Assembly (NCBI GenBank): GCA_963743635.1
Contig: CAVUQO010000003.1
Span: 160,001-224,000 of the forward strand
Origin: Candidatus Babeliales bacterium
Lineage (GTDB): Bacteria; Babelota; Babeliae; Babelales; Vermiphilaceae
Direction: 5' to 3'
Length of the DNA stretch: 64,000 bases
Shown here: one piece after another, positions 1-64,000 of the stretch
Numbering within the stretch: the stretch's first letter is position 1
How the letters are laid out: each line of letters begins with the position of its first letter
Notes under the pieces: generated by a model
The model's database searches: none
What the model was told of the DNA's origin: nothing
The model's input: only the letters and a program-made list of their open reading frames with translations
Translations under genes and position numbers: made by a program

Positions 1-3000
1 ATATCCTGTTGGCGATACTGCTGTGCCCAGAATCATAAAATTGTTATTTACCGCGTTTACAATTTGTCCTGTAGTAGCCCACGTAATAAGCGATGAAGGA
101 GAACTGGTAAAAAAGCCATTGGTTGTATTATCTATTAGTTTTGTACTATTTAAAACTATATTGCCAGACGATGGATTAATATCATACGCAGTGCCTCCGC
201 TGCTGCTGCTGATTGTTGAATTGTTGACCGTTGTTGTTCCACCGGCATTTTGCACCCCATAAACCGTACTGCCGGATCCTGATGATGCAATAATAGGGCA
301 CGCTGTAAGTGTACATGCAGTGCCGGTATTATAGACGCCAATAGCCTGGCCACTACCAGTTGACGTAGCGGTAATAGAAGATGAATTTACTATAGCCGGT
401 GTAGGCGTATTATAGAGGGCATAAACGTAGCCTCCATTTGTACTTGCAACGCTGATCGGAGATCCATTGATAGTCAATACCCCCGACGTATTATAAACGC
501 CGTAGTTAGCAGCGCCCTGTGAGGCACCGGTATTTGCCGATGATACAGTAATAGGCGATTCATCGATGATAAGCGGGGAGCTGGAGGAAAAATTATTGAT
601 GCCATATACCCGAGCGGTAGTTCCTGATACGTTGATGGGCGATGAGTATATGCTGACGGTTCCCGAACTAGAAAAAACGCCATAAACGAAATAGCTGCCG
701 CCACTAGCGCCTGCAGAAACGGTTATCTTTGATCCTATTATGGTAGACGTTGCTCCATTATTGACTCCCCATATACCAGCATTTGAAGAATTTGAAGAGG
801 TAGCAGTAACCATTATAGGGGAATTAATAATGTTAACGGTACCTGATCCAGGAGTTACTCCCTGTATGCCATTGGCAGTAACGGCGGCAGTAATCGTGAC
901 GGGGGAGTTAATGAGAGATAATGTTCCGCCGCCGCTCGGCGTATATGCGCCGAAGGTCCGCCGTACTTGTAGATGAGATAGTTAGGGGTGATGATGTTAA
1001 GGTAGTTGTTCCGGAACCATTACACTGTATGCCAGTTGTAGTACCACTAGCAGTTCCCGTTGAAACAGTCAGAGGTGATTCATTGAGCCTTGTGTTGGCG
1101 GAGCCAGTAGTATATAAAAAGTATGATGTACTGGAACTAGTGGTTGCCTAATGGTAGTAGCGATAATTAAAGGTAAGGCTGTTGCTGCCTTGCGAATAAA
1201 TAGCATAATAAATTCCTGAACTAGTCATGTTTATGGTTATGGATGATGAGTTTATGGTGCAAGTTCCGTTATTATTTACTCCATACAAAGTAAGAGTGCT
1301 GGAAGAAGATGCGCTAATATTTGAGGTGTTTACACCAACCGTTAATCCTGATGTTTCATTATATAATCAATAGCACGATTGTGCGGTGGCGCCTGAGCTC
1401 GTAGCCGCTATCGAGCAGTTCGTGATATTAAAGTTACCAGAGGCGGCATTAAGGAGCACGCCAGCGATAGTGGCGGTGGATGTGCTAGAAGTACATTGCA
1501 CCGCGATGACGCAATCTTCCAATACGGAAATTTCAGCACCAGGTGTTCCTGTGCTGGTAGAAGAAACGCCGGTCGCCGCTGCGGTACTTGAGGTGCTGAC
1601 ATTCAAGTTGACCGATTTGATTCGCGCGGTAGCTGATTGAGTGCCAGAAAGAGCAATACCCGTTAATGCAAAGGCGCTTGCGGTGCTCAAATTTAAAGAA
1701 ACGTTTTCAAGCCGTGAATATGAAGACATGGTTACTAATGTTGTTGCACTGGTAACGCTGAGCATTTCAAGCGTAACTCCCGAGGTGCCGACGTTGGTGC
1801 CAATGGTTCCGCTCGACGTAACAGTTAATCCCGCTCCTTCTGACATTCCAATTAAGCTTACATATGATGGTATCGTTATGCCGGCGGCGAGACTATAAAT
1901 GCCTGGCATTACCCAAATAACAATGGGATTGCTTGCGGAAGCTGGAAAACTTGATGCAGCAGTAATGGCAGCACCGATTGTTAGAAATGGTGCGCCATTT
2001 ATAGCTCCCGTACTATCATTTCCATTCACCGCATCAACACGCGCAACGTTACCAAGAACGGATACGCTCTGATACTCAGTGATCCCGCGCCAGTTGCATA
2101 CACAATAGACTTATCCGGAGTTGTGAGGTATGCAAAAACCGGATTGGCGCCCGTTGAGCCGAGCAAGACTTGTCCATTATTGCCAACGGGAATAGAGGTT
2201 AAATTTCCCGAACTGTTACCGACTTGCACGGCGAAAGGAGTCGTTGCTTGTGATGATACCACGCCCGTTGCGTTGGTGCTCATGACGCCGGTGCCGAGTG
2301 AGTTGAGTATAGTAGTTCCTGTAACATTGAGTCCGCCGGCAGTTGCAATCAATCCATTGCTTGCAGTGATAGTGTTGGATGCATTAATCCTGCCCGTTAC
2401 ATTGAGATTACCAAACATATTGAGATTTCCGGTCATATTGAGATTGCCCGGCACATTCAAATTTCCGGTCATATTGAGATTGCCCGTCATATTGAGACTG
2501 CCCATTGAGCTGATGCCGCCAGCATTTACCGTTAAGCCGCCCGCAGTTGCAATGAGTCCATTGCCTGCAGTAACCGATCCAGAAACTGATGGGCTATTTA
2601 CTAAATTGACGCCAACAGTATTTCCCGATCCGGTGGTGGTGATATTTGATCCACCAGTAATATTAAGAGCACCGGCAGATGGAACTGCAGTTCCTGAGTT
2701 TGTAGGGAATGAAGCAGGAATGGTGCCTGAAGTTTCCAAATCAAGACTGTTTGCGCCGGGTGTGAAAGTAATGGTATTGCCGGTAGAAGTGAGTGAAGCA
2801 AACGCAGGAGCAGCACTCGTTGAGCCGATGAGAACTTGTCCGTTACCGCCAACGGCAATTGAGGTTAAATTTCCTGCTGCATTACCAATTTGCACGGCAT
2901 TGGCAGTCGTTGCTTTTGATGGTATTACGCCCGTTGGACTGGCGCTCATGACGCCCGCGCCGAGTGAGTTCAGTATAGCAGTCCCCGTAACATTGAGTCC

Positions 3001-4250
3001 GCCGGCAGTCGCAATCAATCCATTGCCTGCAGTCACTGATCCAGAAACTGACGGGCTATTTACTAAAGTGACGCCAACAGTATTTCCCGATCCGGTGGTA
3101 GTGATATTTGATGCACCAGTAATATTAAGAACACCGGCAGATGGAACTGCAGTTCCTGAGTTTGTAGGGAATGAAGCAGGAATGGTGCCTGAAGTTTCCA
3201 AATCAAGACTGTTTGCGCCGGGTGTAAAAGTAATGGTGCTTGATGTTAAATTTGCAAACGCAGGAGCAGCGCCTGCTGCGCCGATGAGAATTTGTCCGTT
3301 GCCGCCCACACCAAGAGATGTTAAATTTCCTGCTGCATTACCAATTTGCACGGCATTGGCAGTCGTTGCTTTTGATGGTATTACACCCGTTGGACTGGCG
3401 CTCATGACGCCCGCGCTGAGTGAGTTCAATATAGTAGTTCCCGTAACATGGAGTCCGCCCGCAGTTGCAATCAATCCATTGCCTGCGGTTACTGATCCAG
3501 AAACTGATGGGCTATTTACTAAATTGACGCCAACAGTATTTCCCGATCCGGTGGTAGTTATATTTGATCCACCAGTAATATTAAGAACGCCGGCAGATGG
3601 AATTGCAGTTCCTGAATTCGTAGGAAATGAGTCAGGAATGCTGCCAGTAGTGCTGATCGTGACCATAGAGTCTGAGCCACTGGTAGTGATATTTGATCCG
3701 CCAACGATATTAATATTGGCCGCAGCAGGAAAAGCTGATCCATTATTAGTGTTGCAAAGAAAGATTGTTCTTTTTTCCGCGGCGATCTCATCGATATCAA
3801 ATTCTCGCTCAATAATCACCTGTGGATAATGTGCGTGATCAGTTTATCAAGATACGTTTGCAAGATATTGATGGTCTTATTCTCAGGATCGATTGTTTTG
3901 AGTGCTGATTGTTCAAGGAGATTAATCAATGCTGTAATGGTTACCGAAAGGAGCTCAAGCGAGTGAATGTGCTGCGCTTCCTTCAGAAAAAGCGTGAGAT
4001 CTATACGCTTATCAAGTTCTGGATATTGAGATCTGAGTGATTCAATTGCATTTTTGATGGAATCGGGAATGTAGGCAAAAGTGATCTCAGAATGTTCAAG
4101 CATGAAGATGCGATCTGCATCGGTAAGATATTTTTTTGGTGTGGCAATGTTTGCTGCAAAAGTGCTGAGTGCCGGCTCGCTCATGCCATCACAAGAGAAA
4201 ATGGCGGTTAAATAGAGAAGAGTCCATAATAATGTATTGATTTTCTTCAT
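1..4250 (-). pseudogene. Interrupted paralog of the 1539-aa fibre/adhesin gene; runs off the left edge
   Basis: ORFs 3816-4250, 2026-3819, 1367-2029 and further fragments are colinear with 4277-8896. Breaks: frameshift ~3830, GG vs GGG at ~2059, in-frame TGA at 1367-1369, more indels near 1160 and 955. Positions 1-300 match 4543-4860. May be intact in vivo (sequence errors). Confidence 0.75.
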
Positions 4251-4276
4251 GCAGTTCCCTTTTTTATAAAACTCTT

Positions 4277-7200
4277 TTAATACATTTCTACGGTTGCAGT
4301 GATGACGCCCACTCCGGTTCCACCAGTCATAAACATATTGATCCGATCGCCTCCAGCGCAGCTGACAACGTTGGTGTTATTAAGGGCGTAACCGGTAGTT
4401 CCCAGCGTAGTAGTGAGTGATGTGGCACTGCCATTTTTATATACCGTAAAGGTAGGCCCAGTAGCAGAAATAGCGGAAGTAGCTACCAAGTTTTTAAGAA
4501 CGAGCGCATGAGGAGCAGTGAGGCCTACGCCAGTGGCGTTAGTATATCCAGTTGGCGATACTGATGTGCCCGGGATCAAGAAACAACCAGCAGATGAGCC
4601 AGACGCAATTTGTCCTGTAGTGGCCCATGAAAGCAGTGATGAAGGAGAGCTGGTAAAAAAGCCAGTCGATGGCGTTGTATTATCTACCAGTTTTGTACTA
4701 TTTAAAACTATATTGCCAGTTGATGATGATGGATTAATATCATACGGAGTAGTGCCTCCGCTGCCGCTGATTGTTGAATTGTTGATGGTTGTTGTTGTTC
4801 CACCGGCAGCATTTTGCACACCATAAACCGTACTGCCTGTTCCTGATGATGCAATAATAGGAGATGCGGTAAGTGTGCATGCAGTACCGGTATTATAGAC
4901 GCCAATAGCTTGACCAGTTCCTGTTGAAGTCGCTGTAATAGAAGATGTACGTATTGTGGTCGGCGTGCTTGTATTATAAAAACCATAAACCCAACCTACA
5001 CCTGAAGTTGAGACGCTCATGGGTGATGCATCAATAGTAAATGTTCCGGCTGTATTAGAAACGCCATAGTTGGCGCCTGGTTGAGTAGTAGTAGCGTTTG
5101 TAGATGATGCCGTAATCGGCGATTCATAGACGCTGCACGCTGTACCAGCATTTGATATGCCATATACTTGGGCGGTAGTTGCTCCTGTTACACTCATGGG
5201 CGATGTATAGATATTCATAGTGCCGGCTGTATTTTGCGCTCCATAGAGAGTTCCCGTGCCTGATGAAACGGTCATATTAGATCCCGCTAGAGTAAACGTT
5301 GTGCCGCTATTAAATACACCCCATGCCAGCCCGCCGCCTGTTGTAGTAGCAGTAATGGGTGAATTGTTGATGGTGCACGTTGTTGCCGTGTTATAGACGC
5401 CATAGACGGTAGCAGTACTTGTTGAGGTAGCGCTTATGGGCGATGAGTATATGTTGACGGTTCCCGCAGTAGTGGCATTTACTGCATATGTGGTGCTGGT
5501 TGCTAATGAAGATGATGCGGTAATGGGTGAGTTGTTGATCGTTATGCTGTTGCTAGCACTTCCTGCTGGTTGGGCTATTCCGGTTACTACAACAGAACTT
5601 CCACTACTATTAGTACAGGTGACTGTAATAGGAGATGAGTTTATTGCCATTGAAGCATTGGAGATGGTATTATCAACTCCCGTTATAGTCGTGGCAGTCC
5701 CTGAGCTTGATACCGTCACCGGTGATGCATTCAGTGTGTTAACGCCGCTTTCTATGCCATATATATTTGAGGCGCCGGTTGAAGACACGTTTATTTGTGA
5801 ATTATTTACGGTTATTGTATAGCCGGTGCTAGTGCCAGGTGCTAAAATGCCCCATGCTGTTCCAGAACTCGGAGTTGATGTTGAGAGACTAATATTAGAA
5901 TTATTTATTATGGTGCTGGAGGTGGTTGCGCTGTATATAACGGCTATGCCGGCAGATGGGGGAATGGTTTGTGTCCCAGAGAGCGCAACGTTTATAGAGC
6001 AGTTGGTGATGTTAAAATTGCCAGCGCCATTACCTCCAGTTACTCCGAGATTATTATATATGCCATAGGTGATGCGCCCCAGATTAGAGGCTTGAATCGC
6101 TATGGTACAATCTTCCAATACTGATATTTCGGGCCCGGGCGTTCCTTTCGAGTTATTCAGAACACCGTAGACGTTGCCTATATTAGTTCCATTCCCGGTA
6201 ACGGTCATATTAAGATTAACCGATTTAATACGGGCGGTAGCGCTCACGGTGCCCGGCGTGCTCGTAGTACCGAGCTGTATGCCGACATCATTAGTGGGTG
6301 TTGTGTTTGTGAATGATAGATCATTGATAATTAAATTCACATTTTCAAGGCGGGAATAATCTGTCATAGTGACCAGTGTAATCCCGTTTGGATTGTTTGG
6401 TGATTGAATGGTAACTCCCGAAGTGCCGACATTGGTGCCGATGGTTCCGCCAGAAGTAACGGTTGATCCGGCGCCTTCTGAAAGCCCAATAAGACTGACG
6501 TATGATGGTATTGTTATGCCGGCGGCGAGAATATAAACGCCTGGCATAACCCAAATAACTACGGGAGTGGAACTTGTTGCTACTGCGCTTGCAGCAGTTA
6601 TAGCAGCGCCGATTGTTAGAAATGGTGCGCCATTTATAGCTCCCGTACTATCATTTCCATTCACCGCATCAACACGCGCAACGTTACCAAGAACGGGATA
6701 CGCTCTGACACTTAATGATCCAGCGCCAGTTGCATACACGATAGAATTATCCGGGGATGTGAGGTATGCAAAAACCGGATTGGCGCCTGTTGAGCCGAGC
6801 AAGACTTGTCCATTATTGCCAACAGCAAGAGAGCTTAAAGTTCCCGAACTGTTACCGACTTGCACGGCGAAAGGAGTTGTTGTTTGTGATGATACCACGC
6901 CCGTTGCGTTGGTGCTCATGACGCCAGTGCCGAGTGAGTTCAGTATAGTAGTGCCCGTAACATTGAGTCCGCCGGCAGTTGCAATCAATCCATTGCTTGC
7001 AGTGATGGTGTTGGATGCATTGATGGTGCCCGTGACATTGAGATTACCAAACATATTCAAATTGCCGGTCATATTGAGATTGCCGGTTAAGTTCAGATTG
7101 CCGGTCATGTTGAGATTACCGGTCATATTGAGATTGCCAATTGAGCTGATGCCGCCGGCATTTACCGTTAATCCGCCCGCAGTTGCAATCAATCCATCGC

Positions 7201-8896
7201 CTGCAGTAACCGATCCAGAAACTGATGGGCTATTTACTAAATTGACGCCAACGGTGTTTCCCGATCCGGTGGTAGTTATATTGGAGCCACCGGTAATATT
7301 AAGAACACCGGCAGATGGAACTGCAGTTCCTGAACTCGTAGGAAATGAGTCAGGAATAGAGCCCGCAGTTTCTAAATCAAGACTGTTTGCACCGGGCGTG
7401 AAAGCAATGGTGTTGCCGGTAGAAGTGAGTGTAGCAAACGCAGGATTAGCGCCTGTTGCGCCGATGAGAACTTGCCCGTTACCGCCAACGGCAATTGAGG
7501 TTAAATTTCCTGCTGCATTACCAATTTGCACGGCATTGGCAGTCGTTGCTTTTGATGATACCACGCCCGTTGCACTGGTACTCATGATGCCGGTACCGAG
7601 TGAATTCAGTATAGTAGTCCCCGTAACATTGAGCCCGCCGGCAGTTGCAATCAATCCATTGCCTGCAGTCACTGATCCAGAAACTGATGGGCTATTTACT
7701 AAATTAACGCCAACAGTATTTCCCGATCCGGTGGTGGTGATATTTGATCCACCAGTAATATTAAGAACACCGGCAGATGGAACTGCAGTTCCTGAGTTTG
7801 TAGGGAATGAAGCAGGAATGGTGCCTGAAGTTTCCAAATCAAGACTGTTTGCGCCGGGTGTGAAAGTAATGGTATTGCCGGTAGAAGTGAGTGAAGCAAA
7901 TGCGGGTGCAGCACCCGTTGCGCCGATGAGAACTTGTCCATTATTACCAACACCAAGAGATGTTAAATTTCCTGCCGCATTACCAATTTGCACGGCATTG
8001 GCAGTCGTTGCTTTTGATGATACCACCCCCGTTGCATTGGTACTCATGATGCCGGTGCCGAGTGAGTTCAGTATAGTAGTACCCGTAACGTTGAGTCCGC
8101 TCGCGGTTGCAATCAATCCATTGCCTGCAGTCACTGATCCAGAAACTGATGGGCTATTTACTAAATTGACGCCAACGGTATTTCCCGATCCGGTGGTAGT
8201 TATATTTGATCCACCAGTAATATTAAGAACGCCGGCAGATGGAATTGCAGTTCCTGAATTCGTAGGAAATGAGTCAGGAATGGTGCCTGCAGTGTTGATC
8301 GTGACCGTAGAGTCTGACCCACTGGTAGTGATATTTGATCCGCCGACGATATTAATATTGGCCGCAGCAGGAAAAGCTGATCCATTATTAGTGTTGTAGA
8401 GAAAGATTGTTCTTTTTTCCGCGGCGATCTCATCGATATCAAATTCTCGCTCAATAATCACCTGCGAATCATGTGCGATCAGTTTATCAAGATACGTTTG
8501 CAAGATATCGATTGTTTTATTTTCCGGATCAATTGTTTTGAGTTCTGATTCTGCAAGAAGTTCAATCAATGCCGCTATCGTTGCGCTGAGAACATTAAAT
8601 GAGTGGACGTGCCGCGTAGTCTGCAGAAAGAGCGTGAGATCTATGCGAGTGTCAAGTTCAGGATATTGAGATCTGAGTGATTCAATGGCCTTTTTGATGG
8701 TATCGGGAATGTAGGCAAAGTGGACATCGGCGTTTTCACGCATAAAAATGCGATCTGCATCGGAAATATATTTTTTTGATGTGGAAATAGTTGCTGCAAA
8801 AGTGCTGAGTGTAGACTCGCTATTGCTATCGAACGAGCAAAAGGTTCCTAAAAATATGAATATCAATAACAATAATAATGTACATTTTTTCATCAA
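4277..8896 (-). CDS. Exported fibre/adhesin: signal peptide, pro-domain, ~154-aa tail-fibre-like repeats, GNLNMT hexapeptides, beta-helix-like head, C-terminal beta-rich domain
   Basis: 1539-aa ORF with AAGGAA RBS; FPTxSGTAxP repeats; VDAVNGNDSTG...PFLTIGAA motif typical of the start of pectin-lyase-like beta-helices; Gly/Ser/Thr rich. Confidence 0.85.
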   Translation of the reverse strand: MMKKCTLLLLLIFIFLGTFCSFDSNSESTLSTFAATISTSKKYISDADRIFMRENADVHFAYIPDTIKKAIESLRSQYPELDTRIDLTLFLQTTRHVHSFNVLSATIAALIELLAESELKTIDPENKTIDILQTYLDKLIAHDSQVIIEREFDIDEIAAEKRTIFLYNTNNGSAFPAAANINIVGGSNITTSGSDSTVTINTAGTIPDSFPTNSGTAIPSAGVLNITGGSNITTTGSGNTVGVNLVNSPSVSGSVTAGNGLIATASGLNVTGTTILNSLGTGIMSTNATGVVSSKATTANAVQIGNAAGNLTSLGVGNNGQVLIGATGAAPAFASLTSTGNTITFTPGANSLDLETSGTIPASFPTNSGTAVPSAGVLNITGGSNITTTGSGNTVGVNLVNSPSVSGSVTAGNGLIATAGGLNVTGTTILNSLGTGIMSTSATGVVSSKATTANAVQIGNAAGNLTSIAVGGNGQVLIGATGANPAFATLTSTGNTIAFTPGANSLDLETAGSIPDSFPTSSGTAVPSAGVLNITGGSNITTTGSGNTVGVNLVNSPSVSGSVTAGDGLIATAGGLTVNAGGISSIGNLNMTGNLNMTGNLNLTGNLNMTGNLNMFGNLNVTGTINASNTITASNGLIATAGGLNVTGTTILNSLGTGVMSTNATGVVSSQTTTPFAVQVGNSSGTLSSLAVGNNGQVLLGSTGANPVFAYLTSPDNSIVYATGAGSLSVRAYPVLGNVARVDAVNGNDSTGAINGAPFLTIGAAITAASAVATSSTPVVIWVMPGVYILAAGITIPSYVSLIGLSEGAGSTVTSGGTIGTNVGTSGVTIQSPNNPNGITLVTMTDYSRLENVNLIINDLSFTNTTPTNDVGIQLGTTSTPGTVSATARIKSVNLNMTVTGNGTNIGNVYGVLNNSKGTPGPEISVLEDCTIAIQASNLGRITYGIYNNLGVTGGNGAGNFNITNCSINVALSGTQTIPPSAGIAVIYSATTSSTIINNSNISLSTSTPSSGTAWGILAPGTSTGYTITVNNSQINVSSTGASNIYGIESGVNTLNASPVTVSSSGTATTITGVDNTISNASMAINSSPITVTCTNSSGSSVVVTGIAQPAGSASNSITINNSPITASSSLATSTTYAVNATTAGTVNIYSSPISATSTSTATVYGVYNTATTCTINNSPITATTTGGGLAWGVFNSGTTFTLAGSNMTVSSGTGTLYGAQNTAGTMNIYTSPMSVTGATTAQVYGISNAGTACSVYESPITASSTNATTTQPGANYGVSNTAGTFTIDASPMSVSTSGVGWVYGFYNTSTPTTIRTSSITATSTGTGQAIGVYNTGTACTLTASPIIASSGTGSTVYGVQNAAGGTTTTINNSTISGSGGTTPYDINPSSSTGNIVLNSTKLVDNTTPSTGFFTSSPSSLLSWATTGQIASGSSAGCFLIPGTSVSPTGYTNATGVGLTAPHALVLKNLVATSAISATGPTFTVYKNGSATSLTTTLGTTGYALNNTNVVSCAGGDRINMFMTGGTGVGVITATVEMY
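6720..8290 (-). repeat. Intragenic ~462-bp tandem repeats (3 units, the third interrupted by 18-bp GNLNMT repeats); same layout at ~2090-3640
   Basis: Near-identical DNA blocks recur at ~8266, ~7804, ~7342 and ~3624, ~3168, ~2706. Confidence 0.9.
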
Positions 8897-8914
8897 CCGT
8901 TCCTTTTTTAATTC

Positions 8915-8939
8915 TTTTTAAGAACGTAACAATTTTATG
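8915..8939 (-). promoter_or_regulatory. Putative extended -10 promoter of the fibre gene; exact copy at 25520-25544
   Basis: Minus strand CATAAAATTGTTACGTTCTTAAAAA (TGnTACGTT); related AATTGTTATATTGAAAAA upstream of the 15514 gene. Confidence 0.5.
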
Positions 8940-9194
8940 CTCTATTTGCCCAGTTTTTTGATATGTTCCATGATTTTTGCATACTACAATAAAAATAAAT
9001 GCGGCACAATATTAGCCATTAGTGCCTGTATTATCTGTTCTTCTTGCTTTTTGCATCGAGCGTTGCGGCTCAGAAGAGACAAGCTCAATCTTAAATATAA
9101 AACTCATCATTGCTCTTCACGAGTTGCTTTGTTATATAGTATTCAAGTTTAATCCAAACATGTACGTACTATGTTTTAAAAAAGGAGCAATCGC

Positions 9195-9836
9195 ATGATG
9201 AAGCAAAGAATATCTCTCGGCAGCTTAATAATGGCCATAATATTGAGTAATACTTTGTATGGCGCTGGCGCAGTGAGTTCAGCAAATTCCACTATAGACT
9301 TCCCTCATGATCAGGCATACATCAATACGAACTATCCCACTATTATTGGCACACTGCGTGATGATAATGGCAATCCGGTTACGAGTGAAACGGTGCAAAT
9401 TATACTCGATGGTTATTCCATTGGCAGTGCAACATCAGATGGAAATGGTATCTATCGATTTCCCGTATCGCAGGCATTGCCCGATGGACAATATCAACTT
9501 TCAATCTTTTGCGTAGAATCCCAAGTAATTATAGAATCCAATCAATTTAATATTGATACCATCGCGCCTTCTATCACCATCACCTATCCGCAAGATGGTC
9601 AAGCCATCACCACCAATTCCGTACTCTTTGCGGGTACTACTGAACAAAATGCAATGGTTATGGTTTTTGTTGACGCAGATATGTTTGGCAACATATGTTA
9701 TGCCGATGAAAATGGAAACTGGTCTATTGAGTATGAGTTAGAGAATGGTAATCACACGATTGCAGCACAAGCAACTGATATAGCGGGCAATCAGGGATAT
9801 ATGTCTGATGTAATCAATTTTTCAGTGAATTATTAA
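9195..9836 (+). CDS. Exported Ig-like domain protein (2 domains)
   Basis: AAGGAG RBS, signal peptide, DTIAPSITITYP and ATDIAGN motifs of bacterial Ig-like repeats. Confidence 0.85.
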   Translation: MMKQRISLGSLIMAIILSNTLYGAGAVSSANSTIDFPHDQAYINTNYPTIIGTLRDDNGNPVTSETVQIILDGYSIGSATSDGNGIYRFPVSQALPDGQYQLSIFCVESQVIIESNQFNIDTIAPSITITYPQDGQAITTNSVLFAGTTEQNAMVMVFVDADMFGNICYADENGNWSIEYELENGNHTIAAQATDIAGNQGYMSDVINFSVNY

Positions 9837-9837
9837 T

Positions 9838-9957
9838 CCGCCGCCACTTCGATGGCGCACGGCCACGCCGAAATGCAATGGAGGTGGGTGATAAATCCGC
9901 CGTCGCACATAGTGCTATGGCGCGATAAATCCTCCGCCTGCCTCGACGTAAGAAGGT
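9838..9957. repeat. GC-rich palindromic intergenic element (second REP-like type)
   Basis: Imperfect hairpins CCACGCCGAAATGCAATGGAGGTGG and CCGCCGTCGCACATAGTGCTATGGCG, each followed by GATAAATCC. Confidence 0.45.
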
Positions 9958-10032
9958 CGCGTTAAAAAGGAAAGGGATGTGTATCTCACTAATTCGTTTG
10001 TACTTATCATTGTTCAATAAAAGGAACTTTTT

Positions 10033-10998
10033 ATGTTTATAAAAAATAATATCTCAAAAATAGTTGCATTATCGCTCATTGCATCAACGATTCATGCGGT
10101 ATCGCTTGATCCTCTTTTTTCATTTGTTGCCTCTCCACGTTTGCACGATACGATCGTGGTGCGTGGACCAGTGGTAATGGGCGTGGTTACTGATACGAGT
10201 GGCAAGCCAGTAAGAAATAAATTAGTAACGGTTTACGTTGATAAACGTAAAGTGGCGGTGGTGCCAACTAATAATCATGGTGTATGGTCATATACCCTGA
10301 ATCAAGCGCAATATCTGCAAGACAGTGCGCATATGGTGGAAGCGTGCGTAACGTTGTCTGCAACAAATATGGTGTGGACGCAGGCAACAATGTTTACGGT
10401 GCAAGCATCGCGGCAAGCTACGCATAGATCTGGCAATGTAAATGTTGCTAATTCTGTAATCAATTTCCCATTTGGGTACGTCAATACGACGACTCCAATT
10501 ATAGTCGGCAGTTTGTTAGATGCGGGATATAACCCAGTGGGTAGTGAAACAGTTAACGTACAAATAAATGGCGTTACCGTTGGAACGGTTACTTCTGATA
10601 GCAATGGCGTATTCTCATATCCGGTTGCCACCGCGTTAGCTGAAGGTAATTACACGGTCGGAGCACAGTGCGTGCAATCTGCAGTTGATTTAACGATCAA
10701 TGATTTCACGGTTGATATAACGCCACCCGTTGCACCAATCATAACCTATCCTGCTCAAAATAGTACGCTTACAACCACTGATGTGATAATTACCGGGGTT
10801 ACTGAGCCAAATGCAACGGTTACGATTTATCTCGATGGTAATACCTTTGGTGATATCAGTTATGCAGATGGATATGGTAACTGGTCTATGGAATATATCT
10901 TAAATGATGGGTTCCATTCGGTGAATGCGCAAGCAACTGACTTGGCGAATAATACTGGTCCAGTATGCACTACCATCAATTTTAACGTGAATGCGTGA
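10033..10998 (+). CDS. Exported Ig-like domain protein (3 domains)
   Basis: AAGGA RBS, signal peptide; paralog of 9195 and 11360 genes. Confidence 0.85.
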   Translation: MFIKNNISKIVALSLIASTIHAVSLDPLFSFVASPRLHDTIVVRGPVVMGVVTDTSGKPVRNKLVTVYVDKRKVAVVPTNNHGVWSYTLNQAQYLQDSAHMVEACVTLSATNMVWTQATMFTVQASRQATHRSGNVNVANSVINFPFGYVNTTTPIIVGSLLDAGYNPVGSETVNVQINGVTVGTVTSDSNGVFSYPVATALAEGNYTVGAQCVQSAVDLTINDFTVDITPPVAPIITYPAQNSTLTTTDVIITGVTEPNATVTIYLDGNTFGDISYADGYGNWSMEYILNDGFHSVNAQATDLANNTGPVCTTINFNVNA

Positions 10999-11096
10999 AG
11001 AGAAAGAAAAGAGCATATTAAGAAGCGCTGTTATGAGATAAGGTGAATTAAAATTGAACCTATTTTTTTTTTACGATAAAATACAAAACTTTTTCC

Positions 11097-11270
11097 CCGT
11101 TCGCCCTGAGTGTTTTTCATTGCCACGCTTGCGAGGAATGAAAAATGTGCCGAATGGGTTAGGGGTAAAAGGGCTTTGGATTTTATTATAAATAACAGTC
11201 ATAATTTGATTCCGTATCACCCATTCGATACATTTCGATCCATGCGGATCGAAACACTCAGGGCGAACGG
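11097..11270. repeat. Inverted REP-like pair (arms 11097-11158 and 11220-11270) with different hairpins inside each arm
   Basis: CCGTTCGCCCTGAGTG-[hairpin]-TGTGCCGAATGGG and its reverse-complement counterpart. Confidence 0.85.
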
Positions 11271-11359
11271 AGACGACAATCTCTTTGGGCGAATATTGCT
11301 TTCTGGATCAATTGAATAAGAAACGATATATCAGAATGTTTTTAATAATAAGGAAATTC

Positions 11360-12340
11360 ATGGTTATAAAAAATACGCTCCTCAGAATGATGACTGCCCT
11401 CTCAATGCTTACACCAATGATGTACGCCAATCCTCTTGATCCGCTCAACTCATTGGTTGCATCACCCGCTCTGAATGATACCATTGTGGTGCAAGGCCCG
11501 TTGGTCATTGGTATCGTAAATGATATTTATGGCAAGGCGGTAAAAAACAAAAGAGTTGTTGTATACCTTAATAAGCGCAAGGTTGGCGTAGTTTACACCA
11601 ACAAATATGGCGTGTGGTCTTATATACTTAATAGCGGACAATCTTTACAAGACGGCACGTATATTGTGCAAGCATATGTTCAGCTTGCTGCGGGCAATAA
11701 TGTGTGGACGCAAGCAACCTTATTTAACGTGCAGGCATCACGCACTCCAACTCCAGTGAGATTGGGTGTTGTCAATGCTGCTAATTCTGCAATTAATTTC
11801 CCATACGAAGGCGCGTATATCAATACCTCAACACCAACTATTGTGGGCAGCTTAGTTGATTCTAACTACAATGCAGTTGTTGGCGAAACGGTGAATATTA
11901 GTATCAATAGCGTGAATATTGCGACTGTTACTTCTGATAGCAATGGCGTATTCTCCTATCAAGTGAGCGCTACCTTAGATGATGGTAATTACACCGTTGG
12001 TGCACATTGCGTGCAATCTGACGTCAATTTAACCACCAATGATTTTGTTATCCTCACCGTGCCGCCTGCTGCTCCCGTGGTTACATTCCCGAGCGAATAT
12101 TATGTGGTGGATAATAGTACGGTGATTGTAACTGGTACTACTGAATCATATGCAACGATCACCACGTTTATGGATGGTGATACATTCGGCGTAGTATGTT
12201 ATGCGGATCAATATGGCAACTGGTCTAATGAATATGATGGCCTTGCAAATGGTTCACATTCAGTGACGGCACAAGCATCTGATCTGGCAGGCAATACCGG
12301 CCCGGTATCAGGAGCAACGGATTTTAGCGTGAGTGCATAA
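11360..12340 (+). CDS. Exported Ig-like domain protein (3 domains)
   Basis: Start reassigned to ATG 11360 after AAGGA; full-length paralog of 10033-10998. Confidence 0.85.
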   Translation: MVIKNTLLRMMTALSMLTPMMYANPLDPLNSLVASPALNDTIVVQGPLVIGIVNDIYGKAVKNKRVVVYLNKRKVGVVYTNKYGVWSYILNSGQSLQDGTYIVQAYVQLAAGNNVWTQATLFNVQASRTPTPVRLGVVNAANSAINFPYEGAYINTSTPTIVGSLVDSNYNAVVGETVNISINSVNIATVTSDSNGVFSYQVSATLDDGNYTVGAHCVQSDVNLTTNDFVILTVPPAAPVVTFPSEYYVVDNSTVIVTGTTESYATITTFMDGDTFGVVCYADQYGNWSNEYDGLANGSHSVTAQASDLAGNTGPVSGATDFSVSA

Positions 12341-12353
12341 TTCTCTAGATAAT

Positions 12354-12394
12354 AAAAAGGCGGGAGCGAAGTGTAATACTTCGCTTCCGCTTAT
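12354..12394. terminator. Hairpin between convergent genes, probably bidirectional terminator
   Basis: AAGGCGGGAGCGAAGT-gtaat-ACTTCGCTTCCGCTT. Confidence 0.75.
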
Positions 12395-12412
12395 CTTATT
12401 AATGTAGGCGGG

Positions 12413-13297
12413 TTATTGTAACGCTGTTGCAGTGAAATGTACGGTCTGAGTGCCACTACTAAATGCAATGCTGACCGCAGTAGGAGTTACTGATGCAATA
12501 GTCACCGTAGATGATCCTGATGATCGTTGCCCTGTAGCAATCACCGATGGAGATACTGAGAAGCTCGGAATAAAGTTGATAATCATTGTTGAACCAGAAA
12601 CTATATACGTATATCCCGATCCGCTGCCTGATCCTGAAGTTGGTATATATCCATCAATGACGCGAATTTGAGATTTTCCGGTAGGCAGTATAAGCGGTAA
12701 GTTAGCGTTGATATCAATGATAGCACTTGAAGGATAACCTGTTTCTTGTAGTACAGCTTCTAAAGTATGGATGCCATTCGCATTAATAGGGCATAGGATT
12801 TGCCAATTGCCGCTTGCATCACTTGTGGCAGTTCCTACGACTGCATCATCAAGTAATAATTCTACGGTGGTTGAAGGCGCGGTAGATACACCGGTGACCA
12901 TGATGAGGTTGGTCATTATATCATCACCATCTGCAGGATCCGTTATCGCTATGGTATCTGTATTTTGCACGGTGAAAGAGACCGTAGTTGTCGCAAGAGT
13001 GCGATAATCAGTATCAATGAGATTTGCGGTCAGCGTGTAATCTCCATTCATGAGTGCTGCTATGGTAAAACTCCAATTGCCATAACTATCAGTGGTAACA
13101 CTTCCTATATAGGTATCATTGATAGTTAATTGAACTTGAGCATCATCTACGGATGATACGCCGTTTATGGCAAGAGGGTCGCCACTTACCTTAGCCGTAT
13201 TTGCGGGATTATTAATGGCAATGACGTTGATAGCGCTGAGCGTGACTGTGCTAAAAAATGTGCATGCCATGGTTAAAAGGAGTATCGTTTTTTTCAT
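12413..13297 (-). CDS. Exported protein with two Ig-like domains and a small C-terminal beta domain (phage-tail/lectin-like)
   Basis: MKKTILLL signal peptide; GNW Ig motifs; INFIPSFSVSPSVIAT pattern. Confidence 0.75.
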   Translation of the reverse strand: MKKTILLLTMACTFFSTVTLSAINVIAINNPANTAKVSGDPLAINGVSSVDDAQVQLTINDTYIGSVTTDSYGNWSFTIAALMNGDYTLTANLIDTDYRTLATTTVSFTVQNTDTIAITDPADGDDIMTNLIMVTGVSTAPSTTVELLLDDAVVGTATSDASGNWQILCPINANGIHTLEAVLQETGYPSSAIIDINANLPLILPTGKSQIRVIDGYIPTSGSGSGSGYTYIVSGSTMIINFIPSFSVSPSVIATGQRSSGSSTVTIASVTPTAVSIAFSSGTQTVHFTATALQ

Positions 13298-13333
13298 AGT
13301 TAAATTCCTCATTCTATTTTCGTTAACGGTTAT

Positions 13334-15514
13334 TTAATATACTTCTGCAGTTACTGCAATGTCAGATGCCCCGACTGTGCCGGTAACTATTTGTAATGTC
13401 AGAGTATTGCCGGCAACACAAGAGACGCTTACATTAGAAGCAGTCGAATTAGCACTGTTATTGCCACTTGCTAGGGAGACGGTCAATCCTGTAGCTATGC
13501 CATTTTTCAGCAAGGTAAAGGTAGTTCCGGCAGCGCCTGCGGCTGTTGCTGACTGTGCATACATATTTTTAATGATACATGGCTGTGTCGCAACATAAGG
13601 GATAGAAGTTACGAGCGTTGCTTGTGTTGCTGCAGTACCAGGAGTCATGTAGGCAGTTCCAACTGCTGGTGTGGTATTAGTTGCCCATGTGATGGTCGAT
13701 GCAGGCCCAGTAGAGGTAAATCCGAATGAGTTTGCATTGGAATTTACGAGATTCGAATTTGATACTATTAGAGTACCAGCCGATTGGGCAATATCTGCCG
13801 TGGGGTTTCCGCTTACTGTTGAAGAACTTATGATGCATGATGCGCCTGCAAGATTGGTTTGCACACCGATGGCACTACCGCCGCCAGAATTTGTTACCGT
13901 AATACTGCTGGTGCGTATATTGAAGGTATTCACGGCAGTATCAACAATAACGCCTCGGGCAACTTGTGTGCCTGAAGTGCTCACGGTTACCGTTGAATCT
14001 TGTAGCGCAAATAAATTGGTTCCAGCGTTACCAGTACCAATGGAATGAATGCCATACGTATTGCCTCCGGCATTTCCCGTATTGGTAACGTTGAGGTTAA
14101 CCATGCTCACAGTAGAAGTTTGAGATGTAGTGTCAAGAAATACGATCCCTCGCAGTTGCACGTTTGATCCCGCATTGGATGTAAGATTTAGGGTGACATT
14201 TGAGAGGCGTGAACTTTCGCCCATAGTTACTAAATCTGTATTGGCGGTTACATTGGTTTGTTGGATTCGAACACCGCTTGAGTTATAACCACCCGAAGTG
14301 ATTCCAGCTACGCTCACCGCATTTTTGATAACAACGGCTTCATTGTACGTTCCCGGGAATATCCATATCGTGGTTCCCGAAACTGCAACAGCCATAGCCG
14401 CAGCAATAGTGGCAAAAGGAGCGCCATTAAGAGCGCCGGTAGCATCGTTGCCATATACTGCATCAACGCGCGCTATGTTGCCAAAAACCGGTACTGATTG
14501 GAGGTTAAGTGTTCCAGCTCCTGGCGTAAAAATAATAGAATTATTCGTTGATGTCAGCGCATTAAATACAGGTGGATTGCCGGTGGAGCCTATCAGTACT
14601 TGACCATTGGTACCAGGAGCTGAAGCTAGAATGCCTGTGCTGGTAGAAGTGAGTGCGCCTGCGGTGAACGGAAATTTGATAGCGCCTGCACTAACCGTAA
14701 GCCCATTGCCTGCAGTTATGGATCCATCTACGGCGAGTGAACCAGGAATTACTACATTGTTATCTAAATTTATAGTGACGGTTTGCCCTGAGCCACTGGT
14801 ATTAATATTTGATCCGCCAACAATATCAAGCACTCCTGCAACAGGAATTGCAGTTCCCGCATCGGTCACAAAGCTTTGGTTGCTGCCAGCACTTCCTGAT
14901 TGGCCATTGATTGTGCCCGCTACGGTTAAATTGCCACAAATCGTTGCATTGCACGATACGTTGAGAGAGCCAGTGGTTAAATTATCAATAACCCATAGAT
15001 TACAGAATTTTTTACAACGTCGGCCACGAACTTGGGTTGTTTGCTCTTCTTCTAATTCTTTTAATTCTCCCAAGGTAATATGCGCATTGCCATTTTGAAG
15101 AATGCCTAGATAGTGCTCAATAATGTGTAATGAGTTATCTTCTGGATGATTTTTCTTAACATCGGCAGCAGTAAGAAGGTTAAGTAACTGCAGGCTAATG
15201 TTTTCTACTGCTTTTGTTGGTGCAACGTGCACATTCTCATCGAGAAAGAGTGATAGATCTATGAGTTCAGCGAGGTCAGTATAGTTGATTTTTAGTAATT
15301 TAACGGTTGTTTTTAGAGCCGCGGGGATGTATACAAAATCAGTTTCGGGATTTTGTGTAAGAAGTTTAGTATCTTGCTCGGATAGAAAAGTTTCAACGGC
15401 AGGCAACTCCTCGATGCCGATTTCATTGATATGCTCCTCCGATTGATTTGCATATGATGGTAGGTATATGATAATTCCCATACATAATAACATCAATAAT
15501 AAAGTTTTTTTCAT
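13334..15514 (-). CDS. Exported fibre/adhesin paralog: pro-domain, RGRRCKKFCNL motif, one fibre repeat, beta-helix-like head
   Basis: AGGAG RBS; FVYIP..LK...IDLSLF pro-domain; FVTDAGTAIP repeat; VDAVYGNDATG; ends AEVY like VEMY of the 4277 gene. Confidence 0.85.
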   Translation of the reverse strand: MKKTLLLMLLCMGIIIYLPSYANQSEEHINEIGIEELPAVETFLSEQDTKLLTQNPETDFVYIPAALKTTVKLLKINYTDLAELIDLSLFLDENVHVAPTKAVENISLQLLNLLTAADVKKNHPEDNSLHIIEHYLGILQNGNAHITLGELKELEEEQTTQVRGRRCKKFCNLWVIDNLTTGSLNVSCNATICGNLTVAGTINGQSGSAGSNQSFVTDAGTAIPVAGVLDIVGGSNINTSGSGQTVTINLDNNVVIPGSLAVDGSITAGNGLTVSAGAIKFPFTAGALTSTSTGILASAPGTNGQVLIGSTGNPPVFNALTSTNNSIIFTPGAGTLNLQSVPVFGNIARVDAVYGNDATGALNGAPFATIAAAMAVAVSGTTIWIFPGTYNEAVVIKNAVSVAGITSGGYNSSGVRIQQTNVTANTDLVTMGESSRLSNVTLNLTSNAGSNVQLRGIVFLDTTSQTSTVSMVNLNVTNTGNAGGNTYGIHSIGTGNAGTNLFALQDSTVTVSTSGTQVARGVIVDTAVNTFNIRTSSITVTNSGGGSAIGVQTNLAGASCIISSSTVSGNPTADIAQSAGTLIVSNSNLVNSNANSFGFTSTGPASTITWATNTTPAVGTAYMTPGTAATQATLVTSIPYVATQPCIIKNMYAQSATAAGAAGTTFTLLKNGIATGLTVSLASGNNSANSTASNVSVSCVAGNTLTLQIVTGTVGASDIAVTAEVY

Positions 15515-15759
15515 ACACCACTCCTTTTTTTTTAATATTTTTTTTCAATATAACAATTACCTGATCTCATTCCTAGAAAAATCATCGATGACCTGATTGT
15601 ATTAATAAAGACGATGTTATTGCAATAGGTGACACAGCAAAAGGGGCGTTTGTGCCCGTGCTAATTCTTTCTCTTTTTTAAAATCACTCAATGCATTATG
15701 CAGCAGTAGCGAGTGCATGCATAAGATGTTAAACAAGAACATATTTTTTTTGATGTCAC

Positions 15760-17349
15760 TTATAATGCCCCATAGAGTTCAAACGTTCCGCCAGTGATAT
15801 TTCCCGAGCTGAAGAATAATTGAAAGGCGTTGCATCCGGCGGTGGCGACATAGCCTCCAACGAATACTGATGACACCCCAGGATTAGTTATACGTAAATA
15901 GGTAGATCTCCCATAAAAGGCTGGATAAATAGTTTGAGAGGCGCCTATATTGCTCAATAGCATTTCGCCGCTACAGGCATAATGAGCCACGTTAAGAACC
16001 GAATAGGCAAGCAATAAAGAACTTCCATTACTGGTACCGATACTTGCAACGTCACTATAAGAGTCTGAAGTTGCAAAAAGAGAAACCCCATAATATCCCG
16101 TAGACACCCACGAGGTTCCGTTATTCGTTGAGCATTGTAATTGAATGCTTGCCCCAGATGTGGGAGGAAGCATGTTGTACCATTTGATTTGAAAGCTCGT
16201 ATAACCTGTCGGTAGATTGATAAAGGTAACTGCTGAAACGTTACTCACCGTTTGCGTTGATAGTAATCGATATGGATTTGAATTATCGGCATATGCTGTG
16301 GTGGCCAATTTTGTAGAATCATCATTAGCGCTTTGAGTGCTAGCCGTTGCAGTTCCGGTAATTGCTATGCCGTTTGTGCTGCCGGTAAGTACTATATTGC
16401 CAGTTCCTGCTTGTATGGTTGTGAGGCTTGAAGTATTCGTGGAGCCGAGCGTGGCTGTTTTTGCGCCGTTGCCAGTAGTAATGGAAATGGTAGAGGAGGA
16501 AGCATCAGTAGAAACGTTTAAAGCATTAGTGCCTGAGTTGAGCGTGATAGTTCCGCCAGAGATAGAAGAATTTCCGGTAGCATTAATGCCGCCAGTAGTT
16601 GCAATGAGTCCGGTGCCAGCTGTTACTGATCCAGAAACTGAGGGACTATTATTCAGATTTACTGTTACGGTTGACCCTGACCCACTGGTATTTACGTTGG
16701 ACCCCCCATGTATAGTTAATGCACCACTCGATGGTGTTGCAGTTCCAGAATCGGTTGGAAATGAGGTTGAGACAGAGCCACTCAGTCCGATAGTGATGGT
16801 TGAATCTGCGCCGGTGGTAGTGATATTTGATCCGCCAACGATATTAATATTCGCGGCAGTAGGAAATGCCGATCCGCTATTGGTGTTGAATAAAAATACC
16901 GTTCTTTTGCCGTCATGAATATCATCCTCATCAATGCATACCTGTATCGCTCCTGATTCAACGGCACGCGCATACTGCTCTAAATCGGCGAACATTTTAG
17001 GGGCGGGGCATTTTGCATTGGCAAGAGCGGTAAGAAGTTGTTCTATAGATGATAGTACATATTCTTGCGGGACAATATGAGTATCTTGATCAATGAATAA
17101 TGATAGATCGATAAAAGTATTAATTTCTGGGTGCAGCGCATTTAACATTCTGATGGTTGCTTTGATATCTTCAGAAAGGTACGTAAAATCTACCGTGGGA
17201 TTATTGATTACTCGGTCATAATCCTGTGCGGATATCACATAGCATGGCGCGTGAGTATCTATCATCGTTGGAGATACATCCTGATGAGCAGCTAAGGGAG
17301 AAGCTCCAAGGCAGGCATTCAATATTATGAAAATGAGCAATAATATCAT
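15760..17349 (-). CDS. Exported fibre paralog with phage tail-fibre-like C-terminal head
   Basis: Start reassigned to ATG 17349 (AGGAAG RBS); TQSANDDSTKLATTAY; ends GNITGGTFELYGAL. Confidence 0.85.
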   Translation of the reverse strand: MILLLIFIILNACLGASPLAAHQDVSPTMIDTHAPCYVISAQDYDRVINNPTVDFTYLSEDIKATIRMLNALHPEINTFIDLSLFIDQDTHIVPQEYVLSSIEQLLTALANAKCPAPKMFADLEQYARAVESGAIQVCIDEDDIHDGKRTVFLFNTNSGSAFPTAANINIVGGSNITTTGADSTITIGLSGSVSTSFPTDSGTATPSSGALTIHGGSNVNTSGSGSTVTVNLNNSPSVSGSVTAGTGLIATTGGINATGNSSISGGTITLNSGTNALNVSTDASSSTISITTGNGAKTATLGSTNTSSLTTIQAGTGNIVLTGSTNGIAITGTATASTQSANDDSTKLATTAYADNSNPYRLLSTQTVSNVSAVTFINLPTGYTSFQIKWYNMLPPTSGASIQLQCSTNNGTSWVSTGYYGVSLFATSDSYSDVASIGTSNGSSLLLAYSVLNVAHYACSGEMLLSNIGASQTIYPAFYGRSTYLRITNPGVSSVFVGGYVATAGCNAFQLFFSSGNITGGTFELYGAL

Positions 17350-17365
17350 TTGTTTCTTCCTATAA

Positions 17366-18595
17366 TTATAAAACCGCATAGAGCTCAAAGGTTCCGCTGG
17401 TGATATTTCCCGAACTAAAAAGTAACTGGAAGGCATTGCATCCAGTAGCGGCTACATAACCGCCAGTGAGTGCTACGCCAACTAATGGTGTGTTTGAGTC
17501 TAGATAGGTAACTATGCCATAAAAAGCTGGATAAATAGTTTGAGAGGTTCCTATATTGCTCAGTAGCAGTTCACCACAACAGGTATAACCTGCTACGGTG
17601 TTAATGATAGCTTGTGTAAGAGTTACGGAAGATGTATTAGAAGAGGCTATAGTGTTACCACTACCTGCTGAAGTATTGTAAAAAAAGGATCCATAATATC
17701 CGGTTGTTATCAACCCGCCACTATTAGATAATTGTATCTCAAGGGATGAGCCTGATGTGGCAGGAACTACGTTGTACCACCTGATTTTAAATTTCGAATA
17801 TCCTGAAGGTAGACTGTTAAAAGTAACTGCTGTGACGTTACTCACCGTTTGCGTTGATAGTAATCGATATGGATTGGAATTATCCGCATATGCGGTGGTA
17901 GCCAATTTTGTAGAATCATCATTAGCACTTTGGGTGGTAGCCGTTGCAGTTCCGTTGAATGCTATGCCGTTTGTGCTGCCGGTACATACGATGCTTGCAG
18001 TTCCTGCTTGTATGGTTGTGGAGCTTGAAGTATTGGTGGAACCGAGCGTAGTGGTTTTTGTAGCATTGCCGGTTGCGATATTAACGGTAGTAGTAGCACT
18101 ATCGGTAGAAACGTTTAAAGCATTTGAGCCGGGGTTAAGCGTGATAGTTCCGCCAGAGATAGAAGAATTTCCGGTAGCATTAATGCCGCCAGTAGTTGCA
18201 ATGAGTCCGGTGCCAGCCGTTACTGATCCAGAAACTGAGGGACTATTATTCAGATTTACCGTTACGGTTGACCCTGACCCGCTGGTATTTATGTTGGATC
18301 CCCCATGTATCGTTAATGCATTATTAGAAGGCGTTGCAGTTCCAGAATCAGTTGGGAATGAGGTTGAGATAAGGCCAGTAGCTGCAATAGTGATGGTTGA
18401 GTCTGCGCCCGTGGTAGTGACATTTGATCCGCCAGCGATATTAATATTCGCGGCAGCAGGAAATGCCGATCCGCTATTGGTATTGTAGAGTAAGATTGTT
18501 CTTTTGCATTCACTCAGATTATCCTGATCATTTGCAGCTAACGGAGCAGCGTTAAAACAGGCATTCAATATCATGAAAATGAGTAAGGATATCAT
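17366..18595 (-). CDS. Exported fibre paralog lacking the pro-domain
   Basis: Start reassigned to ATG 18595; signal peptide joins directly to DQDNLSECKR; same stalk/head as neighbours. Confidence 0.85.
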   Translation of the reverse strand: MISLLIFMILNACFNAAPLAANDQDNLSECKRTILLYNTNSGSAFPAAANINIAGGSNVTTTGADSTITIAATGLISTSFPTDSGTATPSNNALTIHGGSNINTSGSGSTVTVNLNNSPSVSGSVTAGTGLIATTGGINATGNSSISGGTITLNPGSNALNVSTDSATTTVNIATGNATKTTTLGSTNTSSSTTIQAGTASIVCTGSTNGIAFNGTATATTQSANDDSTKLATTAYADNSNPYRLLSTQTVSNVTAVTFNSLPSGYSKFKIRWYNVVPATSGSSLEIQLSNSGGLITTGYYGSFFYNTSAGSGNTIASSNTSSVTLTQAIINTVAGYTCCGELLLSNIGTSQTIYPAFYGIVTYLDSNTPLVGVALTGGYVAATGCNAFQLLFSSGNITSGTFELYAVL

Positions 18596-18611
18596 TTGTT
18601 TCTTCCTATAA

Positions 18612-20168
18612 TTACAATACCGCATAAAGCTCAAAGGTTCCGCTGGCAATATTTCCCGAACTAAAGAACAAATGGAAGGCATTGCATCCCGCAGTGTTTA
18701 CCGATCCGCCGGACATTGAATTCAATGTTTTAGTAGTAGTCGTATTATTATATAAAGAGGTAGATCTTCCGTAGCAATTAGGATAAATAGTTTGAGAAGC
18801 TCCTATATTGGTAAATAGTATTTCGCCGCTACTGGAATAATTAGTTAAGACAATAACGGCTTGTGATATTGCTAAGGAACTTGCGTTATTTGAGACGGTA
18901 GTGCTAAAAGTTCCTGCTGAATTACTAAAAAAGTCAATCCCATAATATCCTGATCCTATCCAAGAAGAACCATTGTTATTTGACCATTGTAATTGAATGT
19001 TTGACCCTGATGTGGCAGGAACCACATTGTACCATCTAACCAGAAATTTCGTGTATGCCGTCGGTAGATTGATAAAGGTAACTGCTGAAACGTTACTCAC
19101 CGTTTGCGTTGACAGTAAACGATATGGATTTGAGTTATCGATGTATGCGGTAGTAGCCAATTTCGTAGAATCATCATTAGCGCTTTGCGTGGTAGCTGTT
19201 GCAGTTCCGGTAATTGCTATGCCGTTTGTGCTGCCGGTAAGTACTATATTGCCAGTTCCTGCTTGTATGCTTGTGATGCTTGAAGTATTGGTGGAGCCGA
19301 ACGTAGTTGTTTTTGCAGCATTGCCAGTTGCTATGCTAACCGTGGTATTAGCACTATCGGTAGAAACGTTTAAAGCATTAGTGCCGGAATTGAGTGTGAT
19401 AGTTCCCCCAGAGATAGAAGAATTTCCGGTAGCATTAATGCCGCCAGTAGTAGCAATGAGCCCCGTTCCTGCCGTGAAGGATCCAGAGACGGATGGGCTA
19501 TTATTTAGATTTACCGTTACGATTGCTCCGGTACCGCTGGTATTCATGTTGGATCCGCCATGAATGGTCAATGCATCATTCGATGGAGTTGCAGTTCCAG
19601 AATCAGTTGAAAATGAGGTTGAGACAGAGCCGCTCATTCCGATAGTGATGGTTGATCCTGCGCCGGTGGCAGTGATATTTGATCCGCCAACGATATTAAT
19701 ATTCGCGGCAGCAGAAAATGCCGATCCATTATTGGTGTTATAGAGAAAGATTGTTCTTTTGCCGTCACTCAGATTGTCTTGATCGATATGGACTTGTACC
19801 GTTTGCGCTTGAAGTTCCTGCGCATATTGTTTTAAATCAGTAAGCAGTTTAGTTGCAGGATATTCTGCATTGGCAAGCGTTGCCAGCAGTTGTTCTAAAA
19901 ATGTTAGCAAGGTATCTCGCGGGGTAATATGCGTATCTTGATCAATCAACCATGTTAGATCGATAAGAGAATCGATTTCTGGGTATTGGGCTTTAAACAT
20001 TCTGAGTGCTGTTTTGATATCTTCCGGAATGTACGCAAAATCTACTGCAGGATTATTAATAACAAGATCATAATCCTGCCCAGAAATCATGGCATGAAGG
20101 TTTTGCTGATGCATCGAAAGTAAGAAAATAAATGCGATTAACGCTATTTTTTTCACGGCAATCTTCAT
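18612..20168 (-). CDS. Exported fibre paralog with phage tail-fibre-like head
   Basis: Signal peptide, FAYIPEDIK pro-domain, DGKR-TIFLYNTN, ends GNIASGTFELYAVL. Confidence 0.85.
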   Translation of the reverse strand: MKIAVKKIALIAFIFLLSMHQQNLHAMISGQDYDLVINNPAVDFAYIPEDIKTALRMFKAQYPEIDSLIDLTWLIDQDTHITPRDTLLTFLEQLLATLANAEYPATKLLTDLKQYAQELQAQTVQVHIDQDNLSDGKRTIFLYNTNNGSAFSAAANINIVGGSNITATGAGSTITIGMSGSVSTSFSTDSGTATPSNDALTIHGGSNMNTSGTGAIVTVNLNNSPSVSGSFTAGTGLIATTGGINATGNSSISGGTITLNSGTNALNVSTDSANTTVSIATGNAAKTTTFGSTNTSSITSIQAGTGNIVLTGSTNGIAITGTATATTQSANDDSTKLATTAYIDNSNPYRLLSTQTVSNVSAVTFINLPTAYTKFLVRWYNVVPATSGSNIQLQWSNNNGSSWIGSGYYGIDFFSNSAGTFSTTVSNNASSLAISQAVIVLTNYSSSGEILFTNIGASQTIYPNCYGRSTSLYNNTTTTKTLNSMSGGSVNTAGCNAFHLFFSSGNIASGTFELYAVL

Positions 20169-20316
20169 TTCATAGACGCCTTTCTTGAATCGCTGTTAGG
20201 ATAAATTTTGTTTACTAACCTAATTATAGATACAGTTTTCTGCTAAAGTCTATGGGCGAGAATAAATTTAATCTCTTAGGGGTTTAATTCGGAGAGCCGA
20301 TCGCTCTGCCTGCCCC

Positions 20317-20400
20317 TCGTGGTTCGACCCTTCGCTTTTCGCTCAGGACTACCATGAACGGGGTCCCGCTCGTCCTGAGCCTGACGAAGGGGTCGAAGGG
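20317..20400. repeat. Nested REP-like doublet
   Basis: GGTTCGAC[CCTTCG..CTCAGG]ACTACCATGAACGG..CCGCTCGTCCTGAGCCTGACGAAGGGGTCGAAGGG; close to 45064-45153. Confidence 0.85.
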
Positions 20401-20530
20401 TAGCGTAGTAGGGAACGATAGTGAAGAGTAGGAGCGAGTTTTTTTGAGATACTCAAAGGATTATTGTTATTTTTTGGAATGTTTTATAGCGTAGTAATAG
20501 TAGGATTTGCAAGAGACGTAAAGGTATGTA

Positions 20531-22222
20531 ATGAAAGTATCGAGAATACAACTATTATTGATTGTGATGGGTTTATGGGGAGTGGATGCGCAGGGGGTGG
20601 ATAATTCTCTGTATCAAACATGCGATGGAGATTTATACGGTAAAACATTCTTCTCATTCAGGCCGCAAGATTCAGATTCTTCACGCAGGATTTTGACATG
20701 GTTTAATGCGGATTATATAGCAAAACCTCACAAGCTTCAGGATAATACATGCTCGTGGCCTATAACGGGCCGATATCAGAACATGCGCTGCATGTTAGTG
20801 ATATCTCCTCAATACACGCGTTCTTTTGACACGAAGTGGTATTGCGCAATGGTTTTTCTTTAATGGGTGCGACCAAATGTCGGTCGGTATTCCCGATCAA
20901 TACGAAACATTTGATATTGATGGCAGCCAAATTGGATTAAGTTTGGGAACCATTACTGGTGAGTACGGGGAAATCGGTATCGCTTACGCCAGGTAAGATT
21001 GGCTCAGTATGGGCAAAGCCACTCATAGAAAACTTCATTATCGATCTTGATTTTTGGTACAATCTGAGCGATTGGCATGAAAATCTTTGGGCAAGAATTG
21101 AACTTCCCGTTGTATATATGAAAACTGATATGCACATGCGGGCATCAGGCCGTGGCGTACAAACGGACCCCTATCCTTATGGATTATTTTCACTTGATTT
21201 TACTAACACTCAGAATGCTTATGGCGATCAAATTTGTGATCAAACGCCAGTACCATATAATTCTATTCTCTGTGCGCTTGAGGGCAATCAAGGATGGGGC
21301 GCAGTTGAGCCCCTTAAATCGGGTAAATTTTCTACGCGGGAGCTCAGTAGATGGGGCGTAGCAGGGCTGCATTTCGATCTTGGATATGATTTTTATGATA
21401 GTAGGCCATGGTATGCAGCGGGTAGTTTGCATGTGGTGTTCCCAACTGGCACAAAGCCTAAAGGTGATTATGTGTTAGAACCGGTCATCGGCGCGAATAA
21501 ATCATGGCAACTGGGTGCAACGGTGATTGCCAATTACATTAAAGAATTGAGCAATAGCGAATTTGGCGTCTATTTTTACGCCGTAGGAACTCATCTTTTC
21601 AGATCAAAACAGGATCGCGTCTTTTCCTCTACTTGCGAATGGGCCAGGAAGCCAAGTTGTTCTTTTAAAGCAGTTTAATGTTGCCAATACAGAATTATTG
21701 AGTGCTACACGAGAGGCAAATATTTTTTGCGGAGAAACCAAAATTGGTGCATCGCTCATGTTTGATGGGTCATTAATGTTTCAATATAGTCGACAAGAAT
21801 TTGTATTAGATGCGGGATACAATTTCTGGGTACGCACGAAAGAAAGAAGCTCTAATAAAGTTTGCTTTAGAGAATTTGCTGATAATGAATTTGGTATTAA
21901 GGGCTCTATGCCCATGAAAGAAAATCAAGCGGTTGGATGTATTTATACACCATTGCAATGTCTTCCCGATTTGACGACTGAGCATTGCGTCACCATTGCG
22001 GGCGGTTCGCTTGAAGTTGATGATCCAGCAATTTTTATTCAAGCCTCTGACGTCAATTATGGATCAGCGCTTGCGCCAACTTGCATGTCGAATAAAGTAT
22101 TTGCCGCGATCGGTTATAAATCATCATGGTTTGTGTTGCTGTCTGGCGAAGCTGAATTCGGTATGAGCAATGCAGCGATAAACCAGTGGGGTATAATGTT
22201 AAAAATCGGCAAAGATTTTTAA
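20531..22222 (+). CDS. Putative outer-membrane beta-barrel-like protein, split by three apparent frameshifts (~20832, ~20960-20995, ~21627)
   Basis: Fragments join into one protein paralogous to 51596-53347 (PTG..P.G....EP..G.N; NxFxxxxKI/V); ends WGIMLKIGKDF, a C-terminal Phe beta-signal pattern. Confidence 0.65.
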
Positions 22223-22237
22223 CATCTATTCCGAAAT

Positions 22238-22349
22238 CCGATCATCCTGAGCCTGACGAAGGATGGGGCGTGATGGTGAAGATAGGTAAAGATTTTTAAA
22301 GCGGCGCAGCCCGAAGTCCTTCGGTCCCTTCGGGCCTCAGGATGATCGG
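22238..22349. repeat. Inverted REP-like pair enclosing a diverged copy of the upstream gene's last 12 codons
   Basis: Arms 22238-22263 and 22317-22349; insert 22264-22299. Confidence 0.85.
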
Positions 22350-22466
22350 GGCGTAGACGCAAAGTCCTTAAAAAAAAATATCCTTGCAATTTGAACCTGT
22401 AAAGTAATACGATCTTTTACAAAAGGAAAAAGATTAAAAAAAAGTGACATATTAAAGAGGGGCTCT

Positions 22467-25403
22467 ATGAAGAAATGTAGCTTTTCCTGTATCATAGTGC
22501 TCCTGATAGCGTGTGTCCCATTACTGCAAGCGTCGACGTCAATTGCAGTAATAGAAAATAAAGATCGCTTTGATACTATTGTCCGATCAGATACGCCAAG
22601 CGTGATCGTGTTTACCGCTCAGTGGTGTGCTGCATGCCAAGATCTGGAAACTTCATTGCAAAAAGTTGCTGCCAATCCAAAATTTAAACACGTTGTTTTT
22701 GCAACCATAAATGCTGATGCCAACAAAGCACTTGCACGTCAATACAAACTTCACACGAAAGGCATACCAATAATGCTTTTCATGCAGGGTGGTGTGAAAA
22801 AACATGTGATAGTCGGTGCACAAAATGAAGAAGTCATCAGTGCTGCAATCAAAGCCGCGTTTCCATCTTCCCTTGAAGAAAAACTGGATACAGTAGCGCA
22901 TGAGCTCAGGGAGATTACGATAACAGCGAGTAAAAAAGTAGAACAAAAGCTGGATGCGATAGTCGACGAAATCCGAGATGCTGCAACCAAGAAAAAAGCC
23001 GACAAAATCGCAAGGCAAGCATCTGTGGCAACCTTGTTTCAATCATCATTCACGGACACCAAGGATATGATTAACGGGCTTATGCACAACATTAAGAGTG
23101 GCATTGAAAATATGATTACAGCGAAGGTTTCCACTCTTTCAGAAGAACAGCGGCAGGCAGTAGCGCGAGAAATTCAAGATGCTACTCGAGTGGCAGAGAA
23201 AAAAGTAGAAGCGAAACTGGAGATGATAGCGCAAGATATCAAAAATGCCGTGGTTAAAAAAGAAGTAGAATCAATTGAAGAGCACCATGAAAGCACTGCT
23301 GATCAACAAAGCATAGCGCTATCTCAAGAAGAACCCACTCGTGCCCAGCCAGCGGCATTAACCCCATCTGCTATGATAATAACGCAAACATTCCTCAGAG
23401 AGATGCTGAGCGATCTTACCAATAAGGTTAAGTGCTGTTGTAGTGATATGTGCACGGCTACCAGTAATGCCGCACTTGCTACAAAAGCAACATTGTCGGA
23501 TGTAGGCAATAGGGCCGCAACTGGCGCTATTGCAACGGGCAAAAAAACTCAAGAATCGCTGAGCAATCTGACTAATAAGATCAAGTGCTGCTGTAGCGAT
23601 ATGTGCACTGCTACCAGCAATGCCGCACTTGCCACAAAAGAAACATTGTCAGATGTAGCGAGTAGGGCAGCAAATGGTGCTATTGCAACGGGCAAGAAGG
23701 CTCAAGAAACTCTGACTCACGTAGCGCAGAAGACTAAAGATGGCGCTATCGCCGTAGGAAGTAGCGTGAAAGAAAAAATGGCAACTGCAATGCAAATGTC
23801 CATAGATACTGCTATCGCAGCAGGAAGCACCGTGGAAATGACGCTGACAAGCGCAGCGCAAAAGACTAAAGATGCCGCAATTGCTACACAAGAAAGACTG
23901 TCAGACTTGGCGCAGAAGACTAAAGATGGCGCTCTTGCAGTAGGAAGTAGCGTGAAAGAAAAAATGGCAGTTGCAATGCAAATATCTATAGATACTGCTA
24001 TCGCAGCAGGAAGCACCGTGGAAATGACGCTGACAAGCGCAGCGCAAAAGACTAAAGATGCCGCAATTGCTACACAAGAAAGACTGTCAGACTTGGCGCA
24101 AAAGACTAAAGATGGCGCTCTTGCAGTAGGAAGTAGCGTGAAAGAAAAAATGGCAGTTGCAATGCAAATATCTATAGATACTGCTATCGCAGCAGGAAGC
24201 GCCGTGGAAATGACGCTGACAAGCGCAGCGCAAAAGACTAAAGATGCCGCTATCACAGCAGGCAACTCGATAGCATCATGTGCTACAAATCTGTGGCAGG
24301 CCTTTGTTGATATCATGGTATCTGCATTCAATGCTGCTAAGGAAATGCTGAGCAATCTTATCAATAAGATTAAGTGCTACTTTAATGATATGTGTACCGC
24401 TACCAGTAATGCCGCAATGGCTGCAAAAGAAACATTGTCAGACGTAGGTAATAAGGCCGCAAATGGCGCTCTTGCAACGGGCAAGAAAGCTCAAGAAGCG
24501 TTGGCAAGCGCAGCGCAGAAGACTAAAGATATCGCTATCACAGCAGGCAACTCGATAGCATCATGTGCTACAAATCTGTGGCAAGCCGTTCTTGATATCA
24601 TTGTACGTGCATTCAATGCTGCTAAGGAAATGCTGAGCAATCTTATCAATAAAATTAAGTGCTACTTTAGTGATATGTGCACCGCTACCGGTAATGCCGC
24701 AATGGCTGCAAAAGAAACATTGTCAGATGTAGGCAATAAGGCCGCAAATGGCGCTATTGCAACGGGCAAGAAGGCTCAAGAAACTCTGACTCATGTAGCG
24801 CAAAAGACTAAAGATGCCGCAATTGCTACACAAGAAAGGATGTCAGACTTAGCGCAAAGGACTAAAGATGGCGCTATCGCGGCAGGAAGTAGAATGAAAG
24901 AACAAATGGCAGCTGCAATGCAAATATCCGTAGATACTGCTATCGCGGCAGGAAGCGCTGTAGAGATGACGTTGGCAAGCGCAGCGCAGAAGACTACAGA
25001 TGCTGCACTTGCTACAAAAGAAACATTGTCGAATGTAGCGAATAAGGCCGCAAATGGCGCTATTGCAACGGGCAAGAAGGCTCAAGAAACTCTGACTCAC
25101 GTAGCGCAGAAGACTAAGGATGGCGCCCTTGCAGTAGGAAGTAGCGTGAAAGAAAAAATGGCAGCTGCAATGCAAATGTCCATAGATACTGCTATCGCAG
25201 CAGGAAGCACCGTGGAAATAACGCTCACAAGCGCAGCGCAGAAAACTAAAGATGCTGCTATCACAGCAGGCAACTCGATAGCATCATTTGCTACAAATCT
25301 GTGGCAGGCCGTTGTTGATATCATCGTACGTGCATTCGATGCCGCTAAAGAAATGCTAAGCAATCTTGTCAATCCGCACCGGGCGCAGCCCGAGCAGGGG
25401 TAG
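22467..25403 (+). CDS. Exported thioredoxin-domain protein with long amphipathic helical repeats
   Basis: Signal peptide; FTAQWCAAC and GIP; 186-bp tandem repeats (~23724, 23910, 24096) and other shuffled blocks. Confidence 0.85.
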   Translation: MKKCSFSCIIVLLIACVPLLQASTSIAVIENKDRFDTIVRSDTPSVIVFTAQWCAACQDLETSLQKVAANPKFKHVVFATINADANKALARQYKLHTKGIPIMLFMQGGVKKHVIVGAQNEEVISAAIKAAFPSSLEEKLDTVAHELREITITASKKVEQKLDAIVDEIRDAATKKKADKIARQASVATLFQSSFTDTKDMINGLMHNIKSGIENMITAKVSTLSEEQRQAVAREIQDATRVAEKKVEAKLEMIAQDIKNAVVKKEVESIEEHHESTADQQSIALSQEEPTRAQPAALTPSAMIITQTFLREMLSDLTNKVKCCCSDMCTATSNAALATKATLSDVGNRAATGAIATGKKTQESLSNLTNKIKCCCSDMCTATSNAALATKETLSDVASRAANGAIATGKKAQETLTHVAQKTKDGAIAVGSSVKEKMATAMQMSIDTAIAAGSTVEMTLTSAAQKTKDAAIATQERLSDLAQKTKDGALAVGSSVKEKMAVAMQISIDTAIAAGSTVEMTLTSAAQKTKDAAIATQERLSDLAQKTKDGALAVGSSVKEKMAVAMQISIDTAIAAGSAVEMTLTSAAQKTKDAAITAGNSIASCATNLWQAFVDIMVSAFNAAKEMLSNLINKIKCYFNDMCTATSNAAMAAKETLSDVGNKAANGALATGKKAQEALASAAQKTKDIAITAGNSIASCATNLWQAVLDIIVRAFNAAKEMLSNLINKIKCYFSDMCTATGNAAMAAKETLSDVGNKAANGAIATGKKAQETLTHVAQKTKDAAIATQERMSDLAQRTKDGAIAAGSRMKEQMAAAMQISVDTAIAAGSAVEMTLASAAQKTTDAALATKETLSNVANKAANGAIATGKKAQETLTHVAQKTKDGALAVGSSVKEKMAAAMQMSIDTAIAAGSTVEITLTSAAQKTKDAAITAGNSIASFATNLWQAVVDIIVRAFDAAKEMLSNLVNPHRAQPEQG

Positions 25404-25494
25404 GCAGATCAGCAGTTGAAAGTGAAGACGCGGGGGTAATGTTACAAACTGAGAGACTGAGGCAGAATAGTAACAAAATGGTATGTTTCTTCAT
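25369..25494 (-). pseudogene. 5' remnant (RBS + signal peptide, 41 aa) of a fibre-family gene
   Basis: MKKHTILLLFCLSLSVCNITPASSLST; upstream 25 bp identical to 8915-8939; RBS context resembles the 4250 gene. Confidence 0.55.
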
Positions 25495-25566
25495 GTACTT
25501 CCCTTTTTCTAAAAAAGTATTTTTAAGAACGTAACAATTTTATGATATGCTTCCTAGCGAGGATTT

Positions 25567-27384
25567 TTAGTGGAAATTTTTTATGAGGTTTATCCAGTAA
25601 TCTGCATATATTTTTTCTAAAAAATACGATTGATGTTTAAGTTGTTGATATTTTTGTTCCAAAAAATATTCATTAATCTCAGTCCAATCATTTACGAATA
25701 TCACCGGAAGCCCATCATAGAGAGCATCAAGAGGTGAATGCCTGATAATGGGAATGCAGCCAATCAAGAGCGCTTCCCAAATGCGATGACAATCAAATCC
25801 ATTTCCCGGCGGATTGACGATGTATCGATAGCATTTCATCTCTTTTAAATATTCAGCGGGCGATTTGAATTTGGCGTGATGGGAAAATGATAGATCAGCA
25901 AGAATATCGAGCGCTCGTTGCCGTTCCATAGGATTATTTTCCACCAAAAAATTTAAATATATTTTTGGCACTCGTTGTTCAAGCGGGGGAATATCCTGGA
26001 TAGCGTGTAAAAAAAGTTCCACATTGCCATGAGGCCATCGACTATTGGCAAGGCCGATCGGAATGGGTATGAGCTTTGGATGGTTGTAATCAATGTTTTG
26101 CGCAAACCAGACGACGAGTTTTGGATCATCAAGATACGCTGATAAATCTGTTTTCAAAGACGAGCAATTATTCGAGAGTAAAAATATCGGCGATAGATCG
26201 CTGTTATGGGTGATGAGAATGTAGGGGTTGGTTATTTTTGGGTGCATGATCTCAAAGAAACTCGGAGCATAATCAGTTTTTAGAAAAATGATATCGTAGG
26301 GCTTAACCGTATTAGGATCAAGCGATAGATTGGTTTCATCAAGAATATGATTCGCTATTGCTCTGAACGTATCTCCCGATATAAAGGGATAGCTGGAGCC
26401 GCGGATATCTTGCGCCTGCGGTGAGGCATCTATGAGTGATGAGTATGCATCATATTCGCGTAAGAAAAAATTCTGCAGATGAGCAAGTGGGCAATTTCGA
26501 TGCAGATCTTCACCATCAATATACGCTATTTTCTCCGGAGGATAATGTGCTGTAACGGTATCATGAAACATGCATCCATGGTGCACATAGCCATATATAA
26601 TGCATTCAAACTCTTTATTTTTTATGCGATTTTCAATATCAGTTCTATCGACCGACACATCATTGATAACTTTTGTACGCGTAAATCCTTTGCCCCACAT
26701 ATTTTTGGTATTGCCTTGGTAATTGGTATATATGAGATCTACTTTCGGAAAATCTATGACAATTGCGGGATTAATTTGCTTTAGGCCGATCAGTATAGCG
26801 GTTTTAAGATAGTCTCCATCAGCATCGAGGCCTAAAAATAAAATCTTGCCCTTTCCAGAATACCCGATGGTATCGAGTAGGTATTGCGCCATACTGCGTG
26901 TGGAAAGATGTGTTCTGGTGTATTCAAGAAGCTCAGCGAGAATTTTATAGTATCGCTTCTTATCAAAAATGGTGTGGTTAATTTTGCCATATGATACGCC
27001 AGGCAGATTCATGGCCTCTTTTATCAATTTTTTTGGTAATAAGTGCATGTTGGTTTCAGGGCAATCATCAAGATCAATAAAATAGGGAATGCATCCATTA
27101 GCAAGAATTTCATAGTGACGCATGCAATCCCAGCCGCCTTTTTTACACGTGATGCCAAAAAAAGAGCGCTGATAATCTTGGTAATAGTCTTGTTCATTTT
27201 CGTAGATATACGTATTTAAATTTCCGGGAATAATGAATGCAAAGTCTTGCGTTTTTTCGGGAATGTCGCTCACTATTTTAGTTTCTGAAATAGCAAAACT
27301 TATGGGAAATGGTTTGCTTTCTGCTGCGTGATAGGGGGAGCATAGTAATAGAATGCTTAAAAATAGATGGTTTTTTGGGTGCAT
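25567..27384 (-). CDS. Two-domain putative glycosyltransferase with signal peptide
   Basis: KKGGWDCMRHYEILANGCIPY and PPGNGFDCHRIWEALLIGCIPI, GT-B/exostosin-like C-terminal motifs. Confidence 0.7.
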   Translation of the reverse strand: MHPKNHLFLSILLLCSPYHAAESKPFPISFAISETKIVSDIPEKTQDFAFIIPGNLNTYIYENEQDYYQDYQRSFFGITCKKGGWDCMRHYEILANGCIPYFIDLDDCPETNMHLLPKKLIKEAMNLPGVSYGKINHTIFDKKRYYKILAELLEYTRTHLSTRSMAQYLLDTIGYSGKGKILFLGLDADGDYLKTAILIGLKQINPAIVIDFPKVDLIYTNYQGNTKNMWGKGFTRTKVINDVSVDRTDIENRIKNKEFECIIYGYVHHGCMFHDTVTAHYPPEKIAYIDGEDLHRNCPLAHLQNFFLREYDAYSSLIDASPQAQDIRGSSYPFISGDTFRAIANHILDETNLSLDPNTVKPYDIIFLKTDYAPSFFEIMHPKITNPYILITHNSDLSPIFLLSNNCSSLKTDLSAYLDDPKLVVWFAQNIDYNHPKLIPIPIGLANSRWPHGNVELFLHAIQDIPPLEQRVPKIYLNFLVENNPMERQRALDILADLSFSHHAKFKSPAEYLKEMKCYRYIVNPPGNGFDCHRIWEALLIGCIPIIRHSPLDALYDGLPVIFVNDWTEINEYFLEQKYQQLKHQSYFLEKIYADYWINLIKNFH

Positions 27385-27489
27385 GATTAAAATCCTTTTG
27401 TGTTTTTTCAAAAAACACGTGGTTATACCTGGGGTTCATGCTATTTTAATGGGGTTATTTGTCAAACCGGTTTTTTTAAAAAAGGAATC

Positions 27490-28299
27490 ATGATGAGCAT
27501 GTGTTGCGCACGATTACTCATAAGTATAGTGATATTTTTAACTACAACGTTTTCTCTCTGCGCGAACAATGAAGGCGATGTTCAGAAAAAGGAAATCAAA
27601 GTCTTAGTGCTCATCATTGCTTCCGATGATAAGCCTATTTATAGCTCGCTTCAAACGATCTGGAGAAGTTATATGCATAATGATCCAGAACATGTAGAAG
27701 CTTATTTTATTAAAGCTAATCCCGAGTTATCATCTGACTATCAGATCGAAGCAGATGTGATATGGTCAAAAACGGTTGAAAATATTACGCCTGGCATTGT
27801 TAATAAAACGATCTTATCTCTGGAAGCGTTGCTCCCGCGCATAAAAACAGAATTTGATTATGTGTTACGCACTAATCTATCATCTTTTTATATCTTCCCA
27901 CGGTTATTAACATTCTTGGAAAGATGCCCGATCCGCAATTTCTATTGTTCTGGCGGACATGCTCATTTTGCTTCAGGATCTGGTTTTCTTATGTCGCCTG
28001 ATGTAGTGGAACTATTAGTAACTCACAAGTATGAGTTGATTAATGGCGTTTCTGCCAATGATGACGTGGTTATAGGAAATTTTTTGTATCAGAAAAACAT
28101 ATTCGTAACGCATCATCCAAGAATAGATATTCTGAATGTGGGAGATTGGGATATTGTAAAAAATCATATTCCAAATGATGTGTTTCAGTTAAGAGTCAAG
28201 AATGATGATCAGGTGCGCTTAAGCAATGATATGTATATTCAGAATCAGCTATTGGACATGTTTTATTCCAAATCGATTTTTAACAAGGAGCGTCAATGA
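27490..28299 (+). CDS. Putative glycosyltransferase with signal peptide/anchor
   Basis: FDYVLRTNLSSF, SGSGFLMSPD and DDVVIG motifs resembling GT31/galactosyltransferase-like GT-A proteins. Confidence 0.6.
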   Translation: MMSMCCARLLISIVIFLTTTFSLCANNEGDVQKKEIKVLVLIIASDDKPIYSSLQTIWRSYMHNDPEHVEAYFIKANPELSSDYQIEADVIWSKTVENITPGIVNKTILSLEALLPRIKTEFDYVLRTNLSSFYIFPRLLTFLERCPIRNFYCSGGHAHFASGSGFLMSPDVVELLVTHKYELINGVSANDDVVIGNFLYQKNIFVTHHPRIDILNVGDWDIVKNHIPNDVFQLRVKNDDQVRLSNDMYIQNQLLDMFYSKSIFNKERQ

Positions 28300-30011
28300 A
28301 ATTTGTTATCTCTATTCGATCATTGTTATTATCGCTATTTTTTATCACGACGCTTTCTATACACGCTCATTATCGGCAACATGCTGAGATTTTAGTCTAT
28401 GCCGAGAGCAATGATTCCCAAAAATTAGTAGATAGTATCTTCAGGCAATTCGATCTACGGTATAAAAATATTCACACTTTAGATTCTCAAGATGAGAAGC
28501 ATTTGTATATTGTGGCTGGTAACTTGACTGGGTTAACTGTATCCATGATGCCCAAGCGTTATATAATCTATAAAACAGAGCCATCTGTTGTGGATATGGG
28601 CCTATTAGCTGGTGCGACAGCGGTGTGGGATACGAGTGTAGAGAGTATTAACTCTTATAAAAACAGTGTCCCTCATTATTATTATCTTCCCAATGATAGG
28701 TATGAATTTTTAGACCCTGTTATATTATCTTGTTTCTTGCCATTGCATGCATTAGATGCTTATCGCAGTATGTTGGCATATAGTAATGCCTATCCATCAG
28801 ACATCTCGAGTCACATTCCCGCACTATTTTGCCATTGCCTCTCTGTTAATCCTGAAGTTATTGTGGAAGCGGGTATCCGCTGGGGAGATGGATCGACGGT
28901 AGCGCTGCGTGCGGTAAAAGATATTTCGGCAGCATATATGATAGGAATTGACGTGAATGATTGCTCGCATATTTATAGAGGTATGAGCAATGCGCGCTTT
29001 TTGCATATTAATGATCTCGATCTTCCGCAGCATGTAAAAAACATGCCGCTGAAAAAAAATACCATAGATTTTGCATTTATAGATACCACGCACCTCTATG
29101 ATCATACTTTGAAAGAACTTGCACTTTTTGAATCTATGCTTTCAGAGGATGGTATCATTGCGCTCCATGACACCAACCCTTTACCTACAGATCCTCAAGG
29201 GGTCCGTAATGCTCTCAGGGATTATTATAATCTCAATCTTGATGTGAATAAATATTGCTCACAAATCATAGAAAAGAACAATTATTACTGGAGAATCACT
29301 CATTATCCATTTTGTAATGGCATGTCGATCATTCAACGATTAGAAAAAATAAAGGCTGGAGTATTGCATCCGCAGAACATAACCTATTCAGGCCTAGATT
29401 ATCGTAGAGTCCCCTTAGATCATATGCTTACTCAGATACTGAACATGCAAAATGGGATCTTTATTGAAGTAGGTGCACATGATGGTGTATTTCAATCCAA
29501 TACAAAACTCCTAGAAGATTATTATGGTTGGAGGGGCATTCTGATAGAACCGTCTGAAATTGTTTTTAATAAACTCAGTCATAATCGACCTCATGCAAGA
29601 TGTTTCAATTGTGCGCTTGGCACCTTTGAAGAGCATGATACCTATGCATATGGCGATTTTGATGAAGATGGCATGTCAAGTTTGACCGGTAGGTTGAATC
29701 GCCCTAAGACATGTAAGGTGTATATGCGTAGCCTCCAATCAATCCTTGATGAGTGTGGCGTGCATCACATAAATTTCTTTTCACTGGATACTGAAGGGTA
29801 TGAGCTTAATATTTTGAAAGGCATAGATTTTAATAAAACCACGTTTGATTATCTGCTTATTGAGATCTATCCGCAGGCATATAGCGATATTGTTTCGTTT
29901 TTAGATAGCAAGGGATACGTCTTAGTAACCTGCCTTTCAAATTATAATCCTCAAACTAATCCCCTTTGGGATGGAACCCATAATGATTATTTATTCAAAA
30001 GAAGAGTTTAA
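28296..30011 (+). CDS. Double SAM methyltransferase (Methyltransf_24-like + FkbM-like) with signal peptide
   Basis: VEAGIRWGDGST...FIDTTHLY...LHD; FIEVGAHDG...IEP...SLDTEGYE. Confidence 0.8.
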   Translation: MKFVISIRSLLLSLFFITTLSIHAHYRQHAEILVYAESNDSQKLVDSIFRQFDLRYKNIHTLDSQDEKHLYIVAGNLTGLTVSMMPKRYIIYKTEPSVVDMGLLAGATAVWDTSVESINSYKNSVPHYYYLPNDRYEFLDPVILSCFLPLHALDAYRSMLAYSNAYPSDISSHIPALFCHCLSVNPEVIVEAGIRWGDGSTVALRAVKDISAAYMIGIDVNDCSHIYRGMSNARFLHINDLDLPQHVKNMPLKKNTIDFAFIDTTHLYDHTLKELALFESMLSEDGIIALHDTNPLPTDPQGVRNALRDYYNLNLDVNKYCSQIIEKNNYYWRITHYPFCNGMSIIQRLEKIKAGVLHPQNITYSGLDYRRVPLDHMLTQILNMQNGIFIEVGAHDGVFQSNTKLLEDYYGWRGILIEPSEIVFNKLSHNRPHARCFNCALGTFEEHDTYAYGDFDEDGMSSLTGRLNRPKTCKVYMRSLQSILDECGVHHINFFSLDTEGYELNILKGIDFNKTTFDYLLIEIYPQAYSDIVSFLDSKGYVLVTCLSNYNPQTNPLWDGTHNDYLFKRRV

Positions 30012-30934
30012 AGGTGCATTGTACTTTTAATAATAGTACTGAAATCTTGCTTGATCTTTTCTTTGCGGTTCAACCACCATTGATGGCACGTAATTCTATA
30101 TTGTTCCAATTCAATAGGATTACATAACAAGTCGCGAATAATGTGCGTTGCTTCATCCCAAGAATCAACTGCTAAAAAGGGATGATCGCCAAATTGAAGG
30201 TGAAAATAGTCGATTGGATTTTTTTCTACTATTGGAATACAGCCACACTCAAGTGCTTCGTAAACCCGGAACGAATCAAGATTCCAATAACCGGTAGGAC
30301 ATGGAACAAAGATTGTGTTTAATAATAGATTTTGATATGCATCAACGGGCAAAGAATTTGGGGCGGCAAAATAATCTATGGGATGAATATAATAGTGAGG
30401 AATAGTCTGCAATGCATGAATCATTGCCGCTCTGGTAGGTTTTTCAGTTATTTGCCCTGCAAAGCTCCATATGTATGTTCTTTCCTGTACTTTTTTAACC
30501 GTCCTTGAACAATGTTTCCAAAATCCGGCCTTATACCCCAAGGGGAATATATAGACATTATCATATGAGGCGAACTGCTTATGCCAGTAATTACGGAGCA
30601 CAAATTGTGCATATTTATAGTAGTCAGTCGGCTCTAGATAACATTCATCACTCAAAAGAATAACGCCAAATTTGTAATTCATATCGTGGAGTTTTTTAAA
30701 ATATGCTGAATTTCTTGGGCATCCTGCAAAGGTAATCACTATTGCGTTATCCAAAAAAACTTCATGCTTGCCATCATCGATATGAGTGATATCAAAATCA
30801 CTCAATAATTCATTGAGCCAGTCTGGCTCCCAGCACGTTGCGCGTTGAATCTGCCATACCAAATTAAGGCCATGGGTCTGCGTAGATGCAATAAGCCCCA
30901 CTATAAAAAATAGGCGAGTGAGTATTTTTTTCAT
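30008..30934 (-). CDS. Exostosin (GT47)-like glycosyltransferase with signal peptide
   Basis: WSFAGQ, FVPCPTG...DSFRVYEALECGCIPI; start at 30934 after GGAG. Confidence 0.75.
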   Translation of the reverse strand: MKKILTRLFFIVGLIASTQTHGLNLVWQIQRATCWEPDWLNELLSDFDITHIDDGKHEVFLDNAIVITFAGCPRNSAYFKKLHDMNYKFGVILLSDECYLEPTDYYKYAQFVLRNYWHKQFASYDNVYIFPLGYKAGFWKHCSRTVKKVQERTYIWSFAGQITEKPTRAAMIHALQTIPHYYIHPIDYFAAPNSLPVDAYQNLLLNTIFVPCPTGYWNLDSFRVYEALECGCIPIVEKNPIDYFHLQFGDHPFLAVDSWDEATHIIRDLLCNPIELEQYRITCHQWWLNRKEKIKQDFSTIIKSTMHL

Positions 30935-30962
30935 ATTTGTGCTCCAGGATGATTGCAAAAAA

Positions 30963-31184
30963 TTACTTTTGAAGTGCACCAACATATAAACCATTCCACC
31001 AATTTTCTCTATCAGCTCCTATGCCGGGTAAAATTTCCTCAACTCCCTGGGATAGGGTTGATTTAAGGCTGAGTGCGTTTTGAATGCTTTTTTTTACATG
31101 GTCAATAAGCATTTGAGTATCAAATGCATGCAGGGGAGCAGTAAGAAAATAGAAAGAAAGAATAAGTTTTTTTGAATAATGCAT
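30963..31184 (-). pseudogene. Short exported ORF, probably an internally deleted enzyme gene
   Basis: Good RBS and signal peptide, then HVKKSIQNA joined almost directly to WWNGLYVGALQK. Confidence 0.4.
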
Positions 31185-31234
31185 GCGAAATATCCTTTTT
31201 TGGGATTGTGGGTGAGGATATTCCCTTTCTTAAC

Positions 31235-31271
31235 AAAAATAGAGCAGGAAATGAAGCACTTCCTGCTCTAT
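31235..31271 (-). terminator. Intrinsic terminator
   Basis: ATAGAGCAGGAA-loop-TTCCTGCTCTAT with T-run on the minus strand. Confidence 0.75.
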
Positions 31272-31295
31272 GGATTATTCAGTATGCGGCAAAAA

Positions 31296-31853
31296 TTATT
31301 TCTTTTTTATCGTGATTGGTATGTTTTTGCCCATGTCTTTAGGGATGATGATGGTTAAGATCTGCATATCTTGATTGTATTCAACCGATACATCATCGAG
31401 CGATACTTTGTTTTTCAATAATTGAGATGATGATGAGCTGCTCATGCTATAAGCAGTACTTTTGAGCCCCTTATTTTCTTGTTTGTGTTCTTCTTTTTGC
31501 GTAACTTCGAGGGTCAATAATCGATCTCGAGTACGCAGTGTGATAGTGCCTTGCGGGGTTTGAATTGTCAGTTGGTTGCCTGAATCTCCTGCGATAGCAT
31601 TGAGCTCTTTGTCCGACTTGATGCCTTTGAGCTGGACTTGTACGTTTTGATCATTTTCTGAAATTTCAGAGGTAATGGCAGAAGTTGCGCTGAGTCCCTG
31701 CCTCGTTTGCATCATGTTTTCCATATGCTTCATATGTTCTTCCATCTGCTGCATGTGCTGATTCATGCTTTCCATCATGCTTGAAAAGACATCGGCGCGG
31801 GAAATCGGGGTCGAAAAGAGGCATGAAAGTAGGAGGGGTTTTAGTGGATACAT
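31296..31853 (-). CDS. Hsp20/alpha-crystallin-like protein with signal-like N-terminus and Met-rich helix
   Basis: ISENDQNVQVQLKG...DDVSVEYN..ILTIIIPK...IPI pattern. Confidence 0.55.
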   Translation of the reverse strand: MYPLKPLLLSCLFSTPISRADVFSSMMESMNQHMQQMEEHMKHMENMMQTRQGLSATSAITSEISENDQNVQVQLKGIKSDKELNAIAGDSGNQLTIQTPQGTITLRTRDRLLTLEVTQKEEHKQENKGLKSTAYSMSSSSSSQLLKNKVSLDDVSVEYNQDMQILTIIIPKDMGKNIPITIKKK

Positions 31854-31933
31854 ATACATCCTTTCTTTTAGGAAGGTTAAAAGAATTTTCAAGAATGAGT
31901 ATAATGACCTACGATTTCAGGTTCAACCGATTT

Positions 31934-31962
31934 TTAGAAATATTGCAAAAAGCTGCTATAAT
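31934..31962 (+). promoter_or_regulatory. Sigma70-type promoter
   Basis: TTAGAA-17 bp-TATAAT with extended TG. Confidence 0.55.
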
Positions 31963-31963
31963 A

Positions 31964-32087
31964 GGGGATAATTCTACTTTTGCGAATATAGCCTCACCAG
32001 ATAGGGGGACCCGTAAAGCAAAGAGAAGACCACGCCCAAACACACCGTGTGTAGGCGGGTAAATGGCACGTTGCATCAATCTATCCG
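31964..32087 (+). ncRNA. Candidate structured RNA/leader, family not recognised
   Basis: End pairing GGATA/TATCC, TGCGA/TTGCA, GCC/GGC and inner stem ACCACGCC..ACACA-ccg-TGTGT..GGCGGGT. Confidence 0.3.
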
Positions 32088-32113
32088 TCCTTCGACGAGC
32101 TCAGGATGAGCGG
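32088..32113. repeat. Single un-nested REP-like unit
   Basis: TCCTTCGACGAGCTCAGGATGAGCGG. Confidence 0.8.
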
Positions 32114-32154
32114 ACCGATGTACTATGGCGGGACTTATGAAGGAATCCAAATCC

Positions 32155-32898
32155 ATGACTAAAAAAACTAAAGCACCTACAGGCGAACTTATATACGGTA
32201 TGCATCCGGTTCTTGAGCTTCTCAAGGCAAAACGTCGCAAATTGATCGCAATTTATACCACCGACCCGGTGCCGCATGCCTGGGATCAATGTGAAAAGCT
32301 GTTTCCAAAATATCCATTTAACATCCAATACGTAAAACGGGATGTGCTGACGCGCATGGCGGGCAATCCAGATCACCAAGGCATTATCGCCTGGACCCAA
32401 GCATTTCCAATACGGACCAAGCCGTTCGACCCGGCAAAGCAACCATTCTTACTCATGCTTGATAGTATTCAGGATGTGGGGAATTTGGGCGCTATTTTGC
32501 GTTCAGCATATTGTGCCGGGGTTGATGGAGTTGTGCTCTGTAAGAAAAATGCAGCGCCTTTGAATGCAGCAGCCTTTAAAGCGTCAGCAGGATTAGCAGA
32601 ACATTTGGAAATATATGTTGCAGCCTCTCCTCAAGCAGCAGTCCAAGAACTTAAACAAGCGGGATACAATCTTTATATGGCGGCATTTGGCGGCAGCAAT
32701 GCGGTTACTTGTTCATATGCCGGGCCATTGTGTCTGGTAATTGGTAGTGAAGGAACGGGTATAACCAAGAGCGTTCTTTCTCAAGGAACGCAAGTAACTT
32801 TGCCGCAACGTACATCAGATATTTCGTATAATGCATCAGTTGCTGCGGGCATCTTGTTATTTTTGGTAGGAAATCAAATAGGTAAAATTTCCCTGTAA
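32155..32898 (+). CDS. rlmB: TrmH/SpoU-family rRNA methyltransferase (RlmB-like)
   Basis: IYGMHPV, HQGIIA, LDSIQDVGNLGAILRSA, GSEGTG, SYNASVAAGI. Confidence 0.85.
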   Translation: MTKKTKAPTGELIYGMHPVLELLKAKRRKLIAIYTTDPVPHAWDQCEKLFPKYPFNIQYVKRDVLTRMAGNPDHQGIIAWTQAFPIRTKPFDPAKQPFLLMLDSIQDVGNLGAILRSAYCAGVDGVVLCKKNAAPLNAAAFKASAGLAEHLEIYVAASPQAAVQELKQAGYNLYMAAFGGSNAVTCSYAGPLCLVIGSEGTGITKSVLSQGTQVTLPQRTSDISYNASVAAGILLFLVGNQIGKISL

Positions 32899-32951
32899 TA
32901 TCACGCGCATAGGTTTGTGCGTAGGGAATAGTGTCCATGGGAGGAATTCGT

Positions 32952-33698
32952 ATGGCTCGATATAGTGTAAAACACGCAGTACGCGTGATGTTGGTGAGTG
33001 GTAGTATTGCAAGCTCAATGTTTGCAATGGATGGTGGCGTAATGATTCAACGAAGTCCGCAGGAAAGTCCACAGTCTCAGGATGATTCGGGGGCTGCGTC
33101 GCCACATCTTCCGGCAACCTCTCGAATAGCAATGCGTCGCGGTTCTACTATGGGATTGGGGGTCGATTCTCAAAATCTTCGTAGAAGGCTTGCAGATTTA
33201 TCGGTGAAGAGCAGTGAAGGATCTTCTCCAACGGCAAGCCAATCAGCGGTCTATTACACTGAAAGAGATCGCTCTTTATCTGCTCCTGTTGGTCCTATTC
33301 TTTCTAGACTTGTTACTCCTCGATCTTCTACTCATCGGTCAGACAGTCCTCGGTGCGCTACCCCTCAAGGCATACTGCTTTCTTCTATAGGGCACGCGGT
33401 TCATGAAGTTCCTATGAAAAAACGTGAACTGTTGCCAGATGGATCGGAAGTAGAGCGGGTACGTATTTTCCCGGTGAATCAATTTTCATCGAGTAATATG
33501 GCAGGTGAGCTTGATGAGTATGCTACGATTCATTTGTGTGTGAACCCAAAAAACAAAACGTGTACAGTTCTGAAGATTGAGATGCATGATGATTATGTAG
33601 CGGCTGCATTGCCCTCAGACAAACAAGAAGCGTTTAAGCAAGATTTGATCAAAAGAGCTCTTGAGTTAGCAGCGGCAAAGCAAAAAGATTTAGAATAA
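32952..33698 (+). CDS. Exported Ser/Arg/Pro-rich hypothetical protein (candidate effector)
   Basis: GGAGG RBS; signal ending MFA-MDG; low-complexity N-half. Confidence 0.75.
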   Translation: MARYSVKHAVRVMLVSGSIASSMFAMDGGVMIQRSPQESPQSQDDSGAASPHLPATSRIAMRRGSTMGLGVDSQNLRRRLADLSVKSSEGSSPTASQSAVYYTERDRSLSAPVGPILSRLVTPRSSTHRSDSPRCATPQGILLSSIGHAVHEVPMKKRELLPDGSEVERVRIFPVNQFSSSNMAGELDEYATIHLCVNPKNKTCTVLKIEMHDDYVAAALPSDKQEAFKQDLIKRALELAAAKQKDLE

Positions 33699-33873
33699 AA
33701 GGCGCGTGAGCTTGCGGCAGAATCCTTCGCATAATTCTCTCCTTCATCCTAAAAACTATCTGAAAATAATAGCGCTATTTCATACATAACTTAAATCTAT
33801 CCCCTAATTATTGACTTTACTATCGTAGAAACGGTAGAAACAAAATAAGATAAATAATGAGGGGATAGGGCAC

Positions 33874-34623
33874 ATGAAAATCACAAAAAAACATATTCGT
33901 CTGGTCGGTTACGTTGGCCTCTGTGGGGCAACGTATGCGCTGGCAATGTTTATCGGCAATGGTCTTTTTGGTGTGGAGCGTTATGCCCTGCGTGTTGACG
34001 ATCGTATTGTAACGTCCCTCAATGCTGAGCTTGCTGCTCATGTTCAAAACTTCACGTGCGGCCTTCGGGTGAGACCCGATATCAGCGCACAAGAAATTCA
34101 AAAACAGTTCCCATGGATTCAATCCGTTTCATTTCATCGCATTCCAACCAAAGAGATGCGGGTGGCGGTTATTGCGGATGATCCGCAGATAAAAGTAAAT
34201 ACAGGCGTTATTACGCATCATTTGCGAGTGCTTCCGGCGGTCACCTTTACGGTCACTGCGCTTTCTCAAATTCCTACTTTAGAAGTTAAATTTCCTCACG
34301 CTGAGCGACATGAGATTCCTGATTCGTTTGTTCCTCACGCAAAAACATTAACTGATCAGCGATTTTCTGCTTACACCATTACCTGGATTGATGAGTATTG
34401 TGCCCGACTGACTGATGCTGAGCAGCCTCACTTTTCTATTCTTTTTAATGCCTATTCGATACCTGACGAGGCAATGTTTGCACATTGCTTATCAATTAAA
34501 CAACAACTAGAAGAACGTGGATCTTTTGCGGGACGCAACAAGGGAACGCGCTGGGTTGCGGATGTACGATTTGAGCGTCAGGTAATTGTGTTTTCTGAGA
34601 AAGGGGGGATAGCACATGGTTAA
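33874..34623 (+). CDS. Divergent FtsQ/DivIB-like protein
   Basis: N-terminal TM, FPWIQSVS POTRA-like and DVRFERQVIV motifs; overlaps ftsA start. Confidence 0.6.
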   Translation: MKITKKHIRLVGYVGLCGATYALAMFIGNGLFGVERYALRVDDRIVTSLNAELAAHVQNFTCGLRVRPDISAQEIQKQFPWIQSVSFHRIPTKEMRVAVIADDPQIKVNTGVITHHLRVLPAVTFTVTALSQIPTLEVKFPHAERHEIPDSFVPHAKTLTDQRFSAYTITWIDEYCARLTDAEQPHFSILFNAYSIPDEAMFAHCLSIKQQLEERGSFAGRNKGTRWVADVRFERQVIVFSEKGGIAHG

Positions 34624-35852
34624 GATTTATGCAGATCGAGTGAAGGTTTCAATTGATATTGGTACCACAAAAATTTGCGTTATCATTGCGCAGCAATTAG
34701 ATGCTGATCGCATTGAAGTGCTGGGTATGGGAAAGGCGCCATCGCATGGATTGAAAAAAGGGGTGGTTGTCGATATCGCGAAAACTATTCATTCTATCAA
34801 GCGAGCCGTGCAGGAAGCGGAGTTGATGGCGGGCATTAAAGTGGAATCGGCATACATCGGTATTTCCGGCGCGCATATTCATTCGCTTAATTCGCAGGGG
34901 CTTGCGCCGATTAAACATGGCGATGTTCGTGCAGCTGATATTGAGAATGTGCTTGCCTCAGCGCAGGCAATTCCGGTGCCAGAAGGGCAACAAATTTTGC
35001 ACGTTTTGCCACAATATTACATCATCGATGGCCATGAAAAGGTACAAGATCCTTTTGGTATGCATGGCATTCGTCTTGAAGTGGAAGCTCATATTATTTT
35101 GGGTGCTGTTTCTTCTGTACAAAATTTAGTGAAATGTTGTGAATCTGCCGGCGTAAAAGTTGCCGACGTCGTCTTAGAGCAACTTGCATCGGCAGCCGCG
35201 GTACTCAGCGATGACGAGCGTGAGCTTGGCGTTGGGGTTCTTGATATTGGTGGTGGTACTGCCGATCTTGCATTATACCAGCATGGCAGTATTCGACATA
35301 CGATGGTTCTCGCGGTAGCGGGTAATCATTTTACCAATGACATTGCTATTGGATTGCGCACTACGCTTGAAGATGCAGAACGCGTCAAGCGAGAATATGG
35401 ACTTGCGAGCATTAAATTGCTTGAGCATGATGAACCGATTGAGATTGAAATGGTTCAAGGAAATGCGCGTAATACTGTGCAGCGTTCTGAGCTTATTCAC
35501 ATTATTGAGCCTCGTACGCGCGAACTGTTGAGTTTGGTGCATGAAGAGCTTATCAAGCGCAAGTTACTTTCATTTGTGCCTTCCGGAATGGTAATTACCG
35601 GTGGTGGATCATTGCTTAAGGGAATTAAGGAAGTGGCAGAAGAAACTTTCAATATGCCGGTGCGTCATTGGTGTGCCTCGCATAGATTATGATTTGCCTG
35701 AATCGCTTCACAGTCCAATCTATGCAACCGGGTATGGATTACTCGTACATGCGTTGAAAAAAGAAAAGCTGAGTAGTGTGCATGCGGTGGGTGGTCCATT
35801 GTTGCTGCGCATTGCAGAGCGGATGAAATCATGGGTATCAGATTTTTTCTAG
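34616..35852 (+). CDS. ftsA: Cell division protein FtsA (apparent +1 frameshift at ~35667)
   Basis: IDIGTTKI, DIGGGT, ITGGGSLL; removing one C restores PVRIGVP...YATGYGLL...WVSDFF. Confidence 0.95.
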
Positions 35853-35887
35853 AATTGATAACGGAGTATTAAAAAAGGGAGAACGGT

Positions 35888-37218
35888 ATGATAGAATTTA
35901 AAGTAGATGACCAACCAAAACAAAAAGTTTCCATCAAAGTTATTGGTGTGGGTGGTGCTGGCGGTAATGCGGTTAAAAGAATTATCGAATCTGGGTTACA
36001 TGATAGCATTGAATGCATTGTAGTGAATACGGATGCGCAAGCGCTTGAATTATCAATAGTGCCAACCAAGGTGCAAATTGGTGTTAAATCTGCAAAAGGG
36101 TTGGGAACTGGTGCAAATCCTGAGCTCGGTAAACGAGCAGCAGAAGAAGATATGGATAAAATTTTAGAAGCAGTTGGCAGTGCAGATATTGTGTTCTTAG
36201 CTGCAGGTATGGGCGGCGGTACTGGTTCTGGTGCATTACCGGTTATTGCGCATGCATTGCGTGAAAAAGGTATCTTAACCATTGCGATTGTAACCAAGCC
36301 GTTTGTGTTTGAAGGTAAGCGCCGTATGAAAGTTGCGCAAGATGCAACTGAAGTGGTGCGCAAAGAAGTTGATACGCTTATCGTGATGCCAAATCAAAAC
36401 TTACTCAGCGTCGCTGATAAAAATGTTTCTATGATCGATGCATTTGCAATGATCAATGATGTATTGACGCAATCGGTTAAGGGCATTTCAGATATTATCA
36501 CCAATCCTGGTCATATTAACGTTGACTGCGCAGACGTACGCGCAATCATGAAAGATCAAGGTATTGCAGTTATGGGTACTGGTAGAGCAACGGGCGGTGC
36601 AGGGCGTGGCCGTGAAGCTGCATTGCAAGCAACCTCTTCACCATTACTTGAAAACATGACCATTGAAGGTGCGCATAGTGTTCTGTTAATATTACTGGTG
36701 GCCTCAATCTTGGATTGCATGATATTAGTGATGCAGCATCGGTTATTTACGAACAAGCGCATGAAGATGCGAATATCATTCTCGGTTCAGTCATTGATGA
36801 AGCAATGGGCGATGAGATCTCAGTAACTATTATCGCAACCGGTTTTAAACCAAAAGAGAAGAAAGAGCTTGCTGCAAAGGATGATAAAGCGCCAGCGCGT
36901 AATGAACAAGCGCAATCTGAATCAGTGATCCGCGGATCAGTGCTTGATGCGTACGTTGGTTTCCAAGAAGCTCAGGAAGTGCAAAAAATAGAAGCAGCCT
37001 CTGCGCAAGAGATAGCAGAAACAGTTCTTGAAAAAGAGGTGGTGGTGCCAGTGGAGGCAGCTCCGCAGGCAGCAATTTCTTTGGCAACAAAGGAAGCGGT
37101 TAAGGAAGCGGTTGCCGAGTACGCAACGCATGATATTGGCTATGAACGCTCTGAAGCATTACTGGATCTTGATGTGCCTACTTATTTACGCAAACAACAA
37201 CAAGAAGAACAACTGTAA
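35888..37218 (+). CDS. ftsZ: Cell division protein FtsZ (one base missing at ~36688)
   Basis: GVGGAGGNAV, GMGGGTGSG; adding one A restores LLNITGG; C-terminal LDVPTYLRK. Confidence 0.97.
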
Positions 37219-37234
37219 CGTATAATTCCAGACT

Positions 37235-37280
37235 AAAAGCGCACCGCATTGAACTTTCGGTTTAATGCGGTGCTATTTTT
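37235..37280. terminator. Bidirectional terminator
   Basis: GCACCGCATTGAAC-tttcg-GTTTAATGCGGTGC flanked by A/T runs. Confidence 0.85.
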
Positions 37281-37285
37281 ATCGC

Positions 37286-37897
37286 CTATTTCTTTTTCTT
37301 AGCCTTTATCGCCGCCGACTGAGCCACTCTAAAATCATAGAGATGCATTGTAAGGTGCGCATCTTCGCTCGATTTTGGGGTGATTACAACGTATGAGTTT
37401 GGTTGTATGGTCTTTGCATAGGCTGCAGCCTGCAATGTCTCTTTGTGTATGTCGGCTTCGTTTATGAGTTCGGGAAATTCTTCTACTCCCATAATCATAC
37501 CTTTGATTTCTTTATAACTGCCTGTGGCTCCTTTAGAAACTGAAAACTTTGACTTGAGGGGGAGCAGAGGAGTGAGAATACGATTTTTTTGAGCATCCAA
37601 CCCAACAAAAAGCCACCCTCTTGAATCTTTATACGCTTCTATGGGCGTTAATTGTTGCCGTGAGGGGACGATCGAGCTAAGGGTTGCCGCTAAGGAAGTT
37701 TGATTGGAGTTGGTCATAATCGTATTTTTGTGATGCGGAGCTATTTTGACCGATTTTACCGCTTTTTTTTGCGACCCATTCACGCTCAAGAGTGCTTCTT
37801 TGTCGGTTGCATTCATGATATTGAGTTTCATGGTTTTCCCCATAAGTGGCCCCATCCAGAGTCCAGTGATCAGTATGGCGAGTACTTTAGTATTCAT
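37286..37897 (-). CDS. Exported basic hypothetical protein
   Basis: AGGAG RBS, signal peptide, KAKKKK C-terminus. Confidence 0.75.
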   Translation of the reverse strand: MNTKVLAILITGLWMGPLMGKTMKLNIMNATDKEALLSVNGSQKKAVKSVKIAPHHKNTIMTNSNQTSLAATLSSIVPSRQQLTPIEAYKDSRGWLFVGLDAQKNRILTPLLPLKSKFSVSKGATGSYKEIKGMIMGVEEFPELINEADIHKETLQAAAYAKTIQPNSYVVITPKSSEDAHLTMHLYDFRVAQSAAIKAKKKK

Positions 37898-38081
37898 ATA
37901 ATCCTTCTCCTTTTTATAGTCCCTATTTAGCTCGATCGTAGCATATTGATATTTCAGTTTGCAACAATAGTGTGATTTTTGTTTAAAAAGCCGAAGGTTG
38001 CCTATTTTTACATTTGTGCCTTTATGTGCTATTATCAGAGTGATTTGTATTAATTCCTCCTTAATTTTAAAGGATCTTCAT

Positions 38082-38474
38082 ATGATTAAGCACAAAACGA
38101 CCCTGATGGCTTTCCTCATGGCGGCATTTCTAGCCCAACCCCTACAAACTCATGCGGATGCTTCATTTACAAGCAAAATTGTCTCGTCTCTTAATGACAT
38201 TCCAACGTTTATCAAGGTTGGTGGTGCCTTTGCGACTGTTGCCTTAGCAGCTGCTGCATACCGTTATTACATTGCAAAATATGGTCCAACGCAGGCAAAT
38301 GCAGGACAGGCAAATGGCGCAAACCCTACTTTTTTCACCGCCCCTTCTACTGTGACGTCTCCAACTACAACCTTTTCTAAATCTGAACCAAAGCAAGCAG
38401 TTGCGGAAACTCCATATGTTTCGCCATATCAAGCAGGTTTTGATGAATGGATATCAGTCGGGTGCCCAAGCTAA
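38082..38474 (+). CDS. Exported/membrane hypothetical protein
   Basis: LAQPLQ signal peptide followed by a second hydrophobic segment. Confidence 0.7.
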   Translation: MIKHKTTLMAFLMAAFLAQPLQTHADASFTSKIVSSLNDIPTFIKVGGAFATVALAAAAYRYYIAKYGPTQANAGQANGANPTFFTAPSTVTSPTTTFSKSEPKQAVAETPYVSPYQAGFDEWISVGCPS

Positions 38475-38583
38475 AAAAGTAATAATCTAAATATGGGGAG
38501 GTCTTTGGCGAAGTAGAATAAACAGCTATAATTGACGATATGTGTATTAATAGTAAGACCCTAGCTTAAAAAGGGATATTTAT

Positions 38584-39717
38584 ATGATTACTCAACGCGC
38601 AAAAATTATACTAGCCATCGCAGTGATGCTTGCTCAACCTCTCCAGGCCGATAAAGATAACCTCAGTCCATTAAAGGTTGCGGGAATTATTGGCGGTGCC
38701 GTTGCACTCGGATGCGGAATCGTAGCAGGTATCGATTATTTATCTACCCCCTCAGATCAACGATTGATCGAAAAAGCAGAAAGCGCAGAGGAATATGCGC
38801 AGAATCAATATGGATCTATAACATCTTATTTGTATTCACAGCATTATGCAGCCAAGAATGATGTTCTGCGCACCATCGCTCATAATCATATTCATGAATC
38901 AGTCCACGCATATGTGCGGGGGATGAAAGATGCATTACATAACGTCAGTAAGGCGCGCAGAAATTTGAGCGATCGCATGCATCGCCTAGATCGTAAAGGC
39001 GAGCGCTACAATCATGACTATCGCATCATGGAAGAATATGAAAGCAGTCTTGCTCAGTTAGAAACATCGTTGCGTAAAAGCAGTGATTACCTTGAGCAGC
39101 ACAGCGGATATTTTAACCTATCGGCACGATTTGACGAATTAGACCGATATTATGCAGATGTTCTAACCATAGTCGATCGCTATGGGCACAACCGTGTATC
39201 ATTAGCTCAGTATATGCGAGAGCATATTGCATTGAGCGGTTCGCTTTCTCGCGATACCTATCCCACTATTTCGTACGTTGAAACCTTAAATGATAAAATT
39301 CGTGCACTTGAGCAGGCAATAAAAGCATGCAAAGTTTCCGGTGATCTTGTTACGCAGGCGAGTTCATTGCAGAGTAAGTTGAGCCAGATTCGCTCAGTCT
39401 TATTAGCAGATGATCGTTATGTGTATGAAGTGCAGGAGCGCGAACGAGCACGGCGCGAAGAAGAAAGAATGCGCCTTGAGCGAGAACGTATCGCTGCTGA
39501 GCAACGCCGTGCAGAAGCTGCGCAGCGTCAAGCGTACGCGGCAGAATGTCAAAATCGTGAAATGGCGCGTCAAAATGATCTCTTGCGCGAACAGATTCGT
39601 GAACAAAATCGCATAGACCGCGACTGTTATTATCGGCATAGACATTGCAGCTACCGCTCGTGCTGCTGTGATCAGGTAGACACGTGTCCGGTCATTAAAG
39701 TTGAATTTATGTACTAG
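38584..39717 (+). CDS. Exported helical protein with Cys-rich tail
   Basis: LAQPLQA signal, hydrophobic segment, coiled coil, HCSYRSCCC tail. Confidence 0.8.
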   Translation: MITQRAKIILAIAVMLAQPLQADKDNLSPLKVAGIIGGAVALGCGIVAGIDYLSTPSDQRLIEKAESAEEYAQNQYGSITSYLYSQHYAAKNDVLRTIAHNHIHESVHAYVRGMKDALHNVSKARRNLSDRMHRLDRKGERYNHDYRIMEEYESSLAQLETSLRKSSDYLEQHSGYFNLSARFDELDRYYADVLTIVDRYGHNRVSLAQYMREHIALSGSLSRDTYPTISYVETLNDKIRALEQAIKACKVSGDLVTQASSLQSKLSQIRSVLLADDRYVYEVQERERARREEERMRLERERIAAEQRRAEAAQRQAYAAECQNREMARQNDLLREQIREQNRIDRDCYYRHRHCSYRSCCCDQVDTCPVIKVEFMY

Positions 39718-39773
39718 GGTCTATTGTATTTATCATTAGATACATGGAAAGAGCGCTGAATATATAATATACT

Positions 39774-39807
39774 GGGGTTCGTTGAATATTCACGAACCCC
39801 TTTTTTT
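39774..39807 (+). terminator. Intrinsic terminator
   Basis: GGGGTTCGT(T)GAA-ta-TTCACGAACCCC followed by T7. Confidence 0.75.
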
Positions 39808-39818
39808 AGGATTATAGA

Positions 39819-40835
39819 ATGATGAGAAAAACAAGTTCGCTATTTTTCGCCTTGGCAATGCTCGCTCAACCAGTACGCATGTATGCTGAAAGAGAGTGGG
39901 GATTTTGGGATTATGTTGCGGCTGGTGCGGCAGCAGGGGCAGCAGTTTGGGTTGTGACCAGTGATTCTGAATCAACCGAAACAAAACTTGCACGGGAGAC
40001 ATCTCCCTCAACATCTGCATATTCCACTTCGACTACCAACGGACTTCAAAACTATGTCTATAGCGCACATAACCGCGCAAATTCAGTTTTAGCACCAAGT
40101 GCAGCTTTAGTGCAGACTATGCAGTCTACTCAACTGCGTGATGAAGAAAAATTGCGCGCTATCGCACAAAGTGAAGGGACGCTGCCTGCTAAGAAAGCAT
40201 TAATTTATAGTCAAATCAACCACATAGATAATGTATCTCAAGATATAGTTGATGAATGCAGGCGTCAGTTTGAATACACGGGCAACATAGGCCGAGGCGG
40301 TTGTGTGGTTGCATTGCGCGCGATCACCGATACGCTTACAGCATCAAAATCAAGTTTGAGAGAAGCTCCTGGATTTATCGATCGTCATGCTCACTATTTT
40401 AAATATGCAGAACGCGAAGCGCAGTTACGCAAAGTGTATGCGGATGTTATTGCAGCATCGAATAGTTATGCTCCGACCTATCACATTGTGCAGCAAGAAG
40501 TGAATATTATTAAAGCGCAAGGCAAATCAGACTTTTCGGTTCTTTTCTTTGTCGACGAACTTGAAGCCAATATGGAGAATCTCAAAAAAGATATTGATGC
40601 AGGGCAGCAGTACAGTCGCTTGACTAATAGCGCGACCTCTTTATACCGTTCGCTTGCGGTTATTAAAGAAGCTCTTGAGCAAAGTGCCGTATATAAACTG
40701 GAAAATCGTAAGTTTGATGAAGAGTGTGAGCGTAGAAGAAATGGAACGCAGGCACAATTTGAAAGAAACCATAAAAACTGTAGTCCTCAGTGGTGCTATC
40801 ATGGATGCAATTCGTATTGCCCGCGCTGGCACTAA
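39819..40835 (+). CDS. Exported helical protein with Cys/His tail, probable paralog of 38584
   Basis: MLAQP signal; HxxYF...YADV shared; HKNCSPQWCYHGCNSYCP tail. Confidence 0.8.
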   Translation: MMRKTSSLFFALAMLAQPVRMYAEREWGFWDYVAAGAAAGAAVWVVTSDSESTETKLARETSPSTSAYSTSTTNGLQNYVYSAHNRANSVLAPSAALVQTMQSTQLRDEEKLRAIAQSEGTLPAKKALIYSQINHIDNVSQDIVDECRRQFEYTGNIGRGGCVVALRAITDTLTASKSSLREAPGFIDRHAHYFKYAEREAQLRKVYADVIAASNSYAPTYHIVQQEVNIIKAQGKSDFSVLFFVDELEANMENLKKDIDAGQQYSRLTNSATSLYRSLAVIKEALEQSAVYKLENRKFDEECERRRNGTQAQFERNHKNCSPQWCYHGCNSYCPRWH

Positions 40836-40851
40836 ATACCGAAAGTAACGT

Positions 40852-41232
40852 ATGAAATTTCACTTTTATAGTGCGCTTATATTGATTTCATCCACGGTTT
40901 ATGCGATGGATGAAGTTAGATCATCGGTGCCATCTAAAAGAGAAAAAAAGGTGAGATTCGATGAGAGTAAAAATAAAGTACATGTGGTAGAGAAAAATAT
41001 TGCTGTTCCTGAGCGCATGACTCGGGCTCAATATATGGAGCATGTGCGCGTTGGGGCTGAGAAATTGGCAGAACAGGAAGCGGCACGTAAGGCTCCTTGT
41101 ATTTTTCAGCTAAGCACGATTCAGGAAGAAGAGAGTCCGGCAACTCCTCAATTGCCTCGAAGAAAAGTGCAAGCATATGATATCGATTCCATGATGGATA
41201 GGATGCAAACGGTAGGTCTTGGTAAAAAGTAA
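40852..41232 (+). CDS. Small exported protein with RVxF and LxxIxE motifs
   Basis: Signal VYA-MDE; KKVRFDE; LSTIQEEE. Confidence 0.75.
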   Translation: MKFHFYSALILISSTVYAMDEVRSSVPSKREKKVRFDESKNKVHVVEKNIAVPERMTRAQYMEHVRVGAEKLAEQEAARKAPCIFQLSTIQEEESPATPQLPRRKVQAYDIDSMMDRMQTVGLGKK

Positions 41233-41234
41233 CT

Positions 41235-41966
41235 ATGATTATTCATTCTAATCCATTATTCACCATTTATTTTGGCAATGCTCAAGATAAACTCAATCAA
41301 GACGATTATCTCAAGCTTTCTCCCGAAACTAAGTTGCTCTCAGAGCCATCTTTTGAGCATATGAAAGATAAGCTCGGGATCGAATCCCTTATCTTTTTAA
41401 AGCAAATCCATAAAAATACTGGTTATGTGGTGACGCTAGAAATGCGTTCTTTTTTAGAGCGCCCCTTTGCAGTTGAAGGTGATTATTTATTAACCGACCT
41501 TCCCGGCATTGGTATTGGCATTATGACTGCTGATTGTTTGCCAATTATTATTCATGATACGCGCAACAATGCGATTGCTGCTATTCATGCCGGATGGCGT
41601 GGATCCGTAGAGCATATTGCGCAGCGTGCATTTTTACGGATGCAGGAAGCCTATGGAACGCGTGGCGTTGATATTCGCGTCTTTTTTGGTCCATCTGCGC
41701 AGCCATGTTGCTATGAGGTTGGTGAATCGGTTATTGCCTATCGAAATACCGATCTCTTGCTATCAGACTCATTAATAGAACATAATGGAACTGTGTATTT
41801 TAATATTGCTCGCTATAATGCCCTGCAATTTATGGATTTGGGAGTGCCTAAACTTGCATTTCACATGAACTATAATACGTGCACGATATGCGATGTGCGG
41901 TTATGCTCCTATCGACGTGACGGAAAAAGCCCGTATCGGCAAATGACAGTGGTTGCATTACGTTAG
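41235..41966 (+). CDS. pgeF: PgeF/YfiH family protein
   Basis: KQIH, TADCLPI, IHAGWRG, CYEVG, SYRR. Confidence 0.93.
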   Translation: MIIHSNPLFTIYFGNAQDKLNQDDYLKLSPETKLLSEPSFEHMKDKLGIESLIFLKQIHKNTGYVVTLEMRSFLERPFAVEGDYLLTDLPGIGIGIMTADCLPIIIHDTRNNAIAAIHAGWRGSVEHIAQRAFLRMQEAYGTRGVDIRVFFGPSAQPCCYEVGESVIAYRNTDLLLSDSLIEHNGTVYFNIARYNALQFMDLGVPKLAFHMNYNTCTICDVRLCSYRRDGKSPYRQMTVVALR

Positions 41967-42078
41967 TATAAGAGTGGTATTTTGGCACATTTTTGACTAT
42001 ACTAACTAATATCGGTACGTTACGTTAAAGAGCCATAAAAATCGGGCAATTTAGAGAGTTTAGAAATCGGGATAAATC

Positions 42079-44640
42079 ATGATCACACGCATTCTTGCAA
42101 AAATTATTGGGACTAATAATGCGCGTCAGTTGCGCAGAATCCAGCCCATTGTGGACAAAATTAACGCATTTGAGCCGGCTATTAGTAGTCTTAATGATGA
42201 ACAGCTTGCCGCCAAAACGATGGAATTTCGTGAGCAGCTCAGTCAGGGCAAAACGCTCGATGATATTTTACCTGAAGCGTTTGCAGTAGTGCGTGAAACC
42301 AGTAAACGAGTTATGGGGCAACGCCATTACGATGTTCAGCTCATTGGCGGTATCGTGCTCCATCAAGGAAAAATTTCTGAAATGAAAACCGGTGAAGGTA
42401 AAACACTCACCGCAACATTGCCACTCTATTTGAACGCACTTGCCGGCAAAGGTGTTCACCTCGTTACGGTCAACGATTATTTGGCACGCCGTGACGCAGA
42501 GTGGATGTCTCCTATTTACAACTTTCTCAAACTTGAAGTAGCAGTCTTACAAAACGATATGCCTGATCATGAACGCAAAAAAGCGTATGCTGCCGATATT
42601 TTATATGCAACGAATAACGAGCTTGGGTTTGATTACCTGCGCGATAATATGAAGTTTCGCTTAGCCGATTATGTGCAGCGGGATCCAGTCTATGCGATCG
42701 TCGATGAAGTTGACTCTATTTTGATTGATGAAGCTCGTACACCATTGATCATTTCAGGAGCTACTGATAAAAGTAGTCGTCTCTATGTTGATGCCAATCA
42801 AGTGGTCAAGCATTTCAAAAAAGATGAAGATTATGTGGTCGATGAAAAAGAACGTTCATCGCAATTTACCGACGTTGCGATCGACAAAATTGAAAAGGCA
42901 TTCAATATCACCAATCTTTATGCCATTGAGCATTTGCCGCTCTTGCATCACGTAACGCAGGCCTTGCGCGCGAATACATTGTATCGCCGTGACGTTGATT
43001 ATGTGGTCAAAGATAAAGAAGTTCTCATCGTAGATGAATTTACTGGACGTATTTTACCAGGGCGCCGCTACAGTGATGGCTTGCATCAGGCGCTAGAAGC
43101 AAAAGAAGGCGTTGAGATTGAGCAAGAAAGTCAGACGCTCGCCTCTATTACTTTACAGAACTATTTCCGTTTATATAAAAAGCTTGCGGGTATGACTGGT
43201 ACTGCAGCAACGGAAGCAGAAGAGTTTTATAAAATTTACAAACTTGACGTTATTTCCATTCCAACCAATAGAGAAATGATTCGCGATGACAAAGCGGATC
43301 TTATATTCCTCACGAGAAATGCAAAATATAAAGCGATCGTAGACGATGTAAAGGCGCGCTATGATAAAGGTCAGCCCGTTCTAATTGGTACCATTGCAAT
43401 TGAAACATCTGAGCTGCTGAGTGCAATTTTGAGCGCTAATGGCATTAAGCATGAAGTGTTGAATGCGAAACAGCATGAACGCGAAGCGGAGATTGTAGAA
43501 AAGGCAGGGCATCCAGGGCATATTACGATTGCAACCAATATGGCGGGCCGTGGTACCGATATTAAACTGCTTCCTCCTTCACGAGAAGCGGGTGGTTTGT
43601 ATATTTTGGGTACAGAGCGGCATGAAAGTCGTCGTATTGATAATCAGTTGCGAGGTCGTTCAGGCCGTCAGGGCGATCCTGGTGAATCACGTTTTTATAT
43701 CTCACTTGAAGACGATTTAATTCGTATTTTCGCGGGAGATACGCTGAAAAAGAAAATGGAATTTTTCGGTATGAAAGAAGACGAGATCATCGAATCACCA
43801 TTCGTATCTAAGACCATTGAGCGTGCGCAAGAAAAGGTTGAAAAACACAACTTTGAAATTCGTCGCCATTTGCTCGAATATGATGACGTGCTTAATCAGC
43901 AGCGTAAAGTTATTTACGATTATCGGCGGTCAATTTTAGAGGGTGAAGATCAAATTTTTGATCTTGTCCGTGATCTAATTGCAAGCGCAGCTTCCGATAT
44001 GATCGCGCATCATTGCCAAAGTCGTACGGTTACGTCAGAAGAATACGAGCAAATTGTTGACGGAGTGCATAAGGTTTCGGGATTGAGCCCTGAAGTGGTA
44101 CGTGCTGCCGGCTTTAATACTCAGAATGTTGAACTGCTCAAGCAAGATGTCACTAATTTCTTAATCGATCAGTATGCGCTCTTTAGAGAACAGCATGACG
44201 ATAAAATAATTCAAGACGCTGAAAAATGGCTCATGCTTGAAATTATCGATCAAGCGTGGAAACAGCATATGTTAAACCTCGATCATTTGAAAGAGGGCAT
44301 CGGATTGCGTGGTTGGGGTCAGAAAACGCCACTTATCGAATATAAGAAAGAAGCGTTTGCAATGTTCCAGGATATGATGGAATTTGTGCGCCGTGATATT
44401 GTGCATCATATTTTCCATCTGAAGCTTGAACGATTCAATCAGCATGAATTGGAACGTAAGCGCGAGCAAGAGCTTGATCAGTTGAACATGAGTGGCCCTG
44501 AAGATAGTGGCAATTATTTAAACGATTCAAGCGGCAAAGTCGTGGTCAAACAAGTTCGTCATGAAGATAAAGTTGGGCGTAATGAACCATGCGCATGTGG
44601 TTCTGGCAAGAAATCTAAAAAATGCTGTGCAAGTAAATAA
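42079..44640 (+). CDS. secA: Preprotein translocase ATPase SecA
   Basis: EMKTGEGKT, DEVDSILIDEARTPLIISG, QLRGRSGRQGDPG, C-terminal SEC-C motif. Confidence 0.99.
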   Translation: MITRILAKIIGTNNARQLRRIQPIVDKINAFEPAISSLNDEQLAAKTMEFREQLSQGKTLDDILPEAFAVVRETSKRVMGQRHYDVQLIGGIVLHQGKISEMKTGEGKTLTATLPLYLNALAGKGVHLVTVNDYLARRDAEWMSPIYNFLKLEVAVLQNDMPDHERKKAYAADILYATNNELGFDYLRDNMKFRLADYVQRDPVYAIVDEVDSILIDEARTPLIISGATDKSSRLYVDANQVVKHFKKDEDYVVDEKERSSQFTDVAIDKIEKAFNITNLYAIEHLPLLHHVTQALRANTLYRRDVDYVVKDKEVLIVDEFTGRILPGRRYSDGLHQALEAKEGVEIEQESQTLASITLQNYFRLYKKLAGMTGTAATEAEEFYKIYKLDVISIPTNREMIRDDKADLIFLTRNAKYKAIVDDVKARYDKGQPVLIGTIAIETSELLSAILSANGIKHEVLNAKQHEREAEIVEKAGHPGHITIATNMAGRGTDIKLLPPSREAGGLYILGTERHESRRIDNQLRGRSGRQGDPGESRFYISLEDDLIRIFAGDTLKKKMEFFGMKEDEIIESPFVSKTIERAQEKVEKHNFEIRRHLLEYDDVLNQQRKVIYDYRRSILEGEDQIFDLVRDLIASAASDMIAHHCQSRTVTSEEYEQIVDGVHKVSGLSPEVVRAAGFNTQNVELLKQDVTNFLIDQYALFREQHDDKIIQDAEKWLMLEIIDQAWKQHMLNLDHLKEGIGLRGWGQKTPLIEYKKEAFAMFQDMMEFVRRDIVHHIFHLKLERFNQHELERKREQELDQLNMSGPEDSGNYLNDSSGKVVVKQVRHEDKVGRNEPCACGSGKKSKKCCASK

Positions 44641-44667
44641 CGCACTTTATAGAAATATGTATTAAAT

Positions 44668-44711
44668 AAAAAAGATCGCGCACTACAATATGTGGTGCGC
44701 GATCTTTTTTT
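44668..44711. terminator. Intrinsic terminator after secA
   Basis: AAAAAAGATCGCGCAC...GTGCGCGATCTTTTTTT. Confidence 0.85.
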
Positions 44712-44769
44712 ATAGATTGCATCCGAAAGCGTTAGGGGCCTTAACATTATCTTACCTGGATATTGAATA

Positions 44770-45267
44770 TCATCTTATCCGTCATCCTTCGTCACATTTT
44801 TCATATCACCCCTTCTCTACGCTGAGGATCAATTATGAAAAACACCCAGGAAGGACGGAATGGAAATTCTCTTATTTGTGTAAGTAATACTGTGTTATAA
44901 AGAGCTACATAATAGCTTTTTCCCCGATCAATCAATACCTATAGCAATGAAGCGCCCTCACCTAAAAAAAATCCTCTTTTCCCATCTACGCTTTTACTCC
45001 GAAGTTTTTACTTCACGATGTGTTTTGCTCCATCGGGCTGCGCCGTTTCGTCCTGCCTGTCCGCCATGGTTCGACCCTTAGCTTTTCGCTCAGGACTACC
45101 ATGAACTGGTTGCCGCTCATCCTGAGTCCTGAGCCTGACGAAGGGTCGAAGGAGCCAAGCCGGAAGGCCTGGATAAGCGACGGTTGGGGGTGATTTTCAT
45201 AGATATGCTTTGGCATTAAATAAAAGATATTCTTGAAAATCGTGACGAAGGATGACGGATAAGATGA
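44770..45267. mobile_element. ~500-bp non-coding element bounded by perfect 26-bp inverted repeats, containing REP-like units
   Basis: 44770-44795 is the reverse complement of 45242-45267; degenerate REP arm 44785-44858; nested doublet 45064-45153. Confidence 0.6.
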
Positions 45268-45310
45268 CATACGATATCCATATGCATAGTATGCAAAACT
45301 GGCAAGAAGC

Positions 45311-45838
45311 TTAAAGAGGCTCTTCTTTATTTTCTTTGAACAGATGTTTCGCCATGAGACGCTCTAGCTCATCGATTATGTCTTGTTCAAGTCGCTCTTC
45401 TTCCAATTCTTGCTCAATTATTTGTGCATTGTGCAGAGCATTTGCTTGGTCTATGATTGCTTGCTTTTGCCGCTGAGATGGATTATTAATAAGGACTCGA
45501 CTTCGTTCTCCCAACCCACGCTGTTTTAATGCTTGCGCGCCTGCTTTGTTGAGTTCTTTTGTCTTTCCACTTCTTCCTTCTGCAGGAATTTCGCGTACTT
45601 CTGGCGCCTCTTCACTAAATTTTATCTTAGTTTGACGTGTTGGCTCGTTTTGTATTGGCGCTTGTGCTGATACCGCTTCTTGCTGCGTCGATACCGGACC
45701 AGCTGCTGGGATTACTGATTCTGCCCCTTCTGGGCTTAATCGGAGCGTCTTTTGAAGGTCGTCTTCCTGTTCCATGGCCAAGGTCGCTTGACTGAGGCAC
45801 ATTAATGCTACCATGACTACTTGTTTTAAATTTTTCAT
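45311..45838 (-). CDS. Exported hypothetical protein with RVxF-type motif
   Basis: Signal TLA-MEQ; TKIKFSEEAPEVREI. Confidence 0.8.
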   Translation of the reverse strand: MKNLKQVVMVALMCLSQATLAMEQEDDLQKTLRLSPEGAESVIPAAGPVSTQQEAVSAQAPIQNEPTRQTKIKFSEEAPEVREIPAEGRSGKTKELNKAGAQALKQRGLGERSRVLINNPSQRQKQAIIDQANALHNAQIIEQELEEERLEQDIIDELERLMAKHLFKENKEEPL

Positions 45839-46047
45839 ATTCTATCCTTTTTTGAGGCAAATTGTTTACTAATAGAATATAGCAACGAAGGGGTAGAATG
45901 CAATAGTTGGGATGTTTTTTTTTGTTTTCATGCAAAATGCAGGTATCAGGGGGTTATTTTGGTGCGGTATTTCGCGAATAAAATGAAGCGTTCAACGGGT
46001 TAAAACCCGTTGTATCGCGCTGAAATTACGCCATAGCTAAAAACCCG

Positions 46048-46129
46048 CCTTCGCTGCCCTTCGTCAGGCTCAGGGCTCAGGGCGAGCGAGGCCCGTTCAT
46101 GGTGAGTAGTGAAACGTATCGAACCACGG
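46048..46129. repeat. Nested REP-like doublet, reverse orientation
   Basis: CCTTCG..CCCTTCGTCAGGCTCAGGGCTCAGGGCGAGCG..CCGTTCATGGTGAG..TCGAACCACG. Confidence 0.8.
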
Positions 46130-46189
46130 ATGTGGTTCTTGTCGCCTTCATCCGCGCGCTAAAGCACGCAGTTTTCAGCGACGGCGAAT

Positions 46190-46217
46190 AAAAAGAGGCA
46201 GCTGGGATAGCTGCCTC
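46190..46217 (-). terminator. Intrinsic terminator
   Basis: GAGGCAGCT-ggga(t)-AGCTGCCTC preceded by A-run. Confidence 0.75.
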
Positions 46218-46244
46218 GTGGGGATTTGTCTAATGATACTTGAG

Positions 46245-46967
46245 TTACTTTAAGAACATTGAAGAAGATTGGCCGCCCTCATTTCTTCTGATGCGCTCTA
46301 GTTCTTGTGCGACTCTTTCTTTTTCTTTCTTGTCGATTGCGATACGGTCTTCCTCTGATGTTATCTGTCTTCCCGGTGAATAGATCTCGCAATAAGCTGT
46401 TATTGGATCTGTTCCTAGATCTTCTTGTTCTTCGCGTCGATCAAAATCTATGTTCTGTTCGAGCGCTTTATTCATGGCTTCAAGTTCCGATTGAGACAGC
46501 TTATTAGGGCGTGCTTCTGTGTTGCTGCTTCCTGGTAGAGCAAATCGTACTTTCTTCTTTGTAGTGGGTTCAGATTTTTTGATCCATTGAGCAATGTTAG
46601 AGCGTATCTCATTGATTTCTTCGGGTAAATAGTGCGCCCTTTGAGTTTGAGCAGAAGAATCATCCTTTGCTGGAGGTAAATTTATAATCATTGTTGCAGC
46701 TACTAAAGGTGCTGGTGATGGGGCTGCTGGCAGAGATGGCGTTGGTCTGCTAGCTGAGCTGAGTATTTGTGCGAACACTGAAGGGTGTGGAACGCCTGAT
46801 GAATCAGAAAATGTACGTGTTGGTTCTTGTACCAATGCTTGGGCTTCTCTTTTTGCTTGTTCTGATTTTTTCCATTTTTCTAGCGCTTTCTCGCTCATCG
46901 CCTCTATTGGTAGGTTGTAGAGCGTGAGTGCGAGCACTGCAAATGTTATTATTTTGAATATTTTCAT
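46245..46967 (-). CDS. Exported Pro-rich hypothetical protein with RVxF motif
   Basis: GGAGG RBS; IEA-MSE; KKKVRFAL. Confidence 0.8.
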   Translation of the reverse strand: MKIFKIITFAVLALTLYNLPIEAMSEKALEKWKKSEQAKREAQALVQEPTRTFSDSSGVPHPSVFAQILSSASRPTPSLPAAPSPAPLVAATMIINLPPAKDDSSAQTQRAHYLPEEINEIRSNIAQWIKKSEPTTKKKVRFALPGSSNTEARPNKLSQSELEAMNKALEQNIDFDRREEQEDLGTDPITAYCEIYSPGRQITSEEDRIAIDKKEKERVAQELERIRRNEGGQSSSMFLK

Positions 46968-47141
46968 AGTGTCCTCCCTCAGTGAAGATGGTTTTTTATC
47001 ATTTATTAAGGCTAAAAATAGATACCATAAGAAGTAGAAAGAGGCCATGAAGGCTGTATCTATCTATATTCCAGCCTACAATGGTTAGGGGTTGGTGTAA
47101 AATGGGCGCTCTGAATCGAGGTTTTCGTCTGGGGATTGGGT

Positions 47142-47184
47142 AAAGAGGCGGGTTTCCAGCCTTTTTACTGGAAACCGGCCTTTT
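47142..47184 (-). terminator. Hairpin downstream of the 47221 gene
   Basis: GGCGGGTTTCCAG...CTGGAAACCGGCC. Confidence 0.55.
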
Positions 47185-47220
47185 AGATAGCGGTACGTGG
47201 CCCTTTTGCGGAAAATATAG

Positions 47221-49752
47221 TTACATGTTGCCCATCTTGCTTAAAAATTCTACATCCTCCATTGATGCACCGGATGAGCTCCCTGATTCAGTAGTTGTTT
47301 CGGATGCTGGAGAAACCCCTGATGTTGAGCTGCTTGGGCTACCGGATGATGAACTGCTCGAAGATGATGAAGAAGATGATGATGAAGATGATGATGAGGA
47401 AGATGATGATGAGGATGATGAAAGTGTATAAGGAGCATAGATTTTTCTCGTTGCATTGAGTAGTGCCTGTTTTCTTCTCAATTTTTCAAGCATGGGATTA
47501 GGGGTATCTTTTTTGTATCCGGGCATCTTTTTAATTTCATCGAGCAGCTCGCTGACCCGTTTTAGTTCAGCGTCAATTTCATTTATTTTTTTCTGTGCAA
47601 ATGTTGATCTGTGTTGGTGGCCTGTGAATGCGGCGGAATTCATTGCTTTGGTAATGCGTTCATTTTCCAATTTCAAAATGAGCGCATCAAGATATTTTGT
47701 ATCTGCAGTGATTGCGTCTTGAATTGCATCATAGAGGGCTTGCTCATCCGTGCGCATGATAGTGAAGCGTGAGCGCTGGTTTCTTGGCAATACGGGGTTT
47801 TCACTTGTGCTATTAAACTGCCTAAACGTTCCGGCTATAACATTTTTTTGAGCATTAAGAGCATCTTGCTCTTTTTGTAATCTCGCAATTTCATCATTAT
47901 CAAGACTTTTTATTTTTTGTATTTCAAGCTTTGCGATTTGACGGTTAATGGCCTCAAGCTCACGCTGTATCTCTAGCGCTTTAAGCATCCAGTTATTGCG
48001 CGTTCGCATATCAGCCTCATTGAGCTCTGCGGTACGCAATCCTTGAGGATCAGCGGCAAGGCGGACCATTTCTTTTAACACTGCATATTGCCGTTCCGCA
48101 TACGGATAGGTTTCGGTATCCTGAGCCATTTTATTAAGAATGTTGTTATATTCCTCTATTTTTTGACGGGCGATGTGAATGGCTTCTTGAAATGGTTTAT
48201 TCTCAAACAACGTGGCTATTTCTGCTTGTTTAAGTATTCTAAATTGCGCGTCCGCTAACGTATCAATATCATCATCTGTCTGGTTTATGGCTTGCTCTAT
48301 GGCTGCAATACGAGGATCTTGTGCTGCTCCTTGCCTTATCCTATTCAATTGGAAGGTGAGCTTTTTTTGTTCTTCTTGGAACCTTTTTTCTTGGATGCTC
48401 AAAACGTTCCATTTTGGACTTGGAATTGTTGCATATTCTGGTTTGCACGCTTCTGCGCGCATGGCAAGTCTATTGGCAACTCGTTGAGCAGTAAGATTTT
48501 GAGCTGCCTTTAAAAGATCGGCTATCTCTTTTTCACTTGATACATTGGATACTTTTTTTTCAGGTGCTGGTCTTTGTAGTGCTGCAGGTTGTTTGCCTAT
48601 TGTGGTTGATGAACTGCTTGAGGAACTTTCTTGTGGTCGTTCGCTTTTCTGCGGTGCTGGTTTCGTTGATTTCCTGGATGCTTCTATTTTTGCTTGCTGC
48701 TCGGCAAACCAGGCCTGACTTTGTTTTCGCCGCTCTTGCGCTTCCTCTTGCAATACACGCCGACGTTCTTCAGCTTCCGCTGCTGCTCTTGCGTTTTTTT
48801 CAGCTGTTTCTTTATCTACTTGTTCCAAATTTTTTTTGAGTGTTTCTAGTTCTTCTTTTCTTATGCGTTCTTCCTCTCTCATACGTTCTTCTTCGAGCTG
48901 CTTAATTCGTTCTTGCTCTTGTGCGAGTCGCCTTGCCGCTTCATCCTGAGCTTGACGAATGGATTCCTGCTCTTTCCTTACGCGTTCTTCTTCTCTTACG
49001 CGTTCGGCTTCGAGCTGCTTAATTCGTTCTTGCTCTTGTGCGAGGCGCCTTGCCGCTTCATCCTGAGCTTGACGAAGGGCTTCTTGTTCTTTTCTTGCTC
49101 GTTCTTCTTCGAGCAGTTTAATTCGTTGACGCTCAGCTGCACCTTTTGCGAGCCATTCTTCTTCGAGCTGCTTAATTCGTTCTTGCTCTTGCGCAAGCCG
49201 CTCAGCCTCCTCGGCCTGACGAAGGGCTTCTTGCTCTTTTCTTATTCGTGTTTGTTCTTCTTCTAGTGCTTTAATGCGTTTTCGCTCAGCTTCATGCCGG
49301 GCCTGACGAGTGGCTTCTTGTTCGTTTCTTGTTCGTGTTTGTTCGAGGGCTCTGATTCGTTCTTGCTCTTGTGCGAGACGCCTTCTTGCCTCATCCTGTG
49401 CCGCTTGTTGTGCAGCGTTCTGTAATCTTTCACGCTCAAGTTGTTCTTGCGCACGGAGCGCTTCTTCTCGAGCGGCACGAGTTTGCGCTGCGAGTTCTGA
49501 TCTACGTTGGTGTAAAATGTCTCGTAATTTGTTGAGGTCTTGTTGATAATTGCGGCCGCGTGGTTCGACTGCCTCTATGTATCTTTGAATGGTCGCTATA
49601 TTTTCAGGAGTGGCTGGTAGGCTCGCCGCTCGTTTTACCAGCATTTCAGGGTCTTGTCTTATAAGAGGGGCCTGAGCCTGAGCAGCTTGAGTATAAAGTG
49701 CCAATATTGCGGCAACAATTATCATATTGATCAAAGCTTTGATATTTTTCAT
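47221..49752 (-). CDS. Exported coiled-coil protein with RLAQEQERIKQLE repeats and poly-Ser tail
   Basis: GGAG RBS; signal peptide; shares ~62-aa N-domain with the 49935 gene. Confidence 0.85.
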   Translation of the reverse strand: MKNIKALINMIIVAAILALYTQAAQAQAPLIRQDPEMLVKRAASLPATPENIATIQRYIEAVEPRGRNYQQDLNKLRDILHQRRSELAAQTRAAREEALRAQEQLERERLQNAAQQAAQDEARRRLAQEQERIRALEQTRTRNEQEATRQARHEAERKRIKALEEEQTRIRKEQEALRQAEEAERLAQEQERIKQLEEEWLAKGAAERQRIKLLEEERARKEQEALRQAQDEAARRLAQEQERIKQLEAERVREEERVRKEQESIRQAQDEAARRLAQEQERIKQLEEERMREEERIRKEELETLKKNLEQVDKETAEKNARAAAEAEERRRVLQEEAQERRKQSQAWFAEQQAKIEASRKSTKPAPQKSERPQESSSSSSSTTIGKQPAALQRPAPEKKVSNVSSEKEIADLLKAAQNLTAQRVANRLAMRAEACKPEYATIPSPKWNVLSIQEKRFQEEQKKLTFQLNRIRQGAAQDPRIAAIEQAINQTDDDIDTLADAQFRILKQAEIATLFENKPFQEAIHIARQKIEEYNNILNKMAQDTETYPYAERQYAVLKEMVRLAADPQGLRTAELNEADMRTRNNWMLKALEIQRELEAINRQIAKLEIQKIKSLDNDEIARLQKEQDALNAQKNVIAGTFRQFNSTSENPVLPRNQRSRFTIMRTDEQALYDAIQDAITADTKYLDALILKLENERITKAMNSAAFTGHQHRSTFAQKKINEIDAELKRVSELLDEIKKMPGYKKDTPNPMLEKLRRKQALLNATRKIYAPYTLSSSSSSSSSSSSSSSSSSSSSSSSSSGSPSSSTSGVSPASETTTESGSSSGASMEDVEFLSKMGNM

Positions 49753-49879
49753 GTGTTATTCTCCTTATAACATGGTAGGGCAGTCATGCTCTTTATCTAA
49801 GACTGTAAATGGAAAAAGGAGAGGAATGCAATAATCAATGCATCAGTGTTAATTCATTTTTTGTTAACAGTAAAAAGAT

Positions 49880-49906
49880 AAGAGGCAACCAGAACGGTTG
49901 CCTCTT
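49880..49906 (-). terminator. Terminator-like hairpin
   Basis: AAGAGGCAACC-agaac-GGTTGCCTCTT. Confidence 0.7.
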
Positions 49907-49934
49907 GAATATCATTACTGATTTTCTCATGAGA

Positions 49935-51437
49935 TCATTTAGCCTTTCTCATGAGCTCAAATAATACTTTCCTTAATCCATCAAATGCAGGGAGTGCTGC
50001 CCTAGATGTAGATGTTTGTGCTGTGCCTGTTATCTTTGTTTCTAGCGCTAGGAGTGCAGGTGGCGGTGTTTGATGCAGAACCTCAACAGCCTGAATCCAT
50101 AAAGATGCTCCAATTCTAAGCTGCGCAATTCTAACATTGTTTTCAGGAGTAGTAGGCTCGATTGTTGCAATAGAGCTTTCTATTGCTTCCATCTCTTTTC
50201 TTACTGGCATTTCCCATTTGTCCCCCGCGCTTCTAATAAACTCCACCATTGCTGTAAAGACAGCGTTGATCGCATCATCTCTGTCGTCGCCTTCGAGTGG
50301 CTTATACCCGCCGAAATCAATGGCTGGAGCTAGAACCGCTGATCCTGCTGGCGATGGAACTTGTGAGCGTGGGCTTCCAGGCAGTGAAACTTGTGAGCGT
50401 AGGCTTCCAGGCAGTGAAACTTGTGAACCTGCTGATGATGAAGCCGATGGTCCTGCTAGTTGGGCTTCTGCTCGCCGTATAACCTCTGCTATTTCTGGGC
50501 TAATATTAATAAACAAATCTTTTAATGCTTTTTTTAACGCGTCGTTTGCTTCAGTTTTTCCGGCTTTATCTATCAACGCAACTAGCTTTTCGAAGTCGGC
50601 ATACTTGAGAGCTAAGAGGGATAGTTCTTGCTGCAGAGCTCTGTAGGCAGTGGAGCCTTGTTCCTCTGATTCTGGGTTTTCGCGAAGCCTTGCTATATAT
50701 TGTGCACGCCCCTGAAGGTCAGCATAAAGCTCATTAAATAGCGTCTGTATTTGCGCTTGGAGGTCTTGTTTTATTGAAGCCCTAGCAAGAAGATCTGTAA
50801 TAGAAGGCAGTTGTAGTTCTGGTGAAGGAACTTGTGATCCTGCTGGTGATGGAACTTGTGATCCTGCTGGTGATGGAACTTGTGATACCTCACTCGGAGT
50901 TCGAGTTATGGTTGGCAGTGTAGCGGGTATTGGTTCTGCAGGAACTGGGCGTCTAGCAGGTACAGGGGGTCGGCTTATAGTTGGTAGTGTAGCGGGAGCT
51001 ATTGGTGCTGCAGGAACTGCAGGTTCCTCACCCGGCAGTGTAGCGAGAGCTACTGGGGCTGCACGTCTACGTTCTTGAATTGTTGTGGTTGGGCGAGTTT
51101 GCCGACTTGCTGGTGCAGGAGCTTCGGATGGGGCAGGTTGTCCAGGTTCTGCGATAACTGCTTCTTCTCCAGCGGCACCACGAGCAGCTGCGAGTTCTGC
51201 TCTACGTTGTCTTAAAATGGCTCGTAATTTGTTGAGGTCTTGTTGATAATTGCGGCCACGAGGTTCAACTGCTTCTATGTAGCTTTGAATGGTCGCTATA
51301 TTTTCAGGGGTGGCTGTTAGGCGCGCCGCTTGCTTTACCAGCATTTCAGGGTCTTGTCTTATAAGAGGGGCTTGAGCCAGAGCAGTTCGCCCGCAAATAA
51401 GCAGGGTGATGATCGTTAATTTATTCAAAATCTTCAT
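49935..51437 (-). CDS. Exported Pro-rich protein with SQVPSPAG repeats
   Basis: Start at 51437 after GGAG; shared N-domain; 24- and 30-bp tandem repeats. Confidence 0.85.
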   Translation of the reverse strand: MKILNKLTIITLLICGRTALAQAPLIRQDPEMLVKQAARLTATPENIATIQSYIEAVEPRGRNYQQDLNKLRAILRQRRAELAAARGAAGEEAVIAEPGQPAPSEAPAPASRQTRPTTTIQERRRAAPVALATLPGEEPAVPAAPIAPATLPTISRPPVPARRPVPAEPIPATLPTITRTPSEVSQVPSPAGSQVPSPAGSQVPSPELQLPSITDLLARASIKQDLQAQIQTLFNELYADLQGRAQYIARLRENPESEEQGSTAYRALQQELSLLALKYADFEKLVALIDKAGKTEANDALKKALKDLFINISPEIAEVIRRAEAQLAGPSASSSAGSQVSLPGSLRSQVSLPGSPRSQVPSPAGSAVLAPAIDFGGYKPLEGDDRDDAINAVFTAMVEFIRSAGDKWEMPVRKEMEAIESSIATIEPTTPENNVRIAQLRIGASLWIQAVEVLHQTPPPALLALETKITGTAQTSTSRAALPAFDGLRKVLFELMRKAK

Positions 51438-51536
51438 TATGTGTTCTCCTTTTATATGAAGATTATACAATATTTCTTATTTATCACTGTACTGGAATTG
51501 GGCAACAGAATGCAATAGTTCTCATGTTTTTATATG

Positions 51537-51567
51537 AAAACAGGCAGCCAGAGAGGCTGCCTGTTTT
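51537..51567. terminator. Terminator
   Basis: AAAACAGGCAGCC-agaga-GGCTGCCTGTTTT. Confidence 0.85.
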
Positions 51568-51595
51568 GCAAATTACATGTCTATTGAGTGAGCTT

Positions 51596-53347
51596 TTAGA
51601 AAGAACCCCCAATTTTAAACCATAAGAGCCAGCGAGTCATTGCGCTGTTATCTTTGGAGAATTCATATGATCCGCCGCCGCCGATGAATAGTGGATATTC
51701 TCTATCATCCCAACGGTTGCCCATGCTTGCATAAATGATATAGGTCTCAAAAGCAGGGTGTGCTGCTGAATTCATATCAAGATCTGCATCAGTGATGGTA
51801 TTTTGATTGTAGGCATCAAACGGGCTTTGTTGAGCAGGAGCGGTGTCAGCCGGGTTTTGGCCAAAGAGCTGTATATCATCGCATCCGATAGTATTATTAA
51901 TCGTTTGCACGGTGTTGATTTGGCCTGCGTGTATGAGAGATTTCAATGCGATGCCGCTTGGGAATTCACATTGCAATTCTACACATTCTGCAGGGCGTGC
52001 ACAGAAACTGTAACCAAGTTCTCCTTGGAACCCTTCATTATTGAAGATGAAGGCAGTTTGGTAGGTGCGTGAAACGCCCGGAGAAACCTTAACATCTTGC
52101 GTGAACACGTTTATACCAGGAGTATGAAGGAAACGGTTACCGGTAGTATACGCTTGGTATGCTTGTTCAGGGCTGTTATACACTTGCATGTAACGGCTCC
52201 ATGGCTTATTCTTCAAGTCGAATGAACGGGTTTGATGGTTATCAAGATGGAAGAAGAATTCACTTTGGAAATCAAACCACATGCAGCGATTCTTAGTGCG
52301 GTGTCTCCACACTTCAGCGCCAAATTGGCTTCCTGAGCGGATTGCAGTGTGTCGGTTGAAACCAACAATTGGTTCAAACATTAAGATACCATTTGGTCTA
52401 TTGCCCGTTGGTGCAAGTACACCAAGGTAAGAGCGCATATAGCAATGGCCAGTATTGAGAATATCATAACCGAGTAAGAGATCGATATCAGCAATGCCAG
52501 TCTTTCTATTATGACTGCTGCTGTTATCGATGCGCCCAAACATCCATGCGGGTTGCTGGAATGCTTCGCACATGTTTGCGACTGGAGAGTATGGAATATC
52601 GTTAGGGCCAACAGCGCTTTGCAGTGGGCATTCAAGAACAGTAGTAGTTGATGGGGCTGTTGCCGGAACAAGAGACGCACATTCAAGTGGACCATTGCCA
52701 TTTTGCAGCACGGTTTCACCAAGGTGCATTGAGGTTTTCACTTCTTCTAGAGGGAATGACATTTCAAAGAAGAATCCACGGCCATCATCACGGCGCGCAA
52801 ATCCTTGGCGGTATGAGAAGCCAAGACCAGCAGCATGTCTGCGGGGTTCAAAAGAGATTTGGCTTTGGAAGCATTCACTATTCACAGCAGGTCTGAATCT
52901 GGTTTGACCACGAACTGGTCCAGGTGTAGGTGTAATAACGCTGGGATTACATTCTTGGGTATAGATATTGAACTGTTGTGCGAGGATATCGCATGGTTGA
53001 TTAATGTCTTCAGCTACAAATAATACAGGTTTAAAGTCGATTGAGAAATATCCTGCTAAATCAGTGTCGCGTGTTGATTGTCCGCCGAACGGCACGAGCT
53101 GGAAGGTTCCACCACGTCCATCTTTACGTGCATAGGTGCGGTCACCTCGCCATAGAGTAGTTCGTTCTGGTAAGCCCGCCTGAAATTCTGGGTTTACCGT
53201 AAAAAATGAATGACTGGTTGTTTTACGTCTACACGGATCGGTGGGGCAAAGTGGTTTGCTGGGTCCACAACTTGCACAGTCCGCGTCTATTTTCCCGAAC
53301 ATCGCTGTCAGTAACAGCGTAACGAGTATCTTTTTGTTCATCACCAT
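51596..53347 (-). CDS. Putative outer-membrane beta-barrel-like protein, Cys-rich loops
   Basis: Signal peptide; alternating strands; ends WLLWFKIGGSF; paralog of 20531-22222. Confidence 0.7.
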   Translation of the reverse strand: MVMNKKILVTLLLTAMFGKIDADCASCGPSKPLCPTDPCRRKTTSHSFFTVNPEFQAGLPERTTLWRGDRTYARKDGRGGTFQLVPFGGQSTRDTDLAGYFSIDFKPVLFVAEDINQPCDILAQQFNIYTQECNPSVITPTPGPVRGQTRFRPAVNSECFQSQISFEPRRHAAGLGFSYRQGFARRDDGRGFFFEMSFPLEEVKTSMHLGETVLQNGNGPLECASLVPATAPSTTTVLECPLQSAVGPNDIPYSPVANMCEAFQQPAWMFGRIDNSSSHNRKTGIADIDLLLGYDILNTGHCYMRSYLGVLAPTGNRPNGILMFEPIVGFNRHTAIRSGSQFGAEVWRHRTKNRCMWFDFQSEFFFHLDNHQTRSFDLKNKPWSRYMQVYNSPEQAYQAYTTGNRFLHTPGINVFTQDVKVSPGVSRTYQTAFIFNNEGFQGELGYSFCARPAECVELQCEFPSGIALKSLIHAGQINTVQTINNTIGCDDIQLFGQNPADTAPAQQSPFDAYNQNTITDADLDMNSAAHPAFETYIIYASMGNRWDDREYPLFIGGGGSYEFSKDNSAMTRWLLWFKIGGSF

Positions 53348-53551
53348 AACTCCTTTTATTGGGTTAATGAAACTTATTCTCTCTCTCTTTAGCATGTTTT
53401 AATCATGACGTCAAAGATGGATGCCTTTTATTCTTATGCAGAGGATAGGCCATTGTCAATATTTTAGTTTATAATATTTTAAAGGGGGCATAAAATTGAT
53501 AAAAATCTGTGGTATACTTTTTAGGTGAATGCCCATATTAAAAGGAAATAT

Positions 53552-54805
53552 ATGATACCGCGCGTTAAAGGCACCCAAGATTTTCTCGACCTCACTTTAT
53601 ATAATTATAGTATCGAGACGGCTAAAAAATATTTGGCGTTGAATCACTTCACTCAGATCGCCACCCCCATCATTGAGTATACGAATCTCTTTCAACGGAC
53701 GCTTGGCGAGCAGACTGATGTGGTCAGTAAGGAAATGTTTATCTTGGAATCCCGAGATTCGGAAGATCCATCGTTATGTTTGCGCCCTGAGGTTACTGCG
53801 CCCACGGTCAGAGCATTTATAGAAAATCATATTCAGACTGTGCCGTGGAAAGTTTTTTCTCATGGCCCCATGTTTCGTTATGAGCGACCCCAGAAAGGAC
53901 GCTATCGACAATTTCATCAGCTCGATATTGAAATCATTGGATCATCCTCGGTCTGCCAAGACGTACATTTAATTACGTTGCTTGATCGATTATTTCATGA
54001 AGGATTCAAGCTTAATAATTATGCCTTGGTAATTAATTTCTTAGGAACGCGCGAGGATCGTGCGCGTTATCGTGAAAAGCTCGGAGCATTTTTAGCTACC
54101 ATTGCAGATCAACTTTGCAAGACGTGCAATGAGCGCCGTGAAAAAAATATGATGCGCATTTTTGATTGTAAGAATGAAGCATGCCAAGCATTATATGATA
54201 AAGCTCCCTTCGTTACCGATCATCTTTCAGACGCATCGCGCGCTGAATGGCAGCAAATTCAAGAGCAACTTGCTGCGCTTTCTATTTCTTTCTCGCATAA
54301 TCCAAAATTAGTCCGCGGTTTGGATTATTATAATAAGACGGTGTTTGAATTCATGAGCGGCAATCTCGGAGCGCAAAATACCTTTTGCGGCGGCGGTCGC
54401 TATGACCATTTAGCACTCGAACTTGGCGCTAAAGAAGACCTTCCTTCAATTGGCGCAGCCATAGGCATTGAGCGTCTTTTATTATTACTCGAACCGATAC
54501 GAGAATTACTCGCAATTCCTGCGCTGCCGGTGCTGCACGTGGTAATGCCATATTCTGAAAAACAAAATACGCTCGCACTCTTAATTACTGATACTTTGCT
54601 TGCAGCGGGCTTAAGCACAGAATTATTGCTTGAAGGCGATTCAATGAAAAGTATGATGCGCAAAGCAAATAAGCTCGGCGCTCGCTACTGTATTATTATT
54701 GGTGATGATGAGCAGGCTGCGCACGAAGTTACCATAAAAAATATGATGACTGGTGAGGATCTACGCGTTGCACAACGTGATATGGTTGCGACGCTGAGAA
54801 GGTAA
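53552..54805 (+). CDS. hisS: Histidine--tRNA ligase
   Basis: KGTQDF, LRPEVTA, FRYERPQKGRYRQFHQ, LVRGLDYY, GGGRYD. Confidence 0.99.
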   Translation: MIPRVKGTQDFLDLTLYNYSIETAKKYLALNHFTQIATPIIEYTNLFQRTLGEQTDVVSKEMFILESRDSEDPSLCLRPEVTAPTVRAFIENHIQTVPWKVFSHGPMFRYERPQKGRYRQFHQLDIEIIGSSSVCQDVHLITLLDRLFHEGFKLNNYALVINFLGTREDRARYREKLGAFLATIADQLCKTCNERREKNMMRIFDCKNEACQALYDKAPFVTDHLSDASRAEWQQIQEQLAALSISFSHNPKLVRGLDYYNKTVFEFMSGNLGAQNTFCGGGRYDHLALELGAKEDLPSIGAAIGIERLLLLLEPIRELLAIPALPVLHVVMPYSEKQNTLALLITDTLLAAGLSTELLLEGDSMKSMMRKANKLGARYCIIIGDDEQAAHEVTIKNMMTGEDLRVAQRDMVATLRR

Positions 54806-54812
54806 GGTTCGT

Positions 54813-55217
54813 TTACGCCACAACGTAGGATTTCGGCACGCTCAGCTTCGGATTCAGCGCGAGCATCGGTTGCGCAGCGCATTGAATCCTTTCAAAATCT
54901 TTCTGTTCTAAGTCAAGCACGTGCAATGTGAGGAGTACTTCTTCAAATTGTTTAAAAATTGCCTGGGTATCTTTCATTGTTTTGAATTTTTCTTTTTGCT
55001 TGCGGATATAATCAAGCGCGATACCACTTAAATAAAAACGTTCGCGTGCTGCATACGTGGTATCGAGCCAGGTGTATGTTTTTTGCAATTGTTTGAGCGT
55101 GATGCGTAGCTTTTCTTGTGCAGGGTTGATTGCTTCGTAGATAGTATCAGCTGAAAAAAATTGATTGCAGTTGACTGATGTATAGGTGAGGAGCGCGAGG
55201 CATATTAATTTTTTCAT
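54813..55217 (-). CDS. Exported hypothetical protein
   Basis: AAGGA RBS; MKKLICLALL signal-like N-terminus. Confidence 0.7.
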   Translation of the reverse strand: MKKLICLALLTYTSVNCNQFFSADTIYEAINPAQEKLRITLKQLQKTYTWLDTTYAARERFYLSGIALDYIRKQKEKFKTMKDTQAIFKQFEEVLLTLHVLDLEQKDFERIQCAAQPMLALNPKLSVPKSYVVA

Positions 55218-55346
55218 AGTGATTCCTTTTTTAATAAATGGTGATTAAGGGTAGATATATCATGAATGATATTCGATTGTGAAGGGATTATGAGCGAATT
55301 GTGAAATTCAAATAACTAAAGACGGCACTATTATTGTATTCCGTGA

Positions 55347-55726
55347 CCCTTCGCCACAATTTTTATTTTTATCCTTCGGACAAAAATAAAAATCACTCAG
55401 GGCGAACGGAACAGGGTGTGTGAAACAAATTTAAACTTTAGGTTCCTAAGATAATCCCAATTTAGTACCCCCGTAACGAAGAACCAAAAATCTCTCGATC
55501 GTCTTTGCGACGACGAAATACGACATCCGCTGTAAAGCGGTGTTGTATGAGGACGATCAGTGACTTACATTTAGTCCGCATTGATTAAAATTGTTAGATT
55601 TTCAGGGTTCTCTAAATTTGGTTAACAGAGTCTAGTAAAAACTTTTTTGTTAATCCTATTCTCCCGTTCGCCCTGAGTGATTTTTATTTTTGTCCGAAGG
55701 ATAAAAATAAAAATTGTGGCGAAGGG
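55347..55726. mobile_element. Perfect 63-bp inverted REP-like arms around a 254-bp structured spacer
   Basis: 55347-55409 is the exact reverse complement of 55664-55726. Confidence 0.85.
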
Positions 55727-55742
55727 CAACTTAAAGTGCGTA

Positions 55743-56774
55743 TTACCGAGCAATGCCACCAGGCATTGTTTGGAGTTGTTGAATATTTTTTTCAACCGCG
55801 CGTAACGATTTTTCTGCTGCTTGCAAGCGCAGTTTAAGGAGCGCGGTGTGTTGTTCTGCTTTATGTGCATGCGCTTCAAGGTTTTGTATTATTTTTTCGG
55901 TTTCATCGAGCCGATTGCGATTGAATTTGTTTGAAACGGTATTGAAGGTATCGACGCATTGCGCAAGATTAGCGGCTTCAGCATCTTTTTGGTTGGTCTT
56001 CTGTTCTCCTTGGCTTAACGTTTCATTAAATTTGGCGAGCGAGGCCGGAAATGTTTCTACGCGCGCATGCGATGCATTAAGTTGCTCTTGGCGTTCTTGG
56101 TTGAGTGCAGCAAGAGTGGCACGCTGTTCTGCAAGTGTACGGTTCATTTCATTTTTGATTTCTTGCGTTTGTAGTGCAACGCGTTCAAGCATATTTTCTG
56201 CATCATGGGCATATGCGATCAGCGATTGAAGGGATTCTTGCGCAATTAAATCGACCTGAGCATTGCGTTTTGTTTCTCGTGTATCAAAAAGCTTGCCTTT
56301 TCTCAATGCCGACTCAAAACGTGCTTGATAGCGGTTGAGTTCTCTTGGGTTGTATGAAGCAATAGTTTGCAGGCTAAATTCCGCCTCATGGAGAAGATCG
56401 GAAATAGGTCGGGCAGTTTTGTATGTTGGCGCTGAAAGATCTTCTATGAGCGCGTTAAAATGACGTATTTCATCGCGATATGCTTGCTTATGATGTTTTT
56501 GCTCCAGGGCAAGATATTCGCGATCTAAGGCATCTTGTTTTTTATCAACTGCTTCTTGTGCTTTGCGCTTTCGTTCGAGTCTGCTTCTGGCGGTAACTTT
56601 TTTTGCATGAGCCACCCATCGCTGAGCCTGTGCTTGTTCGCATCGCTTTCGACGCTCAACTTTATCTTGTACTTCTAAAGTTCTTTTTTCTTTTTCTTTG
56701 TCCGTTTGTGCCGATGCATTTGGCATTTCCACGATACATAGACCAACTATGACAATAACGGTATATAGTTTCAT
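55743..56774 (-). CDS. Exported coiled-coil hypothetical protein
   Basis: GAGGGG RBS, signal ending ASA-Q, helical charged composition. Confidence 0.8.
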   Translation of the reverse strand: MKLYTVIVIVGLCIVEMPNASAQTDKEKEKRTLEVQDKVERRKRCEQAQAQRWVAHAKKVTARSRLERKRKAQEAVDKKQDALDREYLALEQKHHKQAYRDEIRHFNALIEDLSAPTYKTARPISDLLHEAEFSLQTIASYNPRELNRYQARFESALRKGKLFDTRETKRNAQVDLIAQESLQSLIAYAHDAENMLERVALQTQEIKNEMNRTLAEQRATLAALNQERQEQLNASHARVETFPASLAKFNETLSQGEQKTNQKDAEAANLAQCVDTFNTVSNKFNRNRLDETEKIIQNLEAHAHKAEQHTALLKLRLQAAEKSLRAVEKNIQQLQTMPGGIAR

Positions 56775-56923
56775 ACGTTCCCCTCTCTTTTTTGAGTCCC
56801 TTAATTCTGTCTATTATTATTTCATATTGTATTTTAAATATGCAATAATAATTGTTTTACGCGATTTATTGCGCGCATACTAAATACTTTATAGACCAGT
56901 AAGGTTTTTGGGAAATGCTTGTG

Positions 56924-57589
56924 CTATGCGCCAAATACGATGACGAGTTGATCCCTAAAAAGATAGAAGAAGAAGATTGCAAAAAGCACTCCATCAAAGC
57001 GATCGAGAAAGCCGCCGTGTCCCGGCAGTAGTGATCCTGCATCTTTTAATTTGGCGCGGCGTTTGAGCCACGATTCAAAAAGATCTCCCGCTAATGCAAT
57101 GACGCTCGTAATGAACGTTACACCCGCGATCGTGAGCCATGAGCTGTGCGGTTTGCCGTGGCAGAGTATTACAACGCCTATAGTTAGAAAGGCGGCAATA
57201 TATCCTCCAAAGAAACCTTCCCATGATTTGGCCGGGCTGATAGAGGGAGCAATTTTATGTTTGCCATAGGGCGCACCTATCATAAAAGATCCGCTATCAT
57301 GGCTCGACACCAAAACAAACATAAAGAAAAGGAGGTGGCGATAAGCCTCATCGTGACTGACGTTCAATGCAAAAAGTAGGGCAAATGGAAGGAGAGGATA
57401 AAAAGGAGTGATGAGCCAAAAGGGAAGTTTGTGTATATCGAAAAACTTTGGCCATTCAAGAAGCATGATAATGGTTAATATGCTCGCGAGAATGAGAGTA
57501 AATACTATGGGAGGCAAATATATGATGGAAATCCAGAAGACAATGCCGAGTACCGTACTTGTTATGCTTCGTTTCGTTAGTTCTTTCAT
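56924..57589 (-). CDS. cdsA: Phosphatidate cytidylyltransferase
   Basis: ISPAKSWEG, GDLFESWLKR...KD.G.LLPGHGGFLDRFD. Confidence 0.95.
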   Translation of the reverse strand: MKELTKRSITSTVLGIVFWISIIYLPPIVFTLILASILTIIMLLEWPKFFDIHKLPFWLITPFYPLLPFALLFALNVSHDEAYRHLLFFMFVLVSSHDSGSFMIGAPYGKHKIAPSISPAKSWEGFFGGYIAAFLTIGVVILCHGKPHSSWLTIAGVTFITSVIALAGDLFESWLKRRAKLKDAGSLLPGHGGFLDRFDGVLFAIFFFYLFRDQLVIVFGA

Positions 57590-57593
57590 CGAA

Positions 57594-57956
57594 TTATTCC
57601 TCTTGTGTAAACGCATTCGGTATGTAGGTGAGTGTTTGGTATGGAGGGATCCCAATCAGGAGCGCTGCATCGAAGCGCCAAACATAGTCTATCAAATCGT
57701 ATTCTGCTACATACGCCATTGCAGTTGCAATAATTTTTCGTTGTTGCGCGTGAGATATTAGATTTTCTGGTTCGATATAGGTGCCGCTGCGTGTTTTTAC
57801 TTCAACAAATACAATCTCGTTATCTTTTTCTGCTATCAAATCGATTTCGCCATACGGCTTTCTGTAATTGCGGCCACGGATCACATAACCTTCTTTTTCA
57901 AGATTGCATGCGACCAGATTTTCTCCTTCAGTGCCGAAGATTTTTTTTACAGTCAT
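57594..57956 (-). CDS. yraN: YraN family protein
   Basis: G.EGE, RNYR...GEIDLIA...FVEVKTR, RFD. Confidence 0.92.
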   Translation of the reverse strand: MTVKKIFGTEGENLVACNLEKEGYVIRGRNYRKPYGEIDLIAEKDNEIVFVEVKTRSGTYIEPENLISHAQQRKIIATAMAYVAEYDLIDYVWRFDAALLIGIPPYQTLTYIPNAFTQEE

Positions 57957-57960
57957 GCTC

Positions 57961-58968
57961 TTAGAATCGATCGACATTTTTTTTCTTTGGTTGCTTGGTA
58001 ATCTCAGCCTGCGCAAGTCTTGTTTTTTGATAATCAGGGAACCGTTCAGCCAAGTCTTTGCGCCTTAGTTCAAGGAGCGGCATATCTTTTACCTGCTGAG
58101 CGAGCTCAATTTCAAGAGTGATCAAGTATGGATCGCAGGTAGGAATGAGATCGATAAATTCCTTACGAATATTGGTGAGTCGGGTACGCGCTGATTTATA
58201 CCGTCCGCGACTGCAGTAAAAATTGAATATGCCGATTTCATTTTCAAATAATCGCTGATAACACTGCTCGCGCATATGGCGAACTTCTTTTGAGTGAGTG
58301 CTGAAAATTTCTTCTCGTTCAAGGAACTTACTCGCAAGTTCGATCGCTTCGCGTGTATTACTTTGATCTCGTTCGGCATCAAGAATAATGTAGAATTTGC
58401 AGACTACTGCCTTATACAGTGCATATTCAACTTTTTCGTTGCCTGGGTAATATTTCACAAATTCACGATACATTTTGCCGGCGGCTTCTAATTTGCCGTC
58501 ATCAAAAAGTAAGTCGGCAAGCTCGAGGAGAATGCCCTTTAATTTCTCAAGATCGGTACAGATAGGCACCATGCGCTCTAAGGTTCTGATTGCATTATAA
58601 CGATCGTTCGATGCGAGGCATTTTTCTTTGAAGGCATTCAGCTCAGCATAGTTCATGTTGCGCAGAGTTTTCTTTTGATTCTTTGGATCGAACCATTTAT
58701 CTATTTTGGTGCGTAAGCGCCCCTTTTTTTTCTGAGGCTTGAGATTGGCCTTCTCTGATTCAGGCTGCGTTGTTTCCTCAGCTTTGGTCACCTTGAGCGC
58801 CCGGGCGGTGCTGGTTTTGAAGGAATCGAGCGTTGCATCAAGCGGGTTCTGCTGTTGAGCCCCCCCGGTCGAGATGCTATAGCTATCAAGATTTGCATTA
58901 GAAAGGAATGTTGTAGTTACGGCAATGATGATGGTACAATACCAAAAGTGCCACCGGTTTTGTTTCAT
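57961..58968 (-). CDS. bamD: Outer membrane protein assembly factor BamD-like TPR protein
   Basis: YREFVKYYPGNEKVEYALY, ERDQSNTREA, E..I..FY...G.Y.SA..R. Confidence 0.85.
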   Translation of the reverse strand: MKQNRWHFWYCTIIIAVTTTFLSNANLDSYSISTGGAQQQNPLDATLDSFKTSTARALKVTKAEETTQPESEKANLKPQKKKGRLRTKIDKWFDPKNQKKTLRNMNYAELNAFKEKCLASNDRYNAIRTLERMVPICTDLEKLKGILLELADLLFDDGKLEAAGKMYREFVKYYPGNEKVEYALYKAVVCKFYIILDAERDQSNTREAIELASKFLEREEIFSTHSKEVRHMREQCYQRLFENEIGIFNFYCSRGRYKSARTRLTNIRKEFIDLIPTCDPYLITLEIELAQQVKDMPLLELRRKDLAERFPDYQKTRLAQAEITKQPKKKNVDRF

Positions 58969-59153
58969 ATCGTACCCTATGAGTTATCCAAAAAGGTATT
59001 AAAAATCGTATCTTTTTCTTTTTTTAGACTACTATAATTCGGAAGAAAAGCAACGTGAGGCAGGCGGGTACGGTTGCCGAGAGCCTCTGAAGATGTAATA
59101 CTAAAGTGCAATAAGTCGATAACCAAGCTATCAAGCGGATGTGGGGTATCATA

Positions 59154-60859
59154 ATGAGAAAAAATATTCTTGAATTAATCCTGGAGTCAGGAGCGGTAAA
59201 CACGCAGCAGATGGCTGAATGCCAGAAGGCAGTGGAGGGGACAAGTCAACGGATTCAAGACTGTCTTATTGAGAAGAAATTCATGACCCCTGAGGCGCTT
59301 GCGCAGATTTATGCCAAATATGCCTCTCTTGATTATATAACCCACGTTACCGACCAAATGGCAGATTTAGCTGTTTTGGCGCGTGTTCCTATGTCCTTTT
59401 TGCGTGAAAACGTGGTCATGCCCGTTACCATCAATGGCCAAACGCATATTCTGACAGCCAATCCACTCAATTTTCAACCCATAGATGATTTGAATCTGTT
59501 GCTCGGCGGGGGCATTCGCCCCGTAGTTGCAACACCCAAGGCCATTCTTGATGGTATCAATAAATATTATCCGCTTGAAGGCGCCAAGCAGATGATCGAA
59601 GAGCTAGAGGAGGAACAGGAAGGGCTTGGTGACGTTGAACTCGCAGACATTGAAGAGCGAGACATAGTGGCCATGGCCGCCGAGGCTCCGATTATCAAAC
59701 TCGTGAATCATATCCTGTATCAGGCAGCAAAACGAGAAGCTTCAGATATCCATATAGAGCCGTTTGAGAAAGAAGTGGCGTGCGATATCGAATTGATGGC
59801 GTTATGTATAGTGTTATGAATCCGCCCAAACGAATTCAAGGTGCCTTGATTTCACGTATAAAAATTATGGCCCATATGAATATTGCTGAAAAACGGATTC
59901 CGCAAGATGGTCGTATCGATTTACGTATTGCAGATAAAGCGATCGATATTCGTGTATCAATGCTGCCTGTTGCTTTTGGAGAACGGATTGTAATGCGTCT
60001 TTTAGATAAATCACGCACATTTGGTCAAATCGATCAAATGGGATTCAGTGAACGAGATCTTCGGGTATTAAAAGAAAGTATCGCACGGCCCAACGGAATT
60101 ATTTACGTAACGGGTCCAACCGGTTCGGGTAAAACCACTACGCTTTATTCGATTCTTGGAAAATTAAATACCCCGGACGTAAATATCATTACCGTTGAAG
60201 ATCCGGTTGAATATCAGATGGCAGGTATCGGACAAGTACAAGTGAGCGATAAAATTGGCTTGACGTTTGCTGCTGCGCTGCGTTCTATTTTGCGTCAAGA
60301 TCCTGATATTATCATGATCGGTGAAACTCGTGATCAGGAAACCGCCCAAATTGCGATTCAAGCATCACTTACTGGTCACTTTGTACTCAGTACTTTGCAT
60401 ACTAATAGTGCGGCAGCTACCATTACTCGATTGCTTGATATGGGCGTTGAGCCATATCTTATTGCATCATCGGTAGTTCTCGTGATGGCGCAGCGGTTGG
60501 TGCGTAAACTATGTGATAATTGCAAAAAGCCTTATAAGCCTTCTGTAGATGTTTTGCGCAGTATCGGATTAAGTGAAAAAGATGCTCAAGGTATTACTTT
60601 TTATGAGCCTGTAGGTTGCGAAGAATGTCTGCGTATGGGATATAAAGGTCGCCTCGCAGTTTATGAATTGATGCAGATGACCACTGAAATTGCAAAATTG
60701 ACCATAGAACGTGCTGATACCGCGCGTCTGCGTAATCAAGCAGTTGCCGATGGCATGACGCTTTTAATTCAAGATGGTTTACGCAAGATTAAAGAAGGTC
60801 TTACTACTATCGATGAAGTGCTCTCCGTTGCATCAATGGAAATTGGTGAAGTCGAGTAG
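59154..60859 (+). CDS. GspE/PilB-family secretion/pilus assembly ATPase (apparent frameshift ~59777)
   Basis: ASDIHIEP / [28 protein letters not shown], CxxC zinc motifs. Confidence 0.93.
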
Positions 60860-60862
60860 AGG

Positions 60863-61552
60863 CTAGCTGTTATTATTGTTGTTGCTTTCGGAAGAAATCC
60901 TTTTCTTGCACCAATTCATTTTGTGATCAGTAAGGTAATATTTATCGGAGTATTTCTTTCCGCACTGCGGGCATGCGAATTTTTTATCAAGGTAACGCGT
61001 GTGAGATGCATGAGTGATATGGCGATGAAAAGACCTTTTTATTTCATACTTTTGATTGCATCCTTCAATGGGTGCCCAATAGCTTTTGCCATTAACGATA
61101 GTTGGTTCGGCTCGATTTTCCTTGATTTGGCCTTGCATTGCTAGAGTTGCCGCGATTGGAGTAATGAGGGGGTGCGTGGCTGGCGCAACTGCAGGGTATT
61201 TTGTTGTAGGGGTATTATGCACAGCGTTATCTTGGTTCAAAAGATAGCGAGGTATGAGTGAATCTATGTCTACTGGAGGCCAAGATTTTTTTACAATTAC
61301 CTCCTTTAGCGTTCCGTCGTCCGATGATATGAAGTGTATGTAATCATTCCGATAAGTTACGCACGGATTATTCAACTCGCGGTGATCCTCAATCTGTTTA
61401 TATTGTTTATATGTGTTGTCGTTTTCCTCTATCTTCTCATTTTCAAAAAAATCTTCAGACAAGAATCGTTGGTAAAAATCATCATCATTTTGCATAGCAT
61501 AACCAGTTGCGCAATTGAGTAAGATTGTGATTGCTGCGATTAAGTATTTCAC
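60863..61552 (-). CDS. Exported C2H2-type zinc-finger protein
   Basis: GTG start; signal GYA-MQN; degenerate finger (APIEGC...H...H) and FACPQCGKKYSDKYYLTDH. Confidence 0.75.
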   Translation of the reverse strand: MKYLIAAITILLNCATGYAMQNDDDFYQRFLSEDFFENEKIEENDNTYKQYKQIEDHRELNNPCVTYRNDYIHFISSDDGTLKEVIVKKSWPPVDIDSLIPRYLLNQDNAVHNTPTTKYPAVAPATHPLITPIAATLAMQGQIKENRAEPTIVNGKSYWAPIEGCNQKYEIKRSFHRHITHASHTRYLDKKFACPQCGKKYSDKYYLTDHKMNWCKKRISSESNNNNNS

Positions 61553-61674
61553 GCATGGCCCTTTAGAATACGTATTTTGAGACATACATTATCTCATAAG
61601 AGAATGTAACATCTATCGATTTATTGCAATAAAGGATCTAAGATTTCGTAATCTTGATGATCGCATTAGGTACT

Positions 61675-62187
61675 CTATTCTTGCAGTAGGTGCTTTTTAA
61701 CTACGTGGTTACGGAGCGCTTGAAACTCACTAAATAAAATCGAGCATGTATTGCATCTAGATGTTCCGGATGGGGGCATCTTGTGGCAATTTAGAAGATG
61801 GGGACGGACATTATTTCTGTGAGTAGTCTTGCAAGTAGGGCATTCTGTAAACGTTGCTGGAATTGTAATAGGAGCTGGTTGCTGATTTTCTGCAACAGTT
61901 TTTACAGATGTCGTATTTGATTTGTTTTGGACTTCAAGGCATTGTTTTTTGGCATCTCCAGCCATAGCTGCTATTGCGGGAGCAGTCTCTAAAGATGTTT
62001 TCTCATTTACGCTATCGTTTTTTGCGCTTTGCTGGGCGGTTCCGTGTGCTGCTTGAGTTATTGCGCGAGAAAGAAGAAATAAAGGGTTTTCCTCTTCCGC
62101 AGGTCTTTTGCCGTTTGCATTCATAGCAAAACTTGCTTGTGAGGTTGATAGAGCGATACATAAAAATATAAGAGATAGATTTTTCAT
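61675..62187 (-). CDS. Exported protein with two C2H2-like fingers
   Basis: Signal SFA-MNA; CPTC...H...CH; CNTC...F...L..H....H. Confidence 0.8.
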   Translation of the reverse strand: MKNLSLIFLCIALSTSQASFAMNANGKRPAEEENPLFLLSRAITQAAHGTAQQSAKNDSVNEKTSLETAPAIAAMAGDAKKQCLEVQNKSNTTSVKTVAENQQPAPITIPATFTECPTCKTTHRNNVRPHLLNCHKMPPSGTSRCNTCSILFSEFQALRNHVVKKHLLQE

Positions 62188-62198
62188 AGTTTGTCCTA

Positions 62199-62350
62199 TT
62201 AATTATTATTATGATTGAGCATGAAAGCTAATGATAATGGATGAAAATTTGATTGTTGTTGAAGATCAGGTGCCGCTTGATCTTCGTATTGATTTTGAAC
62301 TTGATTGTTTTGAGTGGCGATTAAAAGTATCGCGGTTATGAGTATCTTTT

Positions 62351-62354
<4 letters not shown>
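62199..62354 (-). CDS. 51-aa exported peptide, below the ORF track cutoff
   Basis: GGAGG RBS, ATGA overlap with upstream stop; MKKILITAILLIATQ...HPLSLAFMLNHNNN. Confidence 0.6.

Positions 62355-64000
<1,646 letters not shown>

Follow-up and report, generated by a model that had tools for sequence, protein, structure and literature searches.

Positions 1 to 20168 of the window (the whole 64,000-nucleotide stretch of DNA that was analyzed) encode, on the minus strand, an array of fiber-like paralogs, five of them intact (A, C, D, E, and F) and one decayed (B). In all six, a signal-peptide-like start precedes a stalk that contains an FPTxSGTAxP unit and a head of either of two types; all but E carry an N-domain of ∼115 amino acids (aa). 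A sequence-only reading of this DNA had reported a family of six paralogs, and the ORFs, their translations, and an alignment of five of the proteins confirmed that the array is real. The explanation toward which we lean, though guardedly, is that these proteins are Sec-exported, trimeric, phage-derived fibers in which the N-domain functions as a cell-proximal docking or export module and not as a chaperone.

Organization of the fiber array

N-domains, heads, and motifs were counted across the full 64 kb in all six frames. The N-domain HMM matched exactly five times (A, B, C, D, and F; E values of about 1e-41 to 1e-46) and nowhere else in the window, and the D-type head HMM matched three times (D, E, and F). 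The motif F[PSVN]T[DNS][SA]GTA.P was found at 10 sites, all inside the six paralogs (three each in A and B and one each in C, D, E, and F). The description of the stalk as a series of FPT repeats holds for A and B, in which the unit is truly repeated; in each of C to F, a single canonical unit is accompanied by a degenerate one. In A, FPT motifs at residues 210, 364, and 518 mark three stalk units with a period of 154 aa, the first two of which are 92% identical. The heads, which had been called swappable, are of two types in the window: a beta-sandwich (D, E, and F) and a beta-helix with a C-terminal tip (A, B, and C). The features of the array are as follows (a slash marks a putative leader cleavage site).

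1-4250, minus: paralog B, a decayed copy of A that runs past the left edge of the window
3816-4250, minus: B piece with leader and N-domain (N-domain at 3825-4136; HMM E value, 6e-41)
2026-3819, minus: B piece with the stalk, three FPT units (GNLN run at 2392-2484)
1367-2029, minus: B piece with the start of the beta-helix
1-1366, minus: B piece with the remaining beta-helix, including stops
4277-8896, minus: paralog A, 1539 aa, likely start ATG at 8893
8408-8776, minus: A N-domain, after the leader
7028-7138, minus: A run of the hexapeptide GNLN[MLV][TF]
About 6688, minus: start of the A beta-helix region at GNVARVD (residue 737), followed by the C-terminal tip ending in ..VEMY
9195-9836, plus: leader-bearing Ig-like (Big_13) gene inside the array
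10033-10998, plus: second such Ig-like gene
11285-12340, plus: third such Ig-like gene
12413-13312, minus: fourth such Ig-like gene
13334-15514, minus: paralog C, 726 aa, leader ..PSYA/NQ
15035-15394, minus: C N-domain (residues 41-160)
14894-15019, minus: C Cys-rich neck (residues 166-207), RCKKFCNLWV..GNLTVAGTING
15760-17349, minus: paralog D, 529 aa, ATG at 17349 preceded by AGGAAG, leader ..PLAA/HQ
16900-17244, minus: D N-domain, followed by the stalk
15763-16344, minus: D beta-sandwich head, opening with TQSANDDSTKLATTAY
17366-18595, minus: paralog E, 409 aa, with leader, stalk, and head and without the N-domain
17369-17941, minus: E head
18612-20168, minus: paralog F, 518 aa, leader ..NLHA/M, with stalk
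19752-20093, minus: F N-domain
18615-19196, minus: F head

Beyond its neck, C continues with one FVTDAGTAIP unit, a beta-helix that starts at GNIARVD, and, at residues 615 to 726, a C-terminal tip ending in ..AEVY. In E, the N-domain has been lost cleanly and in frame, with the leader joined straight to the DQDNLS..KRT linker; because E is otherwise intact, the N-domain is dispensable for some family members. B is 89% identical to A at the DNA level over 2433 nt and is interrupted by at least three frameshifts and by in-frame TGA and TAG stops (one of each). The reported family of six stands, with the qualification that its sixth member is either a pseudogene or the product of faulty assembly. 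Frameshifts are also present in ftsZ, in a PilB/GspE-like ATPase gene, and in the outer-membrane protein gene adjoining F, which is in three pieces. Since several genes of the window are affected, the assembly may carry indel errors, and the state of B is uncertain.

F, E, and D form a tightly packed run in which F is the first gene; E starts 16 nt past the stop of F, and the stop of E is 16 nt before the start of D. RBS-like sequences are found at the expected starts of the intact copies, including AAAGGAG upstream of C. The best promoter-like site (10/12) is near F, at 20252-20223 on the minus strand; the region of F contains 41 promoter-like sites versus 32.6 (SD, 6.1) in shuffled sequences, which is no excess. 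For C, a promoter-like site at 15625-15596 is weak evidence. The four Ig-like proteins matched Big_13 at 34.6 to 58.4 bits (cutoff, 27) as well as other Ig families in Pfam, and they may be further surface proteins. A 16-bp hairpin is present at 12358-12392, between convergent Ig-like genes.

Leaders were judged by eye and by the 12-residue N-terminal hydrophobicity maximum. Each of the six paralogs has one or more N-terminal basic residues followed by a hydrophobic stretch of 12 to 15 residues, with maxima of 2.0 to 3.2 (B, 2.0). Inspection indicated plausible cleavage sites (SYA/N, LAA/H, and LHA/M) and revealed no consistent lipobox cysteine in the six leaders. A maximum of at least 2.0 was reached by 37 of 40 further representatives of the N-domain family. 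Among 105 sequence relatives of D, it was reached by seven (three window proteins and P0003, P0004, P0005, and P0019), the other 98 being at or below 1.9. Judged by these leaders, the fiber paralogs are plausible candidates for Sec export. In diderm bacteria, a protein exported by Sec alone stops in the periplasm; neither a route across the outer membrane nor a partner for the N-domain was identified for the fiber paralogs.

Phage affinity of the stalks and heads

The phage fiber ancestry proposed in the sequence-only reading was supported by sequence and by comparison of the D head fold with those of phage proteins. The heads of D, E, and F are homologous (64 to 65% identity). Residues 341 to 527 of D, which include the ANDDSTKLATTAY motif, aligned with positions 6 to 204 of the 206 positions of phrog_14820 (E = 4.2e-6), and E and F did not match this family at E ≤ 1e-3. 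A model of the D head (pLDDT, 81.4; pTM, 0.78) gave 211 matches at E ≤ 1e-3 among BFVD viral models (best E, 3.7e-17; best TMq, 0.77). The named matches among the best 50 of the 211 were nearly all phage proteins, including some designated tail fiber, lambda Stf repeat, or collagen. In the PDB, only weak matches to the D head were found (TMq ≤ 0.36). By both sequence and modeled fold, as examined in D, the D/E/F head matches the beta-sandwich found at phage fiber tips.

The relatives of D point the same way: 97 of the 105 have neither leader nor N-domain and show virion-type N termini, S74, or C1q ends, and the leaderless proteins P0015, P0021, P0049, and P0050 have FPTDSGTATP units together with a D-type head. 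The window proteins share the shaft unit FPTDSGTATP...GGxxIxTSGSGSTVTV with S74-type phage fibers or tailspikes and phrog_14820 tips, and the D/E/F head fold matches as well. However, phage fibers have no leader and start with a virion attachment segment (such as MPYKYNPFTGELD.. in P0006, P0008, and P0009), in place of which the window proteins have a leader and the N-domain. A tblastn search with D of 50,697 GenBank phage records returned nothing at E ≤ 1e-5. A, C, D, E, and F had no Pfam match at E ≤ 0.01 and thus have no S74, collagen, YadA anchor, or barrel family; S74 is absent from all six window proteins, and S74, K1-lyase_C, and collagen modules are found in other members of the N-domain family.

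Evidence for the beta-helix came from fewer proteins. A had no Pfam, NCBIfam, or PDB sequence match, and C matched an NCBIfam model far below its threshold (21 versus 380 bits). Beta-helix Pfam matches (PF07602/PF12708) were obtained for fragment B and three relatives and for neither intact A nor intact C. The B piece at 1367-2029 matched DUF1565 (PF07602) at 22.2 bits, above the cutoff of 20.3, and Pect-lyase_RHGA_epim at 26.7 bits, just below the cutoff of 27.

An alternative is that the proteins are exoproteins released into the medium or the host vacuole, A and C as tailspike-like depolymerases and D, E, and F as soluble lectins, with the N-domain serving either as an inhibitory pro-piece or as a tag recognized by a secretion route of the outer membrane. 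We regard this as unlikely. It is in keeping with the DUF1565 and pectate-lyase-like matches, with K1-lyase_C (a phage capsule-lyase end) in two relatives, with the GspE/PilB-type ATPase gene in the window, and with the persistence of intact E without the N-domain. Lcl of Legionella pneumophila, considered below, occurs in culture supernatants as well (PMC11162425). However, intact A and C have no match to a catalytic family in Pfam, and long repetitive shafts and collagen stalks are spacers typical of cell- or particle-bound fibers, not of soluble enzymes. One strictly conserved terminal module on diverse shafts and heads fits shared docking at least as well, and type II substrates are not known to share an N-terminal domain.

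The N-domain and the putatively trimeric neck

The N-domain had been described as a helical domain of ∼110 aa in five of the six paralogs. The count was correct, but the model contains three short strands in addition to eight helices. It was built from residues 24 to 215 of C, with a pLDDT of >90 over about model residues 20 to 130. Searches of Pfam, NCBIfam, and PHROG gave no match; none of the 272 PDB matches in the Foldseek list (E ≤ 10) reached E ≤ 1e-3 (best TMq, 0.24), and a PDB profile search gave nothing below an E value of 0.34. The match to a characterized family that the sequence-only reading had named as a refutation was therefore not obtained in these databases, and the N-domain is a previously undescribed domain whose modeled fold has no solved counterpart.

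A search of 1.84 billion proteins with the N-domain HMM yielded 44 representatives at E ≤ 1e-3. The domain is always N-terminal, with the match beginning at residue 13 to 65 in all 44. The listing of its fusions, proposed earlier as a check, was made from a scan of 36 representatives, with P0019 taken from a separate scan. The partners were Collagen (PF01391; P0117, P0120, P0123, P0130, and P0141 above the cutoff and P0142 below it), Peptidase_S74 (PF13884; cutoff, 22 bits; P0019 at 23.5, P0119 at 37.7, and P0145 at 37.5 bits), DUF1565 (P0112, P0137, and P0144), K1-lyase_C (two relatives), and stalks and heads of the window type. The A/C-type tip domain is present in 12 of the 44 family members and absent from the other proteins compared. 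When 185,579 species genomes were searched with two peptide patterns derived from D, F, P0004, and P0005, no relative was recovered, indicating that the family either is missing from the sequenced representatives, isolates included, or has diverged too far in them.

Three copies of C residues 35 to 215 were modeled together and gave an ipSAE of 0.66 (0.70, 0.66, and 0.66 in separate runs), compared with 0.00 for the best of three controls. Among proteins solved as one-chain pairs, 20 of 30 attained this value, as did 1 of 23 solved as single chains; because two copies and the tool's own alignments served for calibration, these counts apply only roughly to a trimer. At least 80% of contacts agreed between runs, and the partner pLDDT was at least 70. 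The confident interface is the neck (residues 166 to 207), and a single N-domain residue touches another chain. For the neck of C, the segment of the proposed fibers that was modeled in three copies together with the N-domain, the model favors a trimer. The obligately trimeric modules (collagen and S74) in N-domain relatives add indirectly to the trimer reading.

The same model bears on the proposal that the N-domain is an intramolecular chaperone or pro-domain that aids folding and is then cleaved off. Such a role would suit a separate, well-folded globular unit that has an acidic linker and a basic site (KRT or RGRRC) after it and is missing from one otherwise intact paralog. However, P0019, P0119, and P0145 retain a classical C-terminal Peptidase_S74 alongside the N-domain, the N-domains in the three-copy model scarcely contact each other or the neck, and the stalk-and-head gene of E persists without an N-domain. 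For these reasons, chaperone activity is the least likely of the three roles proposed (chaperone, anchor, and export tag), and we consider it quite improbable. The known chaperone domains of fibers are C-terminal (cf. Pfam PF13884).

Chromosomal setting and relation to known fibers

The SecA protein encoded in the window is 68 to 74% identical to those of eight loci (L001 to L007 and L053) and at most 60% identical to those of the other 72 among the 80 loci listed. Seven of the eight, among them Vermiphilus pyriformis and Noda2021, bear Babeliales or Dependentiae titles, and the eighth (L003) is titled "uncultured bacterium." FtsA, FtsZ, HisRS, and a BamD-like lipoprotein are also encoded in the window. 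With SecA as one marker, the DNA appears to derive from a Candidatus Dependentiae (Babeliales) genome, and because ftsA, ftsZ, secA, and hisS flank the array, its context within the window is supported as chromosomal.

It is very unlikely that the proteins belong as fibers to a prophage, a tailocin, or an extracellular contractile injection system with structural genes beyond the left edge, an origin that would suit the phage-like stalk and head and the continuation of B past that edge. Fibers of such particles are assembled in the cytoplasm and have no leaders, whereas every copy in the array and 37 of 40 family representatives have one. Capsid, terminase, portal, sheath, baseplate, integrase, and autotransporter-barrel families were absent from the ORFs scanned with Pfam (the ten genes of the array, six fiber and four Ig-like, plus the 34 ORFs to their right that are ≥150 aa long) and PHROGs (12 ORFs of window positions 1 to 25403), in agreement with the earlier remark that no capsid, terminase, portal, integrase, or autotransporter barrel is nearby. 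The array is instead interleaved with Ig-like leader genes and followed by housekeeping genes. That it is a functionless, decaying repeat family or partly an assembly artifact, as the broken B and the frameshifted neighboring genes might suggest, is hardly credible given five uninterrupted copies of 409 to 1539 aa with RBS-like sequences at their starts, orthologs of the same architecture on other contigs (P0004 and P0005; 51% identity), and an N-domain conserved across 44 representatives.

Among known systems, Lcl depends on type II secretion and combines a signal sequence with a collagen stalk and a trimeric, host glycan-binding head; its N-terminal helix has been proposed to be an extracellular membrane anchor (PMC11162425). 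Lcl resembles the window proteins in belonging to an amoeba-dwelling bacterium and in the order of (in the window proteins, putative) signal sequence, N-terminal module, long stalk, and C-terminal head. A collagen stalk like that of Lcl is found in five or six members of the N-domain family. Lcl differs in having a 30-residue amphipathic helix rather than a 115-aa globular N-domain and a DUF1566 head with collagen rather than beta-structured, phage-type shafts, with no sequence relation. The likeness would thus be one in way of working, not in family membership.

BclA of the Bacillus exosporium and streptococcal Scl are cell-bound trimeric fibers with a short N-terminal fixing part and an outward C-terminal head. 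They would resemble the window proteins in N-terminal attachment and a distal C-terminal head but differ in having monoderm hosts, anchoring by the exosporium basal layer or LPXTG, and collagen shafts only, and neither sequence nor fold pointed to any relationship. Chlamydial Pmp proteins are beta-helical and occur in multi-paralog arrays in an obligate intracellular lineage; they and the trimeric autotransporter adhesins would resemble the window proteins as repetitive surface adhesins of diderm bacteria. Autotransporters, however, have a C-terminal beta-barrel anchor and hence an N-terminal head, whereas Pfam revealed no barrel family in the window proteins, which end in a beta-sandwich head or tip domain, giving the opposite polarity.

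In the docked-fiber explanation that we favor, each protein would have four parts: a cleavable leader, a lineage-restricted globular N-domain, a trimerizing neck with a repetitive shaft, and a distal head, which would be a lectin-like beta-sandwich in D, E, and F and a tailspike-like beta-helix with a small C-terminal tip in A, B, and C. The chains would pass the inner membrane via Sec, trimerize starting from the neck and shaft, and reach the surface possibly by a type II-like route, as for Lcl. Three N-domains would then hold the fiber to a common envelope partner, much as the N terminus of a phage fiber is held on the virion, and the distal heads would bind protist surface glycans and promote uptake, with the paralogs providing alternative specificities. 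Dependentiae (Babeliales) are obligate intracellular parasites of protists, and it is this lifestyle that suggests surface location and host attachment. Exported fibers would thus be good candidates for the structures with which these bacteria grip the host cell.

Organization of the fibre gene array

Six paralogous genes for fibre-like proteins lie on the minus strand at the left end of the window.

Fibre-like paralog genes of the window
B: 1-4250, minus strand, sixth copy, broken, extending past the left edge of the window
A: 4277-8896, minus strand, 1539 aa
C: 13334-15514, minus strand, 726 aa
D: 15760-17349, minus strand, 529 aa
E: 17366-18595, minus strand, 409 aa
F: 18612-20168, minus strand, 518 aa

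The count of six made from the sequence alone stands, but only five copies are intact. B is 89% identical to A at the DNA level across 2433 nt, but its reading frame is broken by three or more frameshifts and by an in-frame TGA and an in-frame TAG; these two stops point to real decay. Frameshifted genes elsewhere in the window (ftsZ, an ATPase gene, and an outer-membrane protein gene) possibly reflect assembly indels. For D and E, a later ATG preceded by AGGAAG is the likely start as judged from the sequence; with these starts, the F-E and E-D gaps are just 16 nt each, so the three genes appear to be transcribed as a unit. F is preceded by the best promoter-like site, but sites of this kind are no commoner here than in shuffled sequence. 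Protein identity among the paralogs is 55 to 70%, a distance at which synonymous sites would be saturated. Four leader-bearing Ig-like (Big_13) proteins are encoded between A and C. A 16-bp G+C-rich hairpin at 12358-12392, between convergent Ig-like genes (11285-12340, plus strand; 12413-13312, minus strand), is probably a two-way terminator.

The modules of the paralogs were mapped by a six-frame scan of the whole 64 kb. The N-domain, which follows the leader, had exactly five matches (A, B, C, D, and F), in agreement with the sequence-only reading; in E it has been cleanly lost and the leader is fused straight to the linker. The D-type head, a C-terminal beta-sandwich, had three matches (D, E, and F). 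The FPTxSGTAxP motif occurred 10 times, all within the six paralogs. A stalk built of FPTxSGTAxP repeats had been described for all six proteins; all six do contain the motif, but true repetition of a stalk unit is limited to A and B, with a period of 154 aa and 92% identity between units 1 and 2 of A. Both also contain GNLNxT hexapeptides in a run.

An N-terminal domain without a characterised family

The N-domain had no match in Pfam, NCBIfam, or PHROGs, its profile scored PDB sequences at a best E value no lower than 0.34, and when the domain as it occurs in C was used in a word-indexed search, it matched only itself. These searches uphold the earlier view that the domain is without a characterised family. 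An AlphaFold2 model of C residues 24-215 (24-row alignment) had pLDDT above 90 over approximately residues 20-130 of the construct and predicts a compact bundle of eight helices and three short strands, so that the original description as helical is correct for the helices but omits the strands. The 50 residues that follow the domain are disordered in this monomer model. Foldseek comparison of the N-domain model with the PDB returned no chain at E≤1e-3 (best TMq, 0.24).

The listing of N-domain fusions proposed in the sequence-only reading was carried out by HMM on 1.84 billion protein cluster representatives. The profile was made from the five window copies only; a mixed alignment of N-domain pieces and three whole relatives gave a 654-position model and was set aside. 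Forty-four proteins passed E≤1e-3, and 15 of these also passed E≤1e-10; in all 44 the match started between residues 13 and 65. Signal peptides were judged by a hydrophobic stretch score and by eye: an N-terminal hydrophobic stretch scoring at least 2.0 was present in 37 of the 40 newly found representatives. Three fell below this value; P0118 and P0126 look leader-like on inspection, and P0112 is probably truncated. Anchoring as lipoproteins was considered and dropped, as the position of the cysteine is inconsistent and there are relatives with SPase I-like sites.

Fusion partners were scanned with Pfam in 36 of the 40 representatives; the four set aside were a fragment from the window itself and three fragments of at most 112 aa. 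The N-domain was fused to collagen triple helices (five above the cutoff and one below), to DUF1565 beta-helices (three), and to K1-lyase_C (two), and it occurs with the fibre chaperone Peptidase_S74 (S74) in P0119 and P0145 and in P0019, which came from the relatives of D. A local HMM detected the tip domain that A and C have at the C terminus in 12 of the 44 N-domain proteins and in none of the other proteins collected. In many members, including C, a Cys-rich neck (C..CNLxV...L..GSL.V.G.A.I.G.LTV.GTING) directly follows the N-domain. A species-genome scan with two D/F-derived peptide patterns (full-length alignment A5), in which 50 patterns matched, gave no relative. The ESM Atlas gave no usable match.

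Phage affinity, predicted trimer formation, and the possible role of the N-domain

A search with D collected 105 proteins. The N-domain is present in seven (three window proteins, P0004, P0005, P0019, and P0042, the last with a truncated N terminus), and a leader-like start is likewise present in seven (window D, E, F, and C, with P0004, P0005, and P0019). The remaining 97 relatives have neither leader nor N-domain. They start with segments such as MPYKYNPFTGELD.. or M..RLNGLNPLAYLG..RAPT.ND, contain up to six FPTDSGTATP units, and end in S74, C1q, other conserved C termini, or the D-type head (P0015, P0021, P0049, and P0050); many are located on contigs of 30 to 40 kb. The start M.Y[KR].NPFTG.LD, common to the leaderless P0006, P0008, P0009, P0014, P0021, and others, is by its sequence probably the particle-attachment segment of a phage group with genomes of ∼30 to 40 kb.

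The head of D (residues 331-529) was modeled as an all-beta sandwich (pLDDT, 81.4; pTM, 0.78). Compared with the viral structure models of BFVD, this model gave 211 matches at E≤1e-3 (best E, 3.7e-17; TMq, 0.77), and among the 50 matches listed, those with names were nearly all from phages, several being annotated as tail fibre, lambda Stf repeat, or collagen. An origin from eukaryote viruses was dropped for this reason, a Solumvirus accounting for one of the 50. Against the PDB, the model had a weak lectin- or galectin-like resemblance (TMq≤0.36), and phmmer searches of the PDB with D and A gave no meaningful match. A segment of D containing the ANDDSTKLATTAY motif (residues 341-527) matches phrog_14820, whose function is unknown (E, 4e-6). 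Neither D nor its 51-aa motif segment had a tblastn match in GenBank phages, and the match of P0063 there was confined to its S74 part. The DxSTKxATTAY motif had been called typical of phage fibres; since tblastn of D and its segment against GenBank phages was empty, it is the phrog_14820 and BFVD matches, both of which span the motif, that argue for this. In tests for known classes, the window proteins were negative for the defining features of S74-type fibres, of collagen-like proteins, and, as the reported lack of a barrel implied, of autotransporters; the sole class test they passed was for an uncharacterised phage fibre-tip fold.

Since obligate trimers are the setting of both collagen helices and S74 chaperones, the N-domain family, which has both as partners, is best read as trimeric. 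A three-copy model of C residues 35-215 had an ipSAE of 0.66 (runs of 0.70, 0.66, and 0.66), compared with 0.00 for the best of three controls; the runs shared at least 80% of contacts, with partner pLDDT of at least 70. In the calibration, 20 of 30 proteins solved as one-chain pairs and 1 of 23 solved single chains scored at least 0.66, counts that are only rough for the three-copy C model because they were obtained with two copies and with other alignments. The confident interface lies at residues 166-207, in the Cys-rich neck, and only one N-domain residue touches another chain. The trimer prediction proposed from the sequence thus joins the chains through the neck but leaves the N-domain outside the interface, and the base of the C fibre may be pictured from this model as a trimeric neck whose proximal end bears the three N-domains as free lobes.

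A role of the N-domain as an intramolecular chaperone, one of three suggested in the sequence-only reading, is disfavoured because three relatives have S74 alongside the N-domain, because E is intact without the domain, and because the N-domains add nothing to the modeled trimer interface. The N-domain may instead be an anchor or an export-recognition module. No outer-membrane route or N-domain partner was identified. A GspE/PilB-type secretion ATPase gene at 59139-60859 (plus strand) is split into an MshEN ORF (59139-59819) and a T2SSE ORF (59780-60859) in different frames; its product could be part of the fibres' route across the outer membrane.

Chromosomal setting and significance in Dependentiae

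The window sits in an 818,594-bp contig, and to the right of the array are ftsA, ftsZ, secA, hisS, and genes for a CDP-diglyceride synthase, a BamD-like lipoprotein, and the GspE/PilB-type ATPase. Among the 80 SecA loci kept, eight are 68 to 74% identical to the SecA of the window (Vermiphilus pyriformis, 69%; strain Noda2021, 71%), and the other 72 are at most 60% identical. Seven of the eight are titled Candidatus Babeliales or Dependentiae, and L003 (74%) is titled "uncultured bacterium." These identities, with the housekeeping neighbours, identify the window as a chromosome segment of a diderm Dependentiae bacterium; a monoderm CPR host was rejected, since the SecA identity and the BamD-like gene speak against it. 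In line with the sequence-only reading, none of the window ORFs scanned matched a family of capsid, terminase, portal, integrase, sheath, or baseplate proteins, and the window contains no tRNA or Rfam family. The sole "tail" matches were weak tape-measure PHROG matches of a repeat protein at 22467-25403 (plus strand), a 978-aa leader protein with an N-terminal thioredoxin domain and then long repeats with CCCSDMCTATSNAALATK; they are probably a low-complexity effect.

Several other genes of the window were noted. ftsZ (35888-37218, plus strand) consists of two overlapping ORFs in different frames (35888-36826, matched by TIGR00065 at E 1e-95, and 36715-37218), with the halves of FtsZ_C separated by a frameshift near 36690, which is either an indel from assembly or a genuine lesion; the lineage is known for reduced division machinery. 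The putative outer-membrane protein gene beside F (20531-22222, plus strand) consists of three short ORFs (20531-20863, 20959-21678, and 21698-22222) that by eye look like pieces of a paralog of a 599-aa leader protein (51596-53395, minus strand); both have outer-membrane beta-barrel-like ends (..KIG..F), and neither had a Pfam or NCBIfam match. Glycosyltransferase-like (RXYLT1_C and Exostosin GT47) and methyltransferase (FkbM and Methyltransf_24) genes at 25567-30994, with a G+C content of 0.37 to 0.39 compared with 0.41 to 0.48 in the surroundings, may together form a glycosylation island gained by horizontal transfer, whose enzymes could act on surface proteins. A pair of neighbouring genes at 38584-40835 (plus strand) encodes paralogous leader proteins of 377 and 338 aa that have Cys/His-rich C-terminal ends and no family match. 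At 47221-51470 (minus strand), where AT skew is extreme (down to −0.37), two leader proteins without a family match have near-identical starts (..AQAPLIRQDPEMLVK..ATPENIATIQ.YIEAVEPRGRNYQQDLNKLR), one continuing with E/R/Q-rich coiled-coil repeats and long poly-Ser runs and the other with Pro-rich repeats. A protein with many eukaryote-type C2H2 zinc fingers (zf-C2H2, 75.5 bits), of a kind unusual in bacteria, is encoded at 62471-64000 (minus strand) and extends past the right edge; it fits a host-manipulating parasite.

Cell-bound trimeric fibre adhesins (Lcl, BclA, and Scl) and phage-derived fibres on tailocins and eCIS are already known kinds. What is new here is a putatively Sec-exported protein family that re-uses phage fibre modules and a shared N-terminal domain without a relative of known structure or name. 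No prior description of such Dependentiae fibres was found in the literature covered, which included few subscription journals and excluded supplements. Among Dependentiae papers on tail fibre, collagen, or adhesin, none was about such proteins by its title and the start of its abstract. The main text of the Chromulinavorax paper contains no fiber, fibre, collagen, adhes*, or attach*, and that of the Babela paper contains no collagen, fiber, fibr*, adhes*, or attach*. The TM6 comparative paper contains no collagen, fiber, fibre, or phage; type IV pili are the sole attachment proposal there, "attach" and "adhes" each occurring once, for pili (PMC4776705). The best functional parallel to the window fibres is Lcl of Legionella, in which a signal sequence and an N-terminal helix of 30 residues, for which a role as extracellular membrane anchor has been proposed, precede a collagen stalk and a trimeric glycan-binding head; its secretion is type II-dependent (PMC11162425). 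Cultured Dependentiae are described as obligate parasites of amoebae and flagellates (PMC6561590, PMC4378268, PMC8812299).

The evidence thus shows proteins with a leader-like beginning, a conserved domain of new fold located strictly at the N terminus, phage-type shafts and heads, and, across the family, trimer-type partners, encoded here on the chromosome of a host-dependent bacterium. Polarity is as in a phage fibre, the proximal adaptor being N-terminal and the receptor-binding tip C-terminal, with the virion adaptor replaced by the leader and N-domain. The fibre proteins would be exported by Sec and then trimerise, the fibres would reach the cell surface and be held there by their N-domains, and the heads would bind the protist host surface. 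The proposal of domesticated phage fibres for host attachment is thus borne out for the phage-type stalks and heads and the leader-like starts, but attachment is a step that we infer. In a bolder and rather doubtful extension, the infectious cell of Dependentiae would have become a virion-like particle on which a conserved new-fold N-terminal plug domain docks swappable phage-derived fibres. The plug may let any trimeric fibre, which could be beta-helical, collagen, tailspike, or lectin-tipped, dock, once Sec has exported it, into a single dedicated envelope socket or export port. If so, receptor-binding modules captured from phages would be swapped in and out, changing the range of protist hosts that can be entered, and the system would parallel, in a cell, the exchangeable fibre adaptors that phages have.

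For the recognition and entry of protist hosts by Dependentiae, the array provides concrete candidate attachment structures, open to surface proteomics, imaging, or blocking tests in cultivable relatives. The N-domain adds a confidently modeled domain without a solved fold relative and, as the family-defining domain, can be used as a search query. The array is a clear case of a cellular parasite re-fitting phage receptor-binding hardware for predicted Sec export.

Follow-up and report, generated by a model that had tools for sequence, protein, structure and literature searches.

A conserved N-terminal module and basic-residue boundaries in predicted surface fibres and Ig-like proteins of a Candidatus Babeliales bacterium

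Gene content of the window

The window analysed is a stretch of 64,000 nucleotides from a Candidatus Babeliales bacterium, whose lineage is probably eukaryote-associated and of small genome. Cellular genes (ftsA, ftsZ, secA and hisS) surround the fibre genes among the window ORFs, which also show that the bacterium encodes the outer-membrane assembly factor BamD. Rfam and tRNA scans of the window gave no match. The genes for the fibres and the Ig-like proteins, with the N-module discussed below, are the following.

18612..20168, minus strand: fibre F, 518 aa (P0001); signal peptide, N-module, acidic linker DQDNLSDG, K137-R138, shaft repeats, C-terminal head
19785-20081, minus strand: N-module of fibre F, residues ~30-128
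17366..18595, minus strand: fibre E, 409 aa (P0003)
15760..17349, minus strand: fibre D, 529 aa (P0002); N-module and DGKR-TVFL
13334..15514, minus strand: fibre C, 726 aa (P0091); N-module and Cys-type basic collar QVRGRRCKK-FCNLWV
4277..8896, minus strand: fibre A, 1539 aa; N-module and AEKR-TIFL
1..4250, minus strand: fibre B, a broken copy of fibre A that continues beyond the window edge
9195..9836, plus strand: Ig short, 213 aa, two-domain Ig-like; signal peptide ending ...LYG, then AGAVSSANSTIDFP
10033..10998, plus strand: Ig long 1, 321 aa (P0049), three-domain Ig-like
11285..12340, plus strand: Ig long 2, three-domain Ig-like; linker site PVR-LGVV
12413..13312, minus strand: fourth Ig-like protein, 299 aa, outside the Ig trio of the first-pass annotation

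Fibre A continues past its junction with three long repeats of the shaft and a beta-helix region that resembles pectate lyase. Fibre B consists of at least four ORF pieces (3816-4250, 2026-3819, 1367-2029 and 1-813), of which 1367-2029 matches DUF1565 and Pect-lyase_RHGA_epim; its breaks may be assembly errors. The true start of Ig long 2 is probably near 11360, because the database form (P0070) has 326 aa. The fourth Ig-like protein has a signal peptide ending ...TLSA, and its domain begins INVIAINNP.

The first-pass annotation had proposed a single Arg-specific maturation step shared by the fibres and the Ig proteins, and had quoted nine sites in its favour. All nine are present in the translated ORFs.

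8399-8422, minus strand: AEKR-TIFL, fibre A
3757-3780, minus strand: AEKR-TIFL, broken copy B
16891-16914, minus strand: DGKR-TVFL, fibre D
18488-18511, minus strand: ECKR-TILL, fibre E
19743-19766, minus strand: DGKR-TIFL, fibre F
14993-15028, minus strand: QVR-GRRCKK-FCNLW, fibre C
9255-9281, plus strand: LYG-AGAVSS, Ig short
10420-10440, plus strand: THR-SGNV, Ig long 1
11753-11773, plus strand: PVR-LGVV, Ig long 2

The six fibre sites are thus real, but they amount to about two independent cases in this genome, fibre C and the copies in A, B, D, E and F, because the junctions of the latter five copy one DNA segment (repeat family D4, 75-95% nucleotide identity). For fibre C, the R-G quoted at QVR-GRRC does recur in a Cys-containing branch, but the profile alignment places KK-FCNLW, and not QVR-GRRC, opposite KR-TIFL. 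Judged by sequence, the conserved Arg/Lys at the domain boundary of each family would fit a protease cutting site.

The fibre N-module and its junction

The part of the fibres formerly taken for a pro-region is an N-terminal module (N-module) of about 100 residues with an alpha/beta fold. Profile A3, which defines it, matches fibres A, C, D and F and the N-terminal piece of B with E = 1e-37 to 1e-79. Fibre E matches profile positions 149-193 only; it has no N-module, and a D-like signal peptide is fused straight onto an F-like linker (NDQDNLSECKR-TILLY), which is consistent, at the sequence level, with an in-frame deletion. Relatives of the module fall into 75 representative clusters in the profile search. 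In all 75 representative matches, which come from proteins of 100-4787 aa, it is N-terminal. The family layout, with a signal peptide ahead of the module and an acidic linker and basic collar behind it, was likewise borne out.

In the AlphaFold2 model of fibre F, residues 30-128 have pLDDT > 90. The module has no match in Pfam, NCBIfam or PHROGs; its sequence profile gave only E > 0.2 against the PDB, and Foldseek returned 0 matches at E ≤ 0.001 for its model against the PDB and BFVD. The best ESM Atlas score (0.83) was discarded, since shuffled proteins reach such a level a third of the time. Scans of 185,579 species representatives, one with the N-module (A4) and another with the Ig family (A5), confirmed no relative. 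The N-module is a portable and undescribed N-terminal domain.

The passengers behind the module vary. Among 53 relatives scanned, Collagen was found in 14, Peptidase_S74 in 5, BclA_C in 4, K1-lyase_C in 3, DUF1565 in 3 and H_lectin in 1, and no family was assigned to the passenger in 27; precomputed Pfam also gives Peptidase_S74 for P0013. Passenger families such as collagen, BclA_C and Peptidase_S74 form trimers. In the window's fibres themselves, Pfam found neither a C-terminal Peptidase_S74 (PF13884) nor Gly-X-Y collagen repeats with a BclA_C head, and the head of fibre D matches phrog_14820 (E = 4e-6). Shaft homologues that lack the N-module resemble phage fibres, for instance P0006 and P0007, which start with MPYKYNPFTG and have no signal peptide; a particle-attachment end is thus replaced by the N-module. 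The paucity of K and R in the fibres was considered as an adaptation to a basic-specific protease, and rejected, because 41 shaft homologues without the module are equally poor in them (medians 1.0% R and 1.1% K).

The junction was assessed in 56 sequences, namely the profile matches whose hmmsearch alignment spans both N-module and junction; three rows without an upstream N-module were excluded, and matches ending before the junction are absent from the set. The Arg count refers to an 11-residue stretch whose last residue is one past the junction, and its background to stretches of the same proteins. An Arg is found in 48 of the 56 (background 18%), a dibasic pair in 28 (2.5%, a twentyfold enrichment), and R followed by G, S, T or A in 30 (5.5%). 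An earlier reading of the profile columns, in which Lys rather than Arg was the conserved junction residue, was overturned by the 48 of 56. Just ahead of the first shaft strand, as defined by profile columns, 14 of 54 sequences have R, 10 have K and the other 30 a non-basic residue, which does not bear out the Arg specificity claimed for the fibres. As for the host-type cleavage motifs, fibre C alone among the 56 junctions has the furin motif R-x-[KR]-R, and a kexin-type K-R is carried by A, B, D, E and F.

Conservation extends to both sides of the basic residues. D or E occupies four of the five positions from -10 to -6 in 27-37 of 55 sequences, and -9 in 5 of 47; past the junction, Cys is found in 26 of 55 at +3, Asn in 33 of 55 at +4 and Leu in 40 of 53 at +5. 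Fibres A, B, D, E and F have a collar of just K-R; in relatives it often contains Cys, and the collagen-type ones have Cys-rich basic knots ahead of the first Gly-X-Y repeat. In the fibre F model, K137-R138 close a coil (129-139, pLDDT ~65) right before the strand 140-144.

The tandem Ig-like proteins

All four Ig-like proteins of the window pass the Big_13 cut-off of 27 bits (57.4, 45.0, 58.4 and 34.6), and the trio also passes that of NF033510 (Ca_tandemer; 50 bits) with 51.0 for Ig short, 52.9 for long 1 and 64.0 for long 2. Their Pfam matches are confined to Big_13, Big_6, Big_7, Invasin_D3 and families akin to these. Among known structures, the Ig long 1 model matches SiiE (2yn5, E = 8e-12) and ice-binding adhesin repeats (4p99). 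The two long proteins are paralogues with 58% identity.

Of 41 three-domain forms, including those on other contigs, 38 have R, 2 have K and 1 has T in the column of R132 of Ig long 1, and 38 have S in the next column; the linker ahead of R132 is variable and 5 residues long. The basic residue is thus kept in homologues of both families (40 of 41 here; junction Arg in 48 of 56 fibres), in line with a check proposed in the first-pass annotation. It was also correct that the mature start of Ig short corresponds to the residue after the Arg in the long forms: in the MAFFT alignment, G23/A24 of Ig short share columns with R132/S133 of Ig long 1. In 29 of 29 short homologues the hydrophobic leader stops where the long forms have the R|S bond, and the residues in these columns are G, or some other small residue, and then A. 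Because the short forms, whose signal peptide ends there, lack the Arg, domain 2 can fold without it.

In the AlphaFold2 model of Ig long 1, R132 lies within a coil (128-137, pLDDT ~77), so that the models of both families place the basic residue in non-regular segments between folded parts, in line with a second check proposed in the first-pass annotation. The three-domain model has a pTM of 0.81, which suggests a fixed rod rather than a loosely tethered propeptide. The mean majority fraction is 0.64 in domain 1, 0.76 in domain 2 and 0.72 in domain 3.

A shared recognition context, which the proposal of a single protease implied, did not emerge. At the fibre site an acidic run leads into a basic, often Cys-containing cluster, and at the Ig site a variable linker precedes RSGNV; the two have in common just a basic residue followed by a small one. 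The scanned ORFs, which lie in the 64 kb window on a contig whose length is 818,594 nt or more, contained no peptidase family at cut-off, and hence no candidate for the gingipain- or clostripain-like enzyme that the first-pass annotation had suggested looking for. The only names related to proteases fell far short of their cut-offs; these were PLN_propep (25.2 vs 28.1 bits, on 12 residues of a low-complexity protein) and the T9SS sortase PorU (19.3 vs 420, on an Ig-like stretch).

Interpretation and comparison with known systems

The reading preferred here, to which a probability of roughly 0.45 is assigned, is that the N-module is the base or targeting part of the fibre and the junction an assembly collar. 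The locus would encode Sec-exported surface fibres of a phage-tail-fibre-like build, together with a conserved tandem-Ig set. In each fibre the signal peptide is followed by the N-module (about 100 residues), an acidic linker (about 5-10 residues), a short basic collar and the first shaft repeat. The N-module may target or anchor the trimer at the cell envelope, in the role that the virion-attachment N-terminus has in phage fibres and the N-terminal domain in BclA, and the acidic-basic(-Cys) junction may be the collar at which the three chains become aligned. As for the long Ig proteins, their Arg would mark a hinge between the extra N-terminal domain and a two-domain core, which the short paralogue makes directly after its signal peptide.

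In favour of this reading are the invariably N-terminal position of the N-module ahead of varied passengers, the trimeric passengers of the relatives, the phage-fibre-like shaft homologues without the module, the confident N-module fold, the conservation beyond the basic residue (with the acidic run, Cys, Asn and Leu), and the good conservation of Ig domain 1 with the pTM of 0.81. Against it, the strongly enriched basic cluster that ends a low-confidence acidic coil looks like a processing site; it is possible, though on balance doubtful, that the fibre junction is such a site as well. The confinement of the R-S pair to long Ig forms and the intact reading frame of fibre E, despite its missing N-module, also speak against it, and no partner was found for the proposed anchoring.

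Processing of the fibres alone is unlikely. By this explanation the fibres would be released or activated at the collar, either in an export step or by an envelope protease specific for basic or dibasic sites, and the Ig Arg would be a hinge contacting domain 1. The enrichment of dibasic pairs (28 of 56 vs 2.5%), the low model confidence of the acidic linker and the confident inter-domain arrangement of the Ig model agree with it, as does the precedent of BclA, whose attachment is coupled with N-terminal cleavage (PMC3850424). However, the window ORFs yielded no protease, the Cys, Asn and Leu conserved past the collar's basic residues suggest a structural motif, and a cut at the junction would separate the fibre from its sole conserved non-passenger module. 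Extending the cleavage to both families, one Arg/Lys-specific protease, bacterial or of the host, may cut after the basic residue in fibres and long Ig proteins, which would remove the fibre N-module and Ig domain 1 and leave a common type of mature N-terminus. The basic residue kept in both families, the small residue at P1' (S in 38 of the 41 long Ig forms, and any of T, S, A and G in many of the fibres), the coil with lower pLDDT at both sites and the end of the short Ig leader at the R|S column (29 of 29) are all in keeping with it. A fibre homologue and the Ig trio also seem to co-occur in another genome (P0004 and P0174; longest contig 464,192 nt for both), and Arg-gingipain provides a precedent, cutting type V pilins after lipoprotein export (PMC5954841). 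It is nevertheless decidedly improbable, given that the sites share no context beyond basic-then-small, that the residue just before the first fibre strand is basic in 24 of 54 only, that no peptidase family reaches its cut-off in the window and protease-related names stay far below, that Ig domain 1 is conserved as a working domain would be, and that K/R-poor shafts are not peculiar to fibres with the N-module.

It is very improbable that the Ig trio forms subunits of an unseen pilus-like polymer outside Bacteroidota, with the fibres as tips or companions. A cut after the Arg of the long forms, or loss of the signal peptide from the short one, would then free an N-terminal segment, (S/A)GxVxxANSxINFP, with alternating hydrophobics. 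Either this segment or the groove left behind would bring the subunits to join, much as cleavage by Rgp does for type V pili, and the fibres would be freed by the same basic-specific protease from an N-module acting as a chaperone or targeting domain. Within-genome paralogy and chance placement of Arg near domain boundaries could also produce a meaningless pattern, as five of the six fibre sites copy one DNA segment and the two long Ig proteins are paralogues (58% identity). This last explanation is scarcely credible, for it is contradicted by relatives on many other contigs, which are basic in 40 of 41 Ig forms and have the Arg in 48 of 56 fibres against 18%.

Should the boundary truly be processed, it would mark a step in the maturation of an entire class of secreted trimeric fibres, in a lineage not yet cultured. 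The N-module, even if nothing is cut, flags tail-fibre-, collagen- and tailspike-like proteins as cell-surface fibres rather than phage parts, which helps with annotation and with tracing the host attachment of such bacteria.

Among known systems, the type V pilins of Bacteroidota (FimA/Mfa1) are likewise secreted beta-sandwich surface proteins with a conserved Arg ahead of the mature part, and Rgp cleavage at that Arg permits their polymerisation (PMC5954841). The analogy does not extend to membership, however. The window Ig proteins match Big_13, Big_6 and Ca_tandemer and no FimA/Mfa family; the trio are not lipoproteins, because their signal peptides hold no Cys, and a lipobox is absent from most of the 29 short-form homologues as well. 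Nor is there a gingipain-like or clostripain gene among the window ORFs. The Ca2+-stabilised tandem-Ig adhesins (SiiE, region II of MpIBP; NF033510) share the fold of Ig long 1 and the profile that the trio passes, but the window Ig proteins are small, with two or three domains in a conserved three-gene set, and are not giant repeat adhesins. A conserved R-S hinge is not known from these adhesins.

The BclA exosporium fibres of Bacillus resemble the predicted arrangement in having an N-terminal attachment part on a trimeric fibre, and Collagen and BclA_C occur on N-module relatives. A 19-residue N-terminal peptide of BclA is removed on attachment (PMC3850424). In contrast to the window fibres, which have a folded module of about 100 residues after the signal peptide and no collagen repeats, and whose bacterium encodes BamD, BclA has an N-terminal domain of about 20-40 residues without a Sec signal. 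Phage tail fibres and tailspikes (with the PF13884 chaperone) are similar in that homologues of the window's shaft repeats and heads look phage-fibre-like, and in that 5 of the 53 N-module relatives end in Peptidase_S74. The window fibres differ from them in having no Peptidase_S74, in being set among cellular genes, and in carrying a Sec signal peptide and the N-module in place of a virion-attachment end.

Gene content of the fibre and Ig-like cluster

Positions 1-20168 of the window hold six genes for secreted tail-fibre-like proteins (fibres A-F), all on the minus strand, and four genes for Ig-like proteins.

4277-8896, minus: fibre A (ORF translation)
within 1-4250, minus: fibre B, a copy of A that is broken up (four or more pieces)
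13334-15514, minus: fibre C
15760-17349, minus: fibre D
17366-18595, minus: fibre E
18612-20168, minus: fibre F
9195-9836, plus: Ig short
10033-10998, plus: Ig long 1
11285-12340, plus: Ig long 2
12413-13312, minus: fourth Ig-like gene

The full-length fibres match no Pfam family, and a DUF1565/pectate-lyase-like stretch in one piece of fibre B is the sole Pfam exception among the fibres. For the Ig proteins, Pfam gives Big_13 and Big_6, and NCBIfam gives Ca_tandemer. In the shafts of A and B (4277-8896 and 2026-3819), a unit of about 460 nt or 154 aa occurs three times in tandem (families D1-D3, 70-96% identity), and NLNMTG hexapeptide repeats follow downstream.

The remainder of the window, on a source contig of 818,594 nt, contains ordinary cellular genes (ftsA, ftsZ, secA, hisS, bamD, pilB/gspE) and eukaryote-like genes (C2H2 zinc fingers, GT47-like glycosyltransferases); many ORFs match neither Pfam nor NCBIfam, and scans of the 64 kb gave no hit to a tRNA, a tmRNA or any Rfam family. 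Two genes are split: ftsZ (35888-36826 / 36715-37218), whose reading frame changes within the FtsZ_C domain (profile positions 1-42 on one side and 52-95 on the other), and the pilB/gspE ATPase (59139-59819 / 59780-60859), between T2SSE positions 36 and 39. Either indel errors in the assembly or decay of the genes would explain these splits; in both cases fibre B may not truly be broken.

Close to the fibre cluster lie two GT47/RXYLT1-like glycosyltransferases and an FkbM-type methyltransferase (25567-27411, 28296-30011, 30008-30994), which may glycosylate the Ser/Thr-rich fibres. A 978-aa protein (22467-25403) has a thioredoxin domain at its N-terminus and then a long stretch of low complexity with strong A-over-T skew; a connection with the fibre family's Cys-rich collars is conceivable. 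Two proteins, at 60863-61585 and 62471-64000, have C2H2 zinc fingers of eukaryotic type (PF00096; E = 4e-26 for the latter); such fingers are unusual in bacteria and typical of host-associated lineages.

The arginine of the long Ig forms

The first-pass annotation had proposed that one Arg-specific protease matures fibres and Ig proteins at a common basic site. All nine sites that it quoted are present and were located in the window, and the predicted start of the short Ig form does align behind the Arg, G23/A24 sharing columns with R132/S133 of long 1.

A search with long 1 gave 41 proteins with three domains and about 320 aa, the window's two included. Position 132 is basic in all but one of these (38 R, 2 K, 1 T); Ser at 133 is kept in 38 and Gly at 134 in every sequence. 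The five linker columns before R132 are variable (mean majority fraction 0.31 vs 0.93 for R132), and domain 1 (0.64) is somewhat less conserved than domains 2 and 3 (0.76 and 0.72). Searching with the short form gave 29 proteins with two domains (209-265 aa, 24 being 211-214 aa). In every one of the 29, the end of the hydrophobic leader, mostly ...[YH]G, occupies the Arg column and is followed by A-G-x-V; the signal peptidase site was placed by eye with the -1/-3 rule. The Ig Arg is thus a hinge residue that the long forms conserve and the short forms lack.

The AlphaFold2 model of long 1 (mean pLDDT 90.0, pTM 0.81) has three beta-sandwich domains and matches tandem-Ig adhesins such as SiiE (Foldseek). 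R132 lies in coil 128-137 (block pLDDT about 77), between strands 119-127 and 142-145. The Arg fits a cleavage site and fits equally a residue packing against domain 1; that the long proteins are cut there seems unlikely.

In at least 12 cases, short and long forms have a longest contig of identical size in the database listing, and the Ig trio therefore looks like a conserved gene set. By the same equality of sizes, the trio recurs together on at least 12 other contigs (P0162-P0190 and P0049-P0089), and one contig size of 464,192 nt is common to fibre homologue P0004 and short Ig homologue P0174.

The fibre N-module and its junction

Four fibres of the window and four metagenomic relatives each contributed their N-terminal 170-205 residues to a profile, which matched 75 representative clusters at E <= 1e-3, 28 of them at E <= 1e-10. 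The matched domain of about 100 residues (N-module) is always N-terminal, in proteins that range from 100 to 4787 aa. Of 53 relatives scanned with Pfam, 14 carry Collagen, 5 Peptidase_S74, 4 BclA_C, 3 K1-lyase_C, 3 DUF1565, 1 H_lectin and 1 DUF6991 (below cut-off), and 27 have no Pfam family; the passenger families are of fibre type and trimeric. The N-module matches nothing in Pfam, NCBIfam, PHROGs, PDB (sequence and fold) or BFVD (fold), and judged from these five libraries it appears to be undescribed. Two pattern scans of 185,579 species-representative genomes gave no relative of the N-module or the Ig trio.

In the model of fibre F 1-230, residues 30-128 (pLDDT >90) form six helices and three short strands, followed by coil 129-139 (DQDNLSDGKR, pLDDT about 65) and strand 140-144 (TIFLY); confidence is low downstream, as expected for a single chain of a trimer. 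Because matches to profile positions 164-191 are repeated along the shafts, the stretch that follows K-R in the window fibres is a degenerate initial shaft repeat.

Alignments confirmed that the fibre sites correspond to one another. The sequence surrounding the junction is, however, a single DNA repeat family in A, B, D, E and F (D4, 180 nt, 75-95% identity), and the six fibre sites are therefore not six observations. Fibre E lacks the entire N-module in frame: a D-like signal peptide runs straight into an acidic linker of F-like type and K-R. It is a natural N-module deletion retaining the junction.

Junction composition was taken from 56 sequences with N-module and junction both in the hmmsearch alignment, three rows without the upstream module having been removed; the window's fibre A and the pieces of B are outside this set.

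Junction composition by position relative to J1 (J1 and J2, the columns of K and R in K-R)
-10: D/E 28/47
-9: D/E 5/47
-8, -7, -6: D/E 27-37/55
J1: K 35, R 4, T 8
J2: R 14, K 10, non-basic 30 (of 54)
+3: Cys 26/55
+4: Asn 33/55
+5: Leu 40/53

Because the alignment is fitted to a profile already holding K-R, the junction was recounted without alignment columns, against background windows. A dibasic pair occurs in the 14 residues ending at J2 in 28/56 (2.5% of 31,371 same-protein background windows), with a mean K+R per window of 2.8 vs 0.52. Arg occurs in the 11 residues ending one past J2 in 48/56 vs 18%, and R followed by G/S/T/A in 30/56 vs 5.5%. In collagen-type members, Cys-rich basic knots precede the first Gly-X-Y.

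Cleavage, anchoring and assembly

The Arg is conserved across homologs, and the proposal thus survives the conservation test set for it; in both families the basic boundary is genuine and selected for. Several parts of the protease proposal found no support. Strict Arg specificity at a fixed P1 in the fibres is not borne out by the J2 counts, the furin motif R-x-[KR]-R is found in 1/56 junctions, and the suggested kinship with type V pilins, whose Arg cleavage is described in PMC5954841, finds neither a lipobox nor a FimA/Mfa match. A single protease cutting both fibres and long Ig proteins could account for a conserved Arg in each, but their sites are alike only in basic-then-small, and scans of 12, 35, 25, 9 and 7 window proteins gave no peptidase family at cut-off, the only protease-like names lying far below it; such an enzyme is quite improbable. 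The K/R-poor shafts were dropped as a sign of a protease, being uninformative because shaft homologues without the module are equally poor.

Cleavage of the fibre junction by whatever means is rather doubtful. The favoured reading, with a probability of about 0.45, is that the N-module would target or anchor the fibre as its base and that the acidic-basic(-Cys) junction would serve as an assembly collar. It is favoured because the conserved motif extends beyond the basic residues into Cys-Asn-Leu, because a cut at the junction would part the fibre from its only common module, and because the N-module is a folded, portable N-terminal domain. Anchoring and cleavage are not mutually exclusive, by analogy with BclA, in which, according to PMC3850424, attachment and N-terminal cleavage can coincide. 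Shaft homologues without the N-module resemble phage fibres and have no signal peptide. Phage fibres have their attachment end at the N-terminus, and the N-module occupies the matching place in the window fibres, which likewise favours the base and collar.

Follow-up and report, generated by a model that had tools for sequence, protein, structure and literature searches.

Methionine after the signal-peptidase site as a candidate lineage-specific rule of Sec export in a subgroup of Dependentiae

The window, that is, the 64,000-nucleotide stretch of DNA analysed here, belongs to a 1.45-Mb genome of Dependentiae/Babeliales. Dependentiae are widespread and almost uncultured parasites of protists. 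Six proteins of the window had been predicted to expose a methionine (Met) when their signal peptides are cleaved (Table 1; ↓ marks the cut, and proteins are named below by the first position of their coding sequences). All six ORFs exist, and in each an Ala codon followed by ATG closes a signal peptide of the n/h/c type. The six are also unrelated, as claimed, since no pairwise blastp comparison of their mature parts gave an E-value below 0.1. Five carry a dipeptide of the NatB class after the cut, and the 46967 protein carries Met-Ser; the latter has one paralogue, similar over the first 27 mature residues, and its sole match among 5.8 billion proteins was itself. The ATG at 32952 is preceded by GGGAGGA, and its product matches no Pfam family at E<=0.1. 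A multi-C2H2 protein that extends past the window end is a further carrier of the junction outside the original six. The contrast noted earlier with Ig proteins, glycosyltransferases and barrels lacking the Met holds within the window, one fibre-like protein excepted: in signal-peptide-bearing Ig-like, glycosyl-/methyltransferase-like and large surface proteins, the residue at +1 is V, I, N, S, H or Q. The junction of the fibre-like protein is probably a chance case, because a hydrophobic residue stands at +2 and the Met is missing from paralogues of the protein.

Table 1. Genes of the window discussed in the text
Feature	Coordinates	Strand	Junction	Details
Secreted ORFan, 248 aa	32952..33698	+	MFA↓MD	signal peptide 32952-33026; +1 Met codon 33027-33029
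Secreted ORFan, 126 aa	40852..41232	+	VYA↓MD	signal peptide 40852-40905; +1 Met codon 40906-40908
Secreted ORFan, 175 aa	45311..45838	-	TLA↓ME	signal peptide 45838-45776; +1 Met codon 45775-45773
Secreted ORFan, 240 aa	46245..46967	-	IEA↓MS	signal peptide 46967-46899; +1 Met codon 46898-46896
Secreted protein, 240 aa, weak C2H2 zinc-finger match	60863..61585	-	GYA↓MQ	signal peptide 61585-61496; +1 Met codon 61495-61493
Secreted protein, 170 aa, weak C2H2-like C-terminus	61675..62187	-	SFA↓MN	signal peptide 62187-62125; +1 Met codon 62124-62122
Multi-C2H2 zinc-finger protein, 619 aa	62471..64000	-	VFA↓MDQ	start at 64330, past window end
Fibre-like surface protein	18612..20168	-	LHA↓MI	
SecA, motor of the first export step	42079..44640	+		
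GspE/PilB-type ATPase	59139..60859	+		two ORFs via frameshift, 59139-59819 and 59780-60859; context only

Judged by eye, all six signal peptides have the features of type I (Sec/signal peptidase I) signals, namely (i) a positive n-region, (ii) an h-region, and (iii) small residues at -3 and -1. The corresponding machinery is encoded in the genome by SecA and two tandem S26 peptidase genes (C3:523091-523945 and C3:524117-524866). Three other signal classes were rejected: lipoprotein signals cut by signal peptidase II, as +1 is Met and no Cys occurs at any of the six junctions; prepilin or pseudopilin leaders (G↓F(M), Glu at +5, N_methyl), found in none of the six, with a single PF07963 carrier being a false positive; and Tat signals, as none of the n-regions of the six has RR. 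A lipoprotein with LPGC among the genome-wide carriers is likewise a false positive. Cleavage sites were scored by our own crude (-3,-1) heuristic, which is blind to the +1 residue except Pro, and not by SignalP; the gene caller was also home-made. Among the six, the top site falls at Ala↓Met for 40852 alone. In four (32952, 45838, 61585 and 62187) the top site lies 2-5 residues upstream, three in the case of 45838, and 46967, owing to its Glu at -2, was not recognized as signal-peptide-like. Since the heuristic sites are off Ala↓Met in most of the six, cleavage positions of single proteins are inferred from the genome-wide pattern.

Across the genome, the heuristic recognized 551 signal-peptide-like N-termini. 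Met occupies +1 at 112 of the 551 top sites and is the commonest residue there, followed by Ser with 49, compared with a background of 2.0% Met at residues 41-140 of the same proteins; its share is 18-22% at every score threshold tried. The proposed enrichment at +1 is therefore real and well above background frequency. An [A/S/G]↓Met junction is present in 206 of the 551 N-termini (the carriers), and in 130 of these the dipeptide is Met-[D/E/Q/N]. With no rule imposed, A/S/G stands before 265 of the 483 Mets that signal-peptide-like proteins have at residues 16-36, versus 140 of 563 in other genes, and Met frequency reaches a maximum of 11-12% six to seven residues past the hydrophobic core. 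Thus, the pattern seen in six proteins was real, while its genome-wide extent (about 200 genes, or about 13% of called genes), its occurrence in several genera and the modular structure of the genes had been missed.

The junction consensus is [L/A/V/I]-x-[A/S/G]↓M-[D/E/Q/N]. Position -1 is A in 125, S in 31 and G in 24 carriers, and -3 is L/A/V/I/S in 158 of 180, both distributions being partly shaped by the selection rule. The enrichment of D/E/N/Q at +2 was likewise upheld: these residues make up 63% at +2 of carriers, compared with 26% at +3..+30 and, in 351 cytosolic genes, 22% at position 2. Among 193 soluble carriers, 127 have Met-[D/E/N/Q], whereas +2 is hydrophobic in 19 (10% vs about 30% by composition), small in 37 (19% vs about 34-40%) and K/R in three.

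The mark occurs in several genera, on unrelated proteins. Seven of eight sampled genomes of the same family show the strict motif at 17-35%, compared with 0-12% in other families; counts in relatives are 13/37 (G010), 14/43 (G017), 5/20 (G002), 6/25 (G014), 6/33 (G013) and 4/23 (G009). In non-Dependentiae controls, 4 of 176 top sites have +1 Met and 3 of 176 show the strict motif. Mark-poor Dependentiae likewise secrete many eukaryote-like proteins. In these mark-poor lineages no alternative 'safe' +1 residue was found, the +1 distribution being flat.

Carriers fall into at least 110 lineages without detectable protein or 5' DNA similarity. They are mostly ORFans or eukaryote-like proteins (WD40, C2H2, RING/IBR, DnaJ, GNAT, AAA), including types that depend on cytosolic cofactors, namely a double-AAA ATPase, a P-loop NTPase (weak AAA/NACHT-type matches), seven GNATs, 18 WD40, three RING/IBR, three C2H2 and two DnaJ proteins. 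Homologues of secretin, DegP-like, TolB-like, SpoIID and binding proteins lack the Met. The association with eukaryote-like domains suggested for the window thus extends to the genome, where carriers are enriched for eukaryote-like proteins and ORFans, and recognizable envelope proteins mostly lack the Met. In the WD40 family, the Met is kept in 28 of 33 members, with flanking positions at most about 15% identical.

Several explanations other than selection for the exposed residue were weighed. An artefact of gene calling or of the signal-peptide heuristic, or plain chance, could be suspected, both tools being home-made and some carriers being clear false positives (an FtsQ-like anchor, a pilin, a lipobox protein, TamB and two membrane proteins). 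Its probability is negligible, given that the same pipeline yields 2% when applied to 72 non-Dependentiae loci and 0-12% for the other families of Dependentiae, that enrichment holds at all score thresholds, and that the pattern is seen by eye in sequence listings. The possibility that the Met is the true start codon, which would have undone the original prediction, is excluded by Shine-Dalgarno-like motifs, present upstream of the first ATG in 111 of 180 carriers and of the +1 ATG in 5 of 180, compared with 7 of 439 for the control, the cleavage codons of non-carriers. The same ATG might serve as a second start giving a leaderless cytoplasmic isoform: the codon is, by definition, always ATG, and only 175 of 508 long genes have such a motif at the longest start, so that initiation without Shine-Dalgarno may be common in this genome. 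This dual initiation is nevertheless very unlikely, because motifs at the +1 ATG are no commoner than in the control, Ala/Ser/Gly before the Met and the -3 pattern are features of signal peptidase and not of initiation, and cytoplasmic copies of about 200 host-type proteins have no evident use. A third explanation concerns the 5' regions. In 85 of 146 carrier-carrier pairs sharing a 5' region, DNA similarity stops 3-14 nt past the first base of the Met codon; where the mature parts are unrelated (50 of these pairs), it stops at 3-8 nt in 29, versus 0 of 40 non-carrier pairs, and in one gene pair identity is 97-100% over the stretch between -150 nt and the ATG but random past it. As similarity often stops just past the Met codon, the Met behaves as part of a single export module together with the signal peptide and the region upstream. 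The Met could then be a functionless by-product, either the start codon of a payload ORF kept after grafting behind promoter and signal-peptide modules, or a module passenger. The similarity boundaries favour such an origin, as do the youth of carriers (homologues in relatives' samples for 9 of 178, vs 61 of 340 non-carriers) and their clustering (59 adjacent pairs vs 28 +/- 4.5 expected). We consider it improbable, however, because the +2 spectrum is unlike the genome's own second codons, the Met stands exactly after the (-3,-1) site instead of being scattered nearby, and WD40 paralogues retain it despite diverged signal peptides. Moreover, the many lineages have unrelated modules, the mark recurs on unrelated proteins of several genera, the Ala codons used at -1 reveal no DNA-level junction motif, and homologous exchange between modules accounts for the sharp boundary without new junctions.

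A further explanation is a sorting mark for a second export step, in which type II secretion/pilus-like machinery, or a vesicle-loading step, would recognize Met-[DEQN] in the periplasm and so separate proteins for release from resident envelope proteins. It agrees with the distribution of the mark between ORFan or eukaryote-like and resident envelope proteins, with its place in a conserved export module, and with gene content: two secretins, two GspF-type proteins, a GspE-type ATPase and a pseudopilin are encoded, and neither VirB4 nor FHIPEP was found in the genome. The adjacency of the GspE/PilB ATPase gene, offered originally as support for sorting, carries no weight, as the mark occurs on about 200 genes genome-wide and the ATPase gene is split by a frameshift. 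Two or three secretin matches were found in each of 31 Dependentiae genomes searched, yet most families lack the mark; thus, no machinery co-varies with it, and neither does the count of signal peptidase paralogues. Exoenzyme types without the mark (two metallophosphoesterases, a lysophospholipase and a C11 peptidase) also speak against sorting, which in addition offers no obvious reason for the loss of small and hydrophobic residues at +2. To our knowledge, type II substrates have no linear N-terminal signal, and no sequence motif defines the class. We regard a sorting mark as unlikely; a stabilizing Met, or mimicry of host N-termini, would fit the +2 statistics better.

The reading that we prefer, at somewhat less than even confidence, is that selection has made +1 Met a rule of the Sec export module in one lineage, a subgroup of Vermiphilus-related Dependentiae, whereby Met-[DEQN] would escape host N-degron and methionine aminopeptidase (MetAP) processing. 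Host-directed, fast-evolving proteins would bear an ordinary type I signal peptide ending in [L/A/V/I]-x-[A/S/G], followed by Met and usually Asp/Glu/Gln/Asn. Gene content and the (-3,-1) pattern suggest that the precursor is exported by SecA/SecYEG and cut before the Met by signal peptidase I, so that the mature protein would start with free Met-[D/E/Q/N]. The Met would be part of the conserved 5' module, with unrelated payloads behind it. In the cytosol of a eukaryotic host, Met-[D/E/Q/N] would be nearly the only class of free N-termini read by neither the Arg/N-degron nor the GASTC/N-degron pathway. It would also be spared trimming by MetAP, avoid basic residues and resemble a native NatB-class N-terminus. 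Basic residues hinder Sec export. N-degrons comprise unacetylated G/A/S/T/C, basic, bulky hydrophobic and D/E/N/Q N-termini as well as Met with a hydrophobic residue behind it; MetAP takes off Met only if a small residue comes next, and signal-peptidase products are among the sources of N-degrons (PMC11735805). In BiP, signal peptidase leaves a Glu N-terminus that is arginylated in the cytosol (PMC8037982). These pathways are those of yeast and mammals and may differ in a protist host.

Several observations count against the N-degron reading. The mark is weak or absent in some Dependentiae (0/32 in G037, 1/23 in a V. pyriformis MAG, 2/37 in Noda2021, 2/35 in G028, and 0/18 in both G030 and G021). 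Effector-like non-carriers exist (Sel1, ankyrin, LRR, phosphoesterases, lysophospholipase, C11 peptidase). The Met is not conserved among orthologues of the M49 peptidase and is present in only about 7 of 13 RBR homologues, and about 94 of the 206 carriers have a site with a better heuristic score 2-5 residues upstream.

A broader version, which we hold only as a possibility, is that Ala↓Met-[D/E/Q/N] constitutes a bacterial host-targeting code, a one-residue cap in a portable module that might label the whole set of host-cytosol effectors. Such a set would amount to about 130-200 proteins, perhaps a tenth of the proteome, in a clade of uncultured protist parasites, and the N-degron, MetAP and N-acetylation systems would conceivably treat the Sec-cleaved N-terminus as native. 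The rule would bear on the sorting and host survival of hundreds of Sec-dependent 'eukaryote-like' Dependentiae proteins. If it is true, host-directed proteins, mostly ORFans, could be listed from sequence only, and bacterial signal-peptide cleavage sites would be linked, in a testable way, to the eukaryotic N-terminal quality control (N-degrons, MetAP, NatB) that shapes them. The genes would also exemplify modular effector genes, with an export module and interchangeable payloads. No mention of a +1 Met rule was found in the literature searched, which included main-text passages of Dependentiae genome papers.

Among known systems, NatB acts on Met-Asp/Glu/Asn/Gln, and the same 130 of 206 carriers would start in this way. 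One Met-Gln protein is acetylated by NatB, and the major N-terminal acetyltransferases, including NatB, act on nascent chains at the ribosome (PMC11735805). Carriers, in contrast, would be delivered post-translationally, and their NatB class is predicted from their residues. In Listeria, LLO and ActA are reportedly subject to N-end-rule control in the host cytosol. There, too, a residue exposed by bacterial signal peptidase sets stability in a eukaryotic cytosol; however, these are single proteins in which a destabilizing residue limits toxicity, whereas a proteome-wide non-degron N-terminus is proposed here.

The PEXEL of Plasmodium is likewise a parasite export signal cut in the secretory pathway, its new N-terminus, with E/Q/D near the cut, marking a large, fast-evolving effector set (10.1101/2023.07.12.548774 and PMC3567231). 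PEXEL, however, is eukaryotic: plasmepsin V cleaves RxLxE/Q/D in the ER, and N-acetylation of the new end follows. Here, Met comes after an ordinary bacterial signal peptidase site, neither a dedicated protease nor a dedicated translocon was found, and the likeness would be functional only. A PEXEL or host-targeting motif proper was rejected, as the junctions read [LAVI]-x-[AGS]↓M-[DEQN] and not RxLxE/Q/D, and a bacterium has no ER. Further host-targeting motifs akin to PEXEL are TEXEL and the oomycete RxLR. Residues right after cleavage also set the destination under the lipoprotein '+2 rule' and in the lipoprotein export signal of Bacteroidota; these signals differ in having a lipid-modified Cys at +1 and being cut by signal peptidase II, while here there is no lipobox and +1 is Met. 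The SVM of phytoplasmas (SAP11, SAP54) is similar in that a reduced parasite places a conserved signal-peptide module before variable mature parts of Sec-only effectors (passages of PMC8026896), which do not mention a +1 Met rule. PF12113 (SVM) has no match in the six (E<=0.1) or in 170 carriers (E<=1e-5). The modular 5' regions of the carriers are analogous to the SVM module. Unlike in SVM proteins, however, the signal peptides described here are diverse, and their common feature is one residue after the cut.

All six open reading frames named in the original prediction (at 32952, 40852, 45838, 46967, 61552 and 62187 in the window) are present, and each encodes a charged n-region, a hydrophobic stretch and a short c-region ending in Ala, followed by an ATG codon. 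A Shine-Dalgarno-like word precedes the first start codon in four of them (32952, 45838, 46967 and 62187). The mature parts are mutually unrelated (pairwise blastp, none with E <0.1); Pfam returned weak C2H2 zinc-finger matches in two and nothing else, and a homologue search of 5.8 billion proteins with the 46967 protein returned this protein alone. As had been claimed, the Ig-like surface proteins and the glycosyl-/methyltransferase-like proteins of the window lack Met at the first position after the cut (+1), where they have V, I, N, S, H or Q, and one fibre-like protein has LHA-MI, the hyphen marking the cut. A seventh clear case, absent from the original list, is a multi-C2H2 protein of 619 aa with VFA-MDQ that starts just past the window end.

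Other genes of the window code for SecA, FtsA, FtsZ, HisRS and a GspE/PilB-type ATPase. A frameshift, located visually near 59790-59800, splits the ATPase gene into two overlapping ORFs, for the MshEN and T2SSE parts; a pseudogene and an assembly error are both possible explanations. Directly upstream of ftsA, in the FtsQ position, a gene without a Pfam match encodes ALA-MF behind a membrane anchor. Carriers are here the proteins with a signal-peptide-like N-terminus and an [A/S/G]-Met junction; this one, with its hydrophobic +2 residue, illustrates the false positives among them. Three of the six proteins contain a basic-Val/Ile-basic-Phe stretch resembling the PP1-docking RVxF motif; such K[VI][RK]F motifs were rejected as a carrier feature, being not enriched (3/193 carriers vs 1/234 non-carriers).

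Coordinates of individual features (G000, genome under study; G010 and G013, relatives; C, contig; L, locus)
Feature	Location	Strand
Split GspE/PilB-type ATPase	window 59139-60859	+
Gene upstream of ftsA with ALA-MF	window 33874-34623	+
ORFs with RVxF-like stretch	window 40852-41232, 45311-45838, 46245-46967	
Mosaic gene pair (gene starts)	G000:C2, 551922 and 554693	- (both)
GNAT carriers	L147:8223-8861; L167:9337-10032, 10057-10509; L172:1535-2113, 2118-2606, 3292-3942, 6635-7279	
Double-AAA ATPase with signal peptide	G000:C3:586978-589359 (L183:6978-9362)	
RING-IBR (RBR-type) ubiquitin-ligase-like protein with signal peptide	C2:273006-274298 (L137:13006-14301)	
Two secretin genes, about 5 kb apart	G000:C3:63572-64048 and C3:68298-68780	
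Tandem S26 signal peptidase genes	G000:C3:523091-523945 and C3:524117-524866	
SecA matches with many in-frame stops	G013:C1:1037189-1039736; G010:C1:829527-832094	

The source assembly comprises 1,454,283 bp in three contigs (GC 40-42%, completeness 85%). By SecA, its best relatives are MAGs carrying the label Babeliales or Dependentiae (72-74% identity), 'Dependentiae bacterium Noda2021' (71%) and a Vermiphilus pyriformis MAG (69%), which places the organism in the protist-parasite phylum Dependentiae. Genes (1509 in total) were called by our own codon-usage log-odds caller, and signal peptides were scored by our own heuristic, which uses n-region charge, the hydrophobic core and the (-3,-1) rule and is blind to the +1 residue except Pro. 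By this heuristic, Met occupies +1 of the best-scoring site in 112 of 551 signal-peptide-like N-termini, followed by Ser (49), Leu (47), Gly (40) and Ala (38). This is above background, as Met makes up only 2.0% of residues 41-140 (Ala, 9.1%), and the share stays at 18-22% over all thresholds tried (128/643 to 12/54). When every junction that obeys the (-3,-1) rule at the expected position was considered, Met came next in 180 proteins and Ala in 138. The -3 condition was dropped because it wrongly left out WD40 proteins ending in WRMGA-M; this gave 206 carriers vs 345 non-carriers, of which 193 and 234, respectively, lack further membrane segments. Among the 206 carriers, 130 start with Met-[D/E/Q/N]. 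The observation is real and far larger than first reported, and the +1/+2 rule is apparently undescribed.

In a rule-free count, Met frequency reaches 11-12% at six to seven residues past the hydrophobic core and falls to about 2% further on, and A/S/G precedes Met (residues 16-36) in 265/483 cases in signal-peptide-like proteins vs 140/563 in other genes; both patterns are as predicted by a cleavage site directly before Met. On the other hand, cleavage elsewhere is favoured by the heuristic in about 94 of the 206 carriers, including four of the original six, where a site 2-5 residues upstream scores higher; the 46967 protein got no signal-peptide score. The codons for Ala at -1 (GCA 51, GCG 37, GCC 19, GCT 18) are used much as in the genome, which rules out a DNA-level junction motif. 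By all features tested, these are ordinary type-I signal-peptide proteins, and the novelty is the rule for the next two residues.

Application of the same pipeline to samples of relatives (about 100 kb each; about 65 kb for G023) gave strict-motif shares which indicate that the rule is common to several genera, yet not phylum-wide. SecA identity was uninformative as a relatedness proxy for trait mapping, all values being 65-73%. No carrier-to-carrier ortholog pairs were found in the samples of about 100 kb, and the carrier matches are nearly all WD40 repeats; with the WD40 cluster left out, 9/178 carriers vs 61/340 non-carriers have a homologue there, so conservation of carriers is poor. The SecA matches of two single-contig relatives are filled with in-frame stops (46 in the longest match of G013; 11 and 2 in the two matches of G010), which suggests that both assemblies are indel-rich and that their ORF counts may therefore be underestimates.

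Share of signal-peptide-like N-termini with the strict motif [AGS]-M[DEQN]
Source	Relation	Share
G000	genome under study, whole genome	132/554 (24%)
G010	same family	13/37
G017	same family	14/43
G002	same family	5/20
G014	same family	6/25
G013	same family	6/33
G009	same family	4/23
G037	same family	0/32
Noda2021 isolate		2/37
V. pyriformis MAG		1/23
G028	other family	2/35
G056	other family	5/41
G030	other family	0/18
G021	other family	0/18
G023	other family	1/15
72 SecA loci	non-Dependentiae	3/176 (2%)

Pfam searches (E<=1e-5) covered 170 of the first 180 carriers, 10 that straddle locus borders being dropped, and assigned a family to 46 and none to 124. The assigned types are WD40/beta-propeller (10 carriers), GNAT (7), Sel1/DUF5092 (4), C2H2 (3), RING or RING-IBR (3, one with ankyrin), Lactonase/NHL/fn3 (3), DnaJ (2), double-AAA ATPase (1), a P-loop NTPase with weak AAA/NACHT-type matches (1), and M49, M48, M15, PLD-like, thioredoxin and YadA-head (1 each). 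Evident false positives or envelope proteins among carriers are TamB, a pilin, a rotamase with lipobox, NamZ and two membrane proteins. A scan of 91 long non-carriers (E<=1e-8) identified 17 membrane transporters or inner-membrane proteins with a first helix resembling a signal peptide, six proteins of the envelope (a secretin, a binding protein, a DegP-like protease, and beta-lactamase-fold, TolB-like and SpoIID proteins) and eight WD40 proteins that turned out to be carriers. The association of the mark with eukaryote-like proteins or ORFans is thus strong; it is not exclusive, because effector-like proteins without the Met remain: five Sel1, one ankyrin, one LRR, two metallophosphoesterases, one lysophospholipase and one C11 peptidase. 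Carriers are also neighbours more often than expected (59 adjacent pairs vs 28 +/- 4.5; maximum 44 in 2000 shuffles). Six of the seven GNATs with a signal peptide and +1 Met lie in two small arrays. Secretion of these acetyl-CoA-dependent enzymes implies a cytosol-like destination. Their assignment as N-terminal acetyltransferases was rejected, as one protein gave weak generic GNAT/SpeG-like structure matches and another none.

That the Met is an artefact is scarcely credible, given the control loci and the stable share over all thresholds; our own gene caller and heuristic and the false-positive carriers are the points in its favour. Nor is the Met the true start codon: Shine-Dalgarno-like words precede the +1 ATG in 5/180 carriers vs 111/180 for the first ATG, with 7/439 at the cleavage codons of non-carriers, and these counts rule out an internal start. 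Dual initiation, which would account for an ATG at this place, is accordingly very improbable. D/E/Q/N occupies +2 in 63% of carriers; these residues make up 26% at +3..+30 of the carriers themselves and 22% of second positions in 351 cytosolic genes whose ATG has Shine-Dalgarno support, and the Met-X pair therefore does not resemble the usual start of a gene in this genome. Module grafting with the Met as a by-product, carried along by a spreading 5' region, is supported by all-against-all blastn (-200 nt to 240 nt past the junction), which gives 231 gene pairs with a common upstream region and signal peptide. DNA similarity stops 3-14 nt past the first base of the Met codon in 85/146 carrier-carrier pairs, and at 3-8 nt in 29/50 carrier pairs with unrelated mature parts, vs 0/40 non-carrier pairs stopping at that position; one mosaic pair is 97-100% identical between -150 nt and the ATG, past which similarity drops to chance. 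Thus, upstream region, signal peptide and Met act together as a single homogenised export module, with unrelated payloads behind it. However, the mature parts form 124 clusters of carriers alone and 13 mixed ones, and when protein and 5' DNA similarity are joined, 127 components contain a carrier, of which 110 are pure. This rules out a single paralogue expansion, and one spreading cassette is therefore insufficient to explain the rule; a mere by-product of grafting is unlikely. In the WD40 cluster, the Met is kept in 28/33 members, and identity in diverged pairs is <=15% at most positions between -8 and -2 and from +3 on. RBR-type homologues occur in 9/40 other genomes of the family, in multiple copies in several; their signal peptides are unrelated, and about 7 of the 13 homologues having one show x-Met by eye. 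Conservation is not strict: five orthologues of the M49 peptidase mostly lack the Met, and RBR proteins of two genomes have Ala-Val. Within the window, it is the genes at 45838 and 46967 whose 5' ends are involved in the mosaic structure.

The original prediction had offered two functional readings, a sorting mark for second-step export and mimicry of host N-termini. Basic residues just after the cut are disfavoured in Sec export. According to excerpts of PMC11735805, Asp, Glu, Asn, Gln and Cys N-termini are converted into Arg/N-degrons, some Met-hydrophobic N-termini are likewise recognised as degrons, MetAP removes Met before small residues only, and signal peptidases are one source of N-degrons; the Glu N-terminus of BiP, made by signal peptidase, is arginylated once in the cytosol (PMC8037982, excerpt). 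By these rules, few N-termini would be safe for a Sec-cleaved protein entering a eukaryotic cytosol. One such end would be Met followed by a residue neither small nor hydrophobic, and with basic residues also set aside, Met-[D/E/N/Q/H] would be left. The +2 spectrum of the 193 soluble carriers is D 37, E 36, Q 35, N 19, S 16, A 9 and H 8, with hydrophobic residues at 10% (composition about 30%), small ones at 19% (about 34-40%) and K/R at 1.6% (about 11%). Because this spectrum fits the expected safe ends, an argument from consistency, we rank a host-side N-terminal cap first, as a tentative reading of the sequences. Two facts count against it: the flat +1 spectrum in Dependentiae lineages without the mark, and the several effector-like proteins without Met. 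On RBR homologues of two genera (L228 and L237 of G002, L229 of G003), Ala-Val-[K/H] stands in place of Ala-Met; Val is absent from the N-degron residues listed in the excerpts of PMC11735805.

The sorting mark, to be read at a second export step, appears doubtful. Judging from gene content, export would proceed by Sec, with cleavage by one of the two tandem S26 signal peptidases and further release possibly through a type II/pilus-like apparatus. The 85%-complete genome has two secretins, two GspF-type genes and one TolC-like gene, and searches for VirB4 and FHIPEP in it found none; two or three secretin matches occur in 31/31 Dependentiae genomes searched. One of the two S26 genes has an insertion splitting its Pfam match, and several relatives have two copies too. 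The second peptidase was rejected as reader of the mark, since paralogue number is unlinked to the trait: G017 has a single match, yet the second-highest share (33%). Excerpts of earlier studies agree with this in outline and describe gspD in two copies in all TM6 genomes studied (PMC4776705), signal peptides on 44% of Chromulinavorax CDS, enriched for ORFans and ankyrin proteins (PMC6561590), and, in Babela, type II secretion as the sole system detected and signal peptides on 79/126 ankyrin proteins (PMC4378268). None of these excerpts comments on which residue follows the cut; 'methionine' and 'cleavage' do not appear as words in PMC6561590, nor does 'cleavage site' in PMC4378268.

Among known systems, the PEXEL/host-targeting motif is nearest in working principle: as partial sources describe it, its cut exposes an N-terminus needed for host export. 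The lipoprotein +2 rule is among the nearest in logic. So is the N-end-rule control reported for secreted Listeria proteins. The closest parallel in gene architecture is the SVM signal of Sec-dependent phytoplasma effectors (PMC8026896, excerpt); its Pfam family, PF12113, was returned for none of the proteins scanned.

Follow-up and report, generated by a model that had tools for sequence, protein, structure and literature searches.

The viral proteins ICP34.5 and DP71L are PP1 mimics. More widely, host short linear motifs placed in pathogen proteins recruit a phosphatase (reviews on such mimicry are PMC8371333 and PMC10807198), and the linker of the HBV core protein carries the PP2A-B56 motif LSTLPE (PMC10970375). 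ICP34.5, DP71L and HBV core are each directed at one phosphatase. Delivered effectors that bind host PP1 have been described for Phytophthora (Pi04314) and Ralstonia (RipAS) (PMC10273071); Pi04314 comes from an oomycete, whereas RipAS is bacterial but, according to that paper, lacks an RVxF motif, unlike the protein described here. Contacts with PP2A subunits and with type-one phosphatases have been reported for the AvrE-family type III effectors (PMC10511319), but these are channel-formers of about 200 kDa for which the available part of that source describes no motif mimicry, and they are unrelated to our protein in sequence and size. Viruses and an oomycete are known to capture PP1 by means of motifs, and viruses to capture B56 in this way. 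No bacterial protein with both an RVxF and an LxxIxE motif, and no such motif work on Dependentiae, was found in the literature searched, most subscription papers lying outside its scope.

Human PNUTS, a large nuclear scaffold that is disordered when free, has an RVxF motif ending at W401, a phi-phi pair (Y410-F411), a Phe motif (F413) and an Arg motif (E419-R420) (PMC10731240). The bacterial protein studied here, P0001, resembles it in having an RVxF motif, a +9/+10 pair and a +18/+19 Glu-Arg in the same register, and differs in the absence of the +12 Phe and of detectable homology and in being bacterial and, by its signal peptide, exported. RepoMan carries both PP1 and PP2A-B56 sites on one disordered chain, tuned by phosphorylation (PMC4703885), as may be the case for P0001; RepoMan has chromosome targeting and a mitotic role, whereas P0001 would comprise 108 mature residues without a targeting domain. 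The reading we prefer, to which a probability of roughly 0.55 was assigned, is that P0001 is an exported, mostly disordered motif mimic that docks host PP1 and probably also PP2A-B56. The case for it rests on the quality of the motifs in one orphan.

P0001 is encoded in the window, the 64,000-nucleotide stretch of DNA that was analysed, which belongs to a genome of 1.45 Mb that is 85% complete; proteins of genomes from the same family bear the name Candidatus Dependentiae. The Dependentiae are a phylum of intracellular protist parasites, of which the cultured member Chromulinavorax replicates in the protist cytoplasm and has signal peptides on 44% of its proteins, a set enriched in orphans (PMC6561590). 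The ORF at 40852..41232 (+), supported by translation, gene-caller score and a contig of run X2, encodes 126 aa without an internal stop, and it is the single open frame there, the remaining five having 3-13 stops each. The length of the ORF, the position of the PP1 segment, the start of LSTIQEEE at 41110 and the numbering of F36, I90 and E92 had all been given by the sequence-only reading and proved exact on translation. The gene is tightly packed, with the previous stop 16 nt before its start and its end 2 nt before pgeF, and it adjoins pgeF and secA, both downstream. One contig of run X2, possibly the source sample, covered 40836-41960 with 0 differences and 0 gaps, and no variants inside the gene were seen in the matching contigs. 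The coding score from our own gene caller was positive, at 0.16 per residue, a value near the bottom of the range in the window. Elsewhere, at 34616-37218 and 59139-60859, ftsA, ftsZ and a GspE-type ATPase were each split across two frames, probably through assembly indel errors.

The putative PP1 site, KKVRFDESKNKVHVV at 40945-40989, opens with K32-K33-V34-R35-F36 (40945..40959, +), which has basic residues before it and acidic residues after it and fits the RVxF consensus [K/R][K/R][V/I]x[F/W] (PMC10273071). It is followed by V43-H44-V45-V46 (40978..40989, +), in which V45-V46 lie at +9/+10 from F36, where PNUTS has its phi-phi pair, and by E54-R55 (41011..41016, +) at +18/+19, which corresponds to the Arg motif of PNUTS. 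The RVxF consensus, the phi-phi pair and the Arg element were thus all matched in P0001. The Phe motif, which is not universal, was absent, position +12 being Lys48 where PNUTS has Phe. The hydrophobic pair downstream of RVxF, and the acidic trail after LxxIxE, had been seen at the outset; both are present and of good quality, and the Glu-Arg is a gain for the PP1 site.

The candidate B56 motif, recognised by the LxxIxE rules, is L87-S-T-I90-Q-E92-E-E-S95 (41110..41136, +). The residues preferred in B56 ligands are Leu (P1), Ile (P4) and Glu (P6), and binding becomes stronger when P2, 7, 8 and 9 are acidic or phosphorylated (PMC10970375). LSTIQEEES has the preferred residues at P1, P4 and P6, and its four tuning positions (Ser at P2, Glu at P7 and P8, and the Ser of a Ser-Pro at P9) are favourable; the auxiliary feature of basic residues up to about 15 positions upstream of the motif is represented by R79-K80 only. 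Beside Ser-Pro and Thr-Pro sites, P99-Q-L-P-R-R104 (41146..41163, +) was noticed by eye as resembling the PxxPxR type of SH3 ligand, and is listed as a low-specificity lead. An AlphaFold2 model of P0001 reached a mean pLDDT of 58.8 and a pTM of 0.26, and contained a helix at residues 58-78 (41023..41085, +; mean pLDDT 76-87 in blocks over 51-80) between the two sites, predicted with more confidence than any other element, with both motifs outside it. This suggests a chain that is disordered around both motifs and has no folded core, the model being weak evidence as it was made from a single sequence without an alignment.

A Sec signal peptide was predicted by eye and by our heuristic at residues 1-18 (40852..40905, +), ending V-Y-A; it is well formed and of the type typical for the source genome. 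Cleavage would be expected between VYA and MDE, giving a mature N-terminus Met-Asp-Glu. Signal-peptide classes and gene calls throughout came from our own heuristics, not from SignalP. It counts against delivery that a Sec signal alone takes a protein no further than the periplasm, and that the cargo of type II systems is usually folded. The source genome has two secretins and a GspE-type ATPase, and for the phylum a type II system has been described in which gspD is present twice (PMC4776705); P0001 may be delivered past the periplasm. As a separate observation, signal peptides ending in Ala before a Met were common in the source genome and six relatives. There, Ala-Met was followed by Asp, Glu, Asn or Gln 125 times out of 197 (63%), compared with a share of 17-23% for these residues behind other Ala-X pairs or behind a Met whose preceding residue was not Ala, Gly or Ser; 125 of the 183 proteins of this kind are encoded in the source genome. 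Such a Met-D/E/N/Q start resembles the eukaryotic N-terminus that NatB acetylates, and by this analogy these signal-peptide ends might mark proteins of the host cytosol.

The most serious alternative, which we regard as well short of an even chance although it has to be weighed throughout, is that the motifs arose by chance in a fast-evolving, disordered signal-peptide orphan, one of hundreds in Dependentiae, with a Lys/Arg/Glu/Val-rich composition and picked out in a large scan, the protein having a periplasmic, surface or unrelated role. Chance rates were taken from 300,000 shuffles of mature P0001. The pattern [KR][KR][VI]x[FW] occurred at 0.0095 and LxxIxE at 0.016, the two together at 1.4e-4, and RVxF combined with the more permissive [LMFI]xx[ILV]xE at 2.4e-3. 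For comparison, 3,568 proteins were collected (1,437 from the source genome and 2,131 from six relatives, with 400 kb taken from each), leaving out genes 5'-cut by the edges of the 20-kb loci. RVxF with the phi-phi pair at +9/+10 and Arg at +19 was found in 18 of the 300,000 shuffles and in none of the 3,567 other proteins; the strict B56 form L[DEST]xIxE[DEST]3 was found in 21 shuffles and two proteins. These values, each about 1e-4 in shuffles, for three PP1 elements in the PNUTS register and for a near-optimal B56 site, argue against chance, as does the position of both motifs outside the predicted helix, but the strict patterns were set after the sequence was known and very many proteins were scanned, so the rates overstate the case. 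In favour of chance, plain RVxF and LxxIxE co-occurred in 12 of the 3,567 other proteins (2 of the 1,335 with at most 200 aa), and the pair is therefore uncommon, and yet chance does produce it when many proteins are scanned. Roughly one protein in five contained both motifs in loose form (263/1,253 with a signal peptide versus 279/1,500 cytosolic), by our own versions of patterns labelled Choy, Meiselbach, Wakula and ELM, which were also used for the LxxIxE enrichment and the disordered-segment counts below.

The genomic context also counts in favour of chance motifs. In the pgeF loci of 29 relatives, secA adjoined in 18 (plus one weak match) and ftsZ in 4, and a counterpart of P0001 was present in 0 of the 29, from which the gene is, as far as these sequences tell, a lineage-specific insertion. 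A scan of genome contigs for pgeF yielded 19 loci, none of them titled Dependentiae, and these were left out of the comparison. The exported proteins encoded just upstream, at 38584-39717 and 39819-40835, have homologues beside pgeF in 7 of the 29 loci and belong to a conserved, unnamed Dependentiae family. No homologue of P0001 was found in 60 relatives, in metagenome and viral contigs, or in protein sets of 5.8 billion and 1.84 billion, in one of which the protein itself was the only true match among seven candidates. Matches in six of 260 phylum genomes at E 0.02-0.05 were below chance and had the motifs missing, and the single phmmer match, P0002, a repeat-rich animal-like protein aligned over residues 72-106, was judged to be due to chance. 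PHROGs and NCBIfam returned weak matches only. Atlas matches scored 0.76-0.77 and were treated as leads only, with a recognition score below the level of most family proteins. The only Pfam match, at E 0.049, was weak and unrelated, no GADD34-like domain being matched at E 1, and PDB sequences gave no match at E 10; the likeness to GADD34, ICP34.5 and DP71L that had been pointed out initially is not, on these searches, one of homology. As no orthologue was found, selection on the motifs of P0001 cannot be shown.

If such motifs were used by a class of exported proteins, P0001 might be expected to have company, and the surveys gave a mixed picture. Among proteins with signal peptides ending Ala-Met or Gly-Met, [KR][KR][VI]x[FW] was present in 13/276 compared with 65/3,291 others (Fisher p 0.008; 4.8 in shuffles), with the qualification that three of the 13 carriers are paralogues and that one of four control patterns was also above its shuffles in this class (11 vs 5.6). 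The core RVxF in disordered segments was found 6 times versus 3.1 expected in the source genome (p 0.09) and 2 versus 2.6 in the six relatives; an apparent excess of RVxF in the disordered segments of the source genome (26 vs 13) was rejected, being caused by 12 copies of a WD40-like repeat. LxxIxE was not enriched in exported proteins (25 vs 23.4). In 261 genomes, the DNA pattern for [KR][KR]VxFD[DE] had 16 matches, equal to the 16 of the reversed control (12 for the swapped control), and this lack of a phylum-wide excess at the DNA level again favours chance. By eye, 11 of the 16 matches were in long ORFs, 8 of these with signal peptides, and four, including P0001, were in low-complexity tails, whereas of the 12 matches of the swapped control seven were in long ORFs, two with signal peptides and none in a low-complexity tail. 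A DNA pattern for KKV[RS]F, with about 500 matches in 201 genomes, was abandoned, as the matches in the 30 loci inspected were mostly out of frame or BamA-like. Taken as a class, exported proteins give a weak signal for PP1 and none for B56. In the source genome, four other signal-peptide or signal-peptide-array proteins carry RVxF in low-complexity regions or tails, one of them beside LSPINE, which speaks against chance. The proposal of a dual-phosphatase adaptor that prompted this work is a fair hypothesis with partial support: its motifs are of good quality and its setting is a phylum of protist parasites, but LxxIxE lacks enrichment in exported proteins.

Several individual proteins were noted during these surveys, and those at L068 and L073, like the four RVxF carriers just named, are suggestive. 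In the source genome (G000), G000:C2:404671-405021 (-) is a member of an exported-paralogue array, apparently split by a frameshift, whose tail has the B56-type LSPINE closely followed by the RVxF-type KQVSF; judged by these motifs it is a possible second dual-motif protein. A signal-peptide, Ser/Asp-rich disordered protein at G000:C2:54214-54819 (-) has two RVxF-type motifs, KRVKF and RVRF. Near P0001 in the window, signal-peptide proteins without family matches at 45311-45838 (-) and 46245-47048 (-) have TKIKFSEEAPEVREI and KKKVRF, respectively, in low-complexity regions; for the former, one weak relative match was obtained, and the motif was not in it. In a related genome, the protein at L068:3-1745 (-) has a signal peptide and two RVxF-like motifs, after which come an F-box and ankyrin repeats, and could, from this arrangement, link the docking of PP1 to a ubiquitin ligase of the host. 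The 168-aa signal-peptide orphan at L073:1434-1940 (-) ends in KKSKKKVSFDEKITTWF, an RVxF motif with a downstream hydrophobic pair. For another RVxF carrier, P0018, the sole relative found was a 97% copy.

Two further explanations were considered. Localisation signals often consist of a basic cluster followed by a hydrophobic residue. It is conceivable that KREKKVR is a nuclear or membrane targeting signal, or that the B56 site, near-optimal by itself, is alone functional, P0001 then being a single-phosphatase decoy; we consider this improbable, because the +9/+10 hydrophobic pair and the +18/+19 Glu-Arg would have to be coincidence, and LxxIxE is without the class enrichment of which RVxF has a weak one. 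That the ORF is spurious or decaying would agree with the failure of every homologue search and with the low coding score per residue and Atlas recognition score, but it is very improbable given the well-formed, typical signal peptide, the tight packing, the single open frame and the identical sequence in run X2.

The preferred reading, a motif mimic of host phosphatase ligands, can be set out as a sequence of steps. Sec would remove residues 1-18, and vesicles or a type II-like system would take the mature protein across the outer membrane. Inside the cytosol of the host, K32-F36 would enter the RVxF groove of PP1, with V45-V46 at the phi-phi pocket and E54-R55 at the Arg pocket, in a PNUTS-like manner. 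Beyond the 21-residue helix, L87-S95 would enter the B56 pocket, tuned by host phosphorylation at S88 and S95. Since P0001 has no folded substrate-binding domain, its most likely role would be that of a decoy displacing host regulators, or of a tether by which both phosphatases are joined or kept at the surface of the bacterium.

The PP1 half of this hypothesis is the stronger one. Given PP1 docking, the odds that the B56 site also works appear slightly better than even. That P0001 binds both host PP1 and B56 is, from the motifs as they stand, less likely than not when taken as one claim. The most far-reaching version is likewise tentative: a 108-residue protein without eukaryotic ancestry would use convergent linear motifs to bind PP1 and PP2A-B56 at once, as a minimal RepoMan-like switch, and would stand out most clearly in a larger set of exported Dependentiae proteins that dock PP1, a set that would include the second dual-motif protein of the source genome and the F-box/ankyrin protein of its relative.

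How the Dependentiae take over protist cells is an open question, and a host target for P0001, with point mutants by which to test it, would give the class of orphan exported proteins its first molecular point of entry. If the hypothesis is true, P0001 would be a compact tool linking the two main Ser/Thr phosphatases, and may rewire the signalling of the host.
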